DNA of 64,000 bases from a virus. Shown here piece by piece: positions 1-64,000 of this stretch (positions are counted from its first letter, which is position 1; each line of letters opens with the position of its first letter). Both the position numbers and the translations under genes were made by a program. Location of the stretch: the IMG/VR virus record IMGVR_UViG_3300032401_000002, positions 64,001 through 128,000 of that record; one strand, written 5' to 3'. Below the pieces are notes generated by a model that saw only the letters and a list, made by a program, of their open reading frames with translations, did no database searches and was not told where the DNA came from.

Positions 1-464
1 GCTACGCGCTGAGCCAGGAGGATACTTTCAGCGTAGACGATGACCGGGTCAGGTTTGGAAGAGTTCTGTGCCCAACGAAGCTGAAGAGCGCCTGCTGTGA
101 CACTTGTACGAACGAGGCCCTCCACCACAGTCAGGGCTGGAGCATCAGTGCCATCCAGCACGGAAGTCGATCCCGGCAAGATCATCTTGGGATCAAGAGA
201 CGTGTACCAGTAACAATAGGAGCCAACGGGTACCGTCAAGTCGAGCTTGAGATCGGTCTTCTTCTTGGCTGACCAAATCAGTCGTAGCTCGAAGAGCCAT
301 GTGGTGCTATACGGAAGGGTGGACGACAAGTGGTCGTCGGCTTGGAGAGTTGTTGACGACACTACTTGCTCGTTGACGGGCTTGCGGACAAAGACGAAGG
401 GCATACCCGGCCCCTGCGGGCCGGGCACCCCTTGTGGCCCGCGCATCAGGCCGATTAGGCCCAC
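1..464 (-). CDS. Minor tail/fibre protein with short collagen segment (runs off the window edge; third piece of the split fibre locus)
   Basis: Not in the ORF track. My translation from GTG 464 is MGLIGLMRGPQGVPGPQGPGMPFVFVRKPVNEQVVSSTTLQADDHL...GALQLRWAQNSSKPDPVIVYAESILLAQRV, open to position 1. It has GXY triplets followed by a beta-rich domain typical of actinophage minor tail C-termini. Confidence 0.7.
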   Translation of the reverse strand, partial: MGLIGLMRGPQGVPGPQGPGMPFVFVRKPVNEQVVSSTTLQADDHLSSTLPYSTTWLFELRLIWSAKKKTDLKLDLTVPVGSYCYWYTSLDPKMILPGSTSVLDGTDAPALTVVEGLVRTSVTAGALQLRWAQNSSKPDPVIVYAESILLAQRV

Positions 465-643
465 GTACCGCCGACCTTGGTGTAGACATCGCCGGTGTCA
501 GTGCGGAGGTAGAAGTCTCCGTTGACACCGAGCGTGTCATTGGGCACGGTTGTTCCGAAGTACCACACAGAACCGGGTGCTCCCGGTGCTCCAGGAGCGC
601 CAGTCGCTCCAGGTGTGCCGCTTAGGTTTCCGATCAAGCCCAT
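455..643 (-). CDS. Small collagen-like fibre module (GAPGAPG + W..G..P....G..GDFYL repeat)
   Basis: 62 aa with GXY triplets and the same repeat found in 61559..63046. AAGGAGG lies 7 nt before the ATG. Confidence 0.65.
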   Translation of the reverse strand: MGLIGNLSGTPGATGAPGAPGAPGSVWYFGTTVPNDTLGVNGDFYLRTDTGDVYTKVGGTWA

Positions 644-909
644 GATCCGCCCTCCTTCATGTAGATGTTCGTTGTTGCTGTGTCGAGGTAGAAGTCTCCA
701 TCAGAGCCTACCGCGTCACTTGGCACTCCAGTACCGGAATGCCAATATGGTGGGTATGCGACCCATAAGCCCTTGAATTGCAGCAAGCAGCGCCGCACTT
801 CGGGATCGTCCAGGTCAACCGTGGCGAGAGATCCGTCACGGGGAATCTTGGTCTTTCCTATGCGAAGTGGTGTGCGGGAGAGATTGGCGACACGTAGCGG
901 CGTTACCAT
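634..909 (-). CDS. Small virion/fibre module ending in WHSGTGVPSDAVGSDGDFYLD repeat
   Basis: 91 aa. The C-terminal repeat is homologous to those in 455..643 and 61559..63046. Confidence 0.65.
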   Translation of the reverse strand: MVTPLRVANLSRTPLRIGKTKIPRDGSLATVDLDDPEVRRCLLQFKGLWVAYPPYWHSGTGVPSDAVGSDGDFYLDTATTNIYMKEGGSWA

Positions 910-965
910 GCAGTCTCAGCGTAGCCGGGCCTCCACCAGGAGTCCCCCTGAAGGGGTAACTCATA

Positions 966-3008
966 TTACCGCGTCTCGAAGCCCTGATCGTAGACCGGAA
1001 GGCCAAGCTCGGCGTATCGAGGGAACAGCTTGAAGCTAGACACCCAGGCGTCAAGAGTCAGAGCCTCAGCCTTCAGTTCGAGCACGCGGCCACGCTCCGC
1101 GCTATTGAAGTGAACGGCCCCGGTAGGATTGTTGACCGCATCCCCGAAGCGCCTGAACGGCCCATCAACTGTAGCTCGAATTGACCAAGCCACTCGGCGT
1201 CTGCCGATCACGATGTTGTCTACCCAGAAGTTACCCAGTGGCTTGTTGGGGCTGGGATTGGCCCTGACTGTGACAGAGTACGAAACCCCACTCAAGAGAT
1301 TCCGGTACAAGCCAAGGTCGAAGTGGAGTAGGTTCCACTGTGCAGGCTGGAGCTTGGGCACGGTGACTCGGTAGATGGTCGTGTCATCGTTGAGGTAGAT
1401 CTGAGGCTGATTCAAGATTGAGACCGAGTTAGGCACCCAGATCGCCAAGTCGAGGTACGTCTGCGTCCAATCGTCAACGAGGAACTGGTTGGTGGTGATA
1501 GCCTTGGACGTTCGGAATGACCCATCGCCCGACAAGGTCTTGGTTTGATCCACAAGAAGGTCACTGCCTGTGACGCTCTGGAAGAGGTTGACATCGCTAG
1601 AGTACACGGCTGCCAATTGCGCCCCGTCCACGGGCGTACGAGAGTTGTAGACTTTGGTTCGCAAGACCGCGTAACCCGTAGGTGCCACAGTGATCGCACT
1701 CAAGTAAGCATCGCGATCTATGAACGCAGCGACGAATCCGAATCGTCCTGTCTCGGTAGCGTACGCCAAATCAGTGATCGTGACGGGTAGGAACCACACT
1801 GTGCTGACGAGCGTACCGTCGATCTGGGTATCGAAGATCGTTGACGTGACATTGGTGCCCTTGATCTCCACGCGCCAGAGGTAGTGCTTGGTAGGATCGA
1901 GCGGCCCACCAACGCTGTTCGAGTGCAGTCCAGTCTCGGTCTTGATACCTCCCGTGATGTCCACCCGCTTGGCATCGAAGACTGTCCCGACATCATTCCA
2001 AGAGAGACTAATCTGAACATACGATCCGAGATCATCAGGGATGTTCTTGCGCTCGCGAAGGAGCAGCGATAGGCGATTAGTGAGAGGGTCGATAGCTTGT
2101 GCTCCGACTTCGCCGCCTGCCGTGAAGTACACGTTGTAAGCTCCGTCAATCGGGATGGGATCGTTCTGGGTGCCATCTCCGCGCACGAACTCGAACTCTT
2201 CAGCGATAGTCCCGATGTAGGCCGTGGCATCCAGAGTCGGCGTGATGCATACAGCCCCCAGGCGGGTATCGAAGTCGAGCCATGATTCGGCCCATGTGGT
2301 CTTGAATGCCCGGAGCGCCATGACTGTGATCGTCTGGGCGGCGGGGGCACCCAACTTGGCCAAGTAGAGTCGCACTCCCGTGATGCTCCTGTTGTCGAAG
2401 CCCGCATTGGCGAAGCTGGCAACAGGAATCAGCAACTGGGGCATGATGCTGATGTTGTCGTTAAAGAGAACCTGGGCTGAATCGTGTCCTGTGCCGAACG
2501 TGCCGTTGGGGTCGGAAGTGAACATGATGTACGAGTCGAGCACGTCGAAAGAGTTGTAGTTGGGGAAGATCACAGCTACATCATCCATAGCGCTGATATC
2601 GCTAGGTACGTCCGGAAGAGATGACTCAAGGAAGGTAGCTAGGTTCGACCCATTCGTGACGCACTGTAGACCAGACCAACCAAAGTGACTCCCCATCTTG
2701 CCCACGGTGATAGCCCCCGTGCCCGTGCCCGTCTTTACCCATGCTTCGGTGTAGAGTGTCAGGCCCGGCTTCAACTCAAGTGCGGTCTGGGGCACTGCGA
2801 TCATGGGATCGTTCGTTGACTGATCTAGATCAGGATCTTGGGGTACAGGGATGAGGTCTGTGAACTCACGGAAGTTTCTGATGTCAACGTGCTCTTGGGT
2901 GGTCAAGAATGCTTCGTTGGCGTTGCTCCAGAGGGTTGAGTCGAAGGGTGCCCACTGGTTCCAGCGGCCACGAGGGTCATCGAAGGTTTCTGAGAGTGTC
3001 CAAGTCAT
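966..3008 (-). CDS. Minor tail/baseplate protein (beta-rich, possible carbohydrate-binding-like domains)
   Basis: 680 aa ORF lying directly after the baseplate wedge genes in the operon. Confidence 0.6.
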   Translation of the reverse strand: MTWTLSETFDDPRGRWNQWAPFDSTLWSNANEAFLTTQEHVDIRNFREFTDLIPVPQDPDLDQSTNDPMIAVPQTALELKPGLTLYTEAWVKTGTGTGAITVGKMGSHFGWSGLQCVTNGSNLATFLESSLPDVPSDISAMDDVAVIFPNYNSFDVLDSYIMFTSDPNGTFGTGHDSAQVLFNDNISIMPQLLIPVASFANAGFDNRSITGVRLYLAKLGAPAAQTITVMALRAFKTTWAESWLDFDTRLGAVCITPTLDATAYIGTIAEEFEFVRGDGTQNDPIPIDGAYNVYFTAGGEVGAQAIDPLTNRLSLLLRERKNIPDDLGSYVQISLSWNDVGTVFDAKRVDITGGIKTETGLHSNSVGGPLDPTKHYLWRVEIKGTNVTSTIFDTQIDGTLVSTVWFLPVTITDLAYATETGRFGFVAAFIDRDAYLSAITVAPTGYAVLRTKVYNSRTPVDGAQLAAVYSSDVNLFQSVTGSDLLVDQTKTLSGDGSFRTSKAITTNQFLVDDWTQTYLDLAIWVPNSVSILNQPQIYLNDDTTIYRVTVPKLQPAQWNLLHFDLGLYRNLLSGVSYSVTVRANPSPNKPLGNFWVDNIVIGRRRVAWSIRATVDGPFRRFGDAVNNPTGAVHFNSAERGRVLELKAEALTLDAWVSSFKLFPRYAELGLPVYDQGFETR

Positions 3009-3020
3009 GTCTGTCCTTTA

Positions 3021-6000
3021 CTAGACCGTTACCGTACCGAAGTCTGCTGCTGACCCAAGGCCCGTGACCGGGGTTGTGCTGTTGATCGTCACAGTACCGT
3101 AGCTCGGCGTTCCAGTCAGGCCAGCCGGGCGGGCCGTGTTGCTCACCTTGACTGAGCCGAAGCTCGCAGTGCTGGTTAGTGCTGCCACCATGACGGGGCC
3201 GTGGACTGAGCCGAACGAGGCCGCGCTGTTGAGACCTGTCATGTTCACTGTGCGCTTGATGTACACTGAGCCGAACGACGCTGCCGATCCAAGGCCGGGG
3301 ATGGGGACAGTGACGTTGAATCGCATGACTGCGAAGCTCGGTGTTGAGGTCAGGCCGGGAACGGGGACAGTCGTGTTGAACCTTGGGACACCAAAGGCAG
3401 CGGTCGAGGTTAGGCCAGTGACAGGAACTGCCTTGTTGTGCTGCTCGGCAGCGGTGGGCAGGCCGATACCAATGACCGTGTTGGCATCGACTGGATCGAA
3501 GTTCTCTTCGAGTGTGTCGTTGACAACACCCACGCCGATTGCCGTGTTGGAGTCGTTGGTCGGGCCAACATCGAGCGCAGTGACGACACCGATACCGATG
3601 ATGGTGGCTGTGTCTGTCGCGAAGTTGTCGATGACTGCGCTTGGTACACCATGCCCGCTGCTTGTAGCTGCATCGTCCAGCGTAGACTGCAAGTTGCCGA
3701 AGACGCCACCACCGTAGGTGCCCGTACCGTAATTGGGCATGAACGGCCCTTCGAACTCATCGGTGATCGGTGTGCCTGTACCAACGACAACGCCTTCATC
3801 GTCAGTCGGCGGCGAGGGGATAACACCCTGAGCGACAACGGTCGCAGCATCAACGTAGATGACATCCTGGAGAGACGTGGTTAGACGCTCAGCTAGGCGG
3901 CTACGAGCGATGTTGGTTACGATCCTACCATCATCGTTATACGTGTAAGAGATGTCATAGTCATCTGTCTGGAAGAACTGGTTGCCTTGTTTGTCAGGGC
4001 GAGAGTAGACCAGGATGTTGCGAGCCGGGAATCCAGTCTCGCTTAGTGGTGAGGGGATGTAGCCACCGAAGAAGACAAGCTCGTCGGTGATGTCGGGGTT
4101 GACCTGATACGAGACGTACAACTCAGCACCGTCTTCGATGGTGGTGCCGGTGGCTCGATCCCATGTGTTCTCTTGGAGCATCTCTTCATCGTACAAGATG
4201 TCTACGATGAGTTCGTCGTCTCTAGAGATGGTGTAGTTGTTGCGAAGGAAGCGAACCTCGTCAATCCCGACGAAGTACGCCTTCTTGTTGAACTCAGCCT
4301 GCTCGTACGTGTACAAGTGGCGAGCCGTGCGGTTGAACCGCATCGGGACTTGAGCCAGATTCTGATACGACTCACTGATGCGGTCGTTGATCGTTGAGAC
4401 TGTGCCGATGTTGTCGAACACAGACTCTGCCGGAAGCTCGACCGGGTCGCTCAGGATGTTGGGGTCGAATCTCTCGACCACGAGCTTTCCCAAGATCGAA
4501 TCTTGATCAACAGAGATCAACAGTGAAGACTGGAACTGATCCGTGCCCTGGATGTAGACCCTGGATGCCGTGATGGGATCGACAAGAGCCTTGTCGGCAA
4601 TGTCTACGAGGCCCGCTGAGATCAACTGATTGGCTTTGATCTTACCAAGGGCCAAGGCAGCGAGGAACTCCTTCTGCTTGTACTCGAACTCCTTGATGGG
4701 CGTGCGCAGTCCAGCGAGGATCTTAGTCTGTACGGGAGTCGCGTTGCGCAGGAACCAGTCTTCGACGGTGTTGCGGATCGTTGAGTTGTTGAACTGATCC
4801 TCGACCCACGTCGGGAACCTACGATAGACACGAGGAGCCAGCCTGGGGAAGTCAGGGATGTTGAACGGCAAGGGGTTCAGCGACGAGAACTCTAGCTTGA
4901 TGAAGCTGGCCTTGATCGGCTGAGGGAACTCAATCGTCTCGTTGCGACGAAGGGTGTAGGTCTCCTGAATCGGAGTCCACAACATGTAGTCCCAGTCGTT
5001 CAAGATCTTGGGAGCGTCACCAGACGTGCCCTGCTGTGTCCAGTAAACGTTCATTCGCACACCCGGAGTACGTGGGGCAATGTTGATCGCCTCGATCAGG
5101 GTCGGGATGCGTTCGCCTTCGACATCGGTGCCCCTGAGGTCGAAGTACAGGCTCTCCACAGCTTCGGGGGTCGGGGCAGGCTCGGACATCCACCCCGCGC
5201 GGGTGTTGTCGTGGACGTACTTCGCCTTCTCTCTGTGGGTGGTGTACCTGTAAGCGTTACCCAGCACATCTCGACCTTCATCTGCTACATCAGCCCACAC
5301 TCGCATAACAAGGTTGCGCTCTGGATCGAGCACGTATTGGCCAGTCCCGACGTTGTACGATGAGTAGGGGTAGATGACCGCTCCGGTGGCAAGCGATGTT
5401 GTCGTACCTGAATACCCGACATTCAGGGTGATTGAGACGGAGTCAACTCCGTCAACGTAGAACACCTGGTCAGGCACGTCCTGGCGAACGATGTAGTCGC
5501 CAACCGCTACCACTGAAGTGGTATCTACGGATGTGCCAATGGAGAACCCACCGTTGGTGAATGTCAAGGTACCAGGGATCGTCCTGGAGCTAAGCTGGTT
5601 GGGCGAGTGAGTGAATACGATGTCGCAGGCCGAGACATCTCGCGAGGAAACACGAAGTTCGTAAACCTTTGACAAGTCTCCTTCGACCGCGAGCTTGTCA
5701 TCCAGGTAGAAGTCAAGCCACGAAAGCCCAGGGGAGATTACCCCGACTTCCACACCTGACCTCAACTTCAAGGGAGACAGGGCATCGGTGAGATCCCACA
5801 ACTCCCAGGCGAACTGCACACTTGTGTCGTTGCCGCTTCCGCTCTGGTCGAACTCCAGAAGATACGGAGATGTCTGAACCAGGATTCCGAACCCAAGCAT
5901 GTTGGGTGTGACGCCTGCTCGGTCGGCGTTGCCAGGGTAGACGAACCTCTGGCGAGCTTCGCGCGACGTGTATCCATCTTGACTTGAAAGCGTTACCTCG

Positions 6001-6599
6001 TCAAGGTCAACAGGAGTGTCCTGTACCAAGAGAGGGCCAACGGTGTCTCGAAGTGTGTTGACATAGCGCCCCAGCCGAAGATGCTTAACGAACAACGGCC
6101 ACTCGAACTTGGCACTCGTGCTCGTGGGCCATGCATCGTCTCGTCGTGTGAAGACAAGTCGCACATAGCGTGTGTGGATCATGTACCCCTTGGCATCAGT
6201 GAAGTTGAACTCTGCATTCTGCCAGGCTGTTCGATTGCTCGCGTCATAGGAGATGTAGTCGTCATGCAAGAGACCCTCTTGAGCCTTGACGGGCAGCCAC
6301 ACAGCTTGTCGGTCGGGTGTGCTGATAGCGTCGTACTGAACGCTGATGTTGATTGGCGCACGAAGCACGTCGAAGTTCAGGAAGTTGATCTCACGAATCC
6401 TGCCGAGGTCGATCTCCAAGATTTCGGAAGTGAGCGCTCCTCCCTTGTCGGCAGCCAGGTAGTTCGACCCAGTCTCGTCAACCGAGGCAAAGCGTGATGT
6501 GCTCGACCACCAGAATGTGTCGGGGTACTGGATCTGATCGATCCCCGGAAGGGTGAAGTAGCTGACGGGATAGACTCCGTTGATTAGGACATCACTCAT
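3021..6599 (-). CDS. Large baseplate/minor tail protein with C-terminal DxxxVxGxG and VxGLxSxxxFG repeats
   Basis: 1192 aa, overlapping the upstream gene (ATGA). The C-terminal ~280 aa is repetitive. Confidence 0.65.
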   Translation of the reverse strand: MSDVLINGVYPVSYFTLPGIDQIQYPDTFWWSSTSRFASVDETGSNYLAADKGGALTSEILEIDLGRIREINFLNFDVLRAPINISVQYDAISTPDRQAVWLPVKAQEGLLHDDYISYDASNRTAWQNAEFNFTDAKGYMIHTRYVRLVFTRRDDAWPTSTSAKFEWPLFVKHLRLGRYVNTLRDTVGPLLVQDTPVDLDEVTLSSQDGYTSREARQRFVYPGNADRAGVTPNMLGFGILVQTSPYLLEFDQSGSGNDTSVQFAWELWDLTDALSPLKLRSGVEVGVISPGLSWLDFYLDDKLAVEGDLSKVYELRVSSRDVSACDIVFTHSPNQLSSRTIPGTLTFTNGGFSIGTSVDTTSVVAVGDYIVRQDVPDQVFYVDGVDSVSITLNVGYSGTTTSLATGAVIYPYSSYNVGTGQYVLDPERNLVMRVWADVADEGRDVLGNAYRYTTHREKAKYVHDNTRAGWMSEPAPTPEAVESLYFDLRGTDVEGERIPTLIEAINIAPRTPGVRMNVYWTQQGTSGDAPKILNDWDYMLWTPIQETYTLRRNETIEFPQPIKASFIKLEFSSLNPLPFNIPDFPRLAPRVYRRFPTWVEDQFNNSTIRNTVEDWFLRNATPVQTKILAGLRTPIKEFEYKQKEFLAALALGKIKANQLISAGLVDIADKALVDPITASRVYIQGTDQFQSSLLISVDQDSILGKLVVERFDPNILSDPVELPAESVFDNIGTVSTINDRISESYQNLAQVPMRFNRTARHLYTYEQAEFNKKAYFVGIDEVRFLRNNYTISRDDELIVDILYDEEMLQENTWDRATGTTIEDGAELYVSYQVNPDITDELVFFGGYIPSPLSETGFPARNILVYSRPDKQGNQFFQTDDYDISYTYNDDGRIVTNIARSRLAERLTTSLQDVIYVDAATVVAQGVIPSPPTDDEGVVVGTGTPITDEFEGPFMPNYGTGTYGGGVFGNLQSTLDDAATSSGHGVPSAVIDNFATDTATIIGIGVVTALDVGPTNDSNTAIGVGVVNDTLEENFDPVDANTVIGIGLPTAAEQHNKAVPVTGLTSTAAFGVPRFNTTVPVPGLTSTPSFAVMRFNVTVPIPGLGSAASFGSVYIKRTVNMTGLNSAASFGSVHGPVMVAALTSTASFGSVKVSNTARPAGLTGTPSYGTVTINSTTPVTGLGSAADFGTVTV

Positions 6600-7918
6600 A
6601 CCGCACGACCCTCCATAACGAGAGGCGTGTTGGTGATAGCGACCGCGCTCTCAGCCAAGAACTCGGCGTCAGCCGAGATCGCAACAAGGAAGGGGAACAA
6701 AGCCGACAGCGTGTTCGGGAATAAGCCATAATGCTGGCTTGCGTAGATGTCGTATTGGGATGTCCCTCCCACTGACTCATAGAACTCATTGGTTCCATAG
6801 AGGGGATCTGACAGGGCAGCATCGGTGTAGGCGTGAATACCCTCGACCGTGTGGAACACGACTGGAAGCTCTCGCTGCGAGCCGTAGTAGTACCCTGCCT
6901 CGTTCTCGACACCGGACTCGATGAAGTTGTTGTCAATTGTGGAACGAGTGGGCCACGGCACACCGGCACTTCCCTCGACCAAGCGAGAAACGTGAATCCG
7001 CTCGGATGAGGAGAATGCGTCTCCGTTGATGGGGATGTCGATGTACTGAATGTCATTGGGGATGACTGTGCCAAACGTGTCCGCTGCTCGTAGCCTGTCG
7101 ATCAAGTCGATGACATTCCGCTCGATCTCAGGAAGCATTCGAGTCTTGGATGTGGCTTCGTACCCAAGCGTGACGGTCAACTTGCTTCCGCCAACGGGGG
7201 CAGGAACGGGGCGAACACCGCTAGCCAGAGTCGGAGGTACGAATGTGAAGCTACGAGCGTGTGTCTGCTGGTAGTCTTGGTCGAATACGTCGGCAGTAGC
7301 ATTCAAGAAGCGCGGGATCACGACGAACTCATTGGTGCTTAGGCTGGTGCCCTCGGCGTCAAGCCCCAACTGGTCATCGCTGAACTGGTCGTAGATGAAC
7401 TTGTAGTGGGCGATGACATCACTCTGAATCCCTGATCCCGCCTGAGCCATCGTGGCGATGCCCAAGTTCGAGTTTCCGTATCGAGTGGCCGTGAAGAAGT
7501 CGGCGATCCTGTGCTTGTAGCCTTGATCGGCAAGTTGGATCTGATCCCACTGTGTCGGAGTCAGAGCCTCGACACTGGTGTCGAATGTGTAGGTTTCGGG
7601 AAGCAGTCGATTGAACCGGAACTGTGCTGCGTAGAAGTCATCCAGCACCTGGAAGTTCATGAACTCCGCTTCGTAGCGCAGGCGAGTCGCAAAGGTCTGC
7701 TTCTTGAGCAGGCCCGCTCCAGAGTCCCCGCCAAGGGCCTGGAGGAAGCGATAGAGATGGGTGTCCCGGCCCTGCTGGTAGACTTCCTCCGGGAACCGAT
7801 CCATCACGTCATCGACGGTGGACGGCCCATCAAGCGGCTCCACGACAGTGATGTTCGTCGTGAATACGGTGATGGTCGGATCAGTCTCCGCGCCGGATAG
7901 CTGCGCTAGACTTGGCAT
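6596..7918 (-). CDS. Baseplate wedge protein (follows baseplate J)
   Basis: 440 aa. Position after J and the N-terminal 'MDRFPEEVY...LYRFLQAL' segment fit a myovirus wedge (gpI/gp7-like) subunit. Confidence 0.6.
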   Translation of the reverse strand: MPSLAQLSGAETDPTITVFTTNITVVEPLDGPSTVDDVMDRFPEEVYQQGRDTHLYRFLQALGGDSGAGLLKKQTFATRLRYEAEFMNFQVLDDFYAAQFRFNRLLPETYTFDTSVEALTPTQWDQIQLADQGYKHRIADFFTATRYGNSNLGIATMAQAGSGIQSDVIAHYKFIYDQFSDDQLGLDAEGTSLSTNEFVVIPRFLNATADVFDQDYQQTHARSFTFVPPTLASGVRPVPAPVGGSKLTVTLGYEATSKTRMLPEIERNVIDLIDRLRAADTFGTVIPNDIQYIDIPINGDAFSSSERIHVSRLVEGSAGVPWPTRSTIDNNFIESGVENEAGYYYGSQRELPVVFHTVEGIHAYTDAALSDPLYGTNEFYESVGGTSQYDIYASQHYGLFPNTLSALFPFLVAISADAEFLAESAVAITNTPLVMEGRAV

Positions 7919-7919
7919 A

Positions 7920-9995
7920 TTAGGTCGTCCAGGTGTTCTGAGCGCGGACGGTGATTCTCACTGCGCCGCTGCTCGGAGAAGCTGCAAGCTCGTTGTCCTG
8001 GATGAAGAAGTCGTTGGTGATGTAGATGGGGCCACCACTCAGAGTGTCACCACTTGCTGAGACCTCTTCGAGTCGGTTGCCTGTTTCGTTGGTGAAGCGC
8101 ACATTGTCCACTCCAGGTACATTGTGGATGGCCTGAAGAATGTCTGAAGTCTGGATAGCTGCGCCGTAGTATTGGTTGTTGAAGAATGAGTCTAGAGCGG
8201 CTACGATGCTCGCATCCACTACTGCTCGTGTCGATCCCAGAGTGTACATGACTGTGACGATAGGAGTGAAGTACCTCACCTTGGCTCGATGCACGAGCAC
8301 GTCCTGGGTGGTTTGCTTGGACTTCTCCATGATCGCCTGAAGGTCAGAGACGTTCTGATCGTAGAGGTAACCATCGACCGTGAACTCTACGCCGCCGACG
8401 TTCTCGATGAGCGCTCCCGTGTTGCTACCTTCATCGTCTGTGGGTGCGAAACCGCCGATGTGGTTGGTGCCACTCAGGAACCATTCGATACCATTGCGAC
8501 ACCGGATCGTTCCGTAGTTGGAGTTGACCTCTTCCACGAGGATGTAGTGAGCCTTGCGGGTGTAGGCCACTCCGTCATACAAGTTGTAGTACGTCGAGTC
8601 GGCAACGTTCCAATAGTTCGCCTTGAAGTACGTAGCCGAGCCGATCTGGATCTCCTCCGGGAGATCGAGCACGGGCTGCCAGTAAAGGGGCTGGATCATC
8701 GAACCCACGGTTGCCTCCTTGCCGTCGAGCTTGCGACGGAAGTTGATCACCTTGGTCGGGGTAGTCTTCTGGTATGTCCAACGAAGAGCGGTGGAGTTCT
8801 GGAGGTAGTTGGCCGGGCCAGGAACAACCTCGACAGAAGTTGCTGACGCCAACTTGCTTCCGTTGATGAAGACATCAACAGCATTCAGGATTCCGTAGTC
8901 GTAGTTGTTGCGACTGTTGAGGCTCATGTAGGCGTGCTCTAGAAGATAGACGTTGCCTTCTGACAAACTGGGGTTGCCTGATAGGTTCACTGTCGAGTAG
9001 GCGTTCAAGAACGTGACGTTCGGTGACGTGACGGGTGTGTCATTCGTCTGGACTGCTCCGGTGTCTGCCTTGATCGGAGGCGAGTTGAAGATGTAGTCTA
9101 CGCCAGGTCGGAAGAACGTTGCCGTCGCGGGGTCAAGTGTGCCGTCTGTCAGGTAGTAGTTCGTCTGGTACGTTGACTTGGAGTACGGAATCGTGCTCTT
9201 AGCACTTGTGCGCTTGTGGAGGTAGACTGTTCCTGTCGTGTCGTATCCGCCGCCCTGTGTCTGTTGGGCCGCATCGTCAATGACTGGGATCTGGACGTAC
9301 TCCTGGTATCGACTAATGGGGCCGAGGACGTTGGCCTTCGTGACCGAGTTGGCCGAAACAGCTAGAGCCAAGAACATGTCTGTCGTACCCGAAATGTTGC
9401 GCAAGAACGTGCGCTGGAACCGCACCTTGTAAGCAGCGTCGTCTTCACCATCCGACCCACCCGTCATTGCCTGATCGTTGCCCACGCTGGTGATGCCGAC
9501 GATAGACTTCAAGCCACCGAACCCGACTACCTTGTTGGCGTCGATGTTACCGATTGTACCTGCCACCGTACACTGCACCGTGGCCTCAACCAGGAGGGCG
9601 CTTGCTTCGAGCACGACTGTTTCGGTCGTGACGAAGATCAGGCTGGGGAACACCGTGTCATCGATGTTGGCAACGATCTGTGTGCCACGAGGGATCGTGA
9701 CAGCGTTCGTGGTGGCCGTGTTGCGTCGGAACTGCACCGTACCGTAGGACGGGGTAGACTGCTGACGGCCGAAGTTGAAGATGCTGAGGTAGGCGTCCAG
9801 GCGTCCACCCGACATCGAGTCGATGTTGTGCTGCTCCTGAAGGACAGTGAAGTCAACCTGCTGGGATGCGATCAGTTCGGCCGTGGCCTCGATGATCTTG
9901 CGCTCTGGCGTTCCTACCTCTGCCGAGACGGTTGGGTCGAGCAACCGAAGCTGGTTGACGATCTGCTGAACGATCTGGTCTACGGTTAGTGACAT
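7920..9995 (-). CDS. Baseplate J-like protein
   Basis: Hallmarks of Baseplate_J: 'IPRGTQ', 'VQCTVAGTIGNI', 'TGGSDGEDDAAYKVR' and C-terminal 'SDILQAIHNVPGVDNV'. Confidence 0.9.
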   Translation of the reverse strand: MSLTVDQIVQQIVNQLRLLDPTVSAEVGTPERKIIEATAELIASQQVDFTVLQEQHNIDSMSGGRLDAYLSIFNFGRQQSTPSYGTVQFRRNTATTNAVTIPRGTQIVANIDDTVFPSLIFVTTETVVLEASALLVEATVQCTVAGTIGNIDANKVVGFGGLKSIVGITSVGNDQAMTGGSDGEDDAAYKVRFQRTFLRNISGTTDMFLALAVSANSVTKANVLGPISRYQEYVQIPVIDDAAQQTQGGGYDTTGTVYLHKRTSAKSTIPYSKSTYQTNYYLTDGTLDPATATFFRPGVDYIFNSPPIKADTGAVQTNDTPVTSPNVTFLNAYSTVNLSGNPSLSEGNVYLLEHAYMSLNSRNNYDYGILNAVDVFINGSKLASATSVEVVPGPANYLQNSTALRWTYQKTTPTKVINFRRKLDGKEATVGSMIQPLYWQPVLDLPEEIQIGSATYFKANYWNVADSTYYNLYDGVAYTRKAHYILVEEVNSNYGTIRCRNGIEWFLSGTNHIGGFAPTDDEGSNTGALIENVGGVEFTVDGYLYDQNVSDLQAIMEKSKQTTQDVLVHRAKVRYFTPIVTVMYTLGSTRAVVDASIVAALDSFFNNQYYGAAIQTSDILQAIHNVPGVDNVRFTNETGNRLEEVSASGDTLSGGPIYITNDFFIQDNELAASPSSGAVRITVRAQNTWTT

Positions 9996-10004
9996 GCTCT
10001 ACTC

Positions 10005-10472
10005 TTAGGTAAGCGCCTGGGCAAAGGAGATAGCATCTCCCGAAGCGGTGCGAAGCACACACCGAACGAGGACTACATCGCCAAGCTGTTGGATGACTAC
10101 GTCTTCAATGCTGGCGAGGATCTCGCTGGAGTTGAAGGTGTTCTTGCCCCCGTACAGGAGCGTTTCTCGATTGAGTCGATCAAGCTGTTGCTGCTGGTAC
10201 CCTGTCAAGATCCTACGAACCTCGGCCTCGATGTTCAACAAGATCTCTCCCGACACCAGGTTTCCGATCTGTGAGTTGACCGAAGTACCATCCGGGAGTG
10301 TACCCCCGTCGAGGACGGAGCCGTAATCGGGATGGAAGGGATCGGTACCGCGAGGTTCGAGCAGCCAGTTCTTGAGATCCTGGACTAGCTTCTGCTGCCC
10401 CGTTACGGTGGCGAACCCCCCAGGCCCGGCGAAGTTGAGATCACCGTTCTTGACATGGAACGACCAAGACAC
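10005..10472 (-). CDS. Baseplate wedge/sheath initiator (gp25/GPW-like)
   Basis: 'KLVQDLKNWLLEPRGTDPFHPDYGSVL' is a typical gp25-like motif, and the gene lies immediately before J. Confidence 0.85.
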   Translation of the reverse strand: MSWSFHVKNGDLNFAGPGGFATVTGQQKLVQDLKNWLLEPRGTDPFHPDYGSVLDGGTLPDGTSVNSQIGNLVSGEILLNIEAEVRRILTGYQQQQLDRLNRETLLYGGKNTFNSSEILASIEDVVIQQLGDVVLVRCVLRTASGDAISFAQALT

Positions 10473-10511
10473 TATCTGTACCTTTCGTGGGTCATCTCTT
10501 ATAGGCCCGAT

Positions 10512-13500
10512 CTAGAGAAGCTGGTAGTAGTAGTTGGTGGTAGATGCATTCACGTCTTCTGTGAACCAGATGCGCGATCCGTCCTTCGAGATCATCGCGC
10601 TCGTGACGGTTCCGTCAACATAGTGCTCCCTGTAGCCTGTCCCGTCTATGTTCATAGTGATCGCCTTGCCACGCCCGGCCTCGGGCGGACGCAGCACGAA
10701 ACAGATGACATCAGTTTCGCTGACCGTGAGATAGTCTTGGTAGACGATTGCGAATGCGAGAGTCTGATCCGATCCCGTAGGATTGAAGAGCGTGACCATT
10801 CCAGTGCCATCCTTGTTGCAGCGTCTAACATTCAAAGTGGCGCTGTCGATGAAGACAACCTGCGTGGAGTCCGCTGACCATCCGGCCGCAACGGGATAGC
10901 CGTACGTGATCGGGGCATTACTCAGGATGACCGTCCTTGTGCCATTCTTGAGGCAGACTTCGAGATCCTGAAGGTTGCCTGACTTCTGCTGCCAGAGTAT
11001 AAGAGCGCTGGAGTCTGGGGCATAGCTGATGGGGCTATTACCCAAATCGGCTGTGACATTGATCACGGCAGACCCGATATTGTCATACAGCCAACTACTG
11101 ATAAATCCAACTCGATTGAACAGCCCCCACGTTCCGTCAGGGGCCAAAGCGCCCGCTCTCTCGTAAGGCACTGAGTTCTCCCAGTGGTTTCCGGGCGGTG
11201 CCGTCTGGAGGATCAGGGTCGAGCCGTCATTCCCGACATTCCACATCTTTCGGGCCGTACCCCCGGTATGCTCAAAGGGCTTGTTAACCCACTGCGTCGA
11301 GCCGTGCGCCGAGGCGTTCCAGCCGTAGTAGTCACTCGTAAGGAATGTATCACCAATCGTGTCATCGTAGACCGACCCATCTGGATTGAACAGCTTCACC
11401 AAAGAGTCTGGCGGGCCAGTCGTGTAATCCTCCACTATGACCTTATTCTGGCCGCTGACAAGACCAGTCAAGCCATTCACGTAGTCTCCATAGGTGACGA
11501 AGGTGCCGTCTGCGAGAACACCATCCGATAAGGTGTCATTGAGTACGAATGACCCATCATCGGCGATCTCGTTGAGGAAGTACGAACCGCTGACGTTCCC
11601 GACGAAGACGGGGTCGATACCACTACCAGCACTGCTAATGACTACGTCAGTCGCGTAACCTCCACCCGTCACAGCCACGTCGGCGACTTCGGCGAATGTC
11701 CTCGTGTCGATGACCACCAGGAGGTTGTCGTTACCATCAGCCAGCACAAGCCTGTCCGAGCTAAAGTATGGCTCGCCCGCTGGGTAGGTTGTCGTGATAG
11801 GAATGACAGTGTTGTCTGACAAGTCAAGCAAGTTGATCTGAGCGGAGTTGATGTTGTCGCTCGTCATGTAGGCACCCGTGGGGTCGAACACGAACTGGGT
11901 CGGGTAATCAGTCCACGGGATGTGCTGCTCAATCATCGTGTCTGTAGCGATGTCGATCACACAAATCTCACAAGCCGCTGATGCGTTCAGCAGCGCACGA
12001 GCGACGTAGATCTTCGACCCATCTGGAGACACAGCAATACAGTCATCGGGGAATATGCCATCTGCTCCGTTATCGCGAGTGTCAATGGTCGTAGTCACGG
12101 TATCAGTGCCAGTGTCGATGACGATGATGCGGCCATTGTTCGGGGCAACGAGGTAGAACTTGGTTCCATCGGGGCTGAAGACGCCTGGCCCGTTGCAGTA
12201 GAAGGCCAGCGTGATAGGTGATCCTACCGTCTGCGCTCCCACATCGATTGCCCTCAGTCTGTAGGTCGAGCCGGTACCCGTGGTGACATACATCTTGGTG
12301 GAGTCTGGACTGATGCATTTCGAGAACACCCCCTGCAAGTTCGCGATGGTGTACGTGTGCTCGATGGTGTCATCTATCAGGCTAACCTGCGAGATTTGGG
12401 CGTTATAGCTGCCTGAGAAAGCCTTGTAGCTGTTGGGCGAGAACGCCCAGCCATAGATGGACGAGTTGAGAGTCGTAATCGGCGATCCGAACGCTTGAGT
12501 CAGCGGATTGAATCTAACCAGGACACTTGTGCCATCCCCCGTATCTGCATAAAGATACGTCTTCGCCTTGTTGGGCGTAACCTGCATGTAGTTCCAGTAA
12601 GGCACCAGCCCCGAAACAATCGTGGACGTTACAGTGTTCGTAGCGAGGTCAACGACTGCGATAGCATCAGAGTTCTCGTCGGGCACGTATGCTGTGCCGC
12701 CCGCCGCCACTGCGCCCGCCGTCTCGTTCGAAGCAACGTAACCACTAGAGCCGAATGCGTTTGTGGCCTGCACTTCAGCGTAGATCTTCCAGCCGACATC
12801 CCAAAGCTCAGTAACATACGTCTGATTCGTCTGGCCGACGATCAGCGTTGCACCACCGGCTGGCTCGCTTCTGTAGAGGGCTAGGTCGCGTACGCGAACG
12901 TCCTGGATAGCTGAGAAGCTAGCGCCGCCTGCGTTCACAAGCTGTAGCACTACGAATGAGCAAGTCGGCTCGATGAGCATGTACGAGGGGACTATTGTGA
13001 AGTACCCTGTGTGAGTAACATCAAATGTGCTGAGCGGGGACACAGCAAGCTGGACGGCGTTGACATCGTACTGGAAGCACATCACCAGAGCGTTACCGAA
13101 AGCCGTGTGATTCTGATACAAGTCACCTGTCACATAGAGGTAGTCACCGACCCCAGTCAACGGAATGTCATTGGATGTCCACTTGCCGGGGTTCTCTCCG
13201 ATTGGCACGGTGAACCCAATATGTCGAATCCCGTAAGTCTGGAATGTGGTGTTCCCCATGAAGCCCTGTTCCTGGTTCCAGTTCTCAAGCTGGGCTGGCT
13301 TGAGTGCCACCCTTGAAGGCGCAAACGTTGATCGATACCACTTGTGGGTGTATGAAGTTGGGCCGTTGATCCAGCCCGAATGTCCAACGGTTATGGTCGT
13401 GCCAACGCCGCCCCCGCCAGTTAGAACCGGAGGCGTCACATTGACAGGAGCAGCCCCAGCGCCAACAAGTGTCAAGAGGTTGGAGAGATGTGAGTACCCA

Positions 13501-13913
13501 CCACCGATGGCGTTGTAGGCTCGGATGACACACCTGACCACGTCCCCCAGTTGGGCACCGATATTGGGTAGGTAGATGAAGGAGTTGGTCTCGCCAGTCG
13601 AGGCTCCGTTCACGTACCAGTGGTATGTGTAGAACGTCGGAGAGTTAGTCCATATTCCGGGATCAGCGTACAACGTGCTGTACGTGTGTGGGATCGTGTC
13701 ACCGTCTGCGTAGATGACTGCACCGGAATCGTACAAGGGCACACCACCGGGGTTGGGGCCAAACTCGTTCGGGTCGCTGGGTCGGCTACGTCCGAAGATT
13801 GTTTCTGTAGGAAGCTCCTGGAAGTCAGCGTCCTCTTCGGAAAGGCTAGCGTCGGAGTACGGATCGACTGTGCCGAATGCTGGAGAGGGATGTAGACCTT
13901 GTACGTTGGTCAT
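10512..13913 (-). CDS. Large receptor-binding/tail appendage protein: Ig-like domains + YVTN-type and TolB-like beta-propellers
   Basis: 1133 aa. It has Ig-like 'PVNVTPPVLTG...TSYTHKWYR' segments, repeated 'SPDGTKFY/SPDGSKIYV/VIDTGTDTVTTTI' blades, and C-terminal 'WSADSTQVVF...SKDGSRIWF'. Confidence 0.75.
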   Translation of the reverse strand: MTNVQGLHPSPAFGTVDPYSDASLSEEDADFQELPTETIFGRSRPSDPNEFGPNPGGVPLYDSGAVIYADGDTIPHTYSTLYADPGIWTNSPTFYTYHWYVNGASTGETNSFIYLPNIGAQLGDVVRCVIRAYNAIGGGYSHLSNLLTLVGAGAAPVNVTPPVLTGGGGVGTTITVGHSGWINGPTSYTHKWYRSTFAPSRVALKPAQLENWNQEQGFMGNTTFQTYGIRHIGFTVPIGENPGKWTSNDIPLTGVGDYLYVTGDLYQNHTAFGNALVMCFQYDVNAVQLAVSPLSTFDVTHTGYFTIVPSYMLIEPTCSFVVLQLVNAGGASFSAIQDVRVRDLALYRSEPAGGATLIVGQTNQTYVTELWDVGWKIYAEVQATNAFGSSGYVASNETAGAVAAGGTAYVPDENSDAIAVVDLATNTVTSTIVSGLVPYWNYMQVTPNKAKTYLYADTGDGTSVLVRFNPLTQAFGSPITTLNSSIYGWAFSPNSYKAFSGSYNAQISQVSLIDDTIEHTYTIANLQGVFSKCISPDSTKMYVTTGTGSTYRLRAIDVGAQTVGSPITLAFYCNGPGVFSPDGTKFYLVAPNNGRIIVIDTGTDTVTTTIDTRDNGADGIFPDDCIAVSPDGSKIYVARALLNASAACEICVIDIATDTMIEQHIPWTDYPTQFVFDPTGAYMTSDNINSAQINLLDLSDNTVIPITTTYPAGEPYFSSDRLVLADGNDNLLVVIDTRTFAEVADVAVTGGGYATDVVISSAGSGIDPVFVGNVSGSYFLNEIADDGSFVLNDTLSDGVLADGTFVTYGDYVNGLTGLVSGQNKVIVEDYTTGPPDSLVKLFNPDGSVYDDTIGDTFLTSDYYGWNASAHGSTQWVNKPFEHTGGTARKMWNVGNDGSTLILQTAPPGNHWENSVPYERAGALAPDGTWGLFNRVGFISSWLYDNIGSAVINVTADLGNSPISYAPDSSALILWQQKSGNLQDLEVCLKNGTRTVILSNAPITYGYPVAAGWSADSTQVVFIDSATLNVRRCNKDGTGMVTLFNPTGSDQTLAFAIVYQDYLTVSETDVICFVLRPPEAGRGKAITMNIDGTGYREHYVDGTVTSAMISKDGSRIWFTEDVNASTTNYYYQLL

Positions 13914-14623
13914 AGGTGACCGTACCCAACTACAGTGTCGAGATCGTCAAATGTCCAGCCTGGTAGACCATGGCCAACAACAACTGCTGCATCGTCACTG
14001 CCCTGACCGATGATGCCTCGACCGACAACAACTGCTGCGTCATCGTTGGCGTAGATCCAAGCCTGGTATGTAACCACGAGAGAGCCTGCTCCCATGGTGG
14101 AGTAGAAGTTGATCACGCGACCTGTCGGATCGGCGTTGTAGTCCGTGAACCACAACTCGGGTGAAACGGTCATCCCGTTCAAGACTGGGTGAACGCACAA
14201 AGGCCCGACTGGCTCGGAAGCCAACGTGAACGTTGTGAATCCAGTGCCATTGTAGAATGTGTCCTTGACAGTTGGTGCGATCCCTCGACCGTTCATCTCG
14301 GTGCGCTCCATCTGAATGTGGAATGTGCCGTCTGACTGCACGCGCGTGTCTCCAGGGGCCATGTTGTCCATGACGAACTCGTGCTGGACTAGGTCGTCTA
14401 GCTTGGCTTCGAGATGCCAGACCCATCCCTGTCTCTTGGCCGTCCATCGCTCTCCCTTATTGGGAACACGAAGAAGACCACCTGGGGATTCACGGAAGCT
14501 GGCGATGAACGGAGCCTTGGTCTTGTCGAAGCAGTGGGTCATGCGGGTTGAGATATCGATGTCATCGATCTCCAAGACGATGTAGTCCTGACCAGGTGTG
14601 GCTGTTCGCTGCTGAGTAGCCAT
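13910..14623 (-). CDS. Baseplate-region protein (possible spike-related) with DDAAVVVGxG repeats
   Basis: 237 aa, between the hub and gp25-like genes, with three C-terminal repeats. Confidence 0.5.
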   Translation of the reverse strand: MATQQRTATPGQDYIVLEIDDIDISTRMTHCFDKTKAPFIASFRESPGGLLRVPNKGERWTAKRQGWVWHLEAKLDDLVQHEFVMDNMAPGDTRVQSDGTFHIQMERTEMNGRGIAPTVKDTFYNGTGFTTFTLASEPVGPLCVHPVLNGMTVSPELWFTDYNADPTGRVINFYSTMGAGSLVVTYQAWIYANDDAAVVVGRGIIGQGSDDAAVVVGHGLPGWTFDDLDTVVGYGHL

Positions 14624-17151
14624 TACGCTGCACCCACCGTGTTGATGTTGCCAGCCAAGGCAAAGCCAGGCATCTCAGTGCGGTCGTTGTTCGTCCTGGT
14701 TAGGGCTGGTGATGTCATGACGGCGCTAGTCTGGAATCCGCTAGAGTAGTCGAACGTGTGTGTGACGGAGTCGCAATACATCTGAAGGTCATGGTCGGGG
14801 AACTCGATCAGACCCCCGGCCATCACTTCGGGCTGGAAGGTGAACTCGACCGATGTAGCGAAGGTACTAGCCCACAACTGCATGAAGCGCTGCCACGCCA
14901 ACAAGAACTCGTACGCCGTGTTGCGGATGAGAGGTTGTTCTTCCTTGTGCGGACGCGCTCCGTAGTGCTGGAGGAACTGCCAAGCATCCTGGAGCCGTCC
15001 CAGCTTGGCGTCCTTGGTCTGTCCCTTGTGATCCTCGTATGGCTCGATGAATGAGTTGAGCATGAATGCCTGGGTCAACGTAGCTACGCCTCGCGTGCTG
15101 GCCTCGTCTAGCCAATCGACCTTGCCATCGAGCGCGAATGTGTCCCCTACCACGTAGACGTGTGTCGCCAGAGCGTCGTCGTTCAACTGGATACCCATGT
15201 TGATGATCTCGATGTCTTCGATCTTCCAGTAGGGCTTCCGCGTCACCCCAAAGTAGTCAGGGTAGAAGGCCAAGAAGCGCCCATCGGGCATCGACCTGAA
15301 TGTCCGCATGCTTGCCTGAGCGAACTGCTTCACACCTTCTAGACACGACACGTCGTTCATTAGAGCACGGTTGCCCGTCAGGAACTTGGATTCGATGCGG
15401 TTCGACGGGAATGCGAAGTTGGCTGCGAAGGCTGCGTTGGCTGAGAAGGCCGCAAGCTGTTCGAACGATACGCCACCGCTACTCGTACCCGCTGGTGCAG
15501 ACGTATCTCCTTCTTGGGTCTGACCCTTGCTCGGCTTGGTTGACTGCTGGATCAACACGGCGTCTACGAGCTTGGTTGGCGCGGGCGGGCCATTGGCGAT
15601 CACACCTTTACGCATGATGGTCACCTTGCCACTTAGCGTGAGTCGAACCATGTCAAGTGACGAGTCTCCCGCCAGTCCATTGAAGAACTTCTTGAGAGCC
15701 GCCGCGTCTGTTGACGAGACGGCGATGTTGTCCTTGTCTTGGTTCAGACTGATCAGTTCGAGCTTGGTGGAGGACTTCTTCGCGCGCTGAAGGAGCGCTG
15801 CCAGCCAAGGCTGATGACTCTTGTACTTGACCTTGGCAACCTGCTTCTCCTTGTCTGTCATCAGTTTCTGAATCGCTGGCGTATCGAAGCTGACATTGGA
15901 GGGATCGACAGTCGTGCTGGGGACATTCTTGGGCGCGACCACGACACTCTGCGAGGCGTATTGCTTGGCCTTGTTGAAGGCTACGGTCATGTCCTTCTTG
16001 GGGATGGGCCTTCCGAGAGCCTTCTCGATCCACTGCTTGATCTTGGTGAGGTCGTTGCTCTTTGCGCCCTGGATGAAGTTGGCCTGGACAGCCTTCAAGC
16101 GCTTGCAGAAGAGTTGCGAAGCCAAACCAGCGTCCATCAGATCCTTGACGGGATGCCCGTCGATCTCGATGAGCGGCTTGAAGGTTACGTTGTTGGCGAA
16201 AGAGTTGGTGGGGCGCATAGCGTACAATCCATATCCGTACAGTTCACCCTCACTCTTCTCATGGCTGTAAGCAGCCTTGTACCCACTCAGCACATAAGCC
16301 GCAAGGGCTGGCACAAGAATCGGGATGCCAATCGAGTCTGCCTGCTGCTGAATAGCCTTGAAGATCTTCTGAGCCTGCGGTGATTCCGGCGCATTGCCAT
16401 CAGAAGTCGGGGAGGCATTGTCGTCAGCGGCAGAGTATCCAGGTACGCCCATGGCCTGTCCAAGGAACTGCTGTAGGTTCGAGATGTCTGTGTTCACGTC
16501 ACCGTGTACGTCTTCATAAAGCTGGGCAGCCTTCTTGGGTAGATCTGAAGGTAGCTCGGATATCAACACGTCATTAGCTCCCCACCCAGCGATGTCGATC
16601 ATGAATCGACCCAATAGCTTAGCGAATCCTCCGTCATGCATTGCACCCGTATCCACACCAGTGCCGCCCACCTTGACCCCACCGAAGTTGTACGTAGCGC
16701 TCTGCGCTTCTCCAGTTGCTGCATCGTAGACCCAGTTGCCATCCTGAGACAACACCCACTGGTTGAAGAACTCCAAACCTGGATCGAACCAAGTGAACGC
16801 GAGTCGCTTCAGGGTGCAAGACGCAGTGAAGCTCGCGTTGCCGGGGTAGCCTTGGTAGTACGGGACAGAGTTGAGGTAGCCAGTGAAGACCTGGATCGGG
16901 CGACCAGCCACTCGCTGCATCCAGATCGTTACGAGATCCATCGGAAGGAAGATCGACTTTCTGCCTGACTCGTCATCCCTGAGCCACTTCTGGTATCTGT
17001 TGCGAAGCTCGAAGTTCGCGGTTGACAAGTCTCCCATGTTCTGAGTCACGCTGCCGCTCACCACGTCGGAAGACACGTCGTAGATCCGCCCGTCGAGATT
17101 GCTCGACCGGATGAAGATGTAGACTTTGGGTGCGTAGATTAGTCGCTTCAT
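14623..17151 (-). CDS. Baseplate hub protein
   Basis: 842 aa with N-terminal 'YDVSSDVVSGSV...STANFELRN...QVFTGYL' and C-terminal 'MYCDSVTHTFDYSSGFQT' hub-type architecture around a large insertion. Confidence 0.7.
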   Translation of the reverse strand: MKRLIYAPKVYIFIRSSNLDGRIYDVSSDVVSGSVTQNMGDLSTANFELRNRYQKWLRDDESGRKSIFLPMDLVTIWMQRVAGRPIQVFTGYLNSVPYYQGYPGNASFTASCTLKRLAFTWFDPGLEFFNQWVLSQDGNWVYDAATGEAQSATYNFGGVKVGGTGVDTGAMHDGGFAKLLGRFMIDIAGWGANDVLISELPSDLPKKAAQLYEDVHGDVNTDISNLQQFLGQAMGVPGYSAADDNASPTSDGNAPESPQAQKIFKAIQQQADSIGIPILVPALAAYVLSGYKAAYSHEKSEGELYGYGLYAMRPTNSFANNVTFKPLIEIDGHPVKDLMDAGLASQLFCKRLKAVQANFIQGAKSNDLTKIKQWIEKALGRPIPKKDMTVAFNKAKQYASQSVVVAPKNVPSTTVDPSNVSFDTPAIQKLMTDKEKQVAKVKYKSHQPWLAALLQRAKKSSTKLELISLNQDKDNIAVSSTDAAALKKFFNGLAGDSSLDMVRLTLSGKVTIMRKGVIANGPPAPTKLVDAVLIQQSTKPSKGQTQEGDTSAPAGTSSGGVSFEQLAAFSANAAFAANFAFPSNRIESKFLTGNRALMNDVSCLEGVKQFAQASMRTFRSMPDGRFLAFYPDYFGVTRKPYWKIEDIEIINMGIQLNDDALATHVYVVGDTFALDGKVDWLDEASTRGVATLTQAFMLNSFIEPYEDHKGQTKDAKLGRLQDAWQFLQHYGARPHKEEQPLIRNTAYEFLLAWQRFMQLWASTFATSVEFTFQPEVMAGGLIEFPDHDLQMYCDSVTHTFDYSSGFQTSAVMTSPALTRTNNDRTEMPGFALAGNINTVGAA

Positions 17152-17930
17152 CAGTGAAGTCCGAACTTCTTCTTCTCGGCTAAGTTAGCCGCAGCCTTCT
17201 TGGCCTTGGCAGTCTCCGCAGCCGTCTCTCCGATGTGAGGCGTGGGGTTCGTGAACGCTCCGAAGACCTGACGATAGGTGATCTTGCGATCAATGGCCTG
17301 GACAATGTCTTCTCGACCGCGTGTGTAGTCGAACAAGACCTTACAAGTTAGGGTGAAGGCGGGAGCGTTCTTGAAGCGCTCATGACCAGCCTCCATGTGA
17401 GTGATGGCGATCTTGTACTTGACCGGCCGGAAGTGATCGAAAGCATTGGGGTTCGGGGGTTTGAACATAGCGAAGTCCACTGCTTGGAAGTCGCTGCCAG
17501 TGTACTCGGTGGCGCTCAGGATCGAGTGCTGATGATGCACGACGTAGCGCACGAGCTTATCGTACTCGTACTGGTTCGCCATCTGTCCTTCGACAACCAG
17601 ATCGCTCTGGCTCAAGTGGCGAGGGTAGTACGATCTTGACGTGTGAGTCTGTGCGTACTCTCCCGCCACTGCCCACCCAGTCGTGAACCGATCCACGAAG
17701 AGGTAGATCTTGTGGAGGCTCTGATTGTCTGATGCCAGATTTGTCAACGACGCATTGGCGTTGTTCTCCGTGGCGGGGTAGTGGGGTAGCTTGTTGAAGA
17801 ATCCCTGACCTCGGGCCAGGAACGCAGGCGGTGGCTGACCTGATGCTTCCATCGAGAAAGACGAGTCACCAAACTTGTTGACCTTGCCCTTGGCTACCTT
17901 CTTCTTCTTGTTGACGCCCTCAATAGCCAT
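17151..17930 (-). CDS. Tail tube initiator/baseplate-associated protein
   Basis: 259 aa, translationally coupled between the tail hydrolase and hub genes. Confidence 0.5.
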   Translation of the reverse strand: MAIEGVNKKKKVAKGKVNKFGDSSFSMEASGQPPPAFLARGQGFFNKLPHYPATENNANASLTNLASDNQSLHKIYLFVDRFTTGWAVAGEYAQTHTSRSYYPRHLSQSDLVVEGQMANQYEYDKLVRYVVHHQHSILSATEYTGSDFQAVDFAMFKPPNPNAFDHFRPVKYKIAITHMEAGHERFKNAPAFTLTCKVLFDYTRGREDIVQAIDRKITYRQVFGAFTNPTPHIGETAAETAKAKKAAANLAEKKKFGLH

Positions 17931-19804
17931 TAGATGGGTAGCACCTGGAATCCTGTTGCCGAAGCCTTGCGCCCAGACGACACGTTGCCCCAGGTAGTCT
18001 TGTGCGGCGTTCCGCTGCCATGGGAGAACATGAGCGTGTTGTCTCCACGGAACTGCTCCAGAAGCATGTCTACGTGGACGGTGTTGCTAGCGGGGCCATA
18101 GATGATCAGGTCACCGGCCTTGAGCTTCTCAAGAGGCTGAATCTTGCTCCTGAAGTTGTTGTACATGCTTCCCGTGTACGAACCATTGAAGGTGCCGCCT
18201 GATCCAGTAGCGTACGCCCTGTTCTTGTTAGTGCCCCAGCAATAAAGGAGAGCAACCGAGTTGGAACAGTCGGAGACAGTGAGCGCCGAGAAGTCTCCAG
18301 GCGCGATGTTCTCGACATCCTTACGGCCTGCCTGGTCGTAGGTCGGCTTGCCGTTCTTGTCGCCGTAGGCGATGAACTTGTAGGCCCAGTTGATCACCGA
18401 CAACCGGACTCCACTGGCTGCCCCTGCGGGAGCGCCCGCGTCAGCAACGACAGTAGCATTGGCTCCCATGACCAGATTGGCGTACTTGAGTGTATCTGCG
18501 TTGCGCGTACTGCCTGCCACCCAAGTTTGGAGACCTTCAAGTGGAGGATTCGTATAGGGGTTTCCCGACTTGAGTGCCCCGATCACATCTGGGTAGTTGC
18601 CATTGTTGATCGTCTTAGCGGTGTACTGAGCGCCAAGCTCTCGGGTGGGGTAAGCTGCGATGTGTGCTCCATTGGAAGAGATGAAGCCGGGGTACTTGGC
18701 GTAATCTTGTGTAGAGTTCATCCAGTTGTTGCCCGCTATCTGCCTTGCTTGATCCGCGCCTTCAATGCGGCCCCACCCAGCCAGGAAGGCAAGGTTCTCC
18801 TTTGTGATGGGCCACCCACCAGCTTTCAGAGTCGCTTCAACCCAAGGTGCGGCCTGAACCCCAGACTTGACGGTGTAGGTCGAAGTACCTCCGGTGCTTG
18901 TGGCGAAACCAGGAGCACCACCGAGGTAGGTTGTGCCGAAGAGCTTCATGTAAGCCGCGTCCACGTCCTTGGGGAGCGCGTCATTGTTGAGCAAGCTGTT
19001 GAAGCCGAAGTTGGCGAAGTCGCCCGTGCTCCACGCTGCCACTAGCCCCTGGAAGTTGTTACCCATCGTTCGAGCCAGGTCTGCCGCCTGACCTGAGATC
19101 TCTGGGTTGAGGAACGGGTTCTTCGAGTTACCATCCTGTCCGAACACCCCTTGAGTGTTCTTGAAGGTCTCGCTGTTGCCAAAGGCAGACATACCGATCT
19201 TGGCTAGTAGGTTCTGATTGGTGAGGTTGTCTGTGAAGGAGTGCATCGTGATGCCTCGGAAGAAGTTGAGGGCGTTGTCGTCTACGATCTCAGCGGTGAT
19301 CGACCACTCGGGTGCATAGACAGACTTGTCGTACGAGAACCCACTAAGGTTCGTCACCTGGATGTAGAAGTCCCAGCCTCGCTCGGGGTACTGAAAGAGA
19401 ATGGCTCGCTCGTCACGCAGACGTTGGCCTTTGATATCGGCTCCCGATCCCTCCATGTAGGAGTGGAACCAAGAGATGATGTCGTACATCTCGTCATTGG
19501 GGTTGTACGATTCATAACCTCCACTGGAGAGATACCCCTTCACCTTGGGCTTGGGGTTTCCACCGTCTACGCGCATGCCCGCCGTCTGACCCGTGATCGT
19601 GATCGGGCCAACGTAGGTTGACAAGATCTGCGTGACCTCTCCACCAATGGTTGGGATAGTGGCCGTGTTGAGTTCGTACGTCCACTTGATCGAGTTGGCA
19701 CCCGAATGGATGTACAAGTTCTTCTTGATGCGAGGGTGACTGAAGATCAGCGTGGCCCCCTTATCCAAGAGGAGCTTATCTTGACCCGTTAGAGGAGGAC
19801 TCAC
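17930..19804 (-). CDS. Tail-associated peptidoglycan hydrolase (lysozyme-like middle domain + C-terminal NlpC/P60)
   Basis: 'YDQ...SDCSNSVALLY...GDLIIYG...HVDM...SH' matches the NlpC/P60 Cys/His pattern. 'FLAGWGRIEG...NNWMNST' is a lysozyme-like segment. Confidence 0.75.
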   Translation of the reverse strand: MSPPLTGQDKLLLDKGATLIFSHPRIKKNLYIHSGANSIKWTYELNTATIPTIGGEVTQILSTYVGPITITGQTAGMRVDGGNPKPKVKGYLSSGGYESYNPNDEMYDIISWFHSYMEGSGADIKGQRLRDERAILFQYPERGWDFYIQVTNLSGFSYDKSVYAPEWSITAEIVDDNALNFFRGITMHSFTDNLTNQNLLAKIGMSAFGNSETFKNTQGVFGQDGNSKNPFLNPEISGQAADLARTMGNNFQGLVAAWSTGDFANFGFNSLLNNDALPKDVDAAYMKLFGTTYLGGAPGFATSTGGTSTYTVKSGVQAAPWVEATLKAGGWPITKENLAFLAGWGRIEGADQARQIAGNNWMNSTQDYAKYPGFISSNGAHIAAYPTRELGAQYTAKTINNGNYPDVIGALKSGNPYTNPPLEGLQTWVAGSTRNADTLKYANLVMGANATVVADAGAPAGAASGVRLSVINWAYKFIAYGDKNGKPTYDQAGRKDVENIAPGDFSALTVSDCSNSVALLYCWGTNKNRAYATGSGGTFNGSYTGSMYNNFRSKIQPLEKLKAGDLIIYGPASNTVHVDMLLEQFRGDNTLMFSHGSGTPHKTTWGNVSSGRKASATGFQVLPI

Positions 19805-21825
19805 GGTAGGATACCATGATCCCTGGCAAATCCGAATGCATCTTCAACGCCTGAGATGGCTTCCTGCGCATAGTGCTGAGCGCCATGGAACTGATTGGAG
19901 GCACTGTGATCCTTATCACTATCCACGTTGATCTTGAACCACTTCTTGGCTTCGGCCGACAACCCAATAGTCTGCTTGGTGTTCTTGTGGCTTTGCTTCT
20001 CATTGGTCTTGCCCATTGCCGACATGAGGTACTTCTTCTCCGCTTGGGCGATTGCGTGCTGGCGCTCTTCACCCTTGGTGCCCTTCTTGTCGAGCTTCTT
20101 GACGATATCGCTGCGTGCGTCCGCGAGGCCCTCTCTCATCTTGTCCCCGCCACCGAACTTCTTGATGACCCCCTGGAAGTCATTCTCGCTTGCAGTGTCG
20201 CCTAGCATGGACAGATCAGCCAATGCCTCGGTCTTACCAAGCACGTTGCCTCTGACGCTATTACTCATCAACTGCTTCAGGTTCATCCCACCAAAGAGTT
20301 CGGGGTTAGAGTCGATCATCATCTGTAGCGATGAGAGTGCGTCCTCTGCCTTCTTGCTTACGGGCCGACCCGCCGTCATGTCTACGTACGCTTGATTGAG
20401 TTCACCCATGTCCTTGAATCCATACGACTTCACTAGCTGATTGCCAATTGACATAGGTGCCTTGAGTCGAGCGCCCAAAGCGTTGGGGCCAATCGTAGCC
20501 TTGGCGTAAGACTGTCCGGTCTGTGCCATCGCCATGAAGGTCTGCGTGCGATCTTGCAGCATCGCCGCGCCCTTCTCGGGACTCATCCCAGTGACTGCGC
20601 TGAAAGCGCTAAGCTGCGCTGCGTACCCAGTTGTCGAGCCTGGCCCGTTCTCGGCCAACTGCGAAGCCAAGCTGACTACCTTCTCAGTGAAGTCGCTCAA
20701 GTTCATGTTGGCCGACTTGGCTGCTTCTCCGAAGCCTGAGATGGTGTCTGTGAACTGAGACATCTCTGTACCGCCAAACCGGATCATCGGGTCGAGCATC
20801 TTCATTGTCGTCTCGGGTGTCATGCGATTGTGAATCTCGAACTGCTTCAGCGTCTCAGCCAAAGTGTCAGCCTGGTCTCCTCCGTAGCCGTACTGTGCCA
20901 ACGTTGCGCGAGCCTGTCTAGCCTGATCTCCTGAGTAGTTGGGATTGAAGCCGAACTTGCTTGACCACATCGATTTGAGATTGCTCTTGAGCGACTCACG
21001 GTAAGCTGGTGACATGAATCCAAACAAGCTACTCTCGCGAGAGTAGCCAAGATCCTGGCCCGCGTTCATTGCCGCGTTCATTGCCCCAAAGTGGCCAGTC
21101 ATAGATCTATGCATGTTCATCACGTTGGCCTTCAGTGCCTGCCCGGTGAACATTGCCTCGCTGGCACGACGAGCAAGTAGCTGCGGCGTACCCATGGCGT
21201 ATTGACCAGTCTCGGGATTCACTTTAAGCTCTGCTGGATCTCCTCGACTTTCTCTACTGCCTAAGTAGGTTCCTGGAGCGAAGTTCTTGAGATTTAGCTG
21301 ACCCTCGGCCGCGTACCCCAACGTCTGGCGTAGGCCGACAGGAATCTCTCCGATGCGCTTCTGAGCCTTGACGAACTGCTGTTCTAGCGAGTCGGGTTCG
21401 TCCCCTCCCGCACCGGCTGGAGCACGAGATGAATGATCAGGTACGTCATACCCGCCAACGTTCTGACCAGGGGGAGGAAGTGGCCCACCGCCAGATCCGC
21501 TACCACCTGTACTTGCTGACCCCCGCACTTCGCCAACAGTCTGGCCGGTCGGGTGTGGAGTGGTGCCTCCCGTGCGGGCCGAAGGTGACTGCATCTCCTC
21601 GGCAACATCACCGGCAACCGAAGCTGCGCTGCTTCTACCACTGCGCACCTGTCCGGTCAGTCCGCCCGCTCCAGCAAGCTGCTCTGCGTAGTCGCCAAGA
21701 GCCACCTTCAGTGTCTCCACTGACGTAGCGAATGAGTTACCGAATGCGATCAACTTCTCAGCATTCTTGTCTTGCAAGAGCTTGAGATCGACCTGGATAC
21801 GGTTGCTTGGCTGGTTACGTGGCAT
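19801..21825 (-). CDS. Tape measure protein
   Basis: 674 aa, Ala/Gly/Met-rich and predicted helical, directly after the tail assembly chaperones. Confidence 0.75.
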   Translation of the reverse strand: MPRNQPSNRIQVDLKLLQDKNAEKLIAFGNSFATSVETLKVALGDYAEQLAGAGGLTGQVRSGRSSAASVAGDVAEEMQSPSARTGGTTPHPTGQTVGEVRGSASTGGSGSGGGPLPPPGQNVGGYDVPDHSSRAPAGAGGDEPDSLEQQFVKAQKRIGEIPVGLRQTLGYAAEGQLNLKNFAPGTYLGSRESRGDPAELKVNPETGQYAMGTPQLLARRASEAMFTGQALKANVMNMHRSMTGHFGAMNAAMNAGQDLGYSRESSLFGFMSPAYRESLKSNLKSMWSSKFGFNPNYSGDQARQARATLAQYGYGGDQADTLAETLKQFEIHNRMTPETTMKMLDPMIRFGGTEMSQFTDTISGFGEAAKSANMNLSDFTEKVVSLASQLAENGPGSTTGYAAQLSAFSAVTGMSPEKGAAMLQDRTQTFMAMAQTGQSYAKATIGPNALGARLKAPMSIGNQLVKSYGFKDMGELNQAYVDMTAGRPVSKKAEDALSSLQMMIDSNPELFGGMNLKQLMSNSVRGNVLGKTEALADLSMLGDTASENDFQGVIKKFGGGDKMREGLADARSDIVKKLDKKGTKGEERQHAIAQAEKKYLMSAMGKTNEKQSHKNTKQTIGLSAEAKKWFKINVDSDKDHSASNQFHGAQHYAQEAISGVEDAFGFARDHGILP

Positions 21826-21846
21826 AATGTGAGAGATGACTAGGGG

Positions 21847-21875
21847 TTGACAAGCGCTCGAAACCCTCGTAGTCT
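21847..21875 (+). promoter_or_regulatory. Sigma70/SigA-type promoter TTGACA-N17-TAGTCT
   Basis: Perfect -35 box and a near-consensus -10 at 17 nt spacing, upstream of the + strand membrane gene. Confidence 0.7.
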
Positions 21876-21915
21876 TAGATTAGAGGGCCGGACGGCCCTA
21901 CTTGAGAGGAGAACG

Positions 21916-22314
21916 TTGAGTACAACCTGGCCCGGCGAAGAAGAGGTCATGGATCGATGGGAGTACGACCACGGTGAAGCTCCTACATTGGAGTTCACTC
22001 GTGAGTATCCCAACATCGCCAACAAGGTTGTGTTCCGGCTCCCGGAGTCTCCCGTCACTGAAGCACCCATGGGTAAACAGGACTTCTGGATGGATTCCTG
22101 GGAGAGTGCCGCATTGTTCTTAACGCTGCTTGCGTTCTTTCCTCTCCTCGTCGTCGTGATCCCAGTCGTTTGGTTCTCGTTGCTCTCCAAGTTAGATACG
22201 CAGCCAGAGGCCAAGGGGCTATTCAACTTCGTTAGCTTCTTCATGGCAATTCTGGTTCTGGGTGGGGCGCTACTGGCCTTATTGGCTGGCCCGATGACCG
22301 CTGGGAGCACTTGA
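21916..22314 (+). CDS. Small membrane protein (2 predicted TM helices), antisense moron
   Basis: TTG start preceded by GAGGAG (the track start at 21847 is actually the -35 box). Two hydrophobic C-terminal segments. Confidence 0.6.
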   Translation: MSTTWPGEEEVMDRWEYDHGEAPTLEFTREYPNIANKVVFRLPESPVTEAPMGKQDFWMDSWESAALFLTLLAFFPLLVVVIPVVWFSLLSKLDTQPEAKGLFNFVSFFMAILVLGGALLALLAGPMTAGST

Positions 22315-22392
22315 GCCTGAGAGTGGGCACTAGAAGGGGTCTGTGCGGGCCTGTATGGCCTCCTAAGAGCTTCCGAGGGCATACGGGGGTAC

Positions 22393-22750
22393 TTACTCCA
22401 CTGCGATGCCAAATCGCCTTAGATCGGCAATGGTAGCCTCGACCTCTTCGTGGCTGAGTCGCTCGTAGTTCTCAAGCTCGTCTTCGTTCAGCGCGCGGGC
22501 GAACAACTCATCCTCGTCAACCTGAGCGCCATCTAGCGCGTCAAGGATCTCCTTGGCTTCGCCGGGGTGCATCGCAATGATCATCGAGCGGAACCTGTGC
22601 CACTCTAGCTCCTGCGCTACTTCCTGCTCGTACACGATAACCGTCAAGAGCGCAAGCTGCTGCACGTCATTCAAGTCGCCCTGTAGGATACCCTGACTAT
22701 GAGCGAGGCGGCAGAGGGTTAGAGCGTGTGCCGACCCGCTGTCGATTTTA
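22393..22750 (-). CDS. Tail assembly chaperone, frameshift-extended part (gpT-like)
   Basis: The -1 frame opens right after a TGA at GCT AAA ATC (22752) and continues into the 93 aa ORF. This is the classic G/GT position before the tape measure gene. Confidence 0.65.
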
Positions 22751-23249
22751 GCTCAAGTTCACTGAATGCCTGTGCTTGTCGTAGAAGCAGGTTGCTGAAC
22801 TCAAGGTAGATCGACTCGATCACGGGGTCGTACCACTTGACTACGCGCTCGAAGTTAGCTCGGATACGCTGAATCGGATCTCGCTCTTCATCGGCGGACA
22901 AAGCAGCCGACAAGGGGCGTCCGTCTAGCGTGAGGATACAGGCTGCCACGTACACAGCCTCGATGGCGTCTCCCATGCCAAAGGACTCGTCGTAGTCCTT
23001 AACTAGAAGGCTGCACGCCAAGCGCTCTCCTCGACGGAGAGTCTTGATCGTGAAGGTGTGACCGAAGACCTCGATGTCTGAAGTCAGATAGCCCAGATAG
23101 AGAAGGCCCTCGACATCATCGTAGATCTTGGGATCGAACTCATCCGCCTTGTCGGCGTTGAGCATGGGCTGGTCTGTTTCCTCGTCACGTTCAACGGTGA
23201 ACCCAGCCGGGCCAAAGTCCACATCGGACTCGAAGTCGGGATTAGACAT
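22719..23249 (-). CDS. Tail assembly chaperone (gpG-like)
   Basis: 176 aa acidic protein between tube and tape measure, with a strong SD (TAAGGAGGT). Confidence 0.75.
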   Translation of the reverse strand: MSNPDFESDVDFGPAGFTVERDEETDQPMLNADKADEFDPKIYDDVEGLLYLGYLTSDIEVFGHTFTIKTLRRGERLACSLLVKDYDESFGMGDAIEAVYVAACILTLDGRPLSAALSADEERDPIQRIRANFERVVKWYDPVIESIYLEFSNLLLRQAQAFSELELKSTAGRHTL

Positions 23250-23283
23250 GATACCTCCTTATCGGCCAGGAGGCGAGAGAACC

Positions 23284-23868
23284 TTAGTGAGTCTCTTGCT
23301 CCCGTGTCATGTACGTGTACATGACCGTCATCGTCTTGATGACCTCCATGGTGCCGATCTCGATCTGCTCGTCGTCCCGGATATCCGTGATGACGACGTT
23401 GTGGTAAAGCTCTGCGTAGTGCTTCACCTTCGGGCCACCGCGAACGCCTGTGTTCGGCGGGTAGATGATCTTCGATGCGTTGACGGGCTTGTTGAGAGCC
23501 GACAGTCGCAGGAAGACTTCAGAAAGGTCGTTGTAGCGAGCGTTGGAGCGCTGTCCAGCCGTGCCGAAGCCACCCGTGTCCGTGATCTTCATGATCTGAT
23601 CCCAGACCTTCTGGCCGTACATCTCGAACAACTGCACCTGTAGGGTGCCAGCGCCGATTGCGGCCGGGGTGATGATCTGGAGCGGGTACTGCTGGTCAAG
23701 AGGCTGGATGGCCACCGGGGTAGCAACGGGCTGCGGAGCCTGATGCGAAACCTGCTGGGCGAATCCAATGACGTGACCGTTCCACCAGAAGCTGGTGAAA
23801 CCGGAACCACCGACGCGGAACGGCTTGGTGCGGTTGAAGATGTTCTGCTGTGCGCTTGAAGATGCCAT
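23284..23868 (-). CDS. Tail tube protein
   Basis: 194 aa directly after the sheath, with a beta-rich tube-like pattern ('GTLQVQLFE', 'YHNVVIT', 'MTVMYT'). Confidence 0.8.
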   Translation of the reverse strand: MASSSAQQNIFNRTKPFRVGGSGFTSFWWNGHVIGFAQQVSHQAPQPVATPVAIQPLDQQYPLQIITPAAIGAGTLQVQLFEMYGQKVWDQIMKITDTGGFGTAGQRSNARYNDLSEVFLRLSALNKPVNASKIIYPPNTGVRGGPKVKHYAELYHNVVITDIRDDEQIEIGTMEVIKTMTVMYTYMTREQETH

Positions 23869-23878
23869 TGTCTAGTCC

Positions 23879-25882
23879 TTAGATGCCCTGGACGTTCGTT
23901 GCGTCCGTTGTGTCGAAGGTTACGCCCTGAGCGGAGTCGATGCTGAAGCTGATCGAGACCTGGTTGAGCGGGTATGCGGGTAGGTAGCTGAAGCGAACCT
24001 CAAGAGCGCTCGCGTCAGACGGGTTCCTACGAACCTGGATCGACTGGTAAGAAACCAGCGCACCCTCAGAGCGGAGACGCTCCAGGACAGCCGTGACGAT
24101 AAGCTGAACTCGGAAGTTCGACTGGTCGTCCAGGACGATCTGGCCAATGACCTCTGTGTCGATGCTCTCGCGGATGTTCTCCATCATGTACTGCTTGGCG
24201 CGAACAACATTGAACTCTCGGCGAACCAGAGTATCCGTTGCGGTGGTGATCGCATGACGTACCTGGATCGTTCCACGCTTGGCCTCAATGACCGTCAGGC
24301 CCGCCTGTGCGTCGGCGTCCTTGTCGGTCTCGGTGCGTGAGTCGTTGACTGATGTGATGACATTGATACGCTTGCGCGTCATCGGAGTCTGCACGGGGTA
24401 GCGACTAAGTGCGCCTGCGAAGGCTGCTGCTACGTACTGACCGCCGAAGAGGGCGTCCACCCCGGTGACGGGGTTAGCGAAGTTGAAGGATGACGGCGAT
24501 ACGAAGAGCACACTGTCAGCCGGGGTGCGAGCACCAATGGCCTGAGCGTGAGCCTGTAGAGTGGCCTTGGAAGCCAAGGCACCACCAGTGCCGTCCTCGC
24601 CTACGATAGCCACGAGCAACTGCTGTTGCTGCTGGGCCATGTAGTTGACATGATCCTGCACCTTCTGTAGAATCTGAAGGTTGAGGGAGTCCGTGACCGT
24701 TGTAGCCAGGTTGCCAGCGGCGATGATCGGGACGATAACGTTTACGTCTTCGATGTCGCGAAGGTTCTTAAGGGTGTCCTCCCAGTCGTTGACACTGCCT
24801 GTCGGAGTCGTGCGCGGGCTACCTTCTGTGAAGAGAGCCTGGACGATCACGCTAGCAGCGCCGTTCTCGAATGCAACCGAAGCTGCGAAAGACACTGGAT
24901 TGAGAATGTTTCCAACTGAGTCGTAAGCCGGGCCGAACTTGTCCTCGACATCACTCTGGCCGAAGCAGCGGGTCGGGAGCCAGTAGTCGCTCGGTGTCGC
25001 ACGGTAAGAGACTCGGACGGCGAGCTTGTCAGCCGAAGCGCCAATCGTAGTCGTTCCCGCCGAACGGCTTAGCTGAAGGGTTGCCCCTGTGCCGGTCAAG
25101 ATGTAGTCCAGATCGGTGGTGGTGCCCTTCTGATAGAGAGCAGAAGTGTTGGCGAATGTGCCGGGTGCTGTCTTGACAACAATGTTGTCGGCAGTTGTCG
25201 GCAGGTTGACCGGAGTCAGGTTGTTCAACTGCACCGCGATGTCGCTGAACTGAACAGCGCCAACTGTGTAGTCGAGGTAGACAGTCTGGAACTTCCTGAG
25301 AACAGTCGCCGTGTTGACCCAAACGATGGTCGGGGTTGCGCCTCCTGCGCCAACGACTGCGTAGTCCGCAACCGGGGCCAGGCCCTCGGTGCCGACCTTG
25401 ACGGTAGCCGATACGGTTCCCGAAGTGCGCTGAGCCGGGGTAGCAAGGCTCGTGCCATTAAGGACGATGGACTCGGTCTTACCGTCACCCTGCGACGGTG
25501 AACCTGAGTTCTCGAAGTACACGACAACCGACTCGCCATTGCCAATGGTGGTCTGCATCGCGCGAACGATGCTGACGATCCCCTGAGTAGTCAAGAGGGT
25601 CGAGTCAACGTTATAGTCTAGATTGGTCAGAGTGGTTGAAGCCCGGAAAGGCTCAAGGGTTACGTTGCTCGCGTCACGAACGACGATGGTGCTGGTGTCC
25701 ACGTTGAGAGCACCAAGCTGGATGGGAGTGTTGTCGTCCAGAACGAACACCTGAACGAAATCCTCATAGCCCTGTCCAGGGCCGACAATGCAGATCGACG
25801 TAGGATCTAGCAGGATGGGCGAGAACGACGGTGATACGATCTCACTGACGGTTACGCCGGGCTTTACGTATGCGAGTGCCAA
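23879..25882 (-). CDS. Contractile tail sheath protein
   Basis: N-terminal 'YVKPGVTVSE', 'AFENGA', 'IQVRHAITT' and C-terminal 'VRFSYLPAYPLNQVSISF' are sheath hallmarks. Confidence 0.92.
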   Translation of the reverse strand: MALAYVKPGVTVSEIVSPSFSPILLDPTSICIVGPGQGYEDFVQVFVLDDNTPIQLGALNVDTSTIVVRDASNVTLEPFRASTTLTNLDYNVDSTLLTTQGIVSIVRAMQTTIGNGESVVVYFENSGSPSQGDGKTESIVLNGTSLATPAQRTSGTVSATVKVGTEGLAPVADYAVVGAGGATPTIVWVNTATVLRKFQTVYLDYTVGAVQFSDIAVQLNNLTPVNLPTTADNIVVKTAPGTFANTSALYQKGTTTDLDYILTGTGATLQLSRSAGTTTIGASADKLAVRVSYRATPSDYWLPTRCFGQSDVEDKFGPAYDSVGNILNPVSFAASVAFENGAASVIVQALFTEGSPRTTPTGSVNDWEDTLKNLRDIEDVNVIVPIIAAGNLATTVTDSLNLQILQKVQDHVNYMAQQQQQLLVAIVGEDGTGGALASKATLQAHAQAIGARTPADSVLFVSPSSFNFANPVTGVDALFGGQYVAAAFAGALSRYPVQTPMTRKRINVITSVNDSRTETDKDADAQAGLTVIEAKRGTIQVRHAITTATDTLVRREFNVVRAKQYMMENIRESIDTEVIGQIVLDDQSNFRVQLIVTAVLERLRSEGALVSYQSIQVRRNPSDASALEVRFSYLPAYPLNQVSISFSIDSAQGVTFDTTDATNVQGI

Positions 25883-25960
25883 GGGTTTCAGAGTCTCCTA
25901 AAGGGTTTCAATCTCAAACCTTAGGGTGGAGTAGACGGCTAGAAAGTAGCGGCCGTGTCA

Positions 25961-27118
25961 TTAGGCTGTAGTCACCGTGCCAAAGCTGGCCTCGCTGCCC
26001 TTGCCTGTGATGTTGACAGTGAGCTTGAAGGTCGGGGTGCCAAAGGTCGGGGTGCTCGTGAATCCTGTTACGTTGGCCGTTCTGTTCACACTCTTGGAAC
26101 CAAAGGCTGCTGCTGACCCAAGACCAGTCACAGACACGTTGATGTGGCCTGTGAATGTCGGGGTGCCGAACGATGCCGCCGAACCGAGGCCGGTCACGTT
26201 GGTCGTCCTTGAGATCTTCAGTGTACCAATCGAGGCCACGGAGTTTAGTCCGACCAGAGTCGTCGTGGTGTTTACCGACAAGACACCGAAAGCCTGCGTT
26301 CCTGTTAGGCCCACAAGCGTGGTTGCCGTGTTCACCTTCAAGGTGCCGAAGGCTGCCGCTGAGCCAAGCGCAGACCCAATCGGGATGAATGTCCATCCAG
26401 GGATGATCGTGGTTGTGCCGAAGCTGGCAGCCGACCCCAGACCTGTGATGTTGACCGTCATGTCTTCTCGGGCTAGCGCGCCAATCTGGGCCGCTGAGCC
26501 AAGACCCGTCACGTTCACCGTGCGACTGATAGTGGTCGTACCGAATGCTGCGGCCGAGCCGAGAGCAGGCGGGAACGCCTGAGTGTTGATCTTGAAGACG
26601 CCGAAGGAAGCCGCCGAGTTGAGTCCAGGGATGGGAACGGTTGTCTTGAACGTGCGTGTTCCGAAGGCTGGCGTGCTGGAAAGCCCGGTGATGTTGACCG
26701 TTCTCTTGTTGCCGACCACGCCGAATGCGGGTACGCTGCTGAGGCCAACCGTGTTGACTGTCCTGCTGATGTAGACGGTGCCAATGCTTGCTGCTGAGCC
26801 AAGTCCAACGAGCGTCTTCTTGTGGTTGACATGCAACGTACCGAACGCTGCCGCCGATGCGAGAGCCGTTGGCGCAACGAACTGGATGTTGTAGGTCTCG
26901 TCCGCCGAGATAACGCCCGTGCCTCGAACCCACTGGTAGTCATCATCGTTATCGGTCTGGTACTCTGCGCCCGTTACAACACCAACAGCCCTGAGGCGGT
27001 TAGGATAGCTGTACGGGTGATTCGGGTCGGGATCGAGGTTGTTGTCCTCGTACTCGAACGGATTCGACCAAGCAAGCTCGGGATGATCGCTGAACGGAAG
27101 AATGAGAGTGCTAGACAT
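25961..27118 (-). CDS. Virion protein made of ~15 tandem VxGLxSxxxFGT repeats (neck/collar fibre candidate)
   Basis: 385 aa. A ~19-aa repeat fills residues ~80-385. Located between the neck genes and the sheath. Confidence 0.7.
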   Translation of the reverse strand: MSSTLILPFSDHPELAWSNPFEYEDNNLDPDPNHPYSYPNRLRAVGVVTGAEYQTDNDDDYQWVRGTGVISADETYNIQFVAPTALASAAAFGTLHVNHKKTLVGLGSAASIGTVYISRTVNTVGLSSVPAFGVVGNKRTVNITGLSSTPAFGTRTFKTTVPIPGLNSAASFGVFKINTQAFPPALGSAAAFGTTTISRTVNVTGLGSAAQIGALAREDMTVNITGLGSAASFGTTTIIPGWTFIPIGSALGSAAAFGTLKVNTATTLVGLTGTQAFGVLSVNTTTTLVGLNSVASIGTLKISRTTNVTGLGSAASFGTPTFTGHINVSVTGLGSAAAFGSKSVNRTANVTGFTSTPTFGTPTFKLTVNITGKGSEASFGTVTTA

Positions 27119-27782
27119 CGAAGTCCACCGGCTGTTCGAACTGCGGATACGACTGTGACTCTACTCGCGTGATGAATGACCACTGATCCTGCGGGTAGGT
27201 GTTGTAGAAGCCACCATGGATCTCGATGTTCAAGTCTGACGAGTACACCAACACGTCCTCGGGAGACCATGGGGCGATCTGGGCCGTGACGCCACCGTCG
27301 TTGATTTCGTCCACGTTGAGCATCAACTGGCTGAATGCCAGCATGAGGGGGTCATCGGGTGACCCATAGATGCTGGTGAAGAAGTTACCTAGCTGGGCGT
27401 CAAGACGACCGAAGCTCAGAACCTCGACCAGTGAGTCCACCAGGAGGTCAAGGTCGAGAGGGGTCAGGGCGTGGCATGAGAAGTTCAACGTGCCCTCGAA
27501 GCGACGATGATTCCACTTTCTGAGGATTTCGTTGTCGTCTAGGAACCACTCTTCGTGACCCACGCCAGCGTTGATGATCCTCTGGCCGTTGTACTCTACC
27601 ACGATAGACGGGTAGTCCAACTTGACGAGGGGATAGTGCGGCGTGATCTTGAGATCGACAAGCTGACGCTCGCGCGTGTAAGCCGTGTCGTAGACTGCAT
27701 GCAGGGCGTTGACGATCCCTCGCAGGACAAGTCGGCGATAGGAGGTAACAGAAAGATCAGTTGTGCGGAGCGCTTCACTCAT
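27111..27782 (-). CDS. Tail terminator/neck protein
   Basis: 223 aa with 'YPLVKLDYPSIVVEY'. Position before the sheath. Confidence 0.6.
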   Translation of the reverse strand: MSEALRTTDLSVTSYRRLVLRGIVNALHAVYDTAYTRERQLVDLKITPHYPLVKLDYPSIVVEYNGQRIINAGVGHEEWFLDDNEILRKWNHRRFEGTLNFSCHALTPLDLDLLVDSLVEVLSFGRLDAQLGNFFTSIYGSPDDPLMLAFSQLMLNVDEINDGGVTAQIAPWSPEDVLVYSSDLNIEIHGGFYNTYPQDQWSFITRVESQSYPQFEQPVDFDV

Positions 27783-28114
27783 ACTCTCAACCCATCGAGA
27801 AGGCTTTGTACGAACACTTGAGTCTCGGAGCTATCTGACATAGCTTCCTCCATCGAATCAAGACCAATCTGTGTGACTTGCGTGTAGATGCTTTGATCGA
27901 GCAGGATAGCCTTCACCATGGCATCTTTGGTCTCCAGGCGATACCCGTATTCGCCATCATCCAGAGTGGCCTTGAAGGGTGCCCATGATCGTCTTAGGCC
28001 CTTGACGTTTGCGTCAGACTGACCCTGGATCAGGAGCGGCAAGATCTCTGTTCGCGCTCGTCGGTTGGCGATCTTGACGGCTAGTCTGACCACGCTCTGC
28101 TGTGCGGTAGGCAT
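27779..28114 (-). CDS. Hypothetical neck-region protein
   Basis: 111 aa, coupled to both neighbours. Confidence 0.55.
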   Translation of the reverse strand: MPTAQQSVVRLAVKIANRRARTEILPLLIQGQSDANVKGLRRSWAPFKATLDDGEYGYRLETKDAMVKAILLDQSIYTQVTQIGLDSMEEAMSDSSETQVFVQSLLDGLRV

Positions 28115-28896
28115 TAGACGGTCGTAACCAATCCGAAGTCGTGCGCGTTCGTCAGCCCAACGGGCCTCTTGCTACTATTGACAACCAAGTCGCTGAAGTA
28201 GATTGAATCTACGGGAACCCCGTACAAGGCACTGTTGGTCGGAGCCTTGCTCATCTGGAAACTCTGCCCCACCTGGAATGGCTGATGACCACTGCGCTGC
28301 GCTCCTCGTCTACCTAGGCCGCGCATGGTGATCTGCTGAACGCGCTTCAACTGGAATCGATCATGCATGTCGGTGATCGTGTAGCCATCCTGATCTAGCA
28401 CAACGTTGATGCAGAGATCGTTGTCGCCCAGTCTGGGGTACCAAGGGGCCACACCTTCTGCATCGAAGGTCTGGATCATCACACCCTGCTCGTTGACTCG
28501 GAAGACATCAATTGCTACGTCAGGCTCAAGGAGCCAAGTCAGAAGTGGATTGGCGAAGCCTCCGTAACGAGGGGCCTTGATTGATCCATTCGGCTGCGCG
28601 CCCGTCACGAGTTGTCCGTCAGTGGTGACCCAGACATCGAACGGATTGTCCTCGACTGACACGAATCCGAAGCTGTAGCAAACTGGGCAATCGTTTCGCG
28701 TCTGCTCGTACACTGAATCGAAGCAGGCCGGGCACTTCTTGGCTTCGCCGTTCTCGACATCGTCTAGGTTGTACATGTGACGAAAGACAACAGGCTGGCC
28801 CATCTTGCGACACAGATCCATGTTCTCGCGACGAAGTCTCTTGATCTCCTGCGGAGTGTTCGGCGGGCCGACCTCGCGAAAGGTTACGTACCGCAC
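28114..28896 (-). CDS. Head-tail joining protein with CxxC...CxxC zinc motif
   Basis: 'CPACFD...CPVCYSFGF', in the neck position. Confidence 0.6.
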   Translation of the reverse strand: MRYVTFREVGPPNTPQEIKRLRRENMDLCRKMGQPVVFRHMYNLDDVENGEAKKCPACFDSVYEQTRNDCPVCYSFGFVSVEDNPFDVWVTTDGQLVTGAQPNGSIKAPRYGGFANPLLTWLLEPDVAIDVFRVNEQGVMIQTFDAEGVAPWYPRLGDNDLCINVVLDQDGYTITDMHDRFQLKRVQQITMRGLGRRGAQRSGHQPFQVGQSFQMSKAPTNSALYGVPVDSIYFSDLVVNSSKRPVGLTNAHDFGLVTTV

Positions 28897-29766
28897 TTAG
28901 AAGCCCCTGCCGACGTTCCTTGACCGCATCGGGCCAGGAAGCATGCGACCGGCCTTCGTACCGAGGAGGAGAGAGCCGTGCGTGATGTCGTAACCACGGA
29001 GCTTGACTTGCTTCGTCCACTTGTCGAACAATGGAGCTTCAACATCGTAGACAGCTTTCCAAGCCTGCTGGTATCGCTTTCTGTCCATGAAGGCTACGGG
29101 AGACGAGACAACATCGGGCTGCTCGGTGTACGAGCGCATCAGATGTCGGATGGATGCAACGAGTAGGCCCTGGGCTGCCAGTGGGCCGTATGACCCCTGC
29201 GACCATGGGTAGCTAGCCTCAGTGTAGTCGGAGAACGGCATCGTCTCGTTCACGTTCATGATGACCTCTGGAATGAAGGCTCGAATCTTGGTCTTATCGA
29301 AGACAGCCAGTGTCTGATCCCGGAGCCAAGGGCCACCCAGTTCAGAGTCGAAGCAGTCTTCTAGCTTGAGCCATGCCATGTCAACGTATGGATCAGACAC
29401 CGCAGACCCAGAGCGAACAAACGGATCAATGACAGTGAAGTCAACAATGACAGACTTGAGGGCGTTCGGGTACGGTGCAGAAGATACGCCAGTGTAGTCG
29501 AACGTCATGACGCCCTTGTACTCACCGGGTATGTCAGTTAGGTTGATAACCTGGAACTGAGCATGACCGTCACCAACGATGTCTGCTGGATTGCTCTGGA
29601 CAGATGGTGTGTTGGGATCATCACCCGGCTTCAGGATTGTGACGATGGCCGATGTGATATCGCCCATGGGGATCAGAGTGTCGCCCGCGTTGTTGTACAG
29701 CCAGCCGTCTAGAATGGCGCTGTCATTCAGCATCACATTGGGCTGTCGCTCGTATCCGAAACTCAT
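28897..29766 (-). CDS. Head-tail adaptor protein
   Basis: 289 aa with an N-terminal Ig/BppU-like part and a helical C-terminal adaptor part. It is the first neck gene. Confidence 0.6.
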   Translation of the reverse strand: MSFGYERQPNVMLNDSAILDGWLYNNAGDTLIPMGDITSAIVTILKPGDDPNTPSVQSNPADIVGDGHAQFQVINLTDIPGEYKGVMTFDYTGVSSAPYPNALKSVIVDFTVIDPFVRSGSAVSDPYVDMAWLKLEDCFDSELGGPWLRDQTLAVFDKTKIRAFIPEVIMNVNETMPFSDYTEASYPWSQGSYGPLAAQGLLVASIRHLMRSYTEQPDVVSSPVAFMDRKRYQQAWKAVYDVEAPLFDKWTKQVKLRGYDITHGSLLLGTKAGRMLPGPMRSRNVGRGF

Positions 29767-30012
29767 GTTCTCTCTCCTACCGCCATGGGTGTGGGTCTGC
29801 CTAGCCTTGTCTCAGGAACTCGCATTGGAACCTTAGCCTCGGCGTGCCCGACCTGTCCGAGTAAGTGCTCCCCCCTGCCCCTAGAGAGTCCCGAAGGCTG
29901 GCGCAGGTTATGGGTGAGCCGATCACTTGCGACAAGACCCGTTCGTTGTCATCACCCCTTAGGTGGCTGATTGACCTCTGTCTGTAGTGACCTAACAACC
30001 CGGTGACTTCTG

Positions 30013-30021
30013 TGCTAGAAT
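30013..30021 (+). promoter_or_regulatory. Extended -10 promoter (TGcTAGAAT), probably leaderless transcript
   Basis: TGn + TAGAAT ends 7 nt before ATG 30029. Confidence 0.55.
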
Positions 30022-30028
30022 AGGTGAC

Positions 30029-30454
30029 ATGTGGGATTCAGGCATCGCTCGCTACCAGCTAGCCATACCCGAAGCCAGTAACGCCGACGAGAGTGGTCAG
30101 CAACAGGATCTCACCTGGATGCTGCCTGGCATCTTGAAAGCGCTGGCTAAGGCTGGCTACGGTGACTCGACCGTGCGCAAGCACATCGATGGCGTCTGGA
30201 CGAACCCTGACACGGGTGAGTCTTTCGCTGAGCCAATGACCTGGATTGACCTGGACGTGGAGGACACGCCTGAGAATGATCAGACACTCCACTCGTTCGC
30301 TGCCGAGGTCGCACGCGCGACTGGACAGCACAAGCTGTACTTCAACAAGATTCCCCTTCCTCGTGTCCTAGTCTCCCCTTCGGAGACCGCTCATCCACTC
30401 TTTGAGCTACCGGACATGGCCGCAGGCGGGAATCTCTCACCAGACTTCCCCTAG
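30029..30454 (+). CDS. Hypothetical protein, possible DUF3574/SAM-lyase-like ferredoxin (PII-like) fold
   Basis: The pattern 'DGVW...GESFAEP...FAAEVARATGQHKLYF' resembles the G-x-W/Y...E...Q-x-x-[VL] signature of that fold, as I recall it. Confidence 0.45.
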   Translation: MWDSGIARYQLAIPEASNADESGQQQDLTWMLPGILKALAKAGYGDSTVRKHIDGVWTNPDTGESFAEPMTWIDLDVEDTPENDQTLHSFAAEVARATGQHKLYFNKIPLPRVLVSPSETAHPLFELPDMAAGGNLSPDFP

Positions 30455-30616
30455 GAGGGGTCGTGTACGGCTCTCAGAGCCGTTCTAAGCGCCATTGAGG
30501 GGTATACCCTACCACCAACATGGCTTTACAGAAAGGACAGGGCAGAAGCCCCCGTACGAGAAGCATGGCAGGCCCGTAGTTTCGGTCTCAAACGATGTTC
30601 TCAGTACGGCAGTGTT

Positions 30617-31036
30617 ATGAGACATATCAAGACACAAATCGCGATTGTCGTCCTGGCAATCGCTGTGACACTCACCGGGACAGCACACGCAACACAAGCC
30701 ACACCATCTGTTACGAAGCAGACGTGGCAATGGCAATACAAGGTATGGATGCCCCAGCACTGGCAGAATCTTGCTCAGTGTGAAGAGCATCTCGACTGGC
30801 ACCACTCAGGGGGAGATTACGAAGGAGCTTTCGCCTTTGCACGAACTACATGGGATGCCTTTAAGTACAATGGGTACCCTAGCTCTGCTGCCAACGCAAC
30901 ACCATGGCAACAGTACCGTGTAGCCCGCAGGATTGCCGCCCACTATCACTCAATCGCTGGATCGTGGGGCTGCTGGAGAGGCCCGCAACATGCCTGGGTC
31001 AGGAATGGGTTACCTGAACATGGCACATGGAAGTAA
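30617..31036 (+). CDS. Secreted resuscitation-promoting-factor (Rpf)-like lytic transglycosylase
   Basis: Signal peptide (MRHIK-hydrophobic-AHA). 'WQNLAQCE...W...YEGAFAFARTTW...AANATPWQQYRVA...W.C' matches the Rpf domain, including the catalytic Glu and two Cys. Confidence 0.85.
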   Translation: MRHIKTQIAIVVLAIAVTLTGTAHATQATPSVTKQTWQWQYKVWMPQHWQNLAQCEEHLDWHHSGGDYEGAFAFARTTWDAFKYNGYPSSAANATPWQQYRVARRIAAHYHSIAGSWGCWRGPQHAWVRNGLPEHGTWK

Positions 31037-31039
31037 ACT

Positions 31040-31061
31040 GAGGGGGCCAATCGGCCCCCTC
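31040..31061. terminator. Hairpin between convergent genes (GAGGGGGCC-AATC-GGCCCCCTC)
   Basis: Perfect 9-bp stem between the Rpf-like gene stop and the 31064..31261 stop. Confidence 0.7.
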
Positions 31062-31063
31062 TT

Positions 31064-31261
31064 CTACGCCGAGCGCTTAACCATCCACTCTTTCTTGTCG
31101 TGTACGTACACGATGTTGTCGGGGTATTCGACCTCGCTCATGGTCGATAGATCCTCGGGTGGTAGATCAAACCCACCTAGTTCTCCGGGTCGCCCCCAGA
31201 GATCGACGGACAGCTTGTCTAGCTGGCGCATCTTCCACCAGAGACGGAGACGAGTGATCAT
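31064..31261 (-). CDS. Hypothetical protein
   Basis: 65 aa. Overlaps the upstream gene by ATGA and ends at the terminator. Confidence 0.5.
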   Translation of the reverse strand: MITRLRLWWKMRQLDKLSVDLWGRPGELGGFDLPPEDLSTMSEVEYPDNIVYVHDKKEWMVKRSA

Positions 31262-31833
31262 CCGCTGACGCGCTCGACTGTGACCGAACGGTCAAAGTTG
31301 ACGCCCTCGGGCATGGCCGGGTTCGGCTTGTCAACGTTCTCCTGGCCGTGTCGGAGCGTCTCATGAAGAGCCTCGTCTGATCCGGGCACGTCGGCGAAGA
31401 CCTGGCCACTCGTGCGGACGTTGCGGTCTTCAGGGGCACGCTGACCCTTGCCGTCCCAGTCGTCTGCGGTCTGGATCACGGTGTCAGCCTCGGTGTAGAC
31501 CTTGGGTGCATCCGTGCGACCCAGGTACCCAACGGGCTGGTACTGGAGGGCACGAGCTTCAGTAACCGTGATGATCTCGAAGAGACTACCCACGCCACGG
31601 ATGAAGGCGTAGTCCTCCTGGAGCGCAACCGGAATCGACTCCGTGTCACCCTGCTGACCACGCGGAGCTAGCTGGACGCGGTACGGGTCTTTGTTGTTTC
31701 CGAGACGGAAGTGGACAGGCATCTGGCGAAGATTCCTGATGATCTTCGGGCCTGCCTTGGGGCGCGTAGCGCGCGGCTTGGGTGCTGCCTTGGGTGCTGC
31801 CTTGGGTGCTGCTGCCTTACGGGGTGTTGCCAT
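31258..31833 (-). CDS. Head-region protein with N-terminal KAAP repeats
   Basis: 191 aa with SD GAGGAGG. It is the next - strand gene after the capsid gene, beyond the inserted NAD cassette. Confidence 0.65.
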   Translation of the reverse strand: MATPRKAAAPKAAPKAAPKPRATRPKAGPKIIRNLRQMPVHFRLGNNKDPYRVQLAPRGQQGDTESIPVALQEDYAFIRGVGSLFEIITVTEARALQYQPVGYLGRTDAPKVYTEADTVIQTADDWDGKGQRAPEDRNVRTSGQVFADVPGSDEALHETLRHGQENVDKPNPAMPEGVNFDRSVTVERVSG

Positions 31834-31954
31834 TCTAATTCGACCTCCTCAGGTCTATCTCGTCCGATCCCCGGTAATGGGGCGGGCCGTTGATACTCTA
31901 TTCGGTCATTACACGGGAGTAGTTAAGAGATAGAGAGTAGCCTTGTACCAAGAG

Positions 31955-31963
31955 TGCTACACT
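31955..31963 (+). promoter_or_regulatory. Extended -10 promoter (TGcTACACT) for the NAD salvage cassette
   Basis: TGn-TACACT about 50 nt upstream of ATG 32013, which has a GGAGGAGG SD. Confidence 0.5.
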
Positions 31964-32012
31964 TGGACATATCACTAGAGGCCCATGGAGGGCCTTGAAG
32001 GAGGAGGACGTA

Positions 32013-33086
32013 ATGGATTACAAGCACGCTGTGTTCGTGGGCCGGTTTCAGCCGTTCCACATGGGACACCTAGAGGTCATCAGGCAGGGCCTACGCATTG
32101 CGGAGAACGTGATCGTCATCGTTGGATCGTCCAACGCTGCACCGTCTCCCAAGAACCCATTCACCTTTGAGGAGCGCCGTGGCATGATCATGGACTGCTT
32201 CACAGGCGAGATGAAGAATCGCGTCAAGGTGGTCGGGGTTCGCGACTACTACTACAACATCGACGCCTGGCTCATGGATGTTCAGGGCAAGGTCAACCAG
32301 TTCGCCAGAGAGGGCGACTCGATTGCGCTCCTGGGCCAGTTCAAGGACGCTTCATCGTACTACTTGAAGCTATTCCCGCAGTGGGATCACGAGCCAGTCG
32401 AGACTTCCATGATGGATGCCACCAAGGTGCGCCACCATCTCTTCAGCGGAGTCACAGACAGACGCGACTGGGAAGGTAAGATCCCAGCCGAACAGCGCCA
32501 CCCACTCGTAGGGGAGATCGACAAGCTCTTGCCTCTGAGCACCAAGGACTTCCTGAAGGGGTACGTTCACACCAAGGCGTATGCCGATCAGGTGCGAGAG
32601 TTCAAGTACGTTCAGGACTACAAGGCACAGTGGGCTGATGCCCCCTTCCCGCCCATGTTCGTCACCACGGATGCGTGTGTCACCACAAGTGGCCACGTTC
32701 TCGTGGTCGAGCGCAAGACCAACCCCGGTAAGGGGTTGTTCGCACTACCTGGAGGGTTCCTCAAGCCGAATGAGTTCGTGCAAGACGGGATGCTCAGGGA
32801 ACTGCGAGAGGAGACCGGGATCAGGGTTGACAAGCTGATCCTGGCATCCTCAATCGTAGACTCGAAGGTCTTCGATCACCCTGACCGTTCACTGCGGGGT
32901 CGCACGATCTCGCATGGCTTCCACATCAAGCTCAAGGACGGCAACCTGCCCGAAGTCAAAGGCAACGACGATGCGGCACGCGCAATCTGGATGTCGCTCT
33001 GGGATGTGATCCAGAACGAAGACAAGTTCTTCGAGGATCACGCCCACATCATCAACTACTTCGTAGGCGCTCAGGGAGAGCGCTGA
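32013..33086 (+). CDS. nadM: Bifunctional NMN adenylyltransferase / ADP-ribose pyrophosphatase (NadM-Nudix)
   Basis: '[12 protein letters not shown]' (HxGH), 'KNPFTFEER', Nudix box 'GGFLKPNE...RELREETG' and 'FFEDHAHII'. Confidence 0.95.
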
Positions 33087-33096
33087 AAGGACAATC

Positions 33097-34485
33097 ATGA
33101 ATGACAACATCATCCTTCTGTCCGACTCCTACAAGGTGTCGCACTGGAAGCAGTACCCGCCGAAGACCACCAACGTCTACTCGTACTTCGAGTCTCGCGG
33201 GAGCGATGACTTCACCGAGACCACGTTCTTCGGCCTCCAATACATCATCCGCAAGCACCTTGCAGGCAAGCAGGTAACGGCTGCCAAGATCGACCAGGCT
33301 GAGGCCCTCTACGAGGCTCACTTCGGGTCGCCCGATCTCTTCAATCGCGCGGGGTGGGAGCGTATCCTCAACGAGTACGGGGGTCGATTGCCCGTTCGCA
33401 TCAAGGCGGTTCCAGAAGGCACCAAGGTGCCCGTTGGCAACGTGCTGATGACCATCGAGAACACTGACCCCGAATGCTTCTGGCTCACCAACTTCCTGGA
33501 GACACTTCTGTCTCAGGTGTGGTACCCGTCAACGGTTGCCACGGTGTCGGGCCAGGCTCGTAAGCAGATCCTCGCGGCCCTGGAGAAGACCGGCGATCCG
33601 TCGTTGATCGACTTCAAGCTCCACGACTTCGGCTTCCGGGGCGTGTCCAGCGTCGAGTCGGCTGGGATCGGTGGAGCGGCCCATCTACTCAACTTCCTAG
33701 GCACGGACACGGTTGCCGCCCTGACGTTCCTCCAGGACTACTACAGCGCAGGAATGGCGGGCTTCAGCGTCCCGGCTTCGGAGCACTCAACGATGACATC
33801 GTGGGGTCGAGAGAACGAGGCAGATGCCTACCGGAACATGATCGAGCAATACGGCGACTGCGGGATCTACTCCGTAGTGTCGGACTCCTACGATCTGTTC
33901 AAGGCCGTTAAGGACATCTGGGGCGACAAGCTCCGAGATGCTGTCCTGGCAGCACCGGGCACTCTGGTCGTCCGGCCAGACAGTGGCTTCCCGCCGCACA
34001 TCGTGAACTACACCCTGGAACTGCTGGGTAAGCAGTTCGGCTACACCGTCAATGACAAGGGGTACAAGGTCTTGAACCCCAAGGTGCGTGTCATCCAGGG
34101 TGACGGTCTCAATCTCAAGATGATCGACAACATCCTGAAGACGATTGAGCACGAGAAGTGGAGCGCCGATAACGTGACCTTCGGGATGGGCGGTGGCCTG
34201 CTTCAGCAAGTCAACCGCGACACCATGAGGTTCGCATTCAAGTGCTCTTCAGCCATCGTGGATGGAGAAGAGCGGGATGTCTTCAAGCAGCCCGCTACCG
34301 ATCAGGGCAAGGACTCCAAGCGTGGCCGGTTGGCGCTCGTCAAGAGAGACGATGAGTTCTTCACCGTGTCCGAAGAGGCAGCGAGTCGCTACGACTCGGG
34401 TAATCTCCTGGAGACCGTGTTCGAGAACGGCTGGGTCACTAGCGAGTGGAACCTCGACCAGATCCGCAAGCGTGCGCAGGTATAG
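33097..34485 (+). CDS. nadV: Nicotinamide phosphoribosyltransferase (NAMPT)
   Basis: 'DSYKVSH', 'HDFGFRG', 'PASEHS', 'SVVSDSYD', 'RPDSG', 'IQGDG', 'FGMGGGLLQ' and 'RDT..FAFK'. Confidence 0.95.
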   Translation: MNDNIILLSDSYKVSHWKQYPPKTTNVYSYFESRGSDDFTETTFFGLQYIIRKHLAGKQVTAAKIDQAEALYEAHFGSPDLFNRAGWERILNEYGGRLPVRIKAVPEGTKVPVGNVLMTIENTDPECFWLTNFLETLLSQVWYPSTVATVSGQARKQILAALEKTGDPSLIDFKLHDFGFRGVSSVESAGIGGAAHLLNFLGTDTVAALTFLQDYYSAGMAGFSVPASEHSTMTSWGRENEADAYRNMIEQYGDCGIYSVVSDSYDLFKAVKDIWGDKLRDAVLAAPGTLVVRPDSGFPPHIVNYTLELLGKQFGYTVNDKGYKVLNPKVRVIQGDGLNLKMIDNILKTIEHEKWSADNVTFGMGGGLLQQVNRDTMRFAFKCSSAIVDGEERDVFKQPATDQGKDSKRGRLALVKRDDEFFTVSEEAASRYDSGNLLETVFENGWVTSEWNLDQIRKRAQV

Positions 34486-34549
34486 ACGATAACCCCGGAA
34501 ACGGGGACAATCGTATACACAACGACAGAGGCCCCCTTCCGGGGGCCTC
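34486..34549. terminator. Two hairpins between convergent nadV and capsid genes
   Basis: CCCCG-GAAA-CGGGG (stem extended by ACGAT/ATCGT) and GAGGCCCCC-TTCC-GGGGGCCTC. Confidence 0.7.
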
Positions 34550-34579
34550 GTGTCGAGCGGTGTGCTTGGTCGATCAGGT

Positions 34580-35629
34580 CTAGCTGTAGAGGCCGCGATC
34601 TGCGATGTTGGTGACAACACCAGATGCTGCCCACGAGTCAGCCTTGAGGACTCGTGCGAGGCCGCGAGCGTTCAGGATCATCATCCCGACTAGCTCGTCC
34701 ATGACCCAGCCCTTGTAGAACTGCTCCACAAGGTGGTTCTCCTCAACGTCGAGGCTGTACATGACCGGGAAGACGCCGACGTACTCTGGATCAGCGGAGA
34801 GGAAGACCTCGCCCTGCGGCACGATGACCGACTTCTGAACCTGGAACTCGCCGAACGACGTGATCTTCTCGCCTGCGAATACCTTGTCCTTGAAGCTCCA
34901 ACCCGTGACGTTGATGTCCCAGGTGTAGAGGTCGCGGATGTCCTGCGGGTGAGCAAGGACACGAGATGCCTCTAGCTGCTCGATCTCAACCATCGAGACC
35001 GCGCTGTAGAAGTCAACCGGCTCAAGCGGGTTCGATGCCCCGATGATGACGGTCTTCTCGCTCGTGTGGCCACCAGGGCCAGCCGAGATTCCGGTAGCGA
35101 TACCGCCAGTCGGGGTCTGACCCGCTGCGCCGTAATCGCCGATTGCGCCTTCGAGAAGGAGGATGAGCTTGTAGTCTTCCTGCTTCTGGATGGCCTGCCG
35201 TGACTCGTCCTGCGCGTACTCGACCGCGTTCACTCGGAGGTAGTACAAGTCCTCCTTGCGGATGCGGGGGAAGGACGCGATGCGGAAGAGGTTCGGGAAC
35301 GCCTGCTTACCTTCGAAGACCTGTAGCTTGACTTCAGAATCCGTAGCGTTCAGGATGTAAGCCTTACCGAGGTCGTCTAGGATGTCATACGGCATGAGCG
35401 GGCCGCGCTCCAGGGTGTCCTCTAGGAGGACGTTGCGTACGATACCCTCGTATCGTAGGCGGATCTGGATCGGGCCGATCATTCCCTGGCCGAGGCGGTG
35501 CATACCGCTGGCCTTGTCAGCGAGGATCGTCGCGAGACGCTGCTGCTTCTCCTGCTTGGTCAGCTTCTTGAGCGAACCGAGCTTCTCGACGTAGTCGTCA
35601 CTGTGCTTTGCTGTGCGTGCTGTAAGCAT
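34580..35629 (-). CDS. Major capsid protein (HK97-like, Bxz1-like group)
   Basis: 349 aa after the protease and decoration genes. 'RLGQGMIGPIQIRLRYEGIVRNVLLED' and 'YKGWVMDELVGMMILNARGL' resemble cluster-C actinophage capsid proteins as I recall them. Confidence 0.85.
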   Translation of the reverse strand: MLTARTAKHSDDYVEKLGSLKKLTKQEKQQRLATILADKASGMHRLGQGMIGPIQIRLRYEGIVRNVLLEDTLERGPLMPYDILDDLGKAYILNATDSEVKLQVFEGKQAFPNLFRIASFPRIRKEDLYYLRVNAVEYAQDESRQAIQKQEDYKLILLLEGAIGDYGAAGQTPTGGIATGISAGPGGHTSEKTVIIGASNPLEPVDFYSAVSMVEIEQLEASRVLAHPQDIRDLYTWDINVTGWSFKDKVFAGEKITSFGEFQVQKSVIVPQGEVFLSADPEYVGVFPVMYSLDVEENHLVEQFYKGWVMDELVGMMILNARGLARVLKADSWAASGVVTNIADRGLYS

Positions 35630-35671
35630 GTCTGTTATCTCTTTCTGAGAATCTTCAGTCAGGGCCGGGGC

Positions 35672-36217
35672 CTAGACGAGAAGCTCCACGATGACGGCGT
35701 TAGCTGACAGACGAGTCACTAGACGACCTACGTTGTTGATGACGTTTGCGCCCGCAGTGCCGACGACCTGACCCTTAGCGTTGGACTTGAAGTAGACTTC
35801 GTTGGCTACCGCGCCATCCTCCGCTGCTGCCAGCGCAGAAAGACCCGTGTCATCGAAGGCCGGTGCGAGGATCTCGAAGACCCCACCCGCTCCGCGCCAA
35901 ACACCAACGCGGTCGAAGTCGGTCGGAATGTCGGAAAGCTCTCCACCAACGAAGTTGGCGAACAGCCCAAACGGACGGTTGGAAGCTGCCGCAGCGGCCG
36001 AAACAGTTACAGCCTCTCCGACGAGCTTGTTTGCGACCTGTCCGGGAAGGATGGCCGACTTTGCACCCGTGATGGCAGTACCGCCCGAAAGCGCTCCTGC
36101 TGTACGGACGAAGGCGGAACTAAGCTGCACGTCGTACGGGTACGCCTGCGTCTGTCCATACAGAGCGCGGAGCGTGCGACGGTTGTACTTGTTCGCCAGG
36201 TTGGTTAGTCGTAGCAT
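35672..36217 (-). CDS. Head decoration / minor capsid protein
   Basis: 181 aa, Ala/Gly-rich, between scaffold and major capsid ('PFGLFANF...GVWRG'). Confidence 0.7.
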   Translation of the reverse strand: MLRLTNLANKYNRRTLRALYGQTQAYPYDVQLSSAFVRTAGALSGGTAITGAKSAILPGQVANKLVGEAVTVSAAAAASNRPFGLFANFVGGELSDIPTDFDRVGVWRGAGGVFEILAPAFDDTGLSALAAAEDGAVANEVYFKSNAKGQVVGTAGANVINNVGRLVTRLSANAVIVELLV

Positions 36218-36302
36218 GGTTTCTCTTGGTTTCCTTTGGGAGTTAGCCTGTTGAGGCTTTCTACATCTTCAGCCTAGGAACTGGCTTGGAATGTAGTGGG
36301 GC

Positions 36303-38999
36303 CTAGAAGATTGAGTCCTCGAACTCGTCTTCAACTGCGTGTGCGTCGATGTCGAACGAAGCAACCGGGCGGAAGCTCGGTACTCGTCCTGCTGTCGGTG
36401 CCTTCGTGCTCGTCGCCTTGCGGAGACCAGCGGTCTTGACCTTGGCGTACGCCTCGATCTGGGCGTCAAGCGCCTGAACCGGGGTGTCCTCTAGCTCGGA
36501 CGCGCGGTCGAACTTCGCGTCAGAATCGAGGATGCCTAGCTCGACCTCAGTCTCTGCGACCTTGAGGGCCTTGTAGACCTGAGCCTTGGCGTTCGCTACT
36601 GCGACACCAATCGGGCCACCGACCTCGTTGGAGTTGTCGCCGCCAACAGGGTTAGCACCCTTGAGGCTACGGAACTCTTCACTGGAGTCGGTCTCGGTGG
36701 GGCCACCAACCTCTTCCTTCAGCGATCCGTCAAGCTGGACTCGCGTCGGGTCGTGATCGGGGAAGCCGTGGCCGGGAGAATCCCAGACGCCACTATCGTC
36801 AGCCGTCTTCTCCGTTGCGGAGACGGTGCTGAGCAACTCACCAGCATCACTCGTCACGGCATCCTGCTGACCAAGGCTATCGCCCTCGCCACCACTCCAG
36901 GTGTCCGTGTGGGGCGCGGTGAAGTCGCCCGTGTCCTTCTCTACGTTCTCGTTGTCGATGCCGCTCAGCGGATCTCCAGTGACAGCGCCCACGCCTTCTA
37001 CGTCTACACGCTTGTCAGCCTGGACACCCTCACCATTAGCAGAGGCACCGTCAGCGATCTTTGTCTGTGCGGTCATGTTGTCCTTTCGGGTTTTACTTTC
37101 GACTGGAGCCTTCGAGTCCGTGATAACCTTCTTACCAATCGGCTTGTCTGACAACTGTCGTGTAACAGGAAGGATGGGCCGTTCCTGTGTCTTAATCCGT
37201 CCACCTTGGGCGGAAGTCTTCTCAACCTTTACAGTGGCCGTCTCTGCTACCTTTGATGTGGCAGGCATAGCGCCGCCCGGCATGGGCTTGGGGCTACTCG
37301 GGTCGTTCGGGTTGGTCTGAATATCGTTGGGAGCGCCAGGCTGCTGGCCCTGTGCAGCCTGCTCAGCGTCCTGCTGATGCATCTGCTCATCGACCTCCTT
37401 GGCCTTCTCCAGGTCGGGATTGTCAAAGCCCTCGGGCGGCTCTTCGTAGTTGCAGACTTCGCAGACGCCGTCTTCCATATCGCTACCGCAGATCGGGCAA
37501 ACCTGATCCTGACGAAGTGTGTCTACCTGATCGGGAGCAACCGTCATATCTGACTGCGGCTCGGGGTTACGGTCGGCTGTTACACCACGGCCACGCAAGA
37601 TCTGCCGAATCTCATTTGCGTTCATGCCATACGAACGTGCGATGGCTTCCAAAGACTGGCCCTGTCGGTGAGCCGCCACAACGTCGTCATTCATGTTGGC
37701 CGTCTTGGCTGTTGAGCGATCCTCAAGACCAATCTGTTGTCCGGCTGCATCCCACTCTGCATCTGCTGCCTTCATAGCTGCATTGATTTCTGTCTGCTGC
37801 TCGGGGGAGAGCATGTTCCAGACGGACACGACCGAACCAGTCGAGCCTTCGCCCAGGAAGTCATTGCGATCTCCGGGGGTCTCAACGGTCGGGGTGCCAT
37901 GCTCACCATAAGGGTCATGTCGATCTCCACCCATGGGAACAGCCTGCTTGTTCCGATCAAGATGGTCAACAAGCTCCCAGAGCTTCTGGTATGTGCCAGT
38001 GCTGATTCCACTGAGAGTCTCTGCGACCTCGTCGGGTGTGTAGTAGTCAAGACCTTCGGCGGGCGGGATTGCTCCCTGTGCTCCGACGCCAGGTGCAACA
38101 CCAGCGATGTTGTAGACCGGGACTAGATCTTCCTGCTGTGCTACCTGGACTCCGTACGGGGTCTGGACGTGGTACTGAAGGATGCCACCATTGGCGGTGT
38201 AGTCCACGATCTTGCCGCTCTGGCCAGAGCCGGGGCCTCCACCGATCTGAACCTCTTCGCCAACGCGGAACTGCTGCGCGCCTTCTACCTGGACGGCAGA
38301 CACGCGAGCGGCCTTCTTGATATCGCGCACGAGCGCGGTCTCATCGGCAGGATCGAAGACAAAGCTGATCTCGAAGAAACCAATGTCGTAGCAGTCCTCA
38401 TAGGACTTCTTGGCCACCTTCTGCCCACTCGGTGTGTGGAAGTCAAAGTATGCACCCTTGGACTGGACGTGCTTGCAATATTGCTCGGGCGAGCGGGCTT
38501 CGTTACCGCAGTGTGAGCACTTGCTCAACTCTACGTTCGCACCCATGGACACGCCATCGATGTCGCCATCTACGATAGCCTTGGCGAGCTTGGGGAACTT
38601 CTTGGCATCCACTTCGAGCAGAAGCTCGATCCAGGTTGCCGGAAGGTGATTGGCGGGAGCGGCCGAGTAGTACGGGTCGAGACTTGCTGTCTTCTCGTCC
38701 TCGATGTGCAGGGCTGCGTCCACGATGACACCACGCGCCCGCTTGGGGTCGCTGTTGTGGTGGTCTACGAAGATCGGCTTGCCGATGAAGGTGCGCCAAG
38801 ACTTCTCAAGCTCAGTGGCGGGCCATCCATCGTGGTTCTTGTTGACGCGCGATGAGATCGCTCGCACGCGCACATAGACGTATCCGTCTTCAGTGCGATA
38901 GTCGTCGTACTCAGCGAACTTGGACAACGAAGCAGAGCGCTCCTTAGAGGGAGCGCTCTTGACTTCGAGGACTTCTAGCTTCGCGTACTTCTGGAACAC
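36303..38999 (-). CDS. Prohead (capsid maturation) protease fused to scaffold, with inserted SH3-like, HTH and zinc-ribbon modules
   Basis: N-terminal 'VRAISSRVNKNHDGW...TFIGKPIFVDH...GVSMG...CSHCGN...FFEISFVFDPADETA' protease domain and an acidic scaffold C-terminus. Confidence 0.85.
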   Translation of the reverse strand: MFQKYAKLEVLEVKSAPSKERSASLSKFAEYDDYRTEDGYVYVRVRAISSRVNKNHDGWPATELEKSWRTFIGKPIFVDHHNSDPKRARGVIVDAALHIEDEKTASLDPYYSAAPANHLPATWIELLLEVDAKKFPKLAKAIVDGDIDGVSMGANVELSKCSHCGNEARSPEQYCKHVQSKGAYFDFHTPSGQKVAKKSYEDCYDIGFFEISFVFDPADETALVRDIKKAARVSAVQVEGAQQFRVGEEVQIGGGPGSGQSGKIVDYTANGGILQYHVQTPYGVQVAQQEDLVPVYNIAGVAPGVGAQGAIPPAEGLDYYTPDEVAETLSGISTGTYQKLWELVDHLDRNKQAVPMGGDRHDPYGEHGTPTVETPGDRNDFLGEGSTGSVVSVWNMLSPEQQTEINAAMKAADAEWDAAGQQIGLEDRSTAKTANMNDDVVAAHRQGQSLEAIARSYGMNANEIRQILRGRGVTADRNPEPQSDMTVAPDQVDTLRQDQVCPICGSDMEDGVCEVCNYEEPPEGFDNPDLEKAKEVDEQMHQQDAEQAAQGQQPGAPNDIQTNPNDPSSPKPMPGGAMPATSKVAETATVKVEKTSAQGGRIKTQERPILPVTRQLSDKPIGKKVITDSKAPVESKTRKDNMTAQTKIADGASANGEGVQADKRVDVEGVGAVTGDPLSGIDNENVEKDTGDFTAPHTDTWSGGEGDSLGQQDAVTSDAGELLSTVSATEKTADDSGVWDSPGHGFPDHDPTRVQLDGSLKEEVGGPTETDSSEEFRSLKGANPVGGDNSNEVGGPIGVAVANAKAQVYKALKVAETEVELGILDSDAKFDRASELEDTPVQALDAQIEAYAKVKTAGLRKATSTKAPTAGRVPSFRPVASFDIDAHAVEDEFEDSIF

Positions 39000-39007
39000 T
39001 GCTGTCC

Positions 39008-39883
39008 CTACTTCGCGATCAGGGTTACAACCGCGATCTTGCTCTCGGGGAGATTGGTGTCCTGACCGTTGACAACGGCAGAGCCGGTGCGTCGGATCTT
39101 GGCCACCGTGTGTGTCGGGTAGAACTGGCGGGCTTCAGCGATGATCTCCTTGTTGCCTACCGAGCCAGTCGTGTTCTGACGAACAACGGTGATCTCAGCC
39201 TGCTTGGAGTTGTAGTGCGCGAACGCACCTACGCCGATGCCAGACTTGGGCTTGACCGGGGGAGGAAGCGGAGGGCCTCCAGCCGGGCCACCGGGAGCGG
39301 GTAGACCGCCACCCTGCGGGGGAGCACCAATGTCGGGAACAGCACCCGGATCACCCAGCGGGTCGCCACCCATACCAGGGTCGCCTCCCATTGGATCGGG
39401 GCCGAGGTCGTCAGGGCCAGCATCGGGGCCGAGGCCACCGCCGCCCTTAACTACGTCGAGTAGCTGCTGGAGGAGTTGGATGATTCCATCGTCGCCCTTG
39501 AGCGGCTTCTCTTCTCCTCCGAGATCGTCGGCGTCTGAATCTCCGTCGCCGAAATCAGGTGCAGGAGAATCAGAAGAGTCGTCATCAGATGACGAGTCGT
39601 CTGCCGGGGGTGAATCAGACGGAGGAGCGTCATCAGACGGCTCCTCTGTGTCGCTGCTGTCGCTGTCGTCAGACGGCGGGAACTCACTCACGCGGATAGT
39701 TGCTGCGAAGACCTGATCTCCAACCTTCACGCCAGCGGCTAGTGCCTCTTCAGCGTCTGCCTTCTTCGCCTTGAGAGAAACAAGGTCGGCATTCGGGTAA
39801 CGAGTCAGGAGAGACTTCGCTGCATCTGCGCGCGAGACGTTTGCCTTGCGGTAGAAAGTTGTGGTTGTCATTTCCTCTTCCAT
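39008..39883 (-). CDS. Acidic/Pro-Gly-rich head-associated protein
   Basis: 291 aa, low-complexity, just upstream of the protease. Confidence 0.6.
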   Translation of the reverse strand: MEEEMTTTTFYRKANVSRADAAKSLLTRYPNADLVSLKAKKADAEEALAAGVKVGDQVFAATIRVSEFPPSDDSDSSDTEEPSDDAPPSDSPPADDSSSDDDSSDSPAPDFGDGDSDADDLGGEEKPLKGDDGIIQLLQQLLDVVKGGGGLGPDAGPDDLGPDPMGGDPGMGGDPLGDPGAVPDIGAPPQGGGLPAPGGPAGGPPLPPPVKPKSGIGVGAFAHYNSKQAEITVVRQNTTGSVGNKEIIAEARQFYPTHTVAKIRRTGSAVVNGQDTNLPESKIAVVTLIAK

Positions 39884-39929
39884 GTGATTGGTCGTAACTT
39901 AGGTGTCTGCTGTTAGCCTGAACATAGGG

Positions 39930-40685
39930 CTACAGAGAGTCAACCCTTCGTACCTTGCATAGCGGGATCAGTCCAACGTATAGTGGTCTGTTCTCGTGTG
40001 CAGTGCCGCTACCCTCTGTGTTGATGATCGTTCCAGAGAAGTTGGTCTGCAATGTGTGGGTGATCTCGTCGCGTACGTAGAAGAGGTAGTTGATTCCTCC
40101 CTGCGGTAGCTGGATGATCTGTTGGTTGTACGTGTGATTGTGGTTCCCGCCGCCGTGGTTATGGGCAGGTATCTGAGCCAAGGACAAGATTACCTCGTTA
40201 AGTCCTCCCGTAGCCTGGGGGCCGGGTGCTCCTGCTGGCAGGTTGATGTTGCCGTTCCCCACGGCGGCGGCAGCGGTGCCATCGGCCTTATTCAGGTCGG
40301 CACCGATGATTGAACGATTCAGTAGATTCGGTAGGGTGACAGACACCACTACACCAGGGAAGTCATGGTTGACGGCCGATACTACTGAACCATCGCAAAC
40401 AAGGCAGCCGTCAGGGAGTGCAACGGTTGCGTCAGGGCGGAACCAGTGAAACACTGTGCCAATTGGCATAGCGTCTAGCTCCAGAAGTTTGACCTCTCGA
40501 TAGATACCACCATTCGTACCAGTGGTTGGAGGCCAGTCTCCAGCGGGCGGAATCCCAACGATCCCGTCCAGTGTGTCAAAGTTCTGAGTAAGCTCGGTGT
40601 GGTCGTACGAGTCAGTGCCTGCGGGCCATACCCGGAAGCGATGAACGCCCAGACTACCTGAGGGGTTTGACCAACGGTCAGCCAT
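39930..40685 (-). CDS. Tail-collar-like fibre protein
   Basis: Divergent collar motif 'MPIGTVFHW...LPDGCLVCDG...LPNL', then 'LSLAQIPAHNH...HENRPLY'. Confidence 0.65.
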   Translation of the reverse strand: MADRWSNPSGSLGVHRFRVWPAGTDSYDHTELTQNFDTLDGIVGIPPAGDWPPTTGTNGGIYREVKLLELDAMPIGTVFHWFRPDATVALPDGCLVCDGSVVSAVNHDFPGVVVSVTLPNLLNRSIIGADLNKADGTAAAAVGNGNINLPAGAPGPQATGGLNEVILSLAQIPAHNHGGGNHNHTYNQQIIQLPQGGINYLFYVRDEITHTLQTNFSGTIINTEGSGTAHENRPLYVGLIPLCKVRRVDSL

Positions 40686-41473
40686 TAGCTCTTCTCGCGG
40701 ATGAAGACCACGCGGTTGCCGCTAAGATGGCGCTGACGCCTGTAGACGCCGCCACCATTGCTCTGATCGCCCGTGCCACCTTCTGGAAGAGTGTTCCCTT
40801 CGATGGTCTCGAACGTACCCTTAGCGCGATCAATCCACTTCACGAACAGACCGATATGATCGAACGTGCCATCGCTCTGCCAGTCGTAGAGGACGAAGTC
40901 TCCCTTGAGGGGGTTGTTGGTGACATAGAGGCCATTCTGGTTAGCGAATGCCGCTGACACGATATAGGGGCAGTAGCCGAACATGAACTTGCCGCCAGCC
41001 TTGTTGTCGCACCAGGAAGCGAAGTACGCGCACCAGGGGTTACCATCTGCACCGTACCACTTGCCGAAGATCGTTCGATTGCCGAAGCCTTCGCGATACC
41101 CAATGTGCTTCTCAGCTTCGATGATCCTCTTCTCGCCTAGCGTGACCTTCTTCGCATCGGCCGCTGCCTTTGCGATTCGAGCCTTACGTCGAACCTTGTA
41201 GGTGACAGGAAGATCCTTGTACGAAGGGTGATCGATCTTGACCAAGAACGAGCGGAGCTTCGCGCCCATGTGGCTGTCGATCTGACCAGTTGGGTACCCA
41301 AGCCAATACTTGGCTCGATGAGCGGCAGCACCCGTGACCGGGCCGTACTCGCTATCAGGCTGTCCCGTGTAGAACTTCTGGTTCCAGCGGTTGTGACCGA
41401 GAAGCCACTGGGCTTCTTCGACATCCTTACCGCGTGTGTGTGGTGACGCGACTGCTAGAGTTGGAAACAACAT
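40685..41473 (-). CDS. Endolysin: peptidoglycan-binding domain + CHAP amidase/peptidase
   Basis: 'GKDVEEAQWLL...DSEYGPVT' PG-binding motif, and CHAP motifs 'PWCAYFASW...DHIGLF...TIEGNT'. Confidence 0.85.
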   Translation of the reverse strand: MLFPTLAVASPHTRGKDVEEAQWLLGHNRWNQKFYTGQPDSEYGPVTGAAAHRAKYWLGYPTGQIDSHMGAKLRSFLVKIDHPSYKDLPVTYKVRRKARIAKAAADAKKVTLGEKRIIEAEKHIGYREGFGNRTIFGKWYGADGNPWCAYFASWCDNKAGGKFMFGYCPYIVSAAFANQNGLYVTNNPLKGDFVLYDWQSDGTFDHIGLFVKWIDRAKGTFETIEGNTLPEGGTGDQSNGGGVYRRQRHLSGNRVVFIREKS

Positions 41474-41481
41474 GTCAGTCC

Positions 41482-44400
41482 TTACCAGTTGAATTGGTCG
41501 TCTGTGCCGTCAACTACGTAGTGCGTGCCGTCAAGGTCTAGGCGATCAAGGTTTCTCGCTTCGCCGCCATCTTCATCGATGAATGCCCTCTGCTCGCGTG
41601 GATCGTAGTCCTTACCGGCCAATTTCGCCATTAAACCCGGATCTACGTCCACACCACCCGTAGAAGTACCCTCCAGAAGCCATGTACGGTCTTCTGGGGC
41701 GTCTCCAGCGTATGCCCCAGTGAATGTGTCAAGTGAGACCATTTCGTCCTCAGAATCGCTTACAGCGCTGTTCTTGGAGTCGAGGTCGGAAATGTCATCC
41801 TGCTGGGGTGCTCCATCCATGCCGGGACGCGGGGGAGCTTCCTGATCCTGGAATCCATCTCCACTGTCCGTGATCTGGTCAGCGGGGGCTGCCGACGTGA
41901 ATGTGGTACCATCTGTGTCTACCTGCTGCTTCGTAAGCTCGTGTCGGTAGGAGACGCCATCACCAGAGTCCACCGTGTAGGTGATCTTGTCTGGGAGAAC
42001 TCTCTCGACTACGATCCGATCTGGGATCGCGAACGCGCCCGTCTTCATCTCGTACTCCTGACCTTCTTCGATCTGAGCGCCCTGATCATCTACCCAAGAC
42101 TGTCCCTTGTCGGGATGATGAAGCTGATGGGGCTGCTGGGCTGCACCAACGCCACCCTCCTGCACTCTCTCTTCGCCTGCGGCGTAGAATGCGAACTCAG
42201 CATCAGTGGCTCCTCGATGGGCGAACATCTCGTCGTAGCTCGGCTGTCCGCGCTCATAGGCTTCATTGATCTCGTCTGATTCTGCGTACGGATTGAAAGC
42301 CTGTGCCTGATCATCCTGACCAAAGGAGATGCCGCACTGTCGGCACTGGTTCTGACCAGGGCCTGTTTCTACACCAGGGCCACCGCAAGCCGGGCAAATC
42401 GAGCCAGGCATGTCGGTGTCGTTATGAAAGTCAGATTCTGCAATCCAGTTGCCAACCTTGGTGACAACCTTGGTGGGCTGAATCGCTGGGCCAATTGGCC
42501 CGGAAGCTGTGCCGGGGGCAACCTGATTCCCCTGCTGCGCAAGCTGCTGCTGCATGCTCGCATCAGGGCACGGGGTGCCAGCAATGTGGGACTGGCCACA
42601 CATCGGGCAAGTCGGATTCTGTCCTACAGGTACGCCTGCCGCCTGGCCTGCGCCCGGCTGCGCGAACTGCATCGGCGCGACACCAGCCATGCCAGCTTCC
42701 TTGATGCTTTCTCGCGAGGCGTCACATTCATCGCAGTGGCAATCTGACTCGTGCTCGGTAACGTCGTCATCGTCGTCATCGCTCGCTAGGTAGTCCCAGA
42801 GCGAAGCCTCCTTGGGCTTCTTCTCGTTGGCCTTCGGCTCGTCATCCGATGCTTCATCCGAGTCGTCTGAGTCATCCGACCCCTCATCCGAGATAGCCTC
42901 TTCTAGTGGCGATGTACCATCTTCCTGATCAAGACCATCCTTGTATCCGGGGAAGGCTTCTTCAAGGAGTGAATCTAGAGCTACCAAGATCGGGTTGTTA
43001 GTGCCCGGCTCGTCTGAGTCAGCAAACTCCATCACGAGCGGGAGGTTCAGGTGGAAAGCCTTCATGGCCTTGTCCTGCATCTCAGGATCGCCGTGACTGT
43101 TGATATCCTTGTCGGGGCCGTCAGGCGACTTGCCACCGCCTGTACCGTCAACATCCTTCAACTGCTCGGGGCCGTCACCCTGCTCCTTCTTGCCGCCGAT
43201 GCCGCTGTCTGAAGCCTCATCTGTGGAGTTGGTACCGTCGTTCTTGGTTGCCCAACCATCTTCTTCTTCGCCGAAAGTGTCGGCCGTCTTGGAGACGAGT
43301 CCGATCTGCGAGGTATCGGTAGGATCTAGCGGGGCTGCACCGGGTGCGCCACCGCCTCCACCTTGACCACCAGGGGATACAATGTTCCTACCTACACCCT
43401 GGACAGCACCCTGACCTAGCGCGCGGGTCATCATTCCACCTACGCCCGCCATGCCGCCAGCTTCTGCACCGGCTGCCGCTGCGCCGCCGCCAATGCCCAA
43501 CGCCTCACCGACACCCATCAGGGCAGGGATAGCGAGAGGGGCTGCTGTGACTTGCTGTGTGTGACCGCACGTATGACATACAGACGTGGATGCCTGCCTA
43601 ATCATCGGGGAGTAACACTCGGGACAACTATCGAGGGGCGCTGCGTTGGCCTTGTGCCAAGCTAGCTCTTCATCGATGTGTGCGAAATACTCGGGCTTCA
43701 AGTTGATGTGTCCTCCACGTTGATGTTGGTACTGCATGATCTGATTCCAGGCATCGCGCTTCTGCCCTGGAGACCAATCCGCTGTAGCACCAGGCATCAC
43801 AGTGATAGTATGGGAGTTCGGTTCAATCTTTAGGTAGTTGCCTGTCTCGACTTTGTTGTACTCGCCCTTGATGTCGAGGATCACAGGAATGCCCTCGGTG
43901 GTCGCCAGAACGGCCGCATGTGAGGTCATACCACCCGTTGCGGTGATGATTGCGCGCACACCTTTCTGCCATAGCATGAAGTCTTCAGGCTGAAGATGTT
44001 CGGCCACCAAGATAGCGTTCGGGGTGATCTCACCGTTCGAGCGTTCCTTGACCCAGGCGACTCCGGTGATGACTTCACCTTGCTGTTGGGGAGAGATGAT
44101 CCACGTTCCTCCATGAATCTCGACGGGCTGGAATACCTGGCCCTTGCCCTGCGAGGGCGCTCCACCAATCGGGCCATGAAGAGTGATGTTGGCACCAAAG
44201 GCTTGTTCGATCTGCTGCTGCGCTGACTCTTGGTTGAACTGTGTTCCGGGGAACACCCTCTGCACGTCGGCCGTGCCATCGTTGTAGACTGACCCAAGAG
44301 CGGCACAATCTTGCGGGTACCGAAGTCCGTTGCGCTCCGCTAGCTTCTCATGCACTGCATGAACACCATGCTCAAAGTGCATCTGACCTTGCTTGTCGAT

Positions 44401-44970
44401 AATCCACTTACCGATCTCGACCTTCATGTTCGCATCGCCTGAGAACATAGCGTCCCAGTCTTCTGCGGTGACCGTGCGGCTCGCAATCTTCTGGGCCATC
44501 TTCCAGGTCGCCAAGTTCATGGACGGATACGAGTCATCTGTCTTCATGCGGTTGCGCTTCGGCTCGCGCTCGGGCATGCCGTCTAGGTGATGCTCCTGCG
44601 GTGCCGGGTCGTTGTAGACGAACTCGTCGTCTTTCTTGTTCCACTCAGGAGTCAGGTCTTTGCCGCATGTGGGGCATGCCCGCAAATCCGTGCTTTCTTG
44701 GCACAATGGGCAGTTGACAACTGTATTGCCCGTGAATCCGTGCATTGCAGCCATGTGCCCTTCAAGCTCGGGAACGCCAGCTAGCTCGGAGTGTTCTAGC
44801 TGATTCTGGTTGAACAAGTCGTTGTCACCACCAGTCGAGTGACCACGGTCAGGCCCAAGCCCGTTGTCGGGAGCTTTGATGTAGGTCTTCGACTCGGGTT
44901 CCCAGATCCAGACTGTGCCGGGATCTGTAGGATCGCTGAAGCTAGGCATGGGTAGATCGGGCATGGTCAC
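41482..44970 (-). CDS. Large acidic multidomain head-region protein containing a PEP-utiliser mobile (phospho-His) domain and zinc ribbons
   Basis: 'ILVAEHLQP...AIITATGGMTSHAAVLA...GIPVI', several CxxC pairs, and C-terminal 'EQRAFIDE...ARNLDRLDLDGTHY'. Confidence 0.75.
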   Translation of the reverse strand: MTMPDLPMPSFSDPTDPGTVWIWEPESKTYIKAPDNGLGPDRGHSTGGDNDLFNQNQLEHSELAGVPELEGHMAAMHGFTGNTVVNCPLCQESTDLRACPTCGKDLTPEWNKKDDEFVYNDPAPQEHHLDGMPEREPKRNRMKTDDSYPSMNLATWKMAQKIASRTVTAEDWDAMFSGDANMKVEIGKWIIDKQGQMHFEHGVHAVHEKLAERNGLRYPQDCAALGSVYNDGTADVQRVFPGTQFNQESAQQQIEQAFGANITLHGPIGGAPSQGKGQVFQPVEIHGGTWIISPQQQGEVITGVAWVKERSNGEITPNAILVAEHLQPEDFMLWQKGVRAIITATGGMTSHAAVLATTEGIPVILDIKGEYNKVETGNYLKIEPNSHTITVMPGATADWSPGQKRDAWNQIMQYQHQRGGHINLKPEYFAHIDEELAWHKANAAPLDSCPECYSPMIRQASTSVCHTCGHTQQVTAAPLAIPALMGVGEALGIGGGAAAAGAEAGGMAGVGGMMTRALGQGAVQGVGRNIVSPGGQGGGGGAPGAAPLDPTDTSQIGLVSKTADTFGEEEDGWATKNDGTNSTDEASDSGIGGKKEQGDGPEQLKDVDGTGGGKSPDGPDKDINSHGDPEMQDKAMKAFHLNLPLVMEFADSDEPGTNNPILVALDSLLEEAFPGYKDGLDQEDGTSPLEEAISDEGSDDSDDSDEASDDEPKANEKKPKEASLWDYLASDDDDDDVTEHESDCHCDECDASRESIKEAGMAGVAPMQFAQPGAGQAAGVPVGQNPTCPMCGQSHIAGTPCPDASMQQQLAQQGNQVAPGTASGPIGPAIQPTKVVTKVGNWIAESDFHNDTDMPGSICPACGGPGVETGPGQNQCRQCGISFGQDDQAQAFNPYAESDEINEAYERGQPSYDEMFAHRGATDAEFAFYAAGEERVQEGGVGAAQQPHQLHHPDKGQSWVDDQGAQIEEGQEYEMKTGAFAIPDRIVVERVLPDKITYTVDSGDGVSYRHELTKQQVDTDGTTFTSAAPADQITDSGDGFQDQEAPPRPGMDGAPQQDDISDLDSKNSAVSDSEDEMVSLDTFTGAYAGDAPEDRTWLLEGTSTGGVDVDPGLMAKLAGKDYDPREQRAFIDEDGGEARNLDRLDLDGTHYVVDGTDDQFNW

Positions 44971-44993
44971 CCTTTAGGGCCTAGCTATGAGAG

Positions 44994-45233
44994 CTAAGGA
45001 AGTGGCTCGTCCGGGATGAGCGCAGTGAGTCTATCGATCTCAGTCTCAAGCTCGCTGATCGCCATGGCGAAGTTGTCTCGCCTCGTAGCGCTTGCCAGTT
45101 TCACATCTTCCATCTCCAGGAGCGCCGCCATGCGGTACTCTAGATCTTGCAGATAGTGATCCGCCTCGATGTTGAGGAGCCTGTCTCTGGCGATGCCTAG
45201 CTGCTGCTGCGGTGTCAGAACGTTGTATCTCAT
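44994..45233 (-). CDS. Small coiled-coil protein (possible fibre chaperone)
   Basis: 79 aa, helical, following the collar fibre gene. Confidence 0.55.
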   Translation of the reverse strand: MRYNVLTPQQQLGIARDRLLNIEADHYLQDLEYRMAALLEMEDVKLASATRRDNFAMAISELETEIDRLTALIPDEPLP

Positions 45234-45257
45234 GACTACCTTATCGGACAGACCGAC

Positions 45258-46493
45258 TTAGATCTTGATGAGGTAGTTCAAGACGATGTATGCGCCAGCT
45301 TCGGACACGCCCGACGTAGATCCAATGTTCCCGGATACACCATGGGTGTGGGTGCCGTCTGCTCCACCGATGCTTCCGCTGAACTCACCGCTGGGGTGGG
45401 TGTGGCTTGCGGCATTGATGCTGATTCCAACACCATGGGAGTGAGCACCAGCGCCACCAGTGCCGCCACCGCCGCCGTTGATCGATCCATTCGTCCATGC
45501 GGTTGCGCTACCCGCGAACGAGAACCCAGGAACCAGATTGACGCCGGTCGGAATACCACCGTAAGAGTGAGCATGGTCGCCAACGCCGTCTGTGCTGCCG
45601 CTGCCTGTGTGGCTGTGCGATCCACCAGAGATTGCGAGCGTGTGCGCGTGGCCGTGCGCTCCCGCTGTAGCTACTAGCAGCGTACCAACACCATGGTAGT
45701 GCTTGAAGGTGCGGGAACCAACGGCAAGTCCTTCATTCAGGTTCAAGGTCAAGACATCAGCGTTAGTGCCCTTGCCGACAACTGTTCGCCCGCGAAGGTC
45801 AGGCACGTTGAATGTCGTTGAACCATCGCCTACACCATAAGTGGTTCCGATGAGGGCGAACAGGGTCGCGTACGTTGCGCGTGATACGGCAGTACCGTCG
45901 CAGAGCAGCCAACCTGTCGGCGCGCTCGATCCTGCGTACGCAACCACCGAGGCGGGCGGGGTTCCATTCGACTGAACGAAAGCCGTCGTTGCGATCTTGG
46001 TGCTTGAGTCTCCGTTCGAAGGGGTCGGCGCTGTCGGAACTCCGGTGAACGCGGGAGATGCCAAGCGCGCCAGTAGAGCTTCGTCTGAAAGGTTAGCTGC
46101 GGCTAGAGCGACTCCAGCGATAGACAGGGCTGCTGCGTTGATAGCGCCCGTGCGTGTGATGTAGGCAAGGATCGATCCCGAAGCGCTCTGCGCTTCAAGG
46201 AGATTCGCGATGTCAAGGTTGCTGCTCTGCTTGACGATGATCGGCGTAACGTCCGCCGTACCCTGGAAGATCTGGTTGGCGCTGGGAGTTAGCGTCGGAG
46301 CGGAAGCCAATCGAGCAACAACGGTGGAGAATGTGCCACTAGGGTTGACCCCAAGCTCGGTCTCAATCGCCAAGATGGCGTCAGCGACGTTGTTGTGCTG
46401 GGGCGCGTGGACTCCTGCCGTAACCGTCGCGTCAATCGCGTTGTTCTTCAGGATCGTTGTGTTGTCGAGCGCTCCGGGGTAATTGGTCGTCAT
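45258..46493 (-). CDS. Tail fibre protein with Collar domain and HxH metal-binding repeats
   Basis: Canonical Collar motif 'APTGWLLCDGTAVSRATYATLFALIGTTYGVGDGSTTFNVPDLRGR', followed by multiple HxH motifs. Confidence 0.85.
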   Translation of the reverse strand: MTTNYPGALDNTTILKNNAIDATVTAGVHAPQHNNVADAILAIETELGVNPSGTFSTVVARLASAPTLTPSANQIFQGTADVTPIIVKQSSNLDIANLLEAQSASGSILAYITRTGAINAAALSIAGVALAAANLSDEALLARLASPAFTGVPTAPTPSNGDSSTKIATTAFVQSNGTPPASVVAYAGSSAPTGWLLCDGTAVSRATYATLFALIGTTYGVGDGSTTFNVPDLRGRTVVGKGTNADVLTLNLNEGLAVGSRTFKHYHGVGTLLVATAGAHGHAHTLAISGGSHSHTGSGSTDGVGDHAHSYGGIPTGVNLVPGFSFAGSATAWTNGSINGGGGGTGGAGAHSHGVGISINAASHTHPSGEFSGSIGGADGTHTHGVSGNIGSTSGVSEAGAYIVLNYLIKI

Positions 46494-46522
46494 CTCATCC
46501 CTTACGTGTTCGTCTCGCTACA

Positions 46523-46557
46523 AAGGAAAGGGACGACCCTCGTTGAGAGCCGTCCCT
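46523..46557 (-). terminator. Rho-independent terminator
   Basis: On the - strand AGGGACGGCTCTC-AAC-GAGGGTCGTCCCT followed by TTCCTTT. Confidence 0.65.
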
Positions 46558-46581
46558 AGTCGAGCGCCTGCGAATTGCTGC

Positions 46582-47055
46582 TTAGGTCTGCTGGTACGTC
46601 GGCGTAACGCGCTCGGTATCTCCGTTGGAGAATGTACGAGTCGCTGCTGTATCTGCGCCGAAGAGACAGTTGTCCTGGTTGATCGTGGTCGAGCCAGCGA
46701 CGAACCAGAGAGTCGCACCGTTGGGGCTAGGTGCTCCCGTGAAGGTGAAGGACTTCTGTGCAGTCGTTGACTGATAGCTCGAACCAGGCTTCGTTGCAGC
46801 GGGCCATCCGCCGCCAGTCTGGTCACGAGAAATGGTCGCGCGTGCGTAACCATTCGCTGTTGCGGTACCGACTTCAAGGATCTGGGCCATGACATCAGCC
46901 TTGGTCGATCCTACTCCTGCGGCACGAGTACCGAGACCTAGGCCCCAGTTGGCTCCTGCTGTCGGCACGATGACGGGGGTGCCATAGTTGGTCTGACCGC
47001 CGAGCCAGCCGTCAATACAACTTTGTTCCCCTTTATTCCAAACGATGCTTGCCAT
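46582..47055 (-). CDS. Virion structural protein (fibre/decoration-type)
   Basis: 157 aa with the 'EV...NGYARATI...FTFT...RTFSNGDT..VT' pattern common to small phage virion proteins. Confidence 0.6.
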   Translation of the reverse strand: MASIVWNKGEQSCIDGWLGGQTNYGTPVIVPTAGANWGLGLGTRAAGVGSTKADVMAQILEVGTATANGYARATISRDQTGGGWPAATKPGSSYQSTTAQKSFTFTGAPSPNGATLWFVAGSTTINQDNCLFGADTAATRTFSNGDTERVTPTYQQT

Positions 47056-47130
47056 GTGCGTTAAGTTACTTTCCTGTTGGAGGATTGAAGGTCGATAACC
47101 TCACACCTTAGGTGGAGGTCGTTCGACGTT

Positions 47131-47472
47131 TTAAGGGGTCGCCTGCGGGAGCAAGTCAGCGATATCGATGAGGTCGATGTGCTCCTCGCCGTCCAAGAAC
47201 GACTGCTCGTTGTTGTAGCGCGCAGCCTCATAGATCCGGTACGGAGGGATGCCACTCGGGCCTCCAGCTTCACCAGCAATGTACCTGCGTGTGTGCTCTT
47301 CCACGAAGCTACGAACGGCCTCGTCGGTGGGGTTAGCCCGAATGATCAGCGGCATACCCACGCTCGTGATCAACGCGACGACGCTGTCGTCGGGAATAGC
47401 CTTCTTGGTTGCTGCCTTGGGTACTGGCTTCTTCCTCGGCCCCGATGCTGTGGTCTTCTTAGCTACTGCCAT
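47131..47472 (-). CDS. Hypothetical protein
   Basis: 113 aa with a basic N-terminus, overlapping the upstream gene. Confidence 0.55.
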   Translation of the reverse strand: MAVAKKTTASGPRKKPVPKAATKKAIPDDSVVALITSVGMPLIIRANPTDEAVRSFVEEHTRRYIAGEAGGPSGIPPYRIYEAARYNNEQSFLDGEEHIDLIDIADLLPQATP

Positions 47473-47959
47473 GAATGAACTCCTCTACGATCTTGGGCAT
47501 CTCTTGCTTCGGGTCGATAGTCAAGATGTGGTCGCCCTGCTTGGTGCCGTCCGTGAAGCTCACGAACCAGCGAGTTGGTCTTACGCCCCAATACATCTCG
47601 GGGCGGTTGAAGTACACAGCTTCGGCTAGCTCAGCCGGGCCGGTACCGATACAGAAGTTGCAGAATCCAGGCACCGGGCCGTTGTAGTCTGCACTGGAGA
47701 TTGCCGCATGCTGCACAGCCTCTGCCTTGTCTCCCTTGAAGTCGTACCCTACCTCGCGAACCCAGACGTACGCTGGACGTTCTTCGCACTTCCAGCACAC
47801 AGGCTCTCGTGATTCCGCCTTCTGCGTGAGGAAGATATTCTTCAGGTCGAGCGCTAGCTTCTCAGGCCCGGTCAAGTGACGCGGCTTTGCAACATCCTTG
47901 TCCGCGATCTTGAACATCCCGTTATCAAGTCGAGTCTCTTCTAGGATCTGGCTACTCAT
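47459..47959 (-). CDS. Hypothetical protein with CxxC...CxxC
   Basis: 166 aa. Confidence 0.55.
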   Translation of the reverse strand: MSSQILEETRLDNGMFKIADKDVAKPRHLTGPEKLALDLKNIFLTQKAESREPVCWKCEERPAYVWVREVGYDFKGDKAEAVQHAAISSADYNGPVPGFCNFCIGTGPAELAEAVYFNRPEMYWGVRPTRWFVSFTDGTKQGDHILTIDPKQEMPKIVEEFIHGSS

Positions 47960-47995
47960 ACGCTCTTTATCGGCACGTTTGACGAAACAATCCAG

Positions 47996-49816
47996 CTAGC
48001 TGGAGAGTGACGCCCATTCCGATACCTCTTCCCAGTCTTCGTTTGAATGCTTGCGCCACCAATCCTTGATTGCTTCTTCCGCGTGTTCGCGAACTTCAGG
48101 CTCGGATAGCTGGGTGTGCTTGATCTTGATCTCGGAACCACTCGTGCGTAGCTCGCCCGTGTCGGTCTTTGTGGTGTCAATGTCCATCATCGCGTTGCCC
48201 GTGTCCACGCCGAACTTGTCGAGTAGCTCCTGGAGTATGTCTGTCACCTTGAGATTATGATCCCATTCCTTGATCACAAGTTCGCTCATGTAGTAGACGA
48301 ACAAGTAATCAGGATCGCTGTCTTCGTCTGCTGCCGCCTTCAGGTTCTGGGACGGTACGCGCTGTGTCTTACCGGACTGGTAGTCCTTGACAAGCATGTG
48401 CTCGCCATCAGCCCCCAACACGATTCCAAGTCCGCCACCAGGCGTTGTGACTTGCGTCCCCTTGGCGAAGAGCGGAGCGCCAGTCTCAGTGATCGTCTCT
48501 GTGCCGGTAGGCTCGGACAATGCGTGACCGCATGTTCCTGCCATGCACTTCTGCATGCGGCGGGCTGTCTGCTGGTGAGCCAACTCGATGTTGGCCTTGC
48601 CGTGGTCGCCGTAGCCTGTTACGATGTGGTTGTAGCCGTCAGTGTCCGTCCACTGATAGACGGGCTTGCCGTTTCCGCTGTACCGATTGAAGCCCCATCC
48701 AAGCTCTTGGGCCAGTCCGTTCTCTCCGACTGCTCCGACCACAACGCGCGAGACGGGCTTGAGCGTGCGCTCGGGATCTTCGCCACATGAGGGACACTCG
48801 ATGCGACCCTTGTGCTCGGCCTCGCGCTGGTACGTCACACCGCAGTGGTGACATCGCTTGATCGTGTGCTTGTGCTTGCCCTTCTTATCAACGATCTTCA
48901 ACTCATGCACGTCCTCCTTGAAGGTGAACTTGCCCTCGTCATCTCTCTTGTGCTCGTCTTCCTCGAACGCGGTCTTGGAGATAGCAGGCCCGAAGACATC
49001 ATCGATGTCAGACCAATCATCGCCGCCAATCGCTTGGTCGGGGAGGTTAGCATTCTCGACGGCCAGAGCTTGTGACTGCGGGTCGGGAGTCTTGAAGGGG
49101 TTGAGATGACTGAAGTCATACGTACCTACCGTGATCATCTGCTTGTTGCCGATCCATGTGTCCGTTAGCCCCTCACGGAAGAAGACATACGCCTTGTCGG
49201 TGAAGAAGTTGAGGCGGACTCCGATCAGGGCGGGCTTCAGTCCATTCGCCATGCAGTAAGCGATCTTGGCCGCACGCTCGTCCTTGCCACCGATCTTGAA
49301 TCGCTCCTGGGCTTGCGAGTGGTTCGTCTTGATCTCGACCCCGAAGTTGCCGCGCTCGCTGCGAATGATGGCGTCAATCGGGAAGGTGTTCTGATTCGAA
49401 GCTGGCTCAACTGCACCAATACCTGGAAGCTCTCCGAGACCCAGGACAACCTGCTCGCCGATGTCCCCCATCTGCGAAAGCGTTAGACCAGATCGCGTAC
49501 GCCCACCAGGATTCAGCACGGGCTTGCCGCTGCCGTCCGGGTCTTGAATGTGACTCTTGGAATCGTCCAGGTAGTTGTCCGTGTAGCCGCAATGAGGACA
49601 AGTGAACTCGCCACCGTTCTGCTCGATCTCCTGCATTTCACTTTGTGCAAAGTGATAACCGCACTTGGGGTTAGTGCAGTGAGCAGACGGATCTACATGA
49701 TGCTGTTCGTTCGGGCCTGTCAGTTCAGCTACCGCGTCATCGACGTACTTGGGTCGTGCGACGGGCATAGCAACGGCCTGCCAGTTTCCGATCTTCTCCC
49801 AGTCAAAGACAGTCAT
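47996..49816 (-). CDS. Multidomain protein: zinc ribbons + PD-(D/E)xK nuclease-like domain + further small domains
   Basis: 'GDIGEQVV...PIDAII...GVEIKT' nuclease motif, CxxC pairs, and an 'EHKRDDEGKF' motif. Confidence 0.7.
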   Translation of the reverse strand: MTVFDWEKIGNWQAVAMPVARPKYVDDAVAELTGPNEQHHVDPSAHCTNPKCGYHFAQSEMQEIEQNGGEFTCPHCGYTDNYLDDSKSHIQDPDGSGKPVLNPGGRTRSGLTLSQMGDIGEQVVLGLGELPGIGAVEPASNQNTFPIDAIIRSERGNFGVEIKTNHSQAQERFKIGGKDERAAKIAYCMANGLKPALIGVRLNFFTDKAYVFFREGLTDTWIGNKQMITVGTYDFSHLNPFKTPDPQSQALAVENANLPDQAIGGDDWSDIDDVFGPAISKTAFEEDEHKRDDEGKFTFKEDVHELKIVDKKGKHKHTIKRCHHCGVTYQREAEHKGRIECPSCGEDPERTLKPVSRVVVGAVGENGLAQELGWGFNRYSGNGKPVYQWTDTDGYNHIVTGYGDHGKANIELAHQQTARRMQKCMAGTCGHALSEPTGTETITETGAPLFAKGTQVTTPGGGLGIVLGADGEHMLVKDYQSGKTQRVPSQNLKAAADEDSDPDYLFVYYMSELVIKEWDHNLKVTDILQELLDKFGVDTGNAMMDIDTTKTDTGELRTSGSEIKIKHTQLSEPEVREHAEEAIKDWWRKHSNEDWEEVSEWASLSS

Positions 49817-52392
49817 TAGGCAGCCGGGATGATGTAGGGGTTCTGTTCATGCGGATGATGTCCGGGCACCTGAGCCAGTGGCACGAGGTTCTGTGGCTGT
49901 CCCTGGAACTCCTGGTCGAAGTCGTTAGCTGCGCGTTCGATGTGGCCGCGCCCTGCCTCGAAGGCTTCGGGGCCAACCCATGCTCCAGCCTTCGCGTTGG
50001 TCGCTGCGTCCCACTTAGCATCCGGGCCGTTCCACGGGAGTGGGTCGAGGATGCGGAGGGGAGAGTGGTCGGAGTGCTCGCCGGGATTACGAATGGCATC
50101 CCACAGTCCCCAGTGGTACAAGCCCAGAGGCATGTGACTGTAGCCTGTCGCGTCCTTGCCTGCGCGCTGCATGCGCTCCATCTTGTAGTAGTCTCGGGGT
50201 GTCATATCCTTCTCTGATCGACGCAGACCGCGAATGACGTGAGTGTCGATGATGCCAAGCTCCGAACCCATGGGGTGCAGAAGCAGCCATGCGAACGATG
50301 CCACTTTGGGGTTGACACCCGGCAGGTTCATGTTCATCACGGTGTTGCGGAAGTGGAATCCTTTGCCGCCAGTCTTCAGATCTTCAAGGGCTGCATCTCG
50401 AATCTCGCCGATGCGCTTGCCAACAGTCTCGATGGCGTCGAGATGGCCACCCATGAAGGCACCATACTTGGCGTCCTGGCTGGAGAACCCACTGGCGTCC
50501 TGATTACCCTGCTGCCATGCATCGTCGTGCATGAATAGCTGATCCTCAGCGGCTCGCTTGGTTCCCCACTCTTCCGGGAAGGTTGTGTCTCCGGGTCGCT
50601 GATCATGGATGGGGCTGACGTAGCCTTCTTCCCAGTGCTGCTTGGGCTTGGTGCCCATCTGCTGGTGCATCTGATTGCGCACCCAGTCAGGCCACTCCTC
50701 GGGCGGGAGAGTAGCCGCAACGTCACGCGCCATCGCGGCAGCGTTCTGGATCTCTTCAGCAGCGTCCTCGTAGAACTGCTCACTGGCAAGAGCCATCTGT
50801 CCCGGCGTCCATCCTCGTGCGGGGTTGTAGTTCTCCTTGAGCCAGGTGTCTACCATTCGACGTGCCATGTTGTAGCGACGTAGCTCGGACTTCTCTCCAG
50901 TGTCGTGCTCGGTCGCAAGCTGGGCCTCGAACTCCTTGATCTTATTGAAGATGACTTCCTTGGCTTCCTTCATTGCCTTGGCGGGATCAAGAGTCGGATC
51001 GTCAGCGGTTAGTTCGTGAGCCAGATAGTCCAACTGCTTCTTGTAGCTCAGATGTGACCCCTCTGAGTACCCTAGAGACTGGTTGTGCTTCTCTCGCTCT
51101 TCTTCGAGCATGTGCCACAAGTCAACAGCCTTGGTCGAAGGATCAGCATGCATAAGTGCCTGGTAGTGAGCGGCGTTCCAGCGAAGGTGCTTGCGGGGAG
51201 ACAAGAGCGCCACACGGAAGGCGTTCATGATCGCACGCTCCTGAGTAGCCTTGTCCTCGCTCGGCCAATCGGTATCGATCTTGGCTGCGTTCTGCGTTGT
51301 GGCCGCTGCGTCGATGTAGTCGTCCTCGGGCATCTCGGCGAAGTTCTTGGGCGGCACAGAGTGAGGGGGCTGCCAGAAGGCATTTGGATCGTGCGGGCGG
51401 TCGGGTGATACCATCTTCGCTCCTTCGACCTGATGCGTCTTCACGTCGAAACCCTGCATGACAGGATTGCCCAGTCCGAAGGTTGGGGATGGTACGTAGT
51501 TCTGAGGCATGACCCAGGAGCCAGGCCCCTGCGTGTTAGCATCGGGGGACGCCTGGTCGAGCGCATCCTTCCCCTGGTTCATGTTGTCCGGCTGGTTGAA
51601 CTGAGGTAGCCCGCCATGAGGCACGAACACATGCTCACCATGCTTCTCCTGCACGGGGTGAAGGAACTTGCTCATGAAGCCAACCTTCTGCGGGCCGAAG
51701 CCCTTGGTTGACGAGCGATACGCTACCTGCCCAATGCACTCGGTGAAGAGCGCCTCACGGGCCAGAGGAGACACGAGGGGGAAGTGGACGCCACAAGCTA
51801 GGTTCTCGCCTCGCCACGAGAAGTCCCCGCCCGACTGAGCGTGCCCCAGAACGTCATGGACGATGCGGAAGTTCACGTTGTCTTCGACGCTCCAGATTGG
51901 GTGCTCGGAGTTAGCTCGGGAGACGATGAAATGCTTGTTCTTGTGGATGTCTTCAGCCATCTCTGCCGCGTCAGCGTATGGCTCAGGATCATCTGACACC
52001 TGAACGGTGATCTGCTGACGAATAGCATCGGCCTGGATCTTGGACTCAGCAGCCAAAGCCTTCCACGCGGGCACGGCGGCATCGTCAAACGGCGGCAGGG
52101 CTGCGTACGCCTTGGCAATCTCATCCTTCTCTGACAGCCAGTCGCTCGCCCAGGCAGCGATCTTGAGTGAAGCCATACGCCGCACCTTCGTGGCTTGCAC
52201 CGCATATCGGTACACGGCGGCAAGCGCGATGGCAGGCGTCTTGCCTGAGCGCTCGATGTCTTGGCCGGTCTCCTCATTGCTCGCCTTGGCGACGTACACG
52301 TCACCCTTGCGGTCAATCTTGCCGAGACTCCAGCCCAGGCTCGTCAGCTTCTCGTAGATTTCTGACTGTGGCGTGGCTACTTGCATGGTCAC
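49816..52392 (-). CDS. Multidomain protein with HDxxGH domain and C-terminal HhH-GPD glycosylase-like domain
   Basis: 'FRIVHDVLGH...GENLA...EALFTE' and 'LPGVNPKVASFAWL...GIIDTHVIR'. Confidence 0.7.
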   Translation of the reverse strand: MTMQVATPQSEIYEKLTSLGWSLGKIDRKGDVYVAKASNEETGQDIERSGKTPAIALAAVYRYAVQATKVRRMASLKIAAWASDWLSEKDEIAKAYAALPPFDDAAVPAWKALAAESKIQADAIRQQITVQVSDDPEPYADAAEMAEDIHKNKHFIVSRANSEHPIWSVEDNVNFRIVHDVLGHAQSGGDFSWRGENLACGVHFPLVSPLAREALFTECIGQVAYRSSTKGFGPQKVGFMSKFLHPVQEKHGEHVFVPHGGLPQFNQPDNMNQGKDALDQASPDANTQGPGSWVMPQNYVPSPTFGLGNPVMQGFDVKTHQVEGAKMVSPDRPHDPNAFWQPPHSVPPKNFAEMPEDDYIDAAATTQNAAKIDTDWPSEDKATQERAIMNAFRVALLSPRKHLRWNAAHYQALMHADPSTKAVDLWHMLEEEREKHNQSLGYSEGSHLSYKKQLDYLAHELTADDPTLDPAKAMKEAKEVIFNKIKEFEAQLATEHDTGEKSELRRYNMARRMVDTWLKENYNPARGWTPGQMALASEQFYEDAAEEIQNAAAMARDVAATLPPEEWPDWVRNQMHQQMGTKPKQHWEEGYVSPIHDQRPGDTTFPEEWGTKRAAEDQLFMHDDAWQQGNQDASGFSSQDAKYGAFMGGHLDAIETVGKRIGEIRDAALEDLKTGGKGFHFRNTVMNMNLPGVNPKVASFAWLLLHPMGSELGIIDTHVIRGLRRSEKDMTPRDYYKMERMQRAGKDATGYSHMPLGLYHWGLWDAIRNPGEHSDHSPLRILDPLPWNGPDAKWDAATNAKAGAWVGPEAFEAGRGHIERAANDFDQEFQGQPQNLVPLAQVPGHHPHEQNPYIIPAA

Positions 52393-52424
52393 CCCTTAGG
52401 TGTCCGATGCAGACAAGAGCTAAG

Positions 52425-52727
52425 CTACCAGGAGTAACGCCCCCAGTAACTGCCGCGCTTGTTGCCGCACCCGGTGCAGACGTACTGAGTCTTGTCCACG
52501 GTGTACTCGCTGCTCAGCCACTTGTCGCCCGCCAGGTTCTTGAAGCGACGGACGTGGGTCTCCGTGCCGATGATGCGCTTCTCGTAGGTGTGGACGTGCT
52601 TCTTGTTCTTGCCCTTGGCGTGGCGCTTGCGCGGAACCTCGTCCTCAGGCATGCCCGCGCTCTGACGGAACTCCTTACGGCGTCCACGGCTTGTCTGACA
52701 ATCATCGCATCCGCAATGACGGCCCAT
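52425..52727 (-). CDS. Small basic zinc-binding hypothetical protein
   Basis: 100 aa with SD AGGAGG, and CGCDDC, HVH and CTGC motifs. Confidence 0.55.
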   Translation of the reverse strand: MGRHCGCDDCQTSRGRRKEFRQSAGMPEDEVPRKRHAKGKNKKHVHTYEKRIIGTETHVRRFKNLAGDKWLSSEYTVDKTQYVCTGCGNKRGSYWGRYSW

Positions 52728-52758
52728 GATGTACCTCCTGTGTTGGGTAGTTATCTAC

Positions 52759-52908
52759 CTAAACACATGGATCATCCTTGTCTGTGTGACGCAGCATCTG
52801 CCGCTTCTCTGCAATGCCCTTCTGCTCCTTGTGGTTGCCAAGGCGATGAGGCGTGCAGATGCAGCACTTGACGTGACGACGGCTGCGCTTTCGCTGGAAG
52901 TGTGCCAT
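52759..52908 (-). CDS. Small basic Cys-containing peptide (49 aa, MAHFQRKRSRRHVKCCICTPH...)
   Basis: My own translation, below the track cutoff. It fills the gap upstream of 52425..52727. Confidence 0.4.
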   Translation of the reverse strand: MAHFQRKRSRRHVKCCICTPHRLGNHKEQKGIAEKRQMLRHTDKDDPCV

Positions 52909-52947
52909 TCACAGATTATGACACAGATCCCTCCAGGTTGCAAGTGC

Positions 52948-52975
52948 TTGTGCCTTACAGCGGGTGTGTTACACT
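52948..52975 (+). promoter_or_regulatory. SigA-type promoter TTGTGC-N16-TACACT, probably leaderless
   Basis: The -10 box ends 7 nt before GTG 52983. Confidence 0.5.
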
Positions 52976-52982
52976 ATGAGTA

Positions 52983-53147
52983 GTGATTCCGCTAGATGCA
53001 TACGCGCTCCTCCATGTTCACATTCCGCTCCTCATGGAGGTCAACAGCCTTGAGCTTGACGAACAAGGAGAACCCGAAGTCGTGGTAGTTCAGATGATTG
53101 AGATGCCGGGGTACTACTGCTTCCACCAGGTGGTGTGCTACAACTGA
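52983..53147 (+). CDS. Small hypothetical protein (54 aa)
   Basis: My own translation MIPLDAYALLHVHIPLL...VVCYN. Its stop overlaps the kinase ATG (TGATG). Confidence 0.45.
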   Translation: MIPLDAYALLHVHIPLLMEVNSLELDEQGEPEVVVVQMIEMPGYYCFHQVVCYN

Positions 53148-53620
53148 TGCTGATGATCATTCCTCCCAAGAGACTCGTCCTGATGCAGGGCATCCCCGGC
53201 TCGGGCAAGACCACTGTGGCGCGGAAGCTCATCGACTCCTTCCTGGCTGAGTCAATGAGCATCTCCTACAATTGGACGGCTAAGAAGCTCTCGACCGACG
53301 ACTACCGAGAGCAGCCGTGTGGGCATTACGTCCACGACATCTCTCAGAACGCTGCCCATCATGCCAAGACTCAGAGGGCCTGCGTGAATGAGATGATCGA
53401 CTTCACCAACCTGATCGTCATCGACAACACCAACATCGAGAAGTGGCAAGCTGCGCCCTACCTGGCGCTGGCGTCCATGTACGACTACGAGGTACAGGTC
53501 ATCAGCGTGCAGTGCTCGGTGGCTGACGCGAAGGCTCGCAACGCTTCTCGCGATCCTGGTCGGCGTGTGCCCGATGGGGTCATCGAGGCCATGCACGAGA
53601 AACTGGAGGTACTACTGTGA
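53147..53620 (+). CDS. P-loop kinase, AAA_33 / polynucleotide-kinase-like
   Basis: 'MQGIPGSGKTT', 'STDDYR', 'IVIDNTN' and 'RNASR...VPDGVI'. Confidence 0.8.
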   Translation: MLMIIPPKRLVLMQGIPGSGKTTVARKLIDSFLAESMSISYNWTAKKLSTDDYREQPCGHYVHDISQNAAHHAKTQRACVNEMIDFTNLIVIDNTNIEKWQAAPYLALASMYDYEVQVISVQCSVADAKARNASRDPGRRVPDGVIEAMHEKLEVLL

Positions 53621-53826
53621 GACTGAAGATCATTGCCGAAGCTGGAGACCACTTCGTTGGCGAAGGCCCGGACGGAACACTCTACGGAAGATTCGAGAAC
53701 GTAGACACGAAGAAGACCACCTGGGTTCCGATCCAGGGTTGGTCAATCACGCACGTACCAGGAGAGCTAGACAAGCTGACGTACGGAGAGACTCAGGCTG
53801 CTGCCCACTTGGTCTCAAACGTCTGA
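53617..53826 (+). CDS. Hypothetical protein
   Basis: 69 aa with a GTGA overlap with the kinase stop. Confidence 0.5.
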   Translation: MRLKIIAEAGDHFVGEGPDGTLYGRFENVDTKKTTWVPIQGWSITHVPGELDKLTYGETQAAAHLVSNV

Positions 53827-54458
53827 CCTGTATTTGGCTCGATGTAGCCAACGATGCCAGTCAGGTTTCCATCGGCGTCATGCATGACGTGATTGGTTGC
53901 TGAGACAGGGATTGTTCCATTGTCTGGAACCTGCATGTCGAAGTCCAACTCGTTCGTGAAGATGCCACGAAGCTCGAAGTCTTCGACAATCTTAGCTACG
54001 CGCTCAAGGTCGTGCTTGGCAATGGTGCTTAGATACCCCATTCCGTATAGCTCTTCCTTGGGCCGACCAGTCAAGTTCACGTAGGCCCTGTTGCACCACG
54101 TCATCAAGCTCTTCTCGTCGGTCATGTACATAGCTCGCTCGTCCAGATTCAACCATGCTTCGGCCGTGCGGTCACTCTTGATGGCTAACGCTTCGATGCG
54201 ATTGATAGCATCTCGTAAGCTGGTGCCATGGTTGGGGACAAGCTCTTGGTGTACGCGGTCGAGGTCAGCCCTCATGCGCTCGACGGAAGTAACTAGCGAC
54301 GGGATGTCCAAGTCCAACATCCTGCGATCCTTCCTCTTGCTTCTCAGCCAAAGCTGCCACCGAGCGTACGGTATCTTGGTGATACCCCAGATGACGCCTG
54401 CTGCGGCGGCTAGCTGGACAATCAGTTCGGCGAAGTGCTGATAATCTAGATTATGCAC
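53793..54458 (-). CDS. Membrane protein with coiled coil and C-terminal PAS domain
   Basis: N-terminal TM, then 'ELVPNHGTSLRDAINRIE', then PAS motifs 'MYMTDEK...WCNRAYVNLTGRPKEELYGMGYL...HDLERV...DADGNLTGIVG'. Confidence 0.75.
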   Translation of the reverse strand: MHNLDYQHFAELIVQLAAAAGVIWGITKIPYARWQLWLRSKRKDRRMLDLDIPSLVTSVERMRADLDRVHQELVPNHGTSLRDAINRIEALAIKSDRTAEAWLNLDERAMYMTDEKSLMTWCNRAYVNLTGRPKEELYGMGYLSTIAKHDLERVAKIVEDFELRGIFTNELDFDMQVPDNGTIPVSATNHVMHDADGNLTGIVGYIEPNTGQTFETKWAAA

Positions 54459-54549
54459 GGGGCGCTCCGATACGAGGCGCAGCCACTCGTGAACTTCTCA
54501 TCTCAGTCATGTCACAAGTTAGGTTGTTGCCCAGGAAGGGAACTAAGCA

Positions 54550-56547
54550 TCAACGACCTGTTAAGCCCGTATAATGGCCACCTTGCGGATACGATTGATA
54601 CAATCCGGGGGTGCGAAGCTCTTGCATTCCAGTCAGATGAACTGGCTTGCCTAGGTGTTCTTGTGCCGCATGAATGACATCATGGACGCCAACCTGATTG
54701 CCCCACTGGTTGCCGTACAAGCCATAGCCACCACCGTCGATAGTAGGGACTGCCCACCCTGACATAGTGTGTAGCTCCTCATCTCCTTGCTGGTGACGCT
54801 TCTTGAACTCTTCCTCCAAGTGGGGGTGGCCCAGTCCGTGCCACCCCTTGCCCCGCCATCTCAGGTTCTCCTCGGGTTCGGACATGAACTCCTTGCCATC
54901 CGACACGAATCGGTGCGCCCCCTTCCAGCCACTCCAGGTCTGAGGGCCATAAGGCATAGGAGCACCGTCCTTCCAGATAGCACTCCAGTCACCCTTGTTC
55001 TCGAAGTCAGCCGATCCCCAGTCGTCTCTGTTCTCAAGGGTGCCACTCCAGTCATGGAAGTCGCGCTGGTCTGAAGTCTTACTGAGTGTTCCAGTGAAGC
55101 GGTGATCTGTGCCCTCGTTCCCGCGAGCAAAGCGAAGGTACTTGAACTCTACGGGGATCTTCGAGTCCAGCTTCGGAAGTTCGTCATCCCAGTCGTAGGC
55201 CAGTGTGATGTGAGGCGTCCAGCCATACTCGTCCGACACGTTGAAGCCAGCCTCGTTGCAGGCAGTCGTTAACTCGTGACGTAGCTCAGCCAACTGCGGG
55301 ATCGCAGGAGCAGCCCATAGCACTGGCTCTTCGTTGCTGAAGACGCCATAGCCGCCGATCTCGCCGCTCAGGGCAGGGAACTTCTTGGCGAACTGGGCTA
55401 CGATCTCCTCGACCTCGTCCCAGTCATCACGGTCGGCAGCCTTGTCCGTGAAGTAGCACAGCGTGATGTGCATCATGTCTACCGGCTCGCCACCCTCGAT
55501 CTTGATCTTCTCCCCGACCTTCTTGGGTAGGAAGACCGCGATCATGGCCCCTGACATATCAGCATCGGCCTTCTTGCGCAAAGGACGTAGGAGCCGCTTT
55601 AAGGCTCTGAACTTACTATCCGGGGTGTCTATGCCAACAAGCCCTACGTGCTCCTTAGGAGCCGCTACAGAGGCGTACAGACCCCCTCTAGCAGTGTTTC
55701 CCAGGTGATCTTGCGCCCATGCGGCGCTGGCGGCATGATCTACAAGCGTTGAGGGGTCTGTGCTGAACTCGACTCCGAGATTCTCGTGGTCTTCCTGAAC
55801 GGTCGGAAGGTAGATCTGAGAGTCAGGATAGAGCTTGGCAACTTCGGCCTTGACCTCCTGGATGACCTTGATCGGTGTATCGATACGTGATACTTCGATC
55901 TCGACGGCATCGCCCTCGGGGATCGCGTACCCAAGGTAGTCCTTGCCTCTTACGGTCACGCGGCCCCAGGTGTCCGAGGCTGCTTCGTCATGAGTCGGAC
56001 GCTGATCTTCGCCAGTCTGCCACAAGAGCAACCCCTCGGGATCGCCATAAATCCACTTTACGATCTTGCCCTCCCCTGCGTGTGGGTCGGGCGCGAAGGC
56101 GTCATCCCATTCGAACGCCAGCTTGGGCTGCTTGAAGGAAGCGATCTTAGCCTTCCGCGCCACGCTTCCGGGGAAGTTGTCTTCGAACCAGTCGAACACA
56201 CCTTGGGGGATCTCGGCCTTGTAGTACGCCTGGATGAGTACCACGGGAGGAGCTACCATCGTACCGTCGAGCTTCTTCTCGGCGGGGATGAACTGAGCCA
56301 GCCCTAGAATGTCTCCCGATTGCGCGGAAGGTTCTCGACCCATCTGGATCTCTAGCTGTCCACGATGGCTGCCAGGCTGATCTTCCATCGTCAGCCTACC
56401 ATCTACGCCGCCCTTGACCCTCCAGACGTGAGTCTGGTTGGTCTGAGCATCAAACCCCCACTTGAAGTTGTACGGCCAAGCAGGGTCGAACTCCTCGGGT
56501 GATCCGATGGTGTTGTCTACTTGGGGTATGGGCTTCCAGTCATCCAT
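54550..56547 (-). CDS. Multidomain protein with 2H phosphoesterase (2'-5' RNA ligase/Acb1-like) domain
   Basis: Two HxT motifs, 'MHITLCY' and 'TPHITLAY', about 86 aa apart. Confidence 0.8.
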   Translation of the reverse strand: MDDWKPIPQVDNTIGSPEEFDPAWPYNFKWGFDAQTNQTHVWRVKGGVDGRLTMEDQPGSHRGQLEIQMGREPSAQSGDILGLAQFIPAEKKLDGTMVAPPVVLIQAYYKAEIPQGVFDWFEDNFPGSVARKAKIASFKQPKLAFEWDDAFAPDPHAGEGKIVKWIYGDPEGLLLWQTGEDQRPTHDEAASDTWGRVTVRGKDYLGYAIPEGDAVEIEVSRIDTPIKVIQEVKAEVAKLYPDSQIYLPTVQEDHENLGVEFSTDPSTLVDHAASAAWAQDHLGNTARGGLYASVAAPKEHVGLVGIDTPDSKFRALKRLLRPLRKKADADMSGAMIAVFLPKKVGEKIKIEGGEPVDMMHITLCYFTDKAADRDDWDEVEEIVAQFAKKFPALSGEIGGYGVFSNEEPVLWAAPAIPQLAELRHELTTACNEAGFNVSDEYGWTPHITLAYDWDDELPKLDSKIPVEFKYLRFARGNEGTDHRFTGTLSKTSDQRDFHDWSGTLENRDDWGSADFENKGDWSAIWKDGAPMPYGPQTWSGWKGAHRFVSDGKEFMSEPEENLRWRGKGWHGLGHPHLEEEFKKRHQQGDEELHTMSGWAVPTIDGGGYGLYGNQWGNQVGVHDVIHAAQEHLGKPVHLTGMQELRTPGLYQSYPQGGHYTGLTGR

Positions 56548-56556
56548 GTCTACTCC

Positions 56557-57393
56557 TTATCGGACAGATACCGACCCGCCATAAGCTGGCTCGACCGAAT
56601 CTCTGAAAGCTCCATTGACGCCAGCGCGTTGAAGATTGACACCTTCAGCTTGCAAGGACGCCGGAATAGCTGAGTATCCAGACCGAAGAACCTTCGACCC
56701 GCCCTGAGAGTTCTTGGCTGCCGCAAACGCATAGTCGGCATCGGACACAACGATAGTCGCGGACGCGATACCAACGTTGTTGTTGTTAGACCAAGTCTGA
56801 GCCGGAATCTGCAAAGTGTTGCCAGGCCCTACAGTCTTGCGGAGGTTTGGCCAAACCAGCGGCCTGAATAACAAAGATGAACCGCTGGGGAGTGGATCAT
56901 TCACGTCGTAAGCGTAGGGATTGGTAGCTGGGCTGGTGGTAATCTGCAAGGCCCCACTGCTATACATGAAGTAGCTCAGCACCATGTCTGTGTCGTAGAC
57001 ACCAACAGGAGATGCGGCCAACGTGGGGGTTGTAGTGACACTGCCAGCCACCGTGGTGGGTGAGCTTACCGTCCAGGATTGCGACCCCAACATTCTGATC
57101 GTGTGGTCGGATACCCACCATGTGACTGTCGCTCCACCGCAAGTGAATGTGTAGCTTGTGTCCGAAACTCCTCTGATTCCCCAATACAGTGCCACCCTAC
57201 CGCCACCCCCGTCGTAGGTGTGGATGTGCGTCCATGAACCTGTGCCGGGAGGGGTAATAGTGTTGAATCCGCTGAGTAGGTGACAAACCACCATCAAGTC
57301 ACCTGTCTGGCACAAAGCCGAGGGCGAGTACGTACGTGATGTAACACCACTGGCCTGACCGCCGCCTTGCTGGAACTCTACCCTGGCGTACAT
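56557..57393 (-). CDS. Fibre/receptor-binding partner protein B2
   Basis: 278 aa, beta-rich, paralogous to 58331..59251. Confidence 0.55.
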   Translation of the reverse strand: MYARVEFQQGGGQASGVTSRTYSPSALCQTGDLMVVCHLLSGFNTITPPGTGSWTHIHTYDGGGGRVALYWGIRGVSDTSYTFTCGGATVTWWVSDHTIRMLGSQSWTVSSPTTVAGSVTTTPTLAASPVGVYDTDMVLSYFMYSSGALQITTSPATNPYAYDVNDPLPSGSSLLFRPLVWPNLRKTVGPGNTLQIPAQTWSNNNNVGIASATIVVSDADYAFAAAKNSQGGSKVLRSGYSAIPASLQAEGVNLQRAGVNGAFRDSVEPAYGGSVSVR

Positions 57394-58331
57394 TAGCTAG
57401 ACGTGTCCCACGTCGTTGTCTCGATGACATAGACGCCTGAGTTGCCCGATGTCTTTACGACCATGAAGGAGCGGCCAGCATAGTCACCCGACCCGTTAAA
57501 CGTGTCTCCGTCGTTGAGATTCGCGATGACGTGCAGGAAGTGGTAGAACCCCCGCATGTAGCCTCGGATGTACCCAGCGACCTCTGTGATGTACACTTTG
57601 GACAAGTACAGACCACCATCAGGAGCGTTCGGGAAGAGTTGTGTCCCGGCCAGAATCGTTGTGCTACCGCGACCCGGATCTCCGACCTTGCCAACATTGA
57701 TCGATCCTCCTATTCCTGTGTACGATGCCGCCATGTAGTTACCCGCGACGACGCTGAAGCCGGATGCAGTCACGTCTAGTTTGTCCACTGTGGTTGTCGC
57801 CGAGTTCTCCGCGTTGCGGCCCCAGATTCCAGCCTTGAGTGCATCTCCCGACTGGTAGGAGTAGATGTCTCCGAATCCAAATGCCAAAGCAAAGCCCGCG
57901 TTGTCAGCGGTGAAGACGAACAAGTATACCGTTCGAGTGTCTGCCACGCAGATCCATGTTCGGGCAGTCGCGCCGCCGTCAGCTTCGGCAGACTTGCGGA
58001 TTGTGATCCCGGTAGCTAGCTGACCCACCGTAGGGAACTGACCTGTTCCGGCCCCGATGCCGGACGAGGTCGCGAACCCAAACGCACGGGCCTCCTTACC
58101 CAACGACGTAACGTTCGGGCCAGCGTCATGAACAGACAAGATGAGCTTGTTGGACGTGCCTCCCTGCTGGTAGTCTCGCTTGTTGGTAGCCGTCTGGGCA
58201 ATCGTCCACCCCGCTGCTGCCTTAATCCCATACCCGTTGACCAGAATGGCGTCGAGTGCTGTTGTGAGCGAACCCTGTGTCGAGTTGATCACGGGGGCGC
58301 TTGCGTCTGAGCTTCTGTATACGGTAGGCAT
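57393..58331 (-). CDS. Virion structural protein, paralogue A3
   Basis: 'VYRSSDASAP...LDAILVNGYG...AAGWT...WDTSS'. Confidence 0.7.
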   Translation of the reverse strand: MPTVYRSSDASAPVINSTQGSLTTALDAILVNGYGIKAAAGWTIAQTATNKRDYQQGGTSNKLILSVHDAGPNVTSLGKEARAFGFATSSGIGAGTGQFPTVGQLATGITIRKSAEADGGATARTWICVADTRTVYLFVFTADNAGFALAFGFGDIYSYQSGDALKAGIWGRNAENSATTTVDKLDVTASGFSVVAGNYMAASYTGIGGSINVGKVGDPGRGSTTILAGTQLFPNAPDGGLYLSKVYITEVAGYIRGYMRGFYHFLHVIANLNDGDTFNGSGDYAGRSFMVVKTSGNSGVYVIETTTWDTSS

Positions 58332-59251
58332 TACTGTAGCTTCACTCCTCCTCCGAACTTGTCCTTAAGTGTGGTCTTCCAGGATCTGGCTAATGTGCTG
58401 ATTCCTGCTCCCACCCTCGACGGAATGCCAGGCTGTGGGCCACTAAGGATGACCCCTTTCTTGGCTCCAATGAAGTTCTTGGTGGGTGTGGCGTGTTGTG
58501 CCACATTGGCGAAGCTGCCAGCGGTATGGCACTTTCTTGACTGGATGTCTGGGTTGAGAACAGTAAGGCCCTGGCCCGTTGTGTAGTAGTTGGGGTCATC
58601 TACCTCTGTTATCGTGAAGTGCAAGAGCGTATGTTCTCCGACGTTGCCATGAGTGTGAGTGAAGCCCGCTGGAGACGTGCTAACTGCTTGCCTGTAGAGC
58701 ATGTTGTAGATAGTGAATGATCCGCCAGTGCCTCCAATAGAGCCTACGTTCCAACCCGCCAAAGCGGGCCACGATGGTGATGCTCCTTGCGTACCTCGAT
58801 AAGACCCCGTGGCTATCTCAAGGTCATCTAATGTTGTACCCGCGCAGGCTGCATATTCAGCATCCAAGTCTGCCCCTTCAGCAGACCCTGCCACCGTATT
58901 GAATGAAAGTTTCTTGCCCAAGGTGGGGGTGCGAATAGTGCTTACTTGCCATCCGATGTAAATGTTGCCCGTGGCTTGAGTCACTGTGATCGTTAGTCCA
59001 TCCGACACAGCATACGTTTTAGCGTATATCATGACAGGGAAGTTGCCGCCCGCTGACTGGTCGTTCTGGCGCTTGATAAGCGTCCAGCCTGCTGGGAAGC
59101 TGATATCTGGTGCGTTGCTGGCACTGACCGGCGCGACGAAGATCATTACCAGTTCGCCGGGGATTGGAGCAACCCCAGTGATGTCAATGGCGACAGACGA
59201 TACAGGGCCAACGTTGGCCTGTATCTGTTTCCGAATCTGGACGACACCCAT
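58331..59251 (-). CDS. Fibre/receptor-binding partner protein B1
   Basis: 306 aa with 'GELVMIFV...PAGWTLI', paralogous to 56557..57393. Confidence 0.55.
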   Translation of the reverse strand: MGVVQIRKQIQANVGPVSSVAIDITGVAPIPGELVMIFVAPVSASNAPDISFPAGWTLIKRQNDQSAGGNFPVMIYAKTYAVSDGLTITVTQATGNIYIGWQVSTIRTPTLGKKLSFNTVAGSAEGADLDAEYAACAGTTLDDLEIATGSYRGTQGASPSWPALAGWNVGSIGGTGGSFTIYNMLYRQAVSTSPAGFTHTHGNVGEHTLLHFTITEVDDPNYYTTGQGLTVLNPDIQSRKCHTAGSFANVAQHATPTKNFIGAKKGVILSGPQPGIPSRVGAGISTLARSWKTTLKDKFGGGVKLQ

Positions 59252-60228
59252 TAGCTACTCGTGTCCCAATCACTCGTCTCTACGCAATATAAGCCAAAGT
59301 TGCCCGTTAGCTTCAAGAACATGAATGTCTTCCCGGCGTATTCTCCCGATCCACCTACGTACGTATCTTGGTCAATAACACTGGCAACGGGGTGTGGGAA
59401 GTGATATAGACCACGCAGGTACCCACGACGATTGGGCTGTGGAGTCGTGACCGGGTCGATGATATGCAGTCTAGACAACCAGCCCGCGTTGGTGACCGGG
59501 TCTGGGAAGACGTACTGGCCAAACGTGCCGCTAGTCGTGGACGCTGTCTGAACGGCAGATACGTCACCCACTTTGCCGACGTTGACCGCCCCGCCCAAGC
59601 CAGTGTAGCCACGAGCTATGTAGTGTCCAGTTCGCGCGGCTTGGGTGCTTGAGGCCATCGACATCACATCGAGGTTCTCGGTGGCGGCTACACCTGTGTT
59701 CTCCGAGGCTCGCGCTATCAGCATGTTCCTGTACCCATCGCCCGTCAGGTACGAGTAGATTTCGCCGAACATGGTGGCGTAATAGGTACCAGCCGTGTCG
59801 CCAGTCTGGATGAAGAGGTAGAATGTACGGTTGTCAGCGACAGCGACCCAAGGTCTAGTAGTGGCACTCAATGCGGCGCTCTTGCGAAGGAACAATCCGT
59901 TGGCGAACTGAGCCGCCGTGGGGAACAAGCCCGTCCCGGTGCTCACGTCTGTCATCGTCTCGAATCCACGTATGCGAGCTTCTAGGAAACTGCCCGCTCC
60001 TGGCCCCGCATCGTTCACGTCCAAGTAGAACTGGTTACCCCCTCCTTGGCGGAAGGCCGCTCGCGTTGATGAGTTACCAGCAAATCCAGTTTGGCGAGTC
60101 CACCCTGCGGCCGTCATCGACCCATAGCCAGACACCAAGATCTTGTCTAGTAGGTTGATCAGACTCCCTGTCTGACCGTCAATGACGGGTGCGCTGGTGT
60201 CTGTTGACCGATAAACTCGTACGGTCAC
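59251..60228 (-). CDS. Virion structural protein, paralogue A2
   Basis: 'MTVRVYRSTDTSAP...LLDKILVSGYG...AGWT...RGYLRGLY...WDTSS'. Confidence 0.7.
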   Translation of the reverse strand: MTVRVYRSTDTSAPVIDGQTGSLINLLDKILVSGYGSMTAAGWTRQTGFAGNSSTRAAFRQGGGNQFYLDVNDAGPGAGSFLEARIRGFETMTDVSTGTGLFPTAAQFANGLFLRKSAALSATTRPWVAVADNRTFYLFIQTGDTAGTYYATMFGEIYSYLTGDGYRNMLIARASENTGVAATENLDVMSMASSTQAARTGHYIARGYTGLGGAVNVGKVGDVSAVQTASTTSGTFGQYVFPDPVTNAGWLSRLHIIDPVTTPQPNRRGYLRGLYHFPHPVASVIDQDTYVGGSGEYAGKTFMFLKLTGNFGLYCVETSDWDTSS

Positions 60229-61559
60229 GCCGACGTATCCCAGGTGTTGCTAATCTCTACGCAAGCCACGCCGCCCGTTCCGAAGATCTTGATGATCATG
60301 AAGGTGCGCCCAGCGAACTCGGTGCCCGCTGCACCCACGAACGTGTCACCATCAACGACACCCGCAACGGGGTGCAAGAACTGATACAAGCCCCGCAGAT
60401 ACCCACGACGCTGGTTGACGGGAGTTGCCGTGAATCCATGCGTGTAGACGCGACTCAGGTAGAGCGCGCCATCGACTGGGTTGGGGAACGGACACGTCCC
60501 TGAGAACGCGGTTGATCCACTGCTCATAGCAGGATCGCCCATCTTCTGGAAGGCTTCAGATCCACCCAGGCCGTGGTAAGCTCTTGCCCAGTAATGCCCA
60601 CCCAAGGATGAACCTATGAGTATAACTAGCCCACCCAAGCACTCAACAGAGGCGACCACTGTGGCTACGTTCTCTGTGTCTCGTGCGATAAGGGCTGTCT
60701 TGAATCCATCGCCCGACAAGTAAGAGTAGATCTCGCCGAACATGAACGATGTGTATTGGCCCCCGGCCTCCGACTGGATGAAGACGTATACGGTACGCTC
60801 GTCTGCAACAACGTACCAAATGCGGGCTGCCTGGTTGGTGCCCGCCACGGCCTTGCGAGCGTACATATTGGTTGCCCTTTGAGTCGTGGTCGGGAACTGG
60901 CCGGTGCCTACCGTGGCGGAAGTCGCTACCTCGAAGCCGCTCACTCTGGCCTCAGTCGAAAGACCGGCACCAGGAGCGTTGTCCAACACGTTGAGATAGA
61001 ACTGGTTTCCCGCTCCTTGGCGATACATGGCCACATTGGTGCCAGAGAAGGGCTTCGTCCAGCCTGCTCCGACTGTAGTGTCCGTCCCTGATCCGCCAGT
61101 CAGCGTGGCACCGCTTAGTGTGATCTGAGCCGCGCTCTTAGAGATCGCGATGGAGTTTCCTGCTGTGCCACCCTTGTACGCCGTCAATGTCAGAACACTC
61201 GACGTTAAGGCAGACACGAAGACGTTGGTCTGCTGAGTCGTGCCCGTTCCGTAGTTGGTGTTACGGACACCAGAATCGGCAATGGCCGCAGCCAGGTTCG
61301 ACAAGTTGGTGGCTGCCGACACACCGATAAGAACCTGGTTGGCGCTCGGCGTCAGCGCCGTCTTCCAGGTGTACGTGATGCCGTCAATCGTGATGGTATC
61401 TCCGTCCGACACTGTGGTGCCGACAGTAACAGTGGCCGAAGCGCGAGTTGATCCATACCCGTTTACCAAACAGGCATCAAGAAGCTGGGTGAGAGCGCCA
61501 GCATGAGAAGTGACGATTGGTGCGTTAGTGTCGGTTGACTTGTAGACCCTTACGGTCAT
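60225..61559 (-). CDS. Virion structural protein, paralogue A1 (with ~125 aa insertion)
   Basis: 'MTVRVYKSTDTNAP...LLDACLVNGYG[insertion]GAGWT...RGYLRGLY...WDTSA'. Confidence 0.7.
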   Translation of the reverse strand: MTVRVYKSTDTNAPIVTSHAGALTQLLDACLVNGYGSTRASATVTVGTTVSDGDTITIDGITYTWKTALTPSANQVLIGVSAATNLSNLAAAIADSGVRNTNYGTGTTQQTNVFVSALTSSVLTLTAYKGGTAGNSIAISKSAAQITLSGATLTGGSGTDTTVGAGWTKPFSGTNVAMYRQGAGNQFYLNVLDNAPGAGLSTEARVSGFEVATSATVGTGQFPTTTQRATNMYARKAVAGTNQAARIWYVVADERTVYVFIQSEAGGQYTSFMFGEIYSYLSGDGFKTALIARDTENVATVVASVECLGGLVILIGSSLGGHYWARAYHGLGGSEAFQKMGDPAMSSGSTAFSGTCPFPNPVDGALYLSRVYTHGFTATPVNQRRGYLRGLYQFLHPVAGVVDGDTFVGAAGTEFAGRTFMIIKIFGTGGVACVEISNTWDTSA

Positions 61560-63046
61560 TACTGCCCCTTACCTTCGAGAGTGACTGTCCATACGCTTGG
61601 GCCTATACCCACGCTCGTCCAGTTGAGACGAACTAGCTCTCCAGAGGTTACGGTGCCGAGGCTCGTCGTTATGACGTGCTCGGCTACCCCTGCGGCTAGC
61701 GTCATGGTTGATACAGTGGTGGGCGTGAATGCGCCACCACCTGGTGACTTCTGTAGCTGAATTGTCGTAGCTGGGCTACCCGTGACGGCCACATTCTCGA
61801 CTCGGAGCACGAGTCTCTGGAGGTTGTACGTCTTAGATACACCGTTCTCGTACGGGATACGCCAAACTCCACCGGCAGGCCCTAGACCCGCAGGCACTGC
61901 ATCGCCCTGCCACAGCACGGACAAGTTGGTCTTCGGGACGATGTTGGCAACCAGCACCCAGACTCCACCCGACTTGTTGTATACGTCGCCGTTGGATGTG
62001 TCGAGGTAGTTGTCGCCCTCTAGCCCAAGACTGTTCGACGGGACGCCACTTCCGGTGAACCACTTGGTGCCTCGGGGTGGTGCCAAAGGTGTGTGAATGT
62101 GTGATACATGAGTACCACCAGAGTGAACGAAGTGGATTGTCTTGTTCGAGTTCGAGTCGGTAACCGCATACACCTTCACTACGATGCGATCAGTGGTGGC
62201 TACAGGTGTCCCCACAGTCGTGACGTACCCTAGATCAGACTGAAGCGTGACCGTTGTATCGTTGATGTCGCCAGAGTAGATGCTGAAGATCTCTGTCTCG
62301 GTGCCGCCAACCGTTCTCGTGTAGACACGGAAGCGAAGCTGGGAAATCTGAGCCGCATTCGATACGTATCTGTAGAAGCTAAACTCCCACAGTCCAGGCG
62401 GGATCTGGTTTCCCGTGTTGAGATCATCAGACGTGATGTACGAGTCGAGAAGGACTTCTCCACTTGCGTTCGTTATGGTTACCTGATCATCATCTTCGGC
62501 CACCTGGGTGGGCGTTGTGGACAGGGTCACGTAAGCAGGAACCGCAACGTCGGCTGTGTCCTGGAAGAACAACAATCTGCCTGTGGTCGAACCCGTTGCT
62601 CCAGTGGCACCAGTCGGGCCTTTGATGTTCGCCACCAAAGTGTATGCCCCCAACACGCGCTCGTACACGTCACCAGTTACAGAATCTAGGTAGTAGTCTC
62701 CGTCTACGCCCAGTCCGTTCGAGGGCGTACCCGACCCCGTACGCCAGACCGTGCCGTCCATACCGATGATACCGTCAGCGCCCGGTGGCCCCTTGATGTT
62801 GGCCGTCAGAACATAGACCCCGCCAGTCTTCTCGTACACGTCGCCGTTGGTCTCGTTAAGGTAGAAGTCACCGTTGACTCCGAGACCATTCGACGGCACA
62901 CCGGGGCCTGAGCGCCATGCTGATCCGCCCCCGCCTCCCCCACCGACACCAAGGTCTTCGAGGGCTTCCTGGATGCCGTCGATCATCGTGCCGACGTAGG
63001 GGATTCCCGTCCATGGGTTGGGGACTGAGATGTAGGGTAATGCCAT
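61559..63046 (-). CDS. Fibre protein with three W..G.G.PSN.LG..GD.YL repeats and short collagen segments
   Basis: 495 aa with repeats plus GPPGADG and GPTGATG. Confidence 0.7.
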   Translation of the reverse strand: MALPYISVPNPWTGIPYVGTMIDGIQEALEDLGVGGGGGGGSAWRSGPGVPSNGLGVNGDFYLNETNGDVYEKTGGVYVLTANIKGPPGADGIIGMDGTVWRTGSGTPSNGLGVDGDYYLDSVTGDVYERVLGAYTLVANIKGPTGATGATGSTTGRLLFFQDTADVAVPAYVTLSTTPTQVAEDDDQVTITNASGEVLLDSYITSDDLNTGNQIPPGLWEFSFYRYVSNAAQISQLRFRVYTRTVGGTETEIFSIYSGDINDTTVTLQSDLGYVTTVGTPVATTDRIVVKVYAVTDSNSNKTIHFVHSGGTHVSHIHTPLAPPRGTKWFTGSGVPSNSLGLEGDNYLDTSNGDVYNKSGGVWVLVANIVPKTNLSVLWQGDAVPAGLGPAGGVWRIPYENGVSKTYNLQRLVLRVENVAVTGSPATTIQLQKSPGGGAFTPTTVSTMTLAAGVAEHVITTSLGTVTSGELVRLNWTSVGIGPSVWTVTLEGKGQ

Positions 63047-63048
63047 AG

Positions 63049-63981
63049 TTATGAACGCTCGTTGAGTGAAGTCATAAACTCGTCATAAGTCTGGACTTGA
63101 CCGGCGAAGTGAGGCTCCCAATAGGATGTCTTGCTGATCTTCGCGCCCTTGTTCCAGCCCCTCACCTTGTTCTTGAGCCAGGGGTTGTTCCAGTGGTAGG
63201 CATCGATGGGCTTGCCGCTCGCGCGCAAGGGAGCAACCATCTGGTTGAACAACCCTTGCTCTCTGTGGTCGGGGTGTACGTACACTGTCCCCAACATGTT
63301 CCACCCGTTGGGGTCTTCCACGTACGTCATCGAACCAACTGGCTTGTCGCCATGGAGGGCAACAACGCCCTGACCCTGTCGTCCCTGTCGGTCGAGGAAG
63401 GTATCCTCAAGCTCGCCAGTTTGCTCCATCTTGTTGGTCTCGACATTCTTCTTCCAACCTGCTCGGAATCTGGGGTGCTCTTTGCCGTCTTCATCGATCC
63501 AGGTGTTGTTCTCCAGATCGATGGGCACGATCCGATAAGGGCTAGCAGCTTGCTTGATAAAGGCTTGTTCGCACGCGGCCTTGATAGCCGGGATGTCAAG
63601 ATCAGGCCGTCGCGTGTTCAACTCGATCCCACCTTCTGTGTACCTGCGGCCCTTGATCATTCCCCGCTTGATCCACTCGTCCTCGCCCAACCCCTCTTTC
63701 TCGTGCATGTCGCTGATGATGTCGAAGTGATTGGGGCCGAACCTGAACTGTTGCATCATGGGGTCGTAGACGAAGGCCGTTGACTCTTTGGGCCGAGGTA
63801 CCCAGTCGTAGTCATCGTCCATGGTGGCTACCTTGCTGAGCGCACCCGGAATCTTAACCTCGGCCTGCTCGGGTGGGCCACTCGTCAAGTCTTCGTAGGT
63901 GGGTAGACCACGGTTCTCCTGGTTGGGGTCTGGGAGATCCTGAGGCAATGCCAGTCCGTTCGTGTAGACTAGGTTGTACAA
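63049..63981 (-). CDS. Multidomain protein with C-terminal GNAT acetyltransferase domain
   Basis: 'VVALHGDKPVGSM...LGTVYVHPDHREQGLFNQMV' matches GNAT motif A (V.P..R..G). Confidence 0.7.
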   Translation of the reverse strand: MYNLVYTNGLALPQDLPDPNQENRGLPTYEDLTSGPPEQAEVKIPGALSKVATMDDDYDWVPRPKESTAFVYDPMMQQFRFGPNHFDIISDMHEKEGLGEDEWIKRGMIKGRRYTEGGIELNTRRPDLDIPAIKAACEQAFIKQAASPYRIVPIDLENNTWIDEDGKEHPRFRAGWKKNVETNKMEQTGELEDTFLDRQGRQGQGVVALHGDKPVGSMTYVEDPNGWNMLGTVYVHPDHREQGLFNQMVAPLRASGKPIDAYHWNNPWLKNKVRGWNKGAKISKTSYWEPHFAGQVQTYDEFMTSLNERS

Positions 63982-64000
63982 GTAGCTGATGAACTTGTAG

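Follow-up and report, generated by a model that had tools for sequence, protein, structure and literature searches.

The host range of phages is set by their tail fibres, and fibres that are the product of several genes are hard to annotate and to engineer, how their pieces join being seldom known. Multi-protein fibres (T4 gp34-37), collagen stalks with C1q-like heads (BclA) and tiny collagen trimers (SPP1 gp12) are already known. Non-covalent chains are formed by chaperone-usher pili, in which each subunit lacks a strand and receives it from the N-terminal extension of the subunit that follows, and programmed frameshifts are found in phage structural genes such as lambda G/GT, SPP1 gp17.1* and T7 10A/10B. 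The pieces of the T4 long tail fibre are large, unrelated to those of the locus described here, and have neither collagen tracts nor a repeated identical joint; we know of no description of the T4 joints as one small domain cut between two genes. Like the fibre proposed below, the T4 fibre comprises several gene products placed end to end (gp34-gp35-gp36-gp37), of which the distal one binds the receptor, part of this description being given in PMC5537660. SPP1 gp12 is a 64-aa collagen-like accessory trimer of the capsid (PMC6316719). No description was found in the literature searched of a small domain cut between genes in which the next protein gives the last strand and the joint is used twice in series.

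The window analysed here (64,000 nt in total) corresponds to bases 64001-128000 of an IMG/VR virus record of 150,167 bp with 57% G+C, and its source is a large phage from sediment. Large minor-tail and fibre genes run along the first 23 kb of the window on the minus strand, and this run is closed by three small minus-strand genes, named A, B and C. Here it is proposed that A-B-C are three separately translated, putatively coupled pieces of one collagen-like tail fibre, in which A would be the proximal part, B would lengthen it by a short stretch of collagen, and C, at the distal end, would have a collagen stalk tipped by a TNF/C1q-like head that binds the receptor. A and B would end in a beta mini-domain of ~35 residues without its last strand (the socket, ...GG-x-W), and B and C would begin with the missing strand (the plug, M-G-L-I-G-...), so that trimers could dock end to end with no peptide bond between them. 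A separately initiated, strand-donating and non-covalently chained fibre with such plug-and-socket joints is the best reading of the locus, and a probable one. The features are as follows.

634..909, minus strand: gene A, 91 aa, with a unique N-terminal part of ~50 aa, then the motif mini-domain (socket) and a W-A-stop end.
651..657, minus strand: Shine-Dalgarno sequence of gene B, AAGGAGG, 7 nt before the ATG at 643..641, doubling as the K-E-G codons of A.
634..643, minus strand: junction 1, a 10-nt overlap in which the ATG of B consists of the last base of A's Ser codon and the TG of Trp, followed by the TGA of A.
455..643, minus strand: gene B, 62 aa, with the plug strand (residues 1-9), five Gly-X-Y triplets, the motif mini-domain (socket) and W-A-stop.
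455..464, minus strand: junction 2, a 10-nt overlap in which the GTG of C (464..462) lies over B's Thr and Trp codons, followed by the TAA of B.
464 to 1, minus strand: gene C, 155 aa, with the plug strand, four Gly-X-Y triplets and a C-terminal, predicted all-beta TNF/C1q-like head.
61559..63046, minus strand: comparator fibre protein of the same phage, 495 aa, with three intact motif copies, each followed by an x-L-x-A-N-I strand in the same chain.

The ends of A (...GGSWA-stop, TCA TGG GCT TGA) and B (...GGTWA-stop, ACG TGG GCC TAA) and the in-frame starts reported in the initial annotation were reproduced, and both junctions fit the common sequence TGGGCYTRATCGG. Each pair of genes overlaps by 10 nt in a -1 relation because the start takes the last base of Ser or Thr together with the TG of Trp. 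The AAGGAGG ahead of gene B (657..651) recurs with identical spacing in two lineages described below, L011 and L014, while junction 2 has the runs AAGG (478..475, 10 nt before GTG) and GGCGG (472..468, 3 nt before GTG), which make a weak Shine-Dalgarno-like signal. The stop of gene C lies just past the window start, at most 4 nt beyond it. The 91-aa gene A was also called in independent assemblies and in the P0168 lineage; in L011, L014 and L020 its place is taken by shorter A-like genes.

Automatic annotation hides the three-piece structure, as gene callers disagree on identical DNA: gene A was missed in 23 contigs (L008-L010 and 20 more), where C was started at Met7 (149 aa) and not at the overlapping GTG. 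Against the Pfam collagen family PF01391, B scores 14 bits where the cut-off is 27.2, a consequence of its having no more than five triplets; P0179 and P0167, homologues of greater length, reach 34.9 and 32.4 bits. A scan for sigma-70 promoters and terminators around A-B-C gave nothing convincing. The 56-nt spacer ahead of gene A (910..965) contains a short CCCC/GGGG hairpin, and a TG insertion is present behind 965 in a close relative (X21). The gene after C (L001:1..1414 region) encodes 493 aa and is followed by a T4 rIIB-like gene on the opposite strand; the likeness between its N-terminus and that of A is not significant (E 0.28).

The module that ends A and B has ~35 residues and reads W-x-x-G-x-G-x-P ... 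G-D-x-Y-L ... G-D-V-Y-x-K-x-G-G-x-W. In the 495-aa protein, the x-L-x-A-N-I strand after each intact copy is followed by Gly-X-Y triplets or by the C-terminal domain, and B and C start with exactly this strand. No Pfam family covers the module, hmmscan of seven motif-bearing proteins gave no match to PF19079 (CFSR) at E up to 10, and a PDB sequence search with the intact repeats returned nothing at E up to 1; the CFSR link comes only from a low-confidence structural lead in the Atlas (TM 0.67, the model having a pLDDT of 0.59). PHROGs assigns the proteins to tail fibres. The 495-aa protein also has a middle beta domain, and a similar middle-domain-plus-motif end is seen in L012, whose upstream protein matches it by BLASTP across the motif region (2e-13) but is split from its C-terminal part; the two may be the unsplit and split members of a pair belonging to a second fibre type.

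The three-gene form of the locus is not an assembly error. The 601 bp across both junctions are identical in seven assemblies from different samples, and the A-B-C locus is present on 35 contigs from JGI, ENA and Logan assemblies; three apparent variants of C proved to be one sequence with different start calls, and the window phage population is clonal. A contig ~96% identical to the locus (X21, from a 2025 freshwater-sediment run of another study) has no indel across both junctions, and third codon positions hold five of its six substitutions in B and likewise five of six in C. The initial annotation had named a fourth G, and with it a homopolymer error, as what would overturn its reading, but every assembly seen carries the three-G form. 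It is thus highly improbable that the locus is the decaying remnant of a fibre gene disrupted by two frameshift mutations, or an artefact of assembly or of a homopolymer. Fused relatives do differ by one G in a short G run and some gene callers skip gene A, but the seven identical assemblies and 35 contigs, the third-position bias in B and C of the ~96% relative, the retention of the split in lineages whose C is only 23% identical and the lack of any further accumulated stop or frame break all stand against such an origin.

Megablast with the locus gave no match among GenBank phages, no loci related to C or to the 680-aa neighbour were found in viral contigs, and a word-index search with C among proteins of similar length returned only C itself. 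The junction DNA patterns had no match in viral contigs and the pattern had four in genome contigs, all by chance and with no motif upstream; L013, a candidate split relative from the metagenome scan, was also a chance match. Among the sequencing runs listed, no RNA run carrying the locus was found.

The initial annotation had advised looking for the same split in homologues, and it was found in the diverged lineages L011, L014, L012, L020 and the contig of P0168. The pieces of L011 have 69, 68 and 184 aa and overlap twice by 10 nt; both junctions show W-A-stop, with an ATG behind AAGGAGG at junction 1 and a GTG at junction 2. The B of L011 is 57% identical to that of the window, and its head piece C' is a full-length homologue of the window C at 23% identity. 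L014 is a relative of L011 with GTG at junction 1, and beside its A-like gene (L014:413-850, minus strand) lies a resuscitation-promoting-factor/transglycosylase-like protein, the pattern being judged by eye. The contig carrying P0168, which is 69% identical to B, encodes 91, 68 and 156 aa with two 10-nt overlaps. In L012, an upstream protein of at least 279 aa ends in ...GGTWA-stop and is overlapped by a 125-aa GTG gene that begins with the plug. In L020 the split is kept with a rebuilt junction 2, in which ...W-T-stop (TAG) is followed after 3 nt by a GTG in the same frame; in this case the start is placed differently, and C is the last base of the codon ahead of W.

B homologues with the same ends have 57-69% identity, and a profile search with B-type sequences gave ~16 more stand-alone proteins (65-90 aa) that resemble B and share its two ends; in one subclass of these B-like proteins the cut falls a few residues earlier, before the Trp. 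A three-piece set with spacers of 2 and 9 nt (79, 78 and 193 aa) is present in L024-L026. This collagen fibre set of the second cut class (L024:2440-3830, also in L025 and L026) has a small-terminase-like gene on one side and the genes of the large terminase and portal on the other, which is an unusual location for fibre genes. In all lineages examined, the genes follow one another as socket, plug-socket and plug-head. The same cut occurs at the same repeat position in independent diverged lineages, and the junction pattern is thus beyond chance; the split is old and, judged by this conservation, selected. For the L011/L014 lineage, the resuscitation-promoting-factor/transglycosylase-like protein hints at an actinobacterial host.

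Two explanations of the locus had been offered in the initial annotation: tandem programmed -1 frameshifts giving nested fibres, or re-initiated pieces that complete one another's domains. In the former, a shift at U-GGG-C, alone or together with re-initiation, would fuse A to B and B to C. The nested sizes of ~91 and ~151 aa stated for it hold; the third, given as >300 aa, is not much longer than 300, since gene C has 155 aa and ends just past the window start, so that the fused chain has ~306 aa. Both window junctions do have the -1 relation, and the shifted readings, G-L-I-G-N-L-S-G and G-L-I-G-L-M-R-G, are in register with the strand after the intact repeats of the 495-aa protein, as had been noticed. 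Furthermore, fused relatives show that a continuous chain is functional, and a stop lies two codons past the would-be shift site at all seven overlapping junctions, where a stop in the A site can favour shifting. However, no slippery heptamer (X XXY YYZ) is present at the seven overlaps, all of which read NCR TGG GCN TRR, and a -1 slip would leave Trp-tRNA or Ala-tRNA mispaired either at two positions or in the middle one. The bases round the would-be shift site vary at synonymous positions. Folding of five junctions gave no shared downstream RNA structure or spacing (z-scores -0.16 to -2.23), and the one strong downstream hairpin starts ~20 nt away and is absent in L011.

The geometry of the relatives also speaks against fusion. 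At junction 2 of both L020 and L024 the next gene is in the same frame behind the stop, and junction 1 of L024 has a 2-nt spacer, so that no -1 shift could connect these pieces, and still the split persists. An odd phage tRNA forcing the shift was considered and rejected, as all 39 phage tRNAs, which form one array outside the window (G000:C1:49483-56537, ARAGORN), have ordinary three-base anticodons. The conserved starts and Shine-Dalgarno-like runs would have no role if frameshifting made the products. The frameshift systems of lambda G/GT, SPP1 gp17.1* and T7 10A/10B are similar in that late-gene frames overlap and C-terminally extended forms are possible, but slippery sites are present in them, and in those of lambda-like tails the frame relation is conserved; A-B-C shows neither feature. 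The comparison of junctions argues for pieces that are separately initiated, and frameshifting is rejected as the main mechanism, being quite improbable; low-level frameshifting may yield a trace of fusion product.

Separate initiation accounts for what is conserved at the overlaps. A start codon is kept at seven of seven overlapping junctions, ATG or GTG being always present because the base before TGG is A or G. The Shine-Dalgarno-like sequence upstream is AAGGAGG, 7 nt off, at junction 1 of the window and of L011 and in L014, and AAGGNNGGNGG elsewhere; the K-x-G-G codons make a purine-rich run of this type at the right distance. The upstream stop follows 7 nt after the downstream start at the overlaps. 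A start and a Shine-Dalgarno-like run within the upstream gene, near its stop, are the features of translationally coupled overlapping genes, and A-B-C would be coupled in this way. The stop after W-A is made with CTA, GTA or TTG-A, and CTA and GTA are rare codons (11% and 14% usage), which points to selection for a nearby stop, as with coupled genes, although the frameshift model predicts the same.

The whole arrangement also exists in fused form. P0017, on L021, is one ORF that encodes collagen, the motif, W-G-Q-S-G-N-I-T-G, collagen and a head, and is 69% identical to C', the head piece of L011, and the open ORF of L022 has the whole arrangement fused with a head of the window type. P0017, L022 and the 495-aa protein share with A-B-C the motif mini-domain, the following strand and the collagen tracts, and P0017 and L022 also the head family; in them, however, the strand is covalently continuous with the domain, whereas in A-B-C and its kin the chain is interrupted at this point and translation starts anew. 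The joint of P0017 reads GCA TGG GGC, compared with TGG GC in the split forms, a difference of one G (TGGGGC versus TGGGC), and these sequences bear out the attention paid to the G run in the initial annotation, although as an evolutionary relation between fused and split forms and not as a sequencing error.

The cut site would be set by the codons of the motif itself. K-x-G-G is encoded as AAG-GNN-GGN-GGN, which is Shine-Dalgarno-like, and an A or G before the Trp TGG gives ATG or GTG, so the domain's own codons (K-x-G-G-x-W) would pre-adapt the site for gene fission. Loss of one base in the TGGGGC of a fused ancestor would then give a viable two-gene form, rescued at once by re-initiation because the motif codons provide both ribosome-binding run and start, and for this reason the cut would recur at the same place, twice in this locus. 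In L011, B and C have nearly the same first 24 residues, so B-type modules have also spread by tandem duplication, from junction to junction. P0089 was discarded as a short head-only split form, because the call starts at an internal Met of a collagen ORF from a bacterial genome, which is at least 707 aa long. A bacterial assembly (GCA_022180725.1, L023:2-2125) encodes a collagen-like protein of at least 707 aa with near-perfect repeats and the same TNF/C1q-like head family, 37% identical to C; this gene is at a contig end, beside housekeeping genes.

Modelling of the pieces as a complex, also suggested in the initial annotation, was carried out for three copies each of A and B. The predicted complex has a median ipSAE of 0.68, whereas the best of three controls had 0.00; among reference pairs, 58 of 80 solved complexes attained the mark, as did 2 of 110 mismatched pairs. 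Small (shallow) alignments were used for the prediction; at least 97% of contacts are shared between its runs, with a pLDDT of 76 for the partner. In the predicted interface, residues 1-9 of B are placed against residues 75, 77, 79-86 and 89-91 of A as antiparallel strands, with the pairs A83-B3, A81-B5 and A80-B6-7, and contacts are also made to a second chain. This agrees with what the fused relatives imply and speaks for likeness rather than being proof of binding, as the prediction may pass because the two halves resemble contiguous relatives. Re-initiated, strand-donating pieces fit all the data and find support in the conserved starts and Shine-Dalgarno-like runs, in the fused relatives, where strand and domain are contiguous, and in the complex prediction with its clean controls. 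The pieces would dock physically through these strands, and the order on the virion would be A-B-C.

The same three genes could also be made separately without A and B being chained to C, as accessory or decoration proteins or assembly helpers that share the fibre motif. Small stand-alone collagen-like trimers of this kind exist, such as SPP1 gp12, whose 64-aa protein decorates capsids (PMC6316719), the L024-L026 set lies between terminase and portal genes and not among tail genes, and the docking of A and B is predicted. SPP1 gp12 resembles B in its size of ~60 aa and its short Gly-X-Y tract and indicates that a stable, functional stand-alone trimer is possible; unlike B, it binds capsids and has no plug or socket motif. 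Such an unchained arrangement is nevertheless rather unlikely. The cut is exactly where fused relatives continue into the next strand, the order socket, plug-socket, plug-head holds in all lineages examined, it is the plug strand itself that the prediction places at the interface, while the controls score 0.00, and the locus ends a run of minor-tail and fibre genes. SPP1 gp12 is not known to be related to B in sequence.

The strand donation proposed for the chained fibre is similar to pilus donor-strand complementation by analogy only. Pilus subunits are monomeric and Ig-like, lack strand G and need a periplasmic chaperone and an usher, whereas A-B-C would form trimers joined by a short beta motif between collagen tracts, with no chaperone evident. 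Nor would a phage fibre be expected to have an Ig-like pilin fold, a chaperone or an usher. A wider reading takes the joint as a universal, self-compatible connector: the plug of B would fit the sockets of both A and B, giving A-B(n)-C fibres of variable length, heads could pass between phages through recombination at the conserved junction, and a one-base change in the G run would toggle between covalent and non-covalent forms. This is unlikely, and the adjustable fibre length put forward in the initial annotation is speculation; if true, the connector would give virus fibres a trimeric equivalent of pilus donor-strand exchange that needs no chaperone.

The AlphaFold2 model of C, from a 77-row alignment, has a pLDDT of 92.4 and shows a 12-strand beta-sandwich behind a short collagen tract. 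Foldseek with this model returned PLTL, BC2L-C (TNF-like lectins), Pgp3, BclA, C1q and phage receptor-binding domains (TM 0.45-0.60 by query, probability 1.00), so that C would be a collagen-stalk TNF/C1q-like tip, and its head is predicted to be a C1q/TNF-like jelly-roll, at the fold level only. The head family has 4126 members at E up to 0.001, with the domain C-terminal in nearly all of the 150 matches listed. As in BclA of Bacillus anthracis and the C1q/TNF-like family (PDB 1wck, 2r6q, 4ous, 9ib7), a collagen stalk is followed by a trimeric jelly-roll head, which in C is predicted; however, C has no detectable sequence similarity to them (6-14% identity), and BclA is a single chain and not three gene products. 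From the predicted fold, C is likely a receptor binder.

The joint described here is recognisable from its socket (...GG-x-W) and plug (M-G-[LV]-[IV]-G-N-I) and is found fused or split in many phages. An annotation rule would follow, by which small 'hypothetical' collagen-like genes are linked into one fibre, and such overlaps should not be called frameshift sites or pseudogenes. For the phages that carry it, the joint would be a natural break point for swapping receptor-binding heads.

What the first reader, a model, noticed from the sequence alone, without database searches (positions are those of the whole stretch)
34580..63981. Candidate capsid-packaged 'polyprotein arsenal': enzyme domains separated by recurring K/R-x-A/S protease-like sites
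Seen in sequence: six large head-region ORFs (310, 665, 858, 606, 1162 and 898 aa) are mosaics of unrelated small domains joined by low-complexity linkers. The junctions repeatedly carry K/R-x-A/S: LSKVA, IKQAA, ISKTS (63049 gene); KIAS, PKLA, RKKA, LSKTS (54550); RRMASLKIAA, TKRAA (49816); ISKTA, LKAAA (47996); QKIASRTVTA, VSKTA, PKEAS, IKEAG, AKLAG (41482); KKAARVSA, TAKTA, SKVA, EKTSA, TKIA, EKTA (protease/scaffold); and TARTA at the capsid N-terminus. The GNAT domain lies between KQAA and SKTS, and the 2H domain between RKKA and SKTS. Established: prohead proteases of large phages (T4 gp21, phiKZ gp175) cut internal head proteins at a short motif. Inference: this phage packages and cleaves polyproteins into injected effectors (2H phosphodiesterase, acetyltransferase, phospho-His carrier, glycosylase-like, nuclease) that act before any phage gene is expressed, a modular counter-defence/host-takeover system.
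Basis: partly seen in the sequence, partly recalled or inferred. Interest (0 to 1): 0.9.

Follow-up and report, generated by a model that had tools for sequence, protein, structure and literature searches.

The report
Phage multi-enzyme proteins with junction motif
An uncultured relative of the large mycobacteriophages encodes giant proteins built from swappable enzyme modules, and a short basic-x-small-small motif marks the module joints, the capsid protein and the capsid protease, so it may be a cutting signal; the general idea of such injected "polyvalent" proteins was published in 2017.

Summary
The ORFs and the main domains are real: GNAT, 2H phosphoesterase, PEP-utilizer phospho-His domain, prohead protease and capsid protein. 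The "310-aa" ORF is the tail of a 990-aa ORF cut by the window edge.

The loose K/R-x-A/S motif carries little information: 92 observed against 70 expected here, and 1.06x in 97 related giant proteins. A sharper form, [KR]-[T/x]-[AS]-[AGS], is real.
- It is enriched only in the mosaic giants, 17 against 5.8 expected, and not in the rest of the proteome.
- It sits at homology breakpoints, 28 against 12; permuted motifs and tail proteins show no enrichment.
- It sits at AlphaFold domain edges of the 2H protein, P about 0.001.
- It is conserved in orthologues and brackets modules that have moved between proteins.
- It occurs directly after the protease domain, twice in the scaffold tail, and in cultured cluster C mycobacteriophages (12 against 1.1).

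The interpretation matches the published "polyvalent protein" concept (Iyer et al. 2017), so it is not new in kind. A recognisable junction code shared with capsid-maturation substrates does appear to be new. Cleavage, packaging and injection remain inferred. An embedded H[DE]xxGH module in p858, possibly a zincin-like peptidase, is a rival protease.

The parts
63049..64000 (-). C-terminal part of p990. The full ORF is genome 127049-130021 = L106:49-3021:-. Contains a PcfJ-like domain (aa 315-371, outside the window) and a GNAT domain (aa 875-930).
   Evidence: GNAT module homologous to G003 giant aa 595-712
63544..63561 (-). Junction motif FIKQAA directly before the GNAT module of p990.
   Evidence: the same module in G003 is preceded by TRQAS
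63124..63141 (-). Junction motif KISKTS directly after the GNAT module of p990.
   Evidence: G003 has SRMAS at the same place
54550..56547 (-). p665. AF2 domains are 19-133, 160-248, a 2H phosphoesterase at 330-488 (both HxT motifs kept), and 540-654.
56137..56157 (-). p665 site RKAKIAS at the end of domain 1. R131 and A133 are nearly invariant in 14 homologues.
55567..55578 (-). p665 site RKKA, 2-3 residues before the 2H domain.
55072..55089 (-). p665 site TLSKTS at the end of the 2H domain. K490 is nearly invariant. Homologues P0014 and P0015 carry an extra module inserted here, bracketed by K-T-x-[AS].
49816..52392 (-). p858. An N-terminal ~80-aa domain, the connector RRMASLKIAA-W, then a widespread hub module (aa 85-270) with conserved H[DE]xxGH, GE and E..GQ. 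The hub is a candidate zincin-like peptidase.
52153..52182 (-). p858 connector motif RRMASLKIAA. The equivalent connector [KR]-x-A-[AG]-W is seen in more than 100 homologues.
47996..49816 (-). p606. Zinc ribbons, a probable PD-(D/E)xK nuclease-like module (aa ~100-260), and junction motifs ISKTA (48968-48982) and KAAA (48329-48340).
41482..44970 (-). p1162. Several CPxCG zinc ribbons, a PEP-utilizer mobile (phospho-His) domain at aa 316-380, Gly-rich and acidic linkers, and a conserved C-terminal ~40-aa module shared with cluster C gp96. Motifs: KIAS (44479-44490), VSKTA (43282-43296), AKLAG (41614-41628).
36303..38999 (-). p898. HK97/assemblin-like prohead protease (aa ~30-225; H80 and S151 invariant), a variable middle region, and a conserved helical scaffold-like C-terminus ending DSxF.
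38295..38318 (-). p898 site KKAARVSA, 6-12 aa after the protease domain. A [KR]-x-[AS]-[AS] occurs at this place in nearly every orthologue, and as KTAG in Guwapp gp97.
37698..37709 (-). p898 site (ST)AKTA. An [ST]-x-[KR]-T-A-D site recurs in the variable region after the protease domain in about 15-20 relatives. The MAFFT alignment does not put these sites in one column.
36426..36437 (-). p898 site KTAG within KVKTAGL of the scaffold tail. It is conserved in most relatives and in Guwapp gp97.
35672..36217 (-). Cement / minor capsid protein (Phage_cement_3).
   Evidence: Myrna gp98 homologue (PMC7150772)
34580..35629 (-). Major capsid protein. It is 55% identical to the cluster C MCP and related to phage G gp27 (PDB 6wkk).
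35609..35623 (-). MCP N-terminal motif TARTA. The pattern [ST]-[AS]-R-x-A..S-x-D-Y is conserved in relatives.
35486..35497 (-). MCP R45-L46-G47-Q48. It aligns with the phage G maturation cut (27 aa removed), so it is the predicted capsid maturation site.

Best explanation
The window comes from a 150-kb uncultured myovirus of the Bxz1/Myrna/phage G lineage. Its large ORFs are polyvalent proteins, i.e. strings of independent modules:
- p990: PcfJ-like plus GNAT.
- p665: 2H phosphoesterase plus three small beta-rich domains.
- p606: zinc ribbons and a probable PD-(D/E)xK nuclease.
- p1162: zinc ribbons and a phospho-His swivel domain.
- p858: the H[DE]xxGH hub module.
The modules are joined by disordered linkers.

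Shown here:
- The modules are shuffled between giant proteins in related phages.
- The joints carry a short motif, [KR]-x-[AS]-[AS/G], most often K/R-T-A-A/G.
- Selection on the motif is at the protein level.
- The motif also lies right after the prohead-protease domain, twice in the scaffold tail of the same protein, at the start of the conserved C-terminal module of p1162/gp96, and at the capsid protein N-terminus.

Inferred:
- The motif is the recognition site of the assemblin-like prohead protease (N-terminal 230 aa of p898). By analogy with herpesvirus assemblin (A|S) and with the phage G capsid cut (...LA|Q), cleavage would follow the small residue.
- The giants are therefore co-assembled into the prohead and cut into single domains there.
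- The folded domains stay in the head and enter the cell with the DNA. There the 2H enzyme (cyclic or 2'-5' nucleotide or RNA-end phosphodiesterase), the acetyltransferase and the others would act before phage genes are expressed.
For: Lineage:
- MCP, cement protein and protease match cluster C phages and phage G.

Mosaicism:
- The GNAT module sits in p990 here, in the p1162 orthologue of G001 and in a 2581-aa giant of G003.
- PcfJ, p606 and p858 segments are recombined in the giants of G002 and G003.

Motif counts:
- 17 against 5.8 expected in the giants; 45 against 43 in the rest of the proteome.
- 28 against 12 within about 15 aa of internal homology breakpoints. Permuted motifs give 1.0-1.3x. 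Tail and other proteins give 8 against 6.5.
- The junction result is repeated in 3 of 4 informative genomes.
- 67 against 17 in 97 independent giants, with permuted controls at 0.8x.
- 12 against 1.1 in the three Guwapp giants, and none in its portal, MCP or cement protein.

Structure:
- The p665 AF2 domain edges at 133/134, 329/330 and 488/489 coincide with conserved motif sites.
- 5 of 8 [KR]x[AS] fall within 6 aa of an edge, P=0.0009.

Module insertion and flanks:
- Extra modules inserted in P0014 and P0015 are bracketed by K-T-x-[AS].
- The GNAT flanks are IKQAA/ISKTS here, TRQAS/SRMAS in G003 and ...AVKA/LSRTA in G001.
- P0018 has R/K-T-A-A/G at every joint.

Level of selection:
- Codons at the motif vary.

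Link to the protease:
- A motif lies 6-18 aa after the protease domain in nearly all orthologues.
- Two motifs lie in the scaffold tail.
- The MCP N-terminal motif is conserved.
- The phage G MCP loses 27 residues (PMC5646251), and that cut aligns with R-L-G|Q here.

Capsid location of the cargo type:
- 2H domains are fused to a portal protein and to an XkdF protease in other phages.

Published framework:
- PMC5512222.
Against: - No proteomic, N-terminal or expression data exist for this phage or for its cluster C relatives' giants. The Myrna capsid paper reports none.
- The motif is short, and its sharp form was defined after looking at the data. Junction counts include homologous junctions counted more than once.
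- The phage G cut (R-V-A-L-A|Q) fits the motif only loosely.
- The giants are scattered among tail-fibre genes.
- A CCA-adding-enzyme fusion with no obvious reason to be in the capsid has the same motif at its joints.
- No shared capsid-targeting sequence was found among the giants.
- p665 keeps one conserved architecture in 14 homologues, which would also fit a protein that works uncut.
- p858 carries a widespread H[DE]xxGH module that may be a peptidase itself.
Confidence: 0.5

Rival explanations
1. The giants are polyvalent proteins, but they are processed by an embedded peptidase, not by the prohead protease. The H[DE]xxGH hub module of p858 (aa 85-270) would be a zincin-like metallopeptidase of the HEXXXH type predicted by Iyer et al. 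It would cut at the [KR]-x-A-A|W/F-type joints, in cis at its own N-terminal connector and in trans elsewhere. This could happen before packaging or after injection.
For: - The module is a hub: 2428 cluster representatives, found at N-terminal, internal and C-terminal positions, as solo ~160-aa proteins, and in two copies in the G002 giant.
- Invariant H..H, GE and E..Q residues lie on helices that follow two strands.
- One homologue reads HEVLGH.
- A [KR]-x-A-[AG]-W connector lies directly upstream in more than 100 homologues.
- The weak structural matches are dominated by minimal zincins and relatives: abylysin, jannalysin, selecase, YbeY, ArdC, CapP, PprI, PPEP-2.
- Several joints are followed by an aromatic residue, as thermolysin-like enzymes prefer.
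- The published prediction is that MPTases process polyvalent proteins.
Against: - Asp replaces the catalytic Glu in most members.
- This does not explain motifs at the capsid protein N-terminus, right after the prohead protease and in the scaffold tail, which are canonical prohead-protease substrates.
- p990, p665, p606 and p1162 lack the module.
Confidence: 0.2
2. The motif is real but is not a cleavage site. It would be a conserved linker or capping element, or a docking peptide (for example for the scaffold, the capsid interior or a chaperone), and the giants would act as intact multidomain proteins.
For: - p665 architecture is conserved as a whole in 14 homologues.
- N4 vRNAP-type polyvalent proteins are packaged uncut (PMC5512222).
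- The motif is often followed by an acidic/aromatic stretch that begins the next domain, so it could be a structural cap.
- A CCA-enzyme fusion has it too.
Against: - The motif lies in low-pLDDT linkers next to domain edges rather than inside domains.
- It occurs at the extreme N-terminus of the capsid protein and immediately after the protease domain, where self-cleavage is the rule in related systems (SPN3US gp245, PMC10052503).
- The motif persists while the modules on either side change.
Confidence: 0.2
3. The pattern is a compositional or chance artefact of Ala/Ser/Lys-rich linkers, picked out by eye.
For: - The loose [KR]x[AS] is at 1.06x in 97 related giants.
- [AS][AS] alone is 1.4x enriched at junctions.
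- An unbiased window-similarity scan did not beat shuffles.
Against: - Order-permuted motifs of identical composition are not enriched: 0.76-0.82x against 3.9x, and 1.0-1.3x against 2.3x at junctions.
- The site is conserved by position across orthologues at 35-60% identity.
- The result is replicated in cluster C phages.
Confidence: 0.05

Closest known systems
Polyvalent proteins of phages and conjugative elements (Iyer, Burroughs, Anand, de Souza, Aravind 2017, J Bacteriol, PMC5512222)
   Same: - Giant phage proteins combine unrelated catalytic domains and are encoded among late or virion genes.
- The repertoire includes RimI-like GNATs, 2H phosphoesterases (also fused to portal or MuF), peptidases (a zincin hub, and assemblin-like), zinc ribbons and lysins.
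- They are predicted to be packaged, processed and injected.
- The paper even notes a solo GNAT among the late genes of cluster C phage Alice.
   Different: - That work predicts processing mainly by embedded zincin MPTases and, in the sections read here, defines no cleavage motif. A prior description cannot be excluded.
- Here a short junction motif is defined and shown to be enriched.
- The motif is shared with the capsid protein and the protease-scaffold protein.
- The assemblin-like protease is N-terminal in its fusion, whereas it is 'always C-terminal' in their set.
- The PEP-utilizer swivel domain and the name PcfJ were not found in that text by the searches run here.
Prohead-protease processing of internal head / ejection proteins in T4 (gp21, L/I-x-E), phiKZ (gp175) and SPN3US (gp245, A-x-E)
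   Same: - An assemblin-fold protease inside the prohead cuts many head proteins at a three-residue motif.
- Cuts include multiple sites per protein and self-cleavage.
- Some products stay in the head and are ejected (PMC10052503).
   Different: - The motif here has a basic P3-like residue and a small, not acidic, residue before the presumed cut.
- In those phages mainly N-terminal propeptides are removed. Here the sites lie between successive folded enzyme modules, as in a polyprotein.
- No experimental evidence exists here.
MuF / portal-fused polymorphic effector domains and T4 Alt (capsid-delivered enzymes)
   Same: Enzymes are delivered from the capsid with the DNA. The closest 2H relatives include a portal-2H fusion and an XkdF-protease-2H fusion.
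   Different: Those are single effector domains anchored to a virion protein. Here several modules are chained, and no MuF or portal anchor was found in the giants.
Herpesvirus assemblin (cleaves (V/L/I)-x-A|S)
   Same: Same protease fold family as HK97-type prohead proteases (established knowledge). The preferred [KR]-x-A-[AS] joint resembles the A|S scissile pair.
   Different: The P3/P4 preference differs. The scissile bond here is unknown.

Membership tests
Polyvalent proteins (Iyer et al. 2017) | Two or more domains of disparate biochemical activity in one polypeptide | tested here: met
   p990 has PcfJ plus GNAT. The G001 orthologue of p1162 has PEP-utilizer mobile domain, GNAT and zinc ribbons. 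P0018 has GNAT plus 2H. For p665 only one catalytic domain (2H) was identified.
Polyvalent proteins (Iyer et al. 2017) | Encoded by a phage or plasmid among late / virion genes | tested here: met
   All lie on the late strand between MCP, protease, cement, fibre, collar and lysin genes.
Polyvalent proteins (Iyer et al. 2017) | The same domains are fused to virion anchors (portal, MuF, prohead protease) in other phages | tested here: met
   P0020 is Phage_portal_3 plus 2H. P0019 is 2H plus Peptidase_S78_2. phrog_18402 'head maturation protease' contains the 2H region.
Polyvalent proteins (Iyer et al. 2017) | Delivered into the host cell with the DNA | not testable with these tools
   Needs virion proteomics and infection assays.
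HK97/assemblin-like prohead serine protease (p898 N-domain) | Profile or sequence match to known prohead proteases | tested here: met
   phrog_18299 head maturation protease 5e-21. phrog_2774 5e-66. tblastn to Rhodococcus phage E3 gp77 'prohead protease' 2e-39 and to jumbo-phage proteases.
HK97/assemblin-like prohead serine protease (p898 N-domain) | Conserved His and Ser catalytic residues | tested here: inconclusive
   H80 and S151 (in G-x-S-M-G) are invariant in 13 orthologues. Their assignment as catalytic is by analogy. There was no Pfam Peptidase_S78 hit at E<0.01 and no solved relative by sequence.
HK97/assemblin-like prohead serine protease (p898 N-domain) | Gene immediately upstream of the scaffold / MCP genes | tested here: met
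   Order is p898, cement, MCP, as in cluster C phages.
T4 gp21 / phiKZ gp175-type processed internal head proteins | Cleavage motif ending in Glu (L/I-x-E, A/S/G-x-E) | tested here: not met
   The recurrent motif ends in Ala, Ser or Gly and has a basic first residue.
T4 gp21 / phiKZ gp175-type processed internal head proteins | Presence in virions as cleaved forms | not testable with these tools
   No proteomic data were found for this lineage.
2H phosphoesterase (LigT/CPDase-like), p665 aa 330-488 | Two H-x-T/S motifs, family profile above cut-off, and the 2H fold | tested here: met
   HITL occurs twice (H360/T362 and H446/T448, invariant). PF13563 scores 51 bits against a cut-off of 27. Foldseek 5h7e CPDase E=5e-8, LigT, viral 2',5'-PDEs, Acb1.
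Zincin-like MPTase, HEXXXH clade (p858 aa 85-270) | H-E-x-x-x-H on a helix after a small beta sheet, plus a downstream Glu ligand | tested here: inconclusive
GNAT acetyltransferase (p990 C-terminal module) | Pfam GNAT profile above the gathering score | tested here: met
   PF00583 scores 23.7-24.9 bits against a cut-off of 20.7. This is marginal. The acetyl-CoA motif was not examined.

The most novel reading that the evidence does not exclude
A short junction code ([KR]-T/x-A/S-A/G/S) lets the capsid-maturation protease of the Bxz1/Myrna/phage G lineage cut interchangeable enzyme cassettes out of giant polyvalent proteins inside the prohead. If so, it would define the processing logic for polyvalent proteins, which the sections of the 2017 paper read here leave as a prediction without a motif. 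It would also explain how cassettes (2H, GNAT, nuclease, phospho-His domain) can be swapped between carriers without loss of processing. The CCA-enzyme fusion would then be a capsid-delivered tRNA-repair enzyme too.
Probability: 0.35. Interest if true: 0.8.

Novelty: new variant of a known kind. Interest (0 to 1): 0.6.

Why it matters
Polyvalent proteins are thought to be a widespread first-strike toolkit of phages and plasmids. How they are loaded and cut into working parts has only been guessed at.

If the junction motif is a cleavage site, it becomes possible to predict the mature products of hundreds of giant phage proteins. It would also give a direct test in easily grown mycobacteriophages (Bxz1, Myrna and more than 200 cluster C isolates), because their three head-module giants carry the same motif. 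It would further suggest which enzymes enter the cell before any phage gene is expressed: a 2H phosphodiesterase of the Acb1/LigT kind, an acetyltransferase, a nuclease and a phospho-His domain.

If the motif is not a cleavage site, it is still a conserved linear signal of unknown use in a very large protein family.

Tried and rejected
- Megablast of 24 kb against GenBank phages found no match.
- An unbiased BLOSUM window-similarity scan for repeated peptides was dominated by acidic low-complexity runs and CPxCG zinc ribbons. After masking it was no better than shuffles, so it has no power for 4-5-residue motifs.
- I looked for covariation between the middle residue of the MCP N-terminal motif (RTA, RQA, RKA) and the sites in the same phage's protease-scaffold. 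Some phages suggested it, but K/R-T-A sites occur regardless, so I dropped it.
- DNA-level recombination signal at the joints: rejected, because codons differ between instances.
- Idea that p858 is the portal (similar size and position): rejected. The portal is at genome 23482-25830.
- The portal N-terminal K-M-A-S site is only weakly conserved, so it was not used.
- Complex prediction of the protease domain with the p665 linker (aa 474-513) returned 'no answer' (score 0.01). This is neither for nor against.
- Foldseek and VIA searches of the p858 hub model gave no significant match.
- Literature searches for virion proteomics of Bxz1, Myrna or E3 giants and for the BCSR5 phosphodiesterase found nothing usable.
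- Two context look-ups of hub-module giants showed the same cement-MCP lineage. They therefore could not separate the prohead protease from an embedded peptidase.
- No common N- or C-terminal targeting peptide among the giants was seen by eye.

Full report
**What the window is.** The window is bases 64001-128000 of a 150,167-bp IMG/VR viral contig, estimated 93% complete.
- The capsid protein (34580-35629, minus strand) is 53-56% identical to the MCPs of cluster C mycobacteriophages (Myrna, Phabba, Bxz1-like). It also matches phage G gp27, PDB 6wkk.
- The cement protein and the N-terminal protease domain of the 898-aa ORF have the same relatives.
- No nucleotide-level relative exists in GenBank phages.
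- More than 80 related loci exist in IMG/VR, with MCP identity of 62-90%.
- Gene order around the capsid gene (giant ORF, protease fusion, cement, MCP) is the same as in Phabba and Guwapp.

**Check of the observation.**
- The "310-aa" ORF is cut by the window edge. In the contig it is a 990-aa ORF.
- Confirmed domains:
  - GNAT (p990 aa 875-930) and a PcfJ-like domain (p990 aa 315-371; also twice in a 1973-aa ORF downstream).
  - 2H/LigT (p665 aa 328-484).
  - PEP-utilizer mobile domain with the TSH phospho-His motif (p1162 aa 316-380).
  - Prohead protease (p898 aa ~26-235), major head protein and cement protein.
- The 2H fold was confirmed on an AlphaFold model: Foldseek CPDase 5h7e E=5e-8, LigT, viral 2',5'-phosphodiesterases and phage Acb1.
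- "Nuclease" in p606 is a lead only: a PD...ExK motif visible, and an Atlas feature score of 0.91 to PDDEXK_14 clusters.
- Nothing glycosylase-like was found.
- The region is not a clean head module. It contains a collar fibre gene, a tail-fibre-like gene, a CHAP lysin, a PAS protein and a paralogous fibre family. The portal is 75 kb away.

**Is the motif more than chance?** As written (K/R-x-A/S), hardly.
- It is expected about 70 times in the six ORFs and found 92 times, P=0.006.
- In 97 independent related giants it is at 1.06 times expectation.

A sharper form stands out.
- [LIV]-S-K-[TV]-[AS]: 5 against 0.04 expected. This pattern was defined post hoc.
- [KR][TVIQLM][AS][AGS]: 17 against 5.8 in seven giants (P=1e-4); 45 against 43 in the other ~150 proteins.
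- [KR]-T-[AS]-[AGS] in 97 giants (105,598 residues) drawn from a 1.8-billion-protein library: 67 against 17 expected. Three order-permuted versions give 13-14.
- In cultured cluster C phages the three giants flanking the head genes carry 12 (Guwapp) and 7 (Phabba) copies against about 1 expected. Portal, MCP, cement and decoration proteins carry none.
- Codons at the motif differ between instances, so selection acts on the peptide and not on a DNA joint.

**Where the motif sits.** Three independent definitions of "module boundary" agree.

1. Homology breakpoints. I compared proteins of at least 250 aa from five genomes all against all.
   - In the mosaic family, [KR]x[AS][AS] lies within about 15 aa of internal HSP ends 28 times against 12 expected (p<0.001).
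   - Reversed or scrambled motifs give 1.0-1.3x.
   - Tail and other proteins give 8 against 6.5.
   - The excess is seen separately in this genome, G002 and G004.
   - Caveat: homologous junctions are counted more than once.
2. Predicted structure. The AF2 model of p665 has confident domains at 19-133, 160-248, 330-488 and 540-654, separated by linkers with pLDDT below 50.
   - Five of its eight [KR]x[AS] lie within 6 residues of a domain edge, P=0.0009.
   - The three edge sites (R131-x-A133, K-x-A before the 2H domain, K490-x-small after it) are conserved in 14 homologues of 34-59% identity, while the linkers next to them vary.
3. Module mobility.
   - The GNAT module is bracketed by FIKQAA / KISKTS in p990, by TRQAS / SRMAS in a 2581-aa giant of G003, and by ...AVKA / LSRTA in the p1162 orthologue of G001.
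   - Two p665 homologues have an extra module inserted after the 2H domain, with K-T-x-[AS] on both sides.
   - A GNAT-2H fusion (P0018) has R/K-T-A-A/G at each of its joints.

**Link to capsid maturation.**
- A [KR]-x-[AS]-[AS] lies 6-18 residues after the protease domain in almost every orthologue of p898: KKAARVSA here, KTAG in Guwapp gp97.
- The helical scaffold-like C-terminus carries two more conserved sites, R/K-V-K-T-A-G-L and a second R-T-A-G/S before R-x-P-S.
- An [ST]-x-[KR]-T-A-D site recurs in the variable region after the protease domain in about 15-20 relatives. The alignment does not place these sites in one column.
- The only part of p1162 conserved as far as cluster C gp96 is a C-terminal ~40-aa module. 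It begins with AKLAG here, LSKTAG in G002 and RTAG in cluster C.
- The MCP N-terminus carries a conserved [ST]-[AS]-R-x-A...S-x-D-Y.
- The phage G MCP loses 27 residues on maturation (282 to 255 residues, N-terminal sequencing; PMC5646251). With the sequence this puts the cut at ...R-V-A-L-A|Q, which aligns with R45-L46-G47|Q48 here and R-L-G|Q in cluster C.
- Capsid and scaffold proteins are the canonical substrates of HK97/assemblin-type prohead proteases (established knowledge; SPN3US example in PMC10052503). The simplest reading is therefore that the junction motif is that protease's recognition site, with a small residue before the cut as in herpesvirus assemblin (A|S).
- This step is inference. 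The scissile bond is unknown, and the phage G site fits only loosely.

**Known framework.** The overall idea is the "polyvalent protein" model (PMC5512222).
- It describes phage and plasmid proteins with 2-15 unrelated domains, encoded among late genes, and predicted to be packaged, processed and injected.
- The paper lists GNATs, noting a solo GNAT among the late genes of cluster C phage Alice, 2H domains fused to portal or MuF, assemblin-like peptidases, and a zincin metallopeptidase hub proposed as the processing enzyme.
- Consistent with this, the closest relatives of the 2H domain here include a portal-2H fusion and a 2H-XkdF protease fusion.
- In the sections read, that work gives no cleavage motif and no link between junctions and capsid-maturation sites. 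I searched the text by term only, so a prior description cannot be excluded.

**The main rival.** p858 aa 85-270 is a very widespread module.
- It has 2428 cluster representatives, at any position in proteins of 140-2500 aa, with two copies in one G002 giant.
- It has invariant H..GH (H[DE]xxGH), G-E and E..GQ and a confident alpha/beta model with pLDDT 91.6.
- This resembles the "HEXXXH" metallopeptidase clade of the 2017 paper.
- The fold searches gave only weak hits, although these were enriched in minimal zincins, ArdC, CapP and PprI.
- In more than 100 homologues a [KR]-x-A-[AG]-W connector lies just upstream of the module.
- This module could be the enzyme that cuts the joints.
- Two context look-ups showed that such giants come from the same cement-MCP lineage, so co-occurrence cannot separate the two candidate proteases.

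**Other cautions.**
- A 1065-aa CCA-adding-enzyme fusion far from the head genes has K-Q-A-S and K-L-A-S exactly at its homology breakpoints. Either processing is not confined to capsid cargo, or this enzyme is cargo too.
- No common targeting peptide was found.
- No proteomic evidence exists for the lineage.

**Verdict.**
- Observation: partly confirmed. The motif is real in a sharper form, junction-specific and conserved.
- Interpretation: partly supported, and not new in concept.

| Statement | My odds |
|---|---|
| The motif is a functional signal | about 0.85 |
| It is a proteolytic site | about 0.6 |
| The prohead protease is the enzyme and the products are capsid-delivered | about 0.35-0.5 |

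The claim can be tested directly in cultured cluster C mycobacteriophages.

Noticed in passing
L014, L063, L030 (orthologues of window 36303-38999): Inteins (Hint / intein-splicing domains) are inserted in the prohead protease gene of several relatives. In L014 and L063 the insertion follows the invariant G-x-S-M-G serine motif directly. In L030 it lies further downstream (aa 420-835).
   Followed up: partly
G002 giant, L099:3217-8916:-: A 1899-aa polyvalent protein carries an intein with a LAGLIDADG domain between its modules, and two copies of the p858 hub module.
   Followed up: no
genome 14194-17391 (outside the window, 46.6 kb before it): A CCA-adding enzyme fusion (1065 aa) shares N-terminal modules with the giants. 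It has K-Q-A-S and K-L-A-S at its homology breakpoints. Relatives G003 and G004 have similar fusions, one with a YunG domain.
   Followed up: partly
window 51583-52140 (p858 aa 85-270): A hub domain with invariant H[DE]xxGH, GE and E..GQ has 2428 cluster representatives. There is no Pfam family and no significant fold match. It also occurs as ~160-aa solo proteins.
   Followed up: partly
window 41482-44970, 47996-49816, 36303-38999: CPxCG zinc ribbons recur: at least four in p1162, two in p606 and one in p898. They are the strongest repeated peptide in an unbiased scan, and their role is unknown.
   Followed up: no
window 57393-61559: Three to four paralogous fibre or baseplate-like genes begin M-T/P-V-R-V-Y-K/R-S-T-D and end W-D-T-S-S/A. 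They lie next to a collagen-like fibre gene (61559-63046).
   Followed up: no
window 53793-54458: A 221-aa protein with an N-terminal hydrophobic helix and a PAS domain lies in the late region.
   Followed up: no
window 39008-39883: A 291-aa protein has an extremely acidic Ser/Asp and Pro/Gly-rich middle, directly upstream of the protease-scaffold gene. No family was found. It may be a scaffold or internal protein.
   Followed up: no
L107:241-6162:- (genome 144241-150162): A 1973-aa giant runs to within 5 bases of the contig end. It has two PcfJ-like domains, a GNAT-like N-terminus by eye, and one WVSKTAKH site that resembles the MCP N-terminus (TARTAKH).
   Followed up: partly
L123:11410-17166:+ (G004): A 1918-aa giant has a sub-threshold match to the anti-CBASS Acb1 family (E=2.9e-4, 21 bits against a cut-off of 27).
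   Followed up: no

What the first reader, a model, noticed from the sequence alone, without database searches (positions are those of the whole stretch)
43790..44090. Stand-alone PEP-utiliser phospho-histidine (swivel) domain inside a phage structural-region protein
Seen: a complete motif 'ILVAEHLQP...AIITATGGMTSHAAVLA..EGIPVI' with the His intact (codon at 43918-43920). No ATP-grasp or PEP-binding domain is visible in the 1162 aa protein. Established: this domain carries phosphate in PTS enzyme I, PEP synthase, PPDK and rifampicin phosphotransferase. Inference: an injected phospho-acceptor or decoy that taps or drains host PEP/PTS phosphorelay, possibly resetting carbon signalling. This is very unusual cargo for a phage.
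Basis: partly seen in the sequence, partly recalled or inferred. Interest (0 to 1): 0.72.

Follow-up and report, generated by a model that had tools for sequence, protein, structure and literature searches.

The report
Orphan phosphohistidine domain in phage head-module protein
A large protein encoded next to the capsid genes of an uncultured 150-kb actinophage-like virus carries the phosphate-carrying "swivel" domain of PEP-using enzymes, with its histidine intact but none of the partner domains that normally load or unload it; this is conserved in related uncultured phages, I found no paper describing it, and its function is still untested.

Summary
ORF 41482-44970 (-), 1162 aa (database start two codons in), matches Pfam PF00391 at aa 316-380 (E 7e-15, 54.8 bits, cut-off 23.1). 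His351 is encoded at 43918-43920. An AF2 model gives the swivel fold (Z 12.6 to the pyruvate kinase C-terminal domain, 12.1 RPH, 11.3 EI).

No ATP-grasp, PEP-binding or HPr domain was detected in the protein or in the 150-kb genome. The preceding small alpha/beta domain matches no known fold and is not an ATP-grasp.

The Ser-His-Ala core is kept in 28 of 28 swivel-bearing homologues, and two distant relatives also have an orphan swivel with the His.

The protein is modular. Hundreds of metagenomic proteins and all cluster C mycobacteriophages (Myrna gp96, Alice gp89 with LysM) share its chassis or at least its C-terminal tail. The gene lies upstream of the prohead protease and capsid genes. 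The N-terminal cargo varies: swivel, plus GNAT in some.

I read it as a virion-associated, probably delivered, modular protein whose swivel is a working phospho-carrier charged in trans by a host enzyme. Delivery and phosphorylation are inferred. A stoichiometric "drain" of PEP is unlikely.

The parts
41482..44970 (-). Whole gene 'X', 1162 aa from the GTG start; probable true start is the ATG at 44964 (1160 aa)
   Evidence: P0002 is 100% identical over aa 3-1162
44641..44970 (-). N-terminal region aa 1-110: conserved beta-hairpin, disordered stretch with the conserved motif GGDNDLF, and zinc ribbon 1 (C87, C90, C99, C102)
   Evidence: alignment A1; AF2 model; weak DZR match
44128..44523 (-). 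Pre-swivel domain aa 150-281: two helices, then a small b-b-a-b-b-a-b core (aa 185-270, pLDDT above 94). No convincing known fold; not an ATP-grasp
   Evidence: best Z 5.2; Foldseek E 0.2 or worse
43786..44127 (-). PEP-utilizers swivel (phosphohistidine) domain aa 282-395; the Pfam match covers aa 316-380 (43831-44025)
43918..43920 (-). Codon CAT of His351 in the motif GGMTSHAAV
   Evidence: conserved in 28 of 28 homologues
43546..43785 (-). Linker helices aa 396-441 (helix 401-417 aligns with the helix that follows the EI swivel domain) and zinc ribbon 2 (C449, C452, C465, C468; invariant)
43306..43545 (-). Gly/Ala/Met-rich hydrophobic low-complexity segment aa 476-555. It holds the most hydrophobic 19-mer of the protein (Kyte-Doolittle 1.43, borderline for a membrane segment)
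42931..43305 (-). Conserved acidic middle domain aa 556-680; part of the chassis shared with relatives that lack the swivel
42106..42930 (-). Variable acidic linker with two further zinc ribbons, aa 681-955
41485..42105 (-). Conserved C-terminal domain aa 956-1162, the part most widely shared in the superfamily
41518..41631 (-). C-terminal tail motif aa 1114-1151 (ends ...ARNLD-LDL-GTHY), shared with the C-termini of Myrna gp96 and Alice gp89 (54-56% identity)
40685..41473 (-). Neighbour: 262-aa CHAP-domain peptidoglycan hydrolase-like protein
36303..38999 (-). Neighbour: 898-aa protein with an N-terminal prohead-protease domain; homologue of Myrna gp97 and Alice gp90
34580..35629 (-). Neighbour: major capsid protein (55% identity to Myrna and Phabba); the 181-aa gp98-like protein at 35672-36217 lies just upstream

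Best explanation
Gene X encodes a large modular protein of the capsid-gene module of a Ceeclamvirinae-like phage.

Shown:
- A conserved chassis occurs in hundreds of metagenomic proteins: zinc ribbon, Gly-rich hydrophobic segment, acidic middle domain and C-terminal domain. The C-terminal tail motif is also kept in cluster C mycobacteriophages.
- The N-terminal cargo varies. Here it is a novel small alpha/beta domain packed against a PEP-utilizer swivel domain, flanked by zinc ribbons. Some relatives add a GNAT, and Bixzunavirus carries a LysM elsewhere in the protein.
- The swivel keeps the complete phosphohistidine site.
- Neither the protein nor the phage encodes a domain that could load or unload it.

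Inferred:
- The protein is incorporated into the head through its conserved C-terminal part and enters the cell with the DNA, as T4 Alt, the T4 internal proteins, T7 gp16 and polyvalent proteins do.
- In the cell, His351 is charged in trans by a host PEP- or ATP-dependent enzyme of the same family (EI, PPDK or PEP synthase).
- The module then either passes the phosphate on with the help of the adjacent novel domain, or occupies the host enzyme's catalytic domain as a mimic of its own swivel arm. Either way it perturbs PEP-dependent phosphotransfer early in infection.
For: - Domain identity and fold.
- Site under selection: the swivel is the most conserved segment of the protein (mean pairwise identity 59.5%, against 35-58% for the other segments). 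G346, S350, H351, A352, A356 and P362 are kept in 28 of 28. The one relative with a decayed domain (P0031) has lost the whole motif.
- Recurrence: two distant chassis members, P0119 and P0167 (about 29% identity in the swivel), also carry an orphan swivel with GGxxSH and no other PEP-enzyme domain.
- No partner. The adjacent domain is not an ATP-grasp.
- Head-module setting and modularity: the order X, then protease fusion, then a 181-aa protein, then the capsid protein is kept in L004, L006, L007, Myrna and Alice. The C-terminal tail is conserved in 206 Mycobacterium and 2 Rhodococcus phage genomes. L006 X shares only aa 429-676 and 960-1152. Of 403 hits among 50% representatives, most match only the middle or C-terminal parts. 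The GNAT lies 120-190 aa after the swivel in 4-5 relatives.
- Established knowledge (my own, not tested here): T4 Alt and the internal proteins are head-packaged and injected; T7 gp16 is an ejected core protein with an enzymatic domain. GNATs and multi-enzyme strings are typical of polyvalent proteins (PMC5512222).
Against: - No proteomic or structural evidence places X, or Myrna gp96 or Alice gp89, in virions. I found none in the searchable literature.
- In this genome the portal gene is about 65-80 kb away, so the 'between portal and protease' argument that holds in Myrna does not apply here.
- Canonical swivel domains are loaded in cis. Efficient trans-loading by a host enzyme is assumed, not shown.
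- This phage's own copy departs from the family consensus at two glycines after the His helix (G366D, G368K; 1 of 28), which could weaken it.
- The best structural match is the PykA-type PEPut domain, which works as a regulator rather than as a shuttle.
- The Arg that follows the His helix in canonical enzymes (SHAAxxAR) is S, T or A in most family members.
Confidence: 0.4

Rival explanations
1. Regulatory or binding module without phosphate shuttling (PykA-PEPut-like). The swivel fold, with its TSH-type motif, serves as a docking or allosteric element. It could bind a host PEP-enzyme domain, a replication protein or a virion partner, and the His is kept for binding or for being phosphorylated as a switch.
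For: The top structural match is the C-terminal PEPut domain of Geobacillus pyruvate kinase (Z 12.6, 24% identity). That domain keeps the same motif outside any dikinase, and in B. subtilis it regulates PykA activity and replication initiation (PMC9009071). No donor or acceptor domain exists in the phage.
Against: Near-absolute conservation of the whole phosphoryl-binding loop across lineages at 29-60% identity fits chemistry at the His at least as well as binding. No binding partner is identified.
Confidence: 0.25
2. Catalytic core of a new phosphotransferase. The novel alpha/beta domain (aa 185-270; conserved E185, W189, D192, H207, S227, Y229, D235, Q237) is the acceptor-binding or hydrolytic partner of the swivel. 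It would phosphorylate or dephosphorylate a specific host molecule, in the manner of rifampin phosphotransferase or two-component dikinases, with the loading subunit supplied by the host.
For: The two domains are predicted confidently as one packed unit (pLDDT about 90 over aa 150-420) and co-occur in all close homologues. The small domain has its own set of nearly invariant polar residues. Split dikinases with separate subunits are known (lead from earlier finding e1-1316668).
Against: No ATP-grasp or PEP-binding subunit is in the genome. The small domain has no significant structural relative: best Z 5.2, and a phosphohistidine-phosphatase PHPT1 match at only Z 4.2. The distant member P0167 has the swivel after only about 85 residues, so the small domain is not obligatory.
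Confidence: 0.15
3. Purely structural or assembly role. The protein is a prohead core, scaffold-like or fibre-associated component. The swivel is a co-opted fold with no role in the host cell, or the protein is a late cytoplasmic protein that is never packaged.
For: Its position beside the protease, scaffold-like and capsid genes, with fibre-like and CHAP neighbours. It has long disordered acidic linkers, as scaffold and core proteins do.
Against: A structural co-option would not be expected to keep the exact phosphohistidine loop in every lineage while the rest of the protein drifts. Relatives carry other enzyme-like or ligand-binding cargo in the same protein (GNAT, LysM), which suggests activity on host targets.
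Confidence: 0.1

Closest known systems
Swivel (phosphohistidine) domain of PEP-utilising enzymes: PTS enzyme I, PEP synthase, PPDK, rifampin phosphotransferase (Pfam PF00391)
   Same: Same domain by HMM and fold. Same GGxTSHAA loop with the His at the start of a helix. A helix follows the domain as in EI.
   Different: All of those enzymes carry an ATP-grasp and/or a PEP/pyruvate-binding barrel, and EI also has an HPr-binding helical insert, in the same chain or operon. Here none is present in the protein or the phage. Full-length family cut-offs are missed by far, for example EI at 45.8 against 341.7 bits.
PEPut domain at the C-terminus of Firmicute pyruvate kinase (PDB 2e28; B. subtilis PykA, PMC9009071)
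   Same: A swivel domain with the TSH-type motif used outside a dikinase. It is the best structural match (Z 12.6, rmsd 2.8, 106 residues, 24% identity).
   Different: There it is fused to a metabolic enzyme that it regulates. Here it sits in a 1162-aa phage head-module protein with zinc ribbons and no pyruvate kinase domain.
Myrna gp96, Alice gp89 and the equivalents in all cluster C mycobacteriophages (Ceeclamvirinae)
   Same: Same size class (1155-1271 aa). Same position directly upstream of the protease-fusion gene, a roughly 180-aa gene and the major capsid gene. Same extreme C-terminal tail at 54-56% identity.
   Different: No swivel domain. Alice gp89 has a LysM domain instead. Outside the C-terminal 40-145 aa the sequences are not alignable.
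Polyvalent proteins of phages and conjugative elements (Iyer et al. 2017, PMC5512222), and head-packaged injected enzymes such as T4 Alt
   Same: A long polypeptide that strings disparate enzyme-like domains (swivel, GNAT in relatives) between linkers, encoded in the phage late or structural region. GNAT is a listed polyvalent-protein domain.
   Different: None of the hub domains of that class (MuF, zincin-like MPTase and others) was detected. The paper does not mention a swivel or PEP-utilizer domain. Packaging is not demonstrated.
Phage-encoded PPDK-like proteins (Stenotrophomonas phage DLP3, Vibrio phage VHS1 group)
   Same: The only deposited phages whose DNA matches the swivel module (31-37% identity over about 80-110 aa).
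   Different: In four of the six records the match is annotated as a pyruvate phosphate dikinase gene; one is an unnamed VHS1 protein and two records carry no annotation. I did not examine their domain content or gene neighbourhood.

Membership tests
Pfam PF00391 PEP-utilizers mobile domain | HMM score above the gathering threshold | tested here: met
   54.8 bits against 23.1, E 7.3e-15; 61.3 bits in the genome search
Pfam PF00391 PEP-utilizers mobile domain | Catalytic His in the GGxTSHAA loop | tested here: met
   GGMTSHAAV with His351, codon 43918-43920; kept in 28 of 28 homologues
Pfam PF00391 PEP-utilizers mobile domain | Swivelling beta/beta/alpha fold | tested here: met
   AF2 model against 2e28 (Z 12.6), 5hv1 (Z 12.1), 2wqd (Z 11.3), 2fm4 (Z 8.9). 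This is a predicted structure, not a solved one.
PEP synthase / PPDK / rifampin phosphotransferase (dikinases) | ATP-grasp nucleotide-binding domain (PPDK_N, PF01326) in the chain or in a partner subunit | tested here: not met
   Not in the protein. No hit at E<=1 in the 150-kb genome. The adjacent domain is not an ATP-grasp. ATP-grasp_3 gives nothing, and ATP-grasp_4 gives only a 12.9-bit hit in an unrelated ORF. The genome is estimated 93% complete.
PTS enzyme I / PEP synthase / PPDK | PEP/pyruvate-binding TIM-barrel domain (PF02896) | tested here: not met
   None in the protein or the genome at E<=1
PTS enzyme I | Full-length equivalog score, and an HPr partner | tested here: not met
   TIGR01417 gives 45.8 bits against a cut-off of 341.7, covering the swivel part only. 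No PTS-HPr in the genome. The swivel domain is one contiguous stretch of about 112 aa, with no room for EI's helical insert.
Two-component dikinases (phenylphosphate synthase PpsAB, CreHI, HpeHI) | Separate ATP-grasp subunit encoded with the swivel-bearing subunit | tested here: not met
   No PPDK_N anywhere in the phage genome. Neighbouring genes are CHAP, fibre-like, protease and capsid genes.
Pyruvate kinase with PEPut extension | Swivel domain fused to a pyruvate kinase catalytic domain | tested here: not met
   No PK domain in Pfam or NCBIfam. NF004978 matches only positions 503-582 of 590 in the profile.
Ceeclamvirinae gp96/gp89-type large head-module protein (unnamed family) | Conserved extreme C-terminal tail (...EQ...I.E...ARNLD.LDL.GTHY) | tested here: met
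   54-56% identity over 39 aa at the C-termini of both proteins. tblastn finds it in 206 Mycobacterium and 2 Rhodococcus phages. Many metagenomic members also have it.
Ceeclamvirinae gp96/gp89-type large head-module protein (unnamed family) | Position upstream of the protease-fusion, roughly 180-aa and major capsid genes | tested here: met
   Window, L004, L006, L007, Myrna and Alice. Here three small genes (CHAP, fibre-like, 291 aa) are intercalated, as in L004.
Polyvalent proteins (Iyer et al. 2017) | Several biochemically disparate domains in one phage or plasmid polypeptide | tested here: met
   Swivel, novel alpha/beta domain and four zinc ribbons here; an additional GNAT in 4-5 relatives
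Polyvalent proteins (Iyer et al. 2017) | Presence of a hub or anchor domain of the class (MuF, zincin-like MPTase and others) | tested here: not met
   No such Pfam domain in P0001 or in 30 relatives
Head-packaged, injected phage proteins (T4 Alt and internal proteins, T7 gp16 type) | Physical presence in virions and delivery into the host | not testable with these tools
   Needs virion proteomics or cryo-EM. No such data found for cluster C relatives.

The most novel reading that the evidence does not exclude
A family of phages delivers, with its DNA, an orphan phosphohistidine carrier. Host EI, PPDK or PEP synthase loads it in trans, and it diverts or blocks PEP-dependent phosphotransfer. 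That would be a new class of phage effector aimed at the central PEP/PTS phosphorelay, riding on a widespread cargo-swapping virion chassis.
Probability: 0.2. Interest if true: 0.8.

Novelty: new variant of a known kind. Interest (0 to 1): 0.55.

Why it matters
Phosphohistidine swivel domains are known as internal shuttles of metabolic dikinases and of PTS enzyme I. Finding one alone, under strong purifying selection, in a capsid-module protein of many uncultured phages suggests that phages use the host's PEP-dependent phosphotransfer in a way not yet described. It also defines a widespread modular phage protein family whose chassis or C-terminal tail occurs in hundreds of metagenomic clusters and in all cluster C mycobacteriophages. 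The variable N-terminal cargo of that family (swivel, GNAT, LysM, many unknown) is a natural catalogue of candidate host-directed activities. Cultured relatives such as Myrna and the Bxz1-like phages would make the chassis testable, though they lack the swivel.

Tried and rejected
1. ATP-grasp remnant before the swivel. phmmer gave a collinear but insignificant alignment of aa 152-280 to the end of the PEP synthase ATP-grasp (4.8 bits, i-E 100). Folding aa 145-300 alone gave a small b-b-a-b-b-a-b domain whose best hits are gelsolin-like (Z 5.2) and Foldseek E 0.2 or worse. Rejected.
2. Phosphohistidine-phosphatase (PHPT1, 2nmm) likeness of that small domain. It appears in both fold searches, but only at Z 4.2 and probability 0.35-0.51. 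Too weak to use.
3. Phage-encoded partner in trans. PPDK_N, PEP-utilizers_C, ATP-grasp_3 and HPr give nothing. ATP-grasp_4 gives 12.9 bits in tail-region ORF 7920-9995, below the cut-off.
4. Defence or anti-defence models: PADLOC finds nothing.
5. ESM Atlas on aa 145-300: best score 0.78, uninformative.
6. Profile of swivel-less chassis members against PDB sequences: nothing. One search failed because my coordinates were out of frame.
7. Pfam census of 42 chassis relatives for alternative cargo. Most N-termini have no Pfam match. The PPDK_N, PTA and epimerase hits probably belong to the unrelated large multi-swivel proteins I had included (P0107, P0147, P0168), but the tool does not say which members matched.
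IMG/VR scans for P0119 and P0167 found no loci.
9. Shared C-terminal targeting motif in other proteins of this phage: none.
10. K/R-x-A/S protease-site idea from other first-reader notes. I see semi-conserved S-K-x-A before the middle domain and K-E-A-S before a conserved Trp. I cannot show cleavage, so it is left as a lead.
11. Literature. No paper describes a swivel or PEP-utilizer domain in a phage virion protein, and I found no virion proteomics of cluster C phages.
Full report
**1. Observation**

The minus-strand ORF 41482-44970 encodes 1162 aa. The identical database protein P0002 starts at the ATG two codons in. His351 is the CAT at 43920-43918.

Pfam PF00391 (PEP-utilising enzyme, mobile domain) matches aa 316-380 at E 7.3e-15 with 54.8 bits, against a gathering score of 23.1. 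Nothing else in the protein passes except weak zinc-ribbon signals. PHROGs gives only a 'kinase' family through the same 57 residues. NCBIfam matches EI, PEP synthase, pyruvate kinase C-terminus, DhaM and PPDK models only over aa 300-395, far below every full-length cut-off.

An AF2 model of aa 1-480, built on 29 sequences, is confident from aa 150 to 420. Its aa 282-393 superpose on:
- the C-terminal domain of Geobacillus pyruvate kinase (2e28; Z 12.6, rmsd 2.8, 106 aligned);
- rifampin phosphotransferase (5hv1; Z 12.1);
- enzyme I (2wqd; Z 11.3);
- the isolated PPDK carrier domain (2fm4; Z 8.9).

Foldseek agrees, with E of about 5e-6.

**2. Is the domain really alone?**

- The window is part of a 150,167-bp IMG/VR virus record estimated at 93% complete.
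- Six-frame searches of the whole record find no PPDK_N, no PEP-utilizers_C, no ATP-grasp_3 and no HPr at E<=1.
- ATP-grasp_4 gives only a 12.9-bit, sub-threshold hit in an unrelated tail-region ORF.
- A weak collinear phmmer alignment hinted that aa 152-280 might be a remnant of the PEP synthase ATP-grasp. I therefore folded aa 145-300 separately.
- The result is two helices plus a compact b-b-a-b-b-a-b core with pLDDT above 94. Its best structural matches are insignificant: Z 5.2 gelsolin-like, Z 4.2 PHPT1, Foldseek E 0.2 or worse.
- It is not an ATP-grasp, and no solved fold was convincingly matched.

**3. Relatives and conservation**

A word-indexed search found 30 proteins of 789-1691 aa, all metagenomic, and 28 of them carry PF00391. 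In those 28:
- G346, S350, H351, A352, A356 and P362 are invariant;
- the swivel domain is the most conserved segment of the protein, with mean pairwise identity 59.5% against 35-58% for the other segments.

The single relative with a degenerate domain (P0031) has lost the entire loop. P0029 lacks the domain.

This phage's own copy is odd at two positions after the His helix: D366 and K368, where 23-27 of 28 sequences have Gly.

**4. What kind of protein carries it?**

The major capsid protein at 34580-35629 is 55% identical to those of the cluster C mycobacteriophages Myrna and Phabba. The gene order is:
- X;
- CHAP-domain protein;
- fibre-like protein;
- a 291-aa protein;
- an 898-aa protein with an N-terminal prohead protease;
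- a 181-aa protein;
- the capsid protein.

This order recurs in IMG/VR contig L004 (capsid protein 87% identical; X = P0028, 1608 aa) and, with variations, in L006 and L007. In Myrna and Alice the gene directly upstream of the protease-fusion gene is a protein of similar size: gp96 (1155 aa) and gp89 (1271 aa, with a LysM domain).

X shares its extreme C-terminal tail with both at 54-56% identity over 39 residues. tblastn finds this tail in 206 Mycobacterium and 2 Rhodococcus phage genomes.

L006 X (1045 aa) has no swivel and shares only aa 429-676 and 960-1152 with X.

An exhaustive phmmer search against 1.84 billion 50% representatives returned 403 hits at E<=1e-3 and 131 at E<=1e-10. Most align only to the middle (aa 425-735) or C-terminal (aa 940-1162) parts. 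Roughly eleven full-length clusters carry the N-terminal swivel module.

In 4-5 relatives a GNAT acetyltransferase is inserted 120-190 residues after the swivel.

The protein is therefore a conserved chassis with exchangeable N-terminal cargo. The chassis is zinc ribbon, Gly/Ala/Met-rich hydrophobic segment, acidic middle domain and C-terminal domain with tail.

Two distant chassis members also carry an orphan swivel domain with an intact GGxxSH loop and no other PEP-enzyme domain. These are P0119 (1053 aa) and P0167 (700 aa), each about 29% identical to X in the swivel. In P0167 the swivel follows only about 85 residues. The association between swivel and chassis is thus either old or recurrent.

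**5. Mechanism**

What is shown:
- domain identity;
- an intact and selected phosphohistidine site;
- absence of any phage-encoded loader or acceptor;
- modular architecture;
- the capsid-module setting.

What is inferred:
- *Packaging and delivery.* This rests on the position beside the protease, scaffold-like and capsid genes, on a strongly conserved C-terminal tail suited to a conserved assembly partner, and on cargo such as LysM and GNAT that makes sense only outside the capsid. It also rests on analogy with T4 Alt and the internal proteins, T7 gp16 and polyvalent proteins (established knowledge; PMC5512222).
- *Loading of His351 in trans* by a host PEP- or ATP-dependent enzyme.
- *A consequence for host phosphotransfer*, either as a relay with the adjacent novel domain or as a mimic that occupies the host enzyme's catalytic domain.

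I put this composite at about 0.4.

That is my inference.

The main rival, at 0.25, is a PykA-PEPut-like regulatory or binding role. That domain is the best structural match, and it keeps the same motif outside any dikinase. A self-contained new phosphotransferase with the small domain (0.15) and a purely structural or non-packaged role (0.10) remain open.

Weak points:
- there are no virion proteomics for any family member;
- the portal gene lies far away in this genome, at genome coordinates 23482-25830;
- this copy has the G366D and G368K deviations.

**6. Comparison with the known, and novelty**

The domain is a member of PF00391. The protein is not a member of the EI, PEP synthase, PPDK, RPH, two-component dikinase or pyruvate kinase families, because their defining partner domains were tested and not found.

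It resembles polyvalent proteins in logic but lacks their hub domains. The defining paper lists no swivel domain.

Among 50,697 deposited phage genomes only six match the module at all, through genes annotated as PPDK in four of them. BFVD holds only a few small swivel-fold viral proteins, such as Bacillus phage G gp139. Full-text searches found no description of such a domain in a phage virion or head-module protein.

I class it as a new variant of a known kind: a modular, probably delivered, phage protein with an undescribed cargo.

**7. Limits**

- Both structure-prediction jobs went to the N-terminal half, so the chassis domains remain unfolded.
- The earlier-findings index showed only a duplicate first-reader note on this same stretch, and first-reader notes proposing head-packaged polyproteins with K/R-x-A/S sites. 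I looked at those sites in the alignment and can neither confirm nor reject cleavage.

Noticed in passing
window 54550-56547 (-): A 665-aa protein contains a 2H/LigT-type RNA 2',3'-cyclic phosphodiesterase domain at aa 356-461 (TIGR02258, E 1.2e-11, below the cut-off). In Myrna and Alice a small stand-alone 'RNA ligase' gene sits just upstream of the X homologue, so here that domain may have been fused into a larger protein.
   Followed up: no
L006:11776-14985 (+): In a related IMG/VR phage the prohead-protease fusion protein (1069 aa) carries a Hint/intein domain at aa 154-338 (PF14890, E 6e-10), inserted within the protease region. BLAST to the window protein is split exactly there.
   Followed up: partly
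window 36303-38999 (-): The prohead protease domain (first 230 aa or so; 45% identity to Myrna gp97) is fused to a C-terminal extension of about 670 aa. Myrna gp97 is annotated 'tape measure' in its record, which looks like a mis-annotation.
   Followed up: partly
window 40685-41473 (-): A CHAP-domain, endolysin-like protein (PF05257, E 5e-9) is encoded immediately downstream of X and upstream of a fibre-like gene, inside the capsid module. It may be a virion-associated cell-wall hydrolase.
   Followed up: no
genome G000:C1:23482-25830 (-), outside the window: The portal homologue (43% identity to the Myrna portal) lies about 65-80 kb from the protease and capsid genes, whereas in Myrna and Alice it is 3-6 kb upstream of the X homologue. 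The head module is split in this phage.
   Followed up: partly
window 43867-43875 (-), aa 366-368: This phage's swivel domain reads L-D-I-K where 23-27 of 28 relatives have the canonical V-G-I-G turn after the His helix. It is the only copy with these two Gly replacements.
   Followed up: partly
window 47996-49816 (-): A 606-aa protein has a CxxC...CxxC zinc ribbon at aa 310-359, weakly similar to McsA, FmdB and the Cas12f TNB domain (all below cut-off). Zinc ribbons recur in several large proteins of this region, including four in X.
   Followed up: no
window 42880-43310 (-), alignment A1: Semi-conserved S-K-x-A (aa 560-563) and K-E-A-S (aa 720-723) sit just before conserved blocks in X and its relatives. 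They are compatible with the K/R-x-A/S protease-site idea in other first-reader notes, but cleavage is untested.
   Followed up: partly
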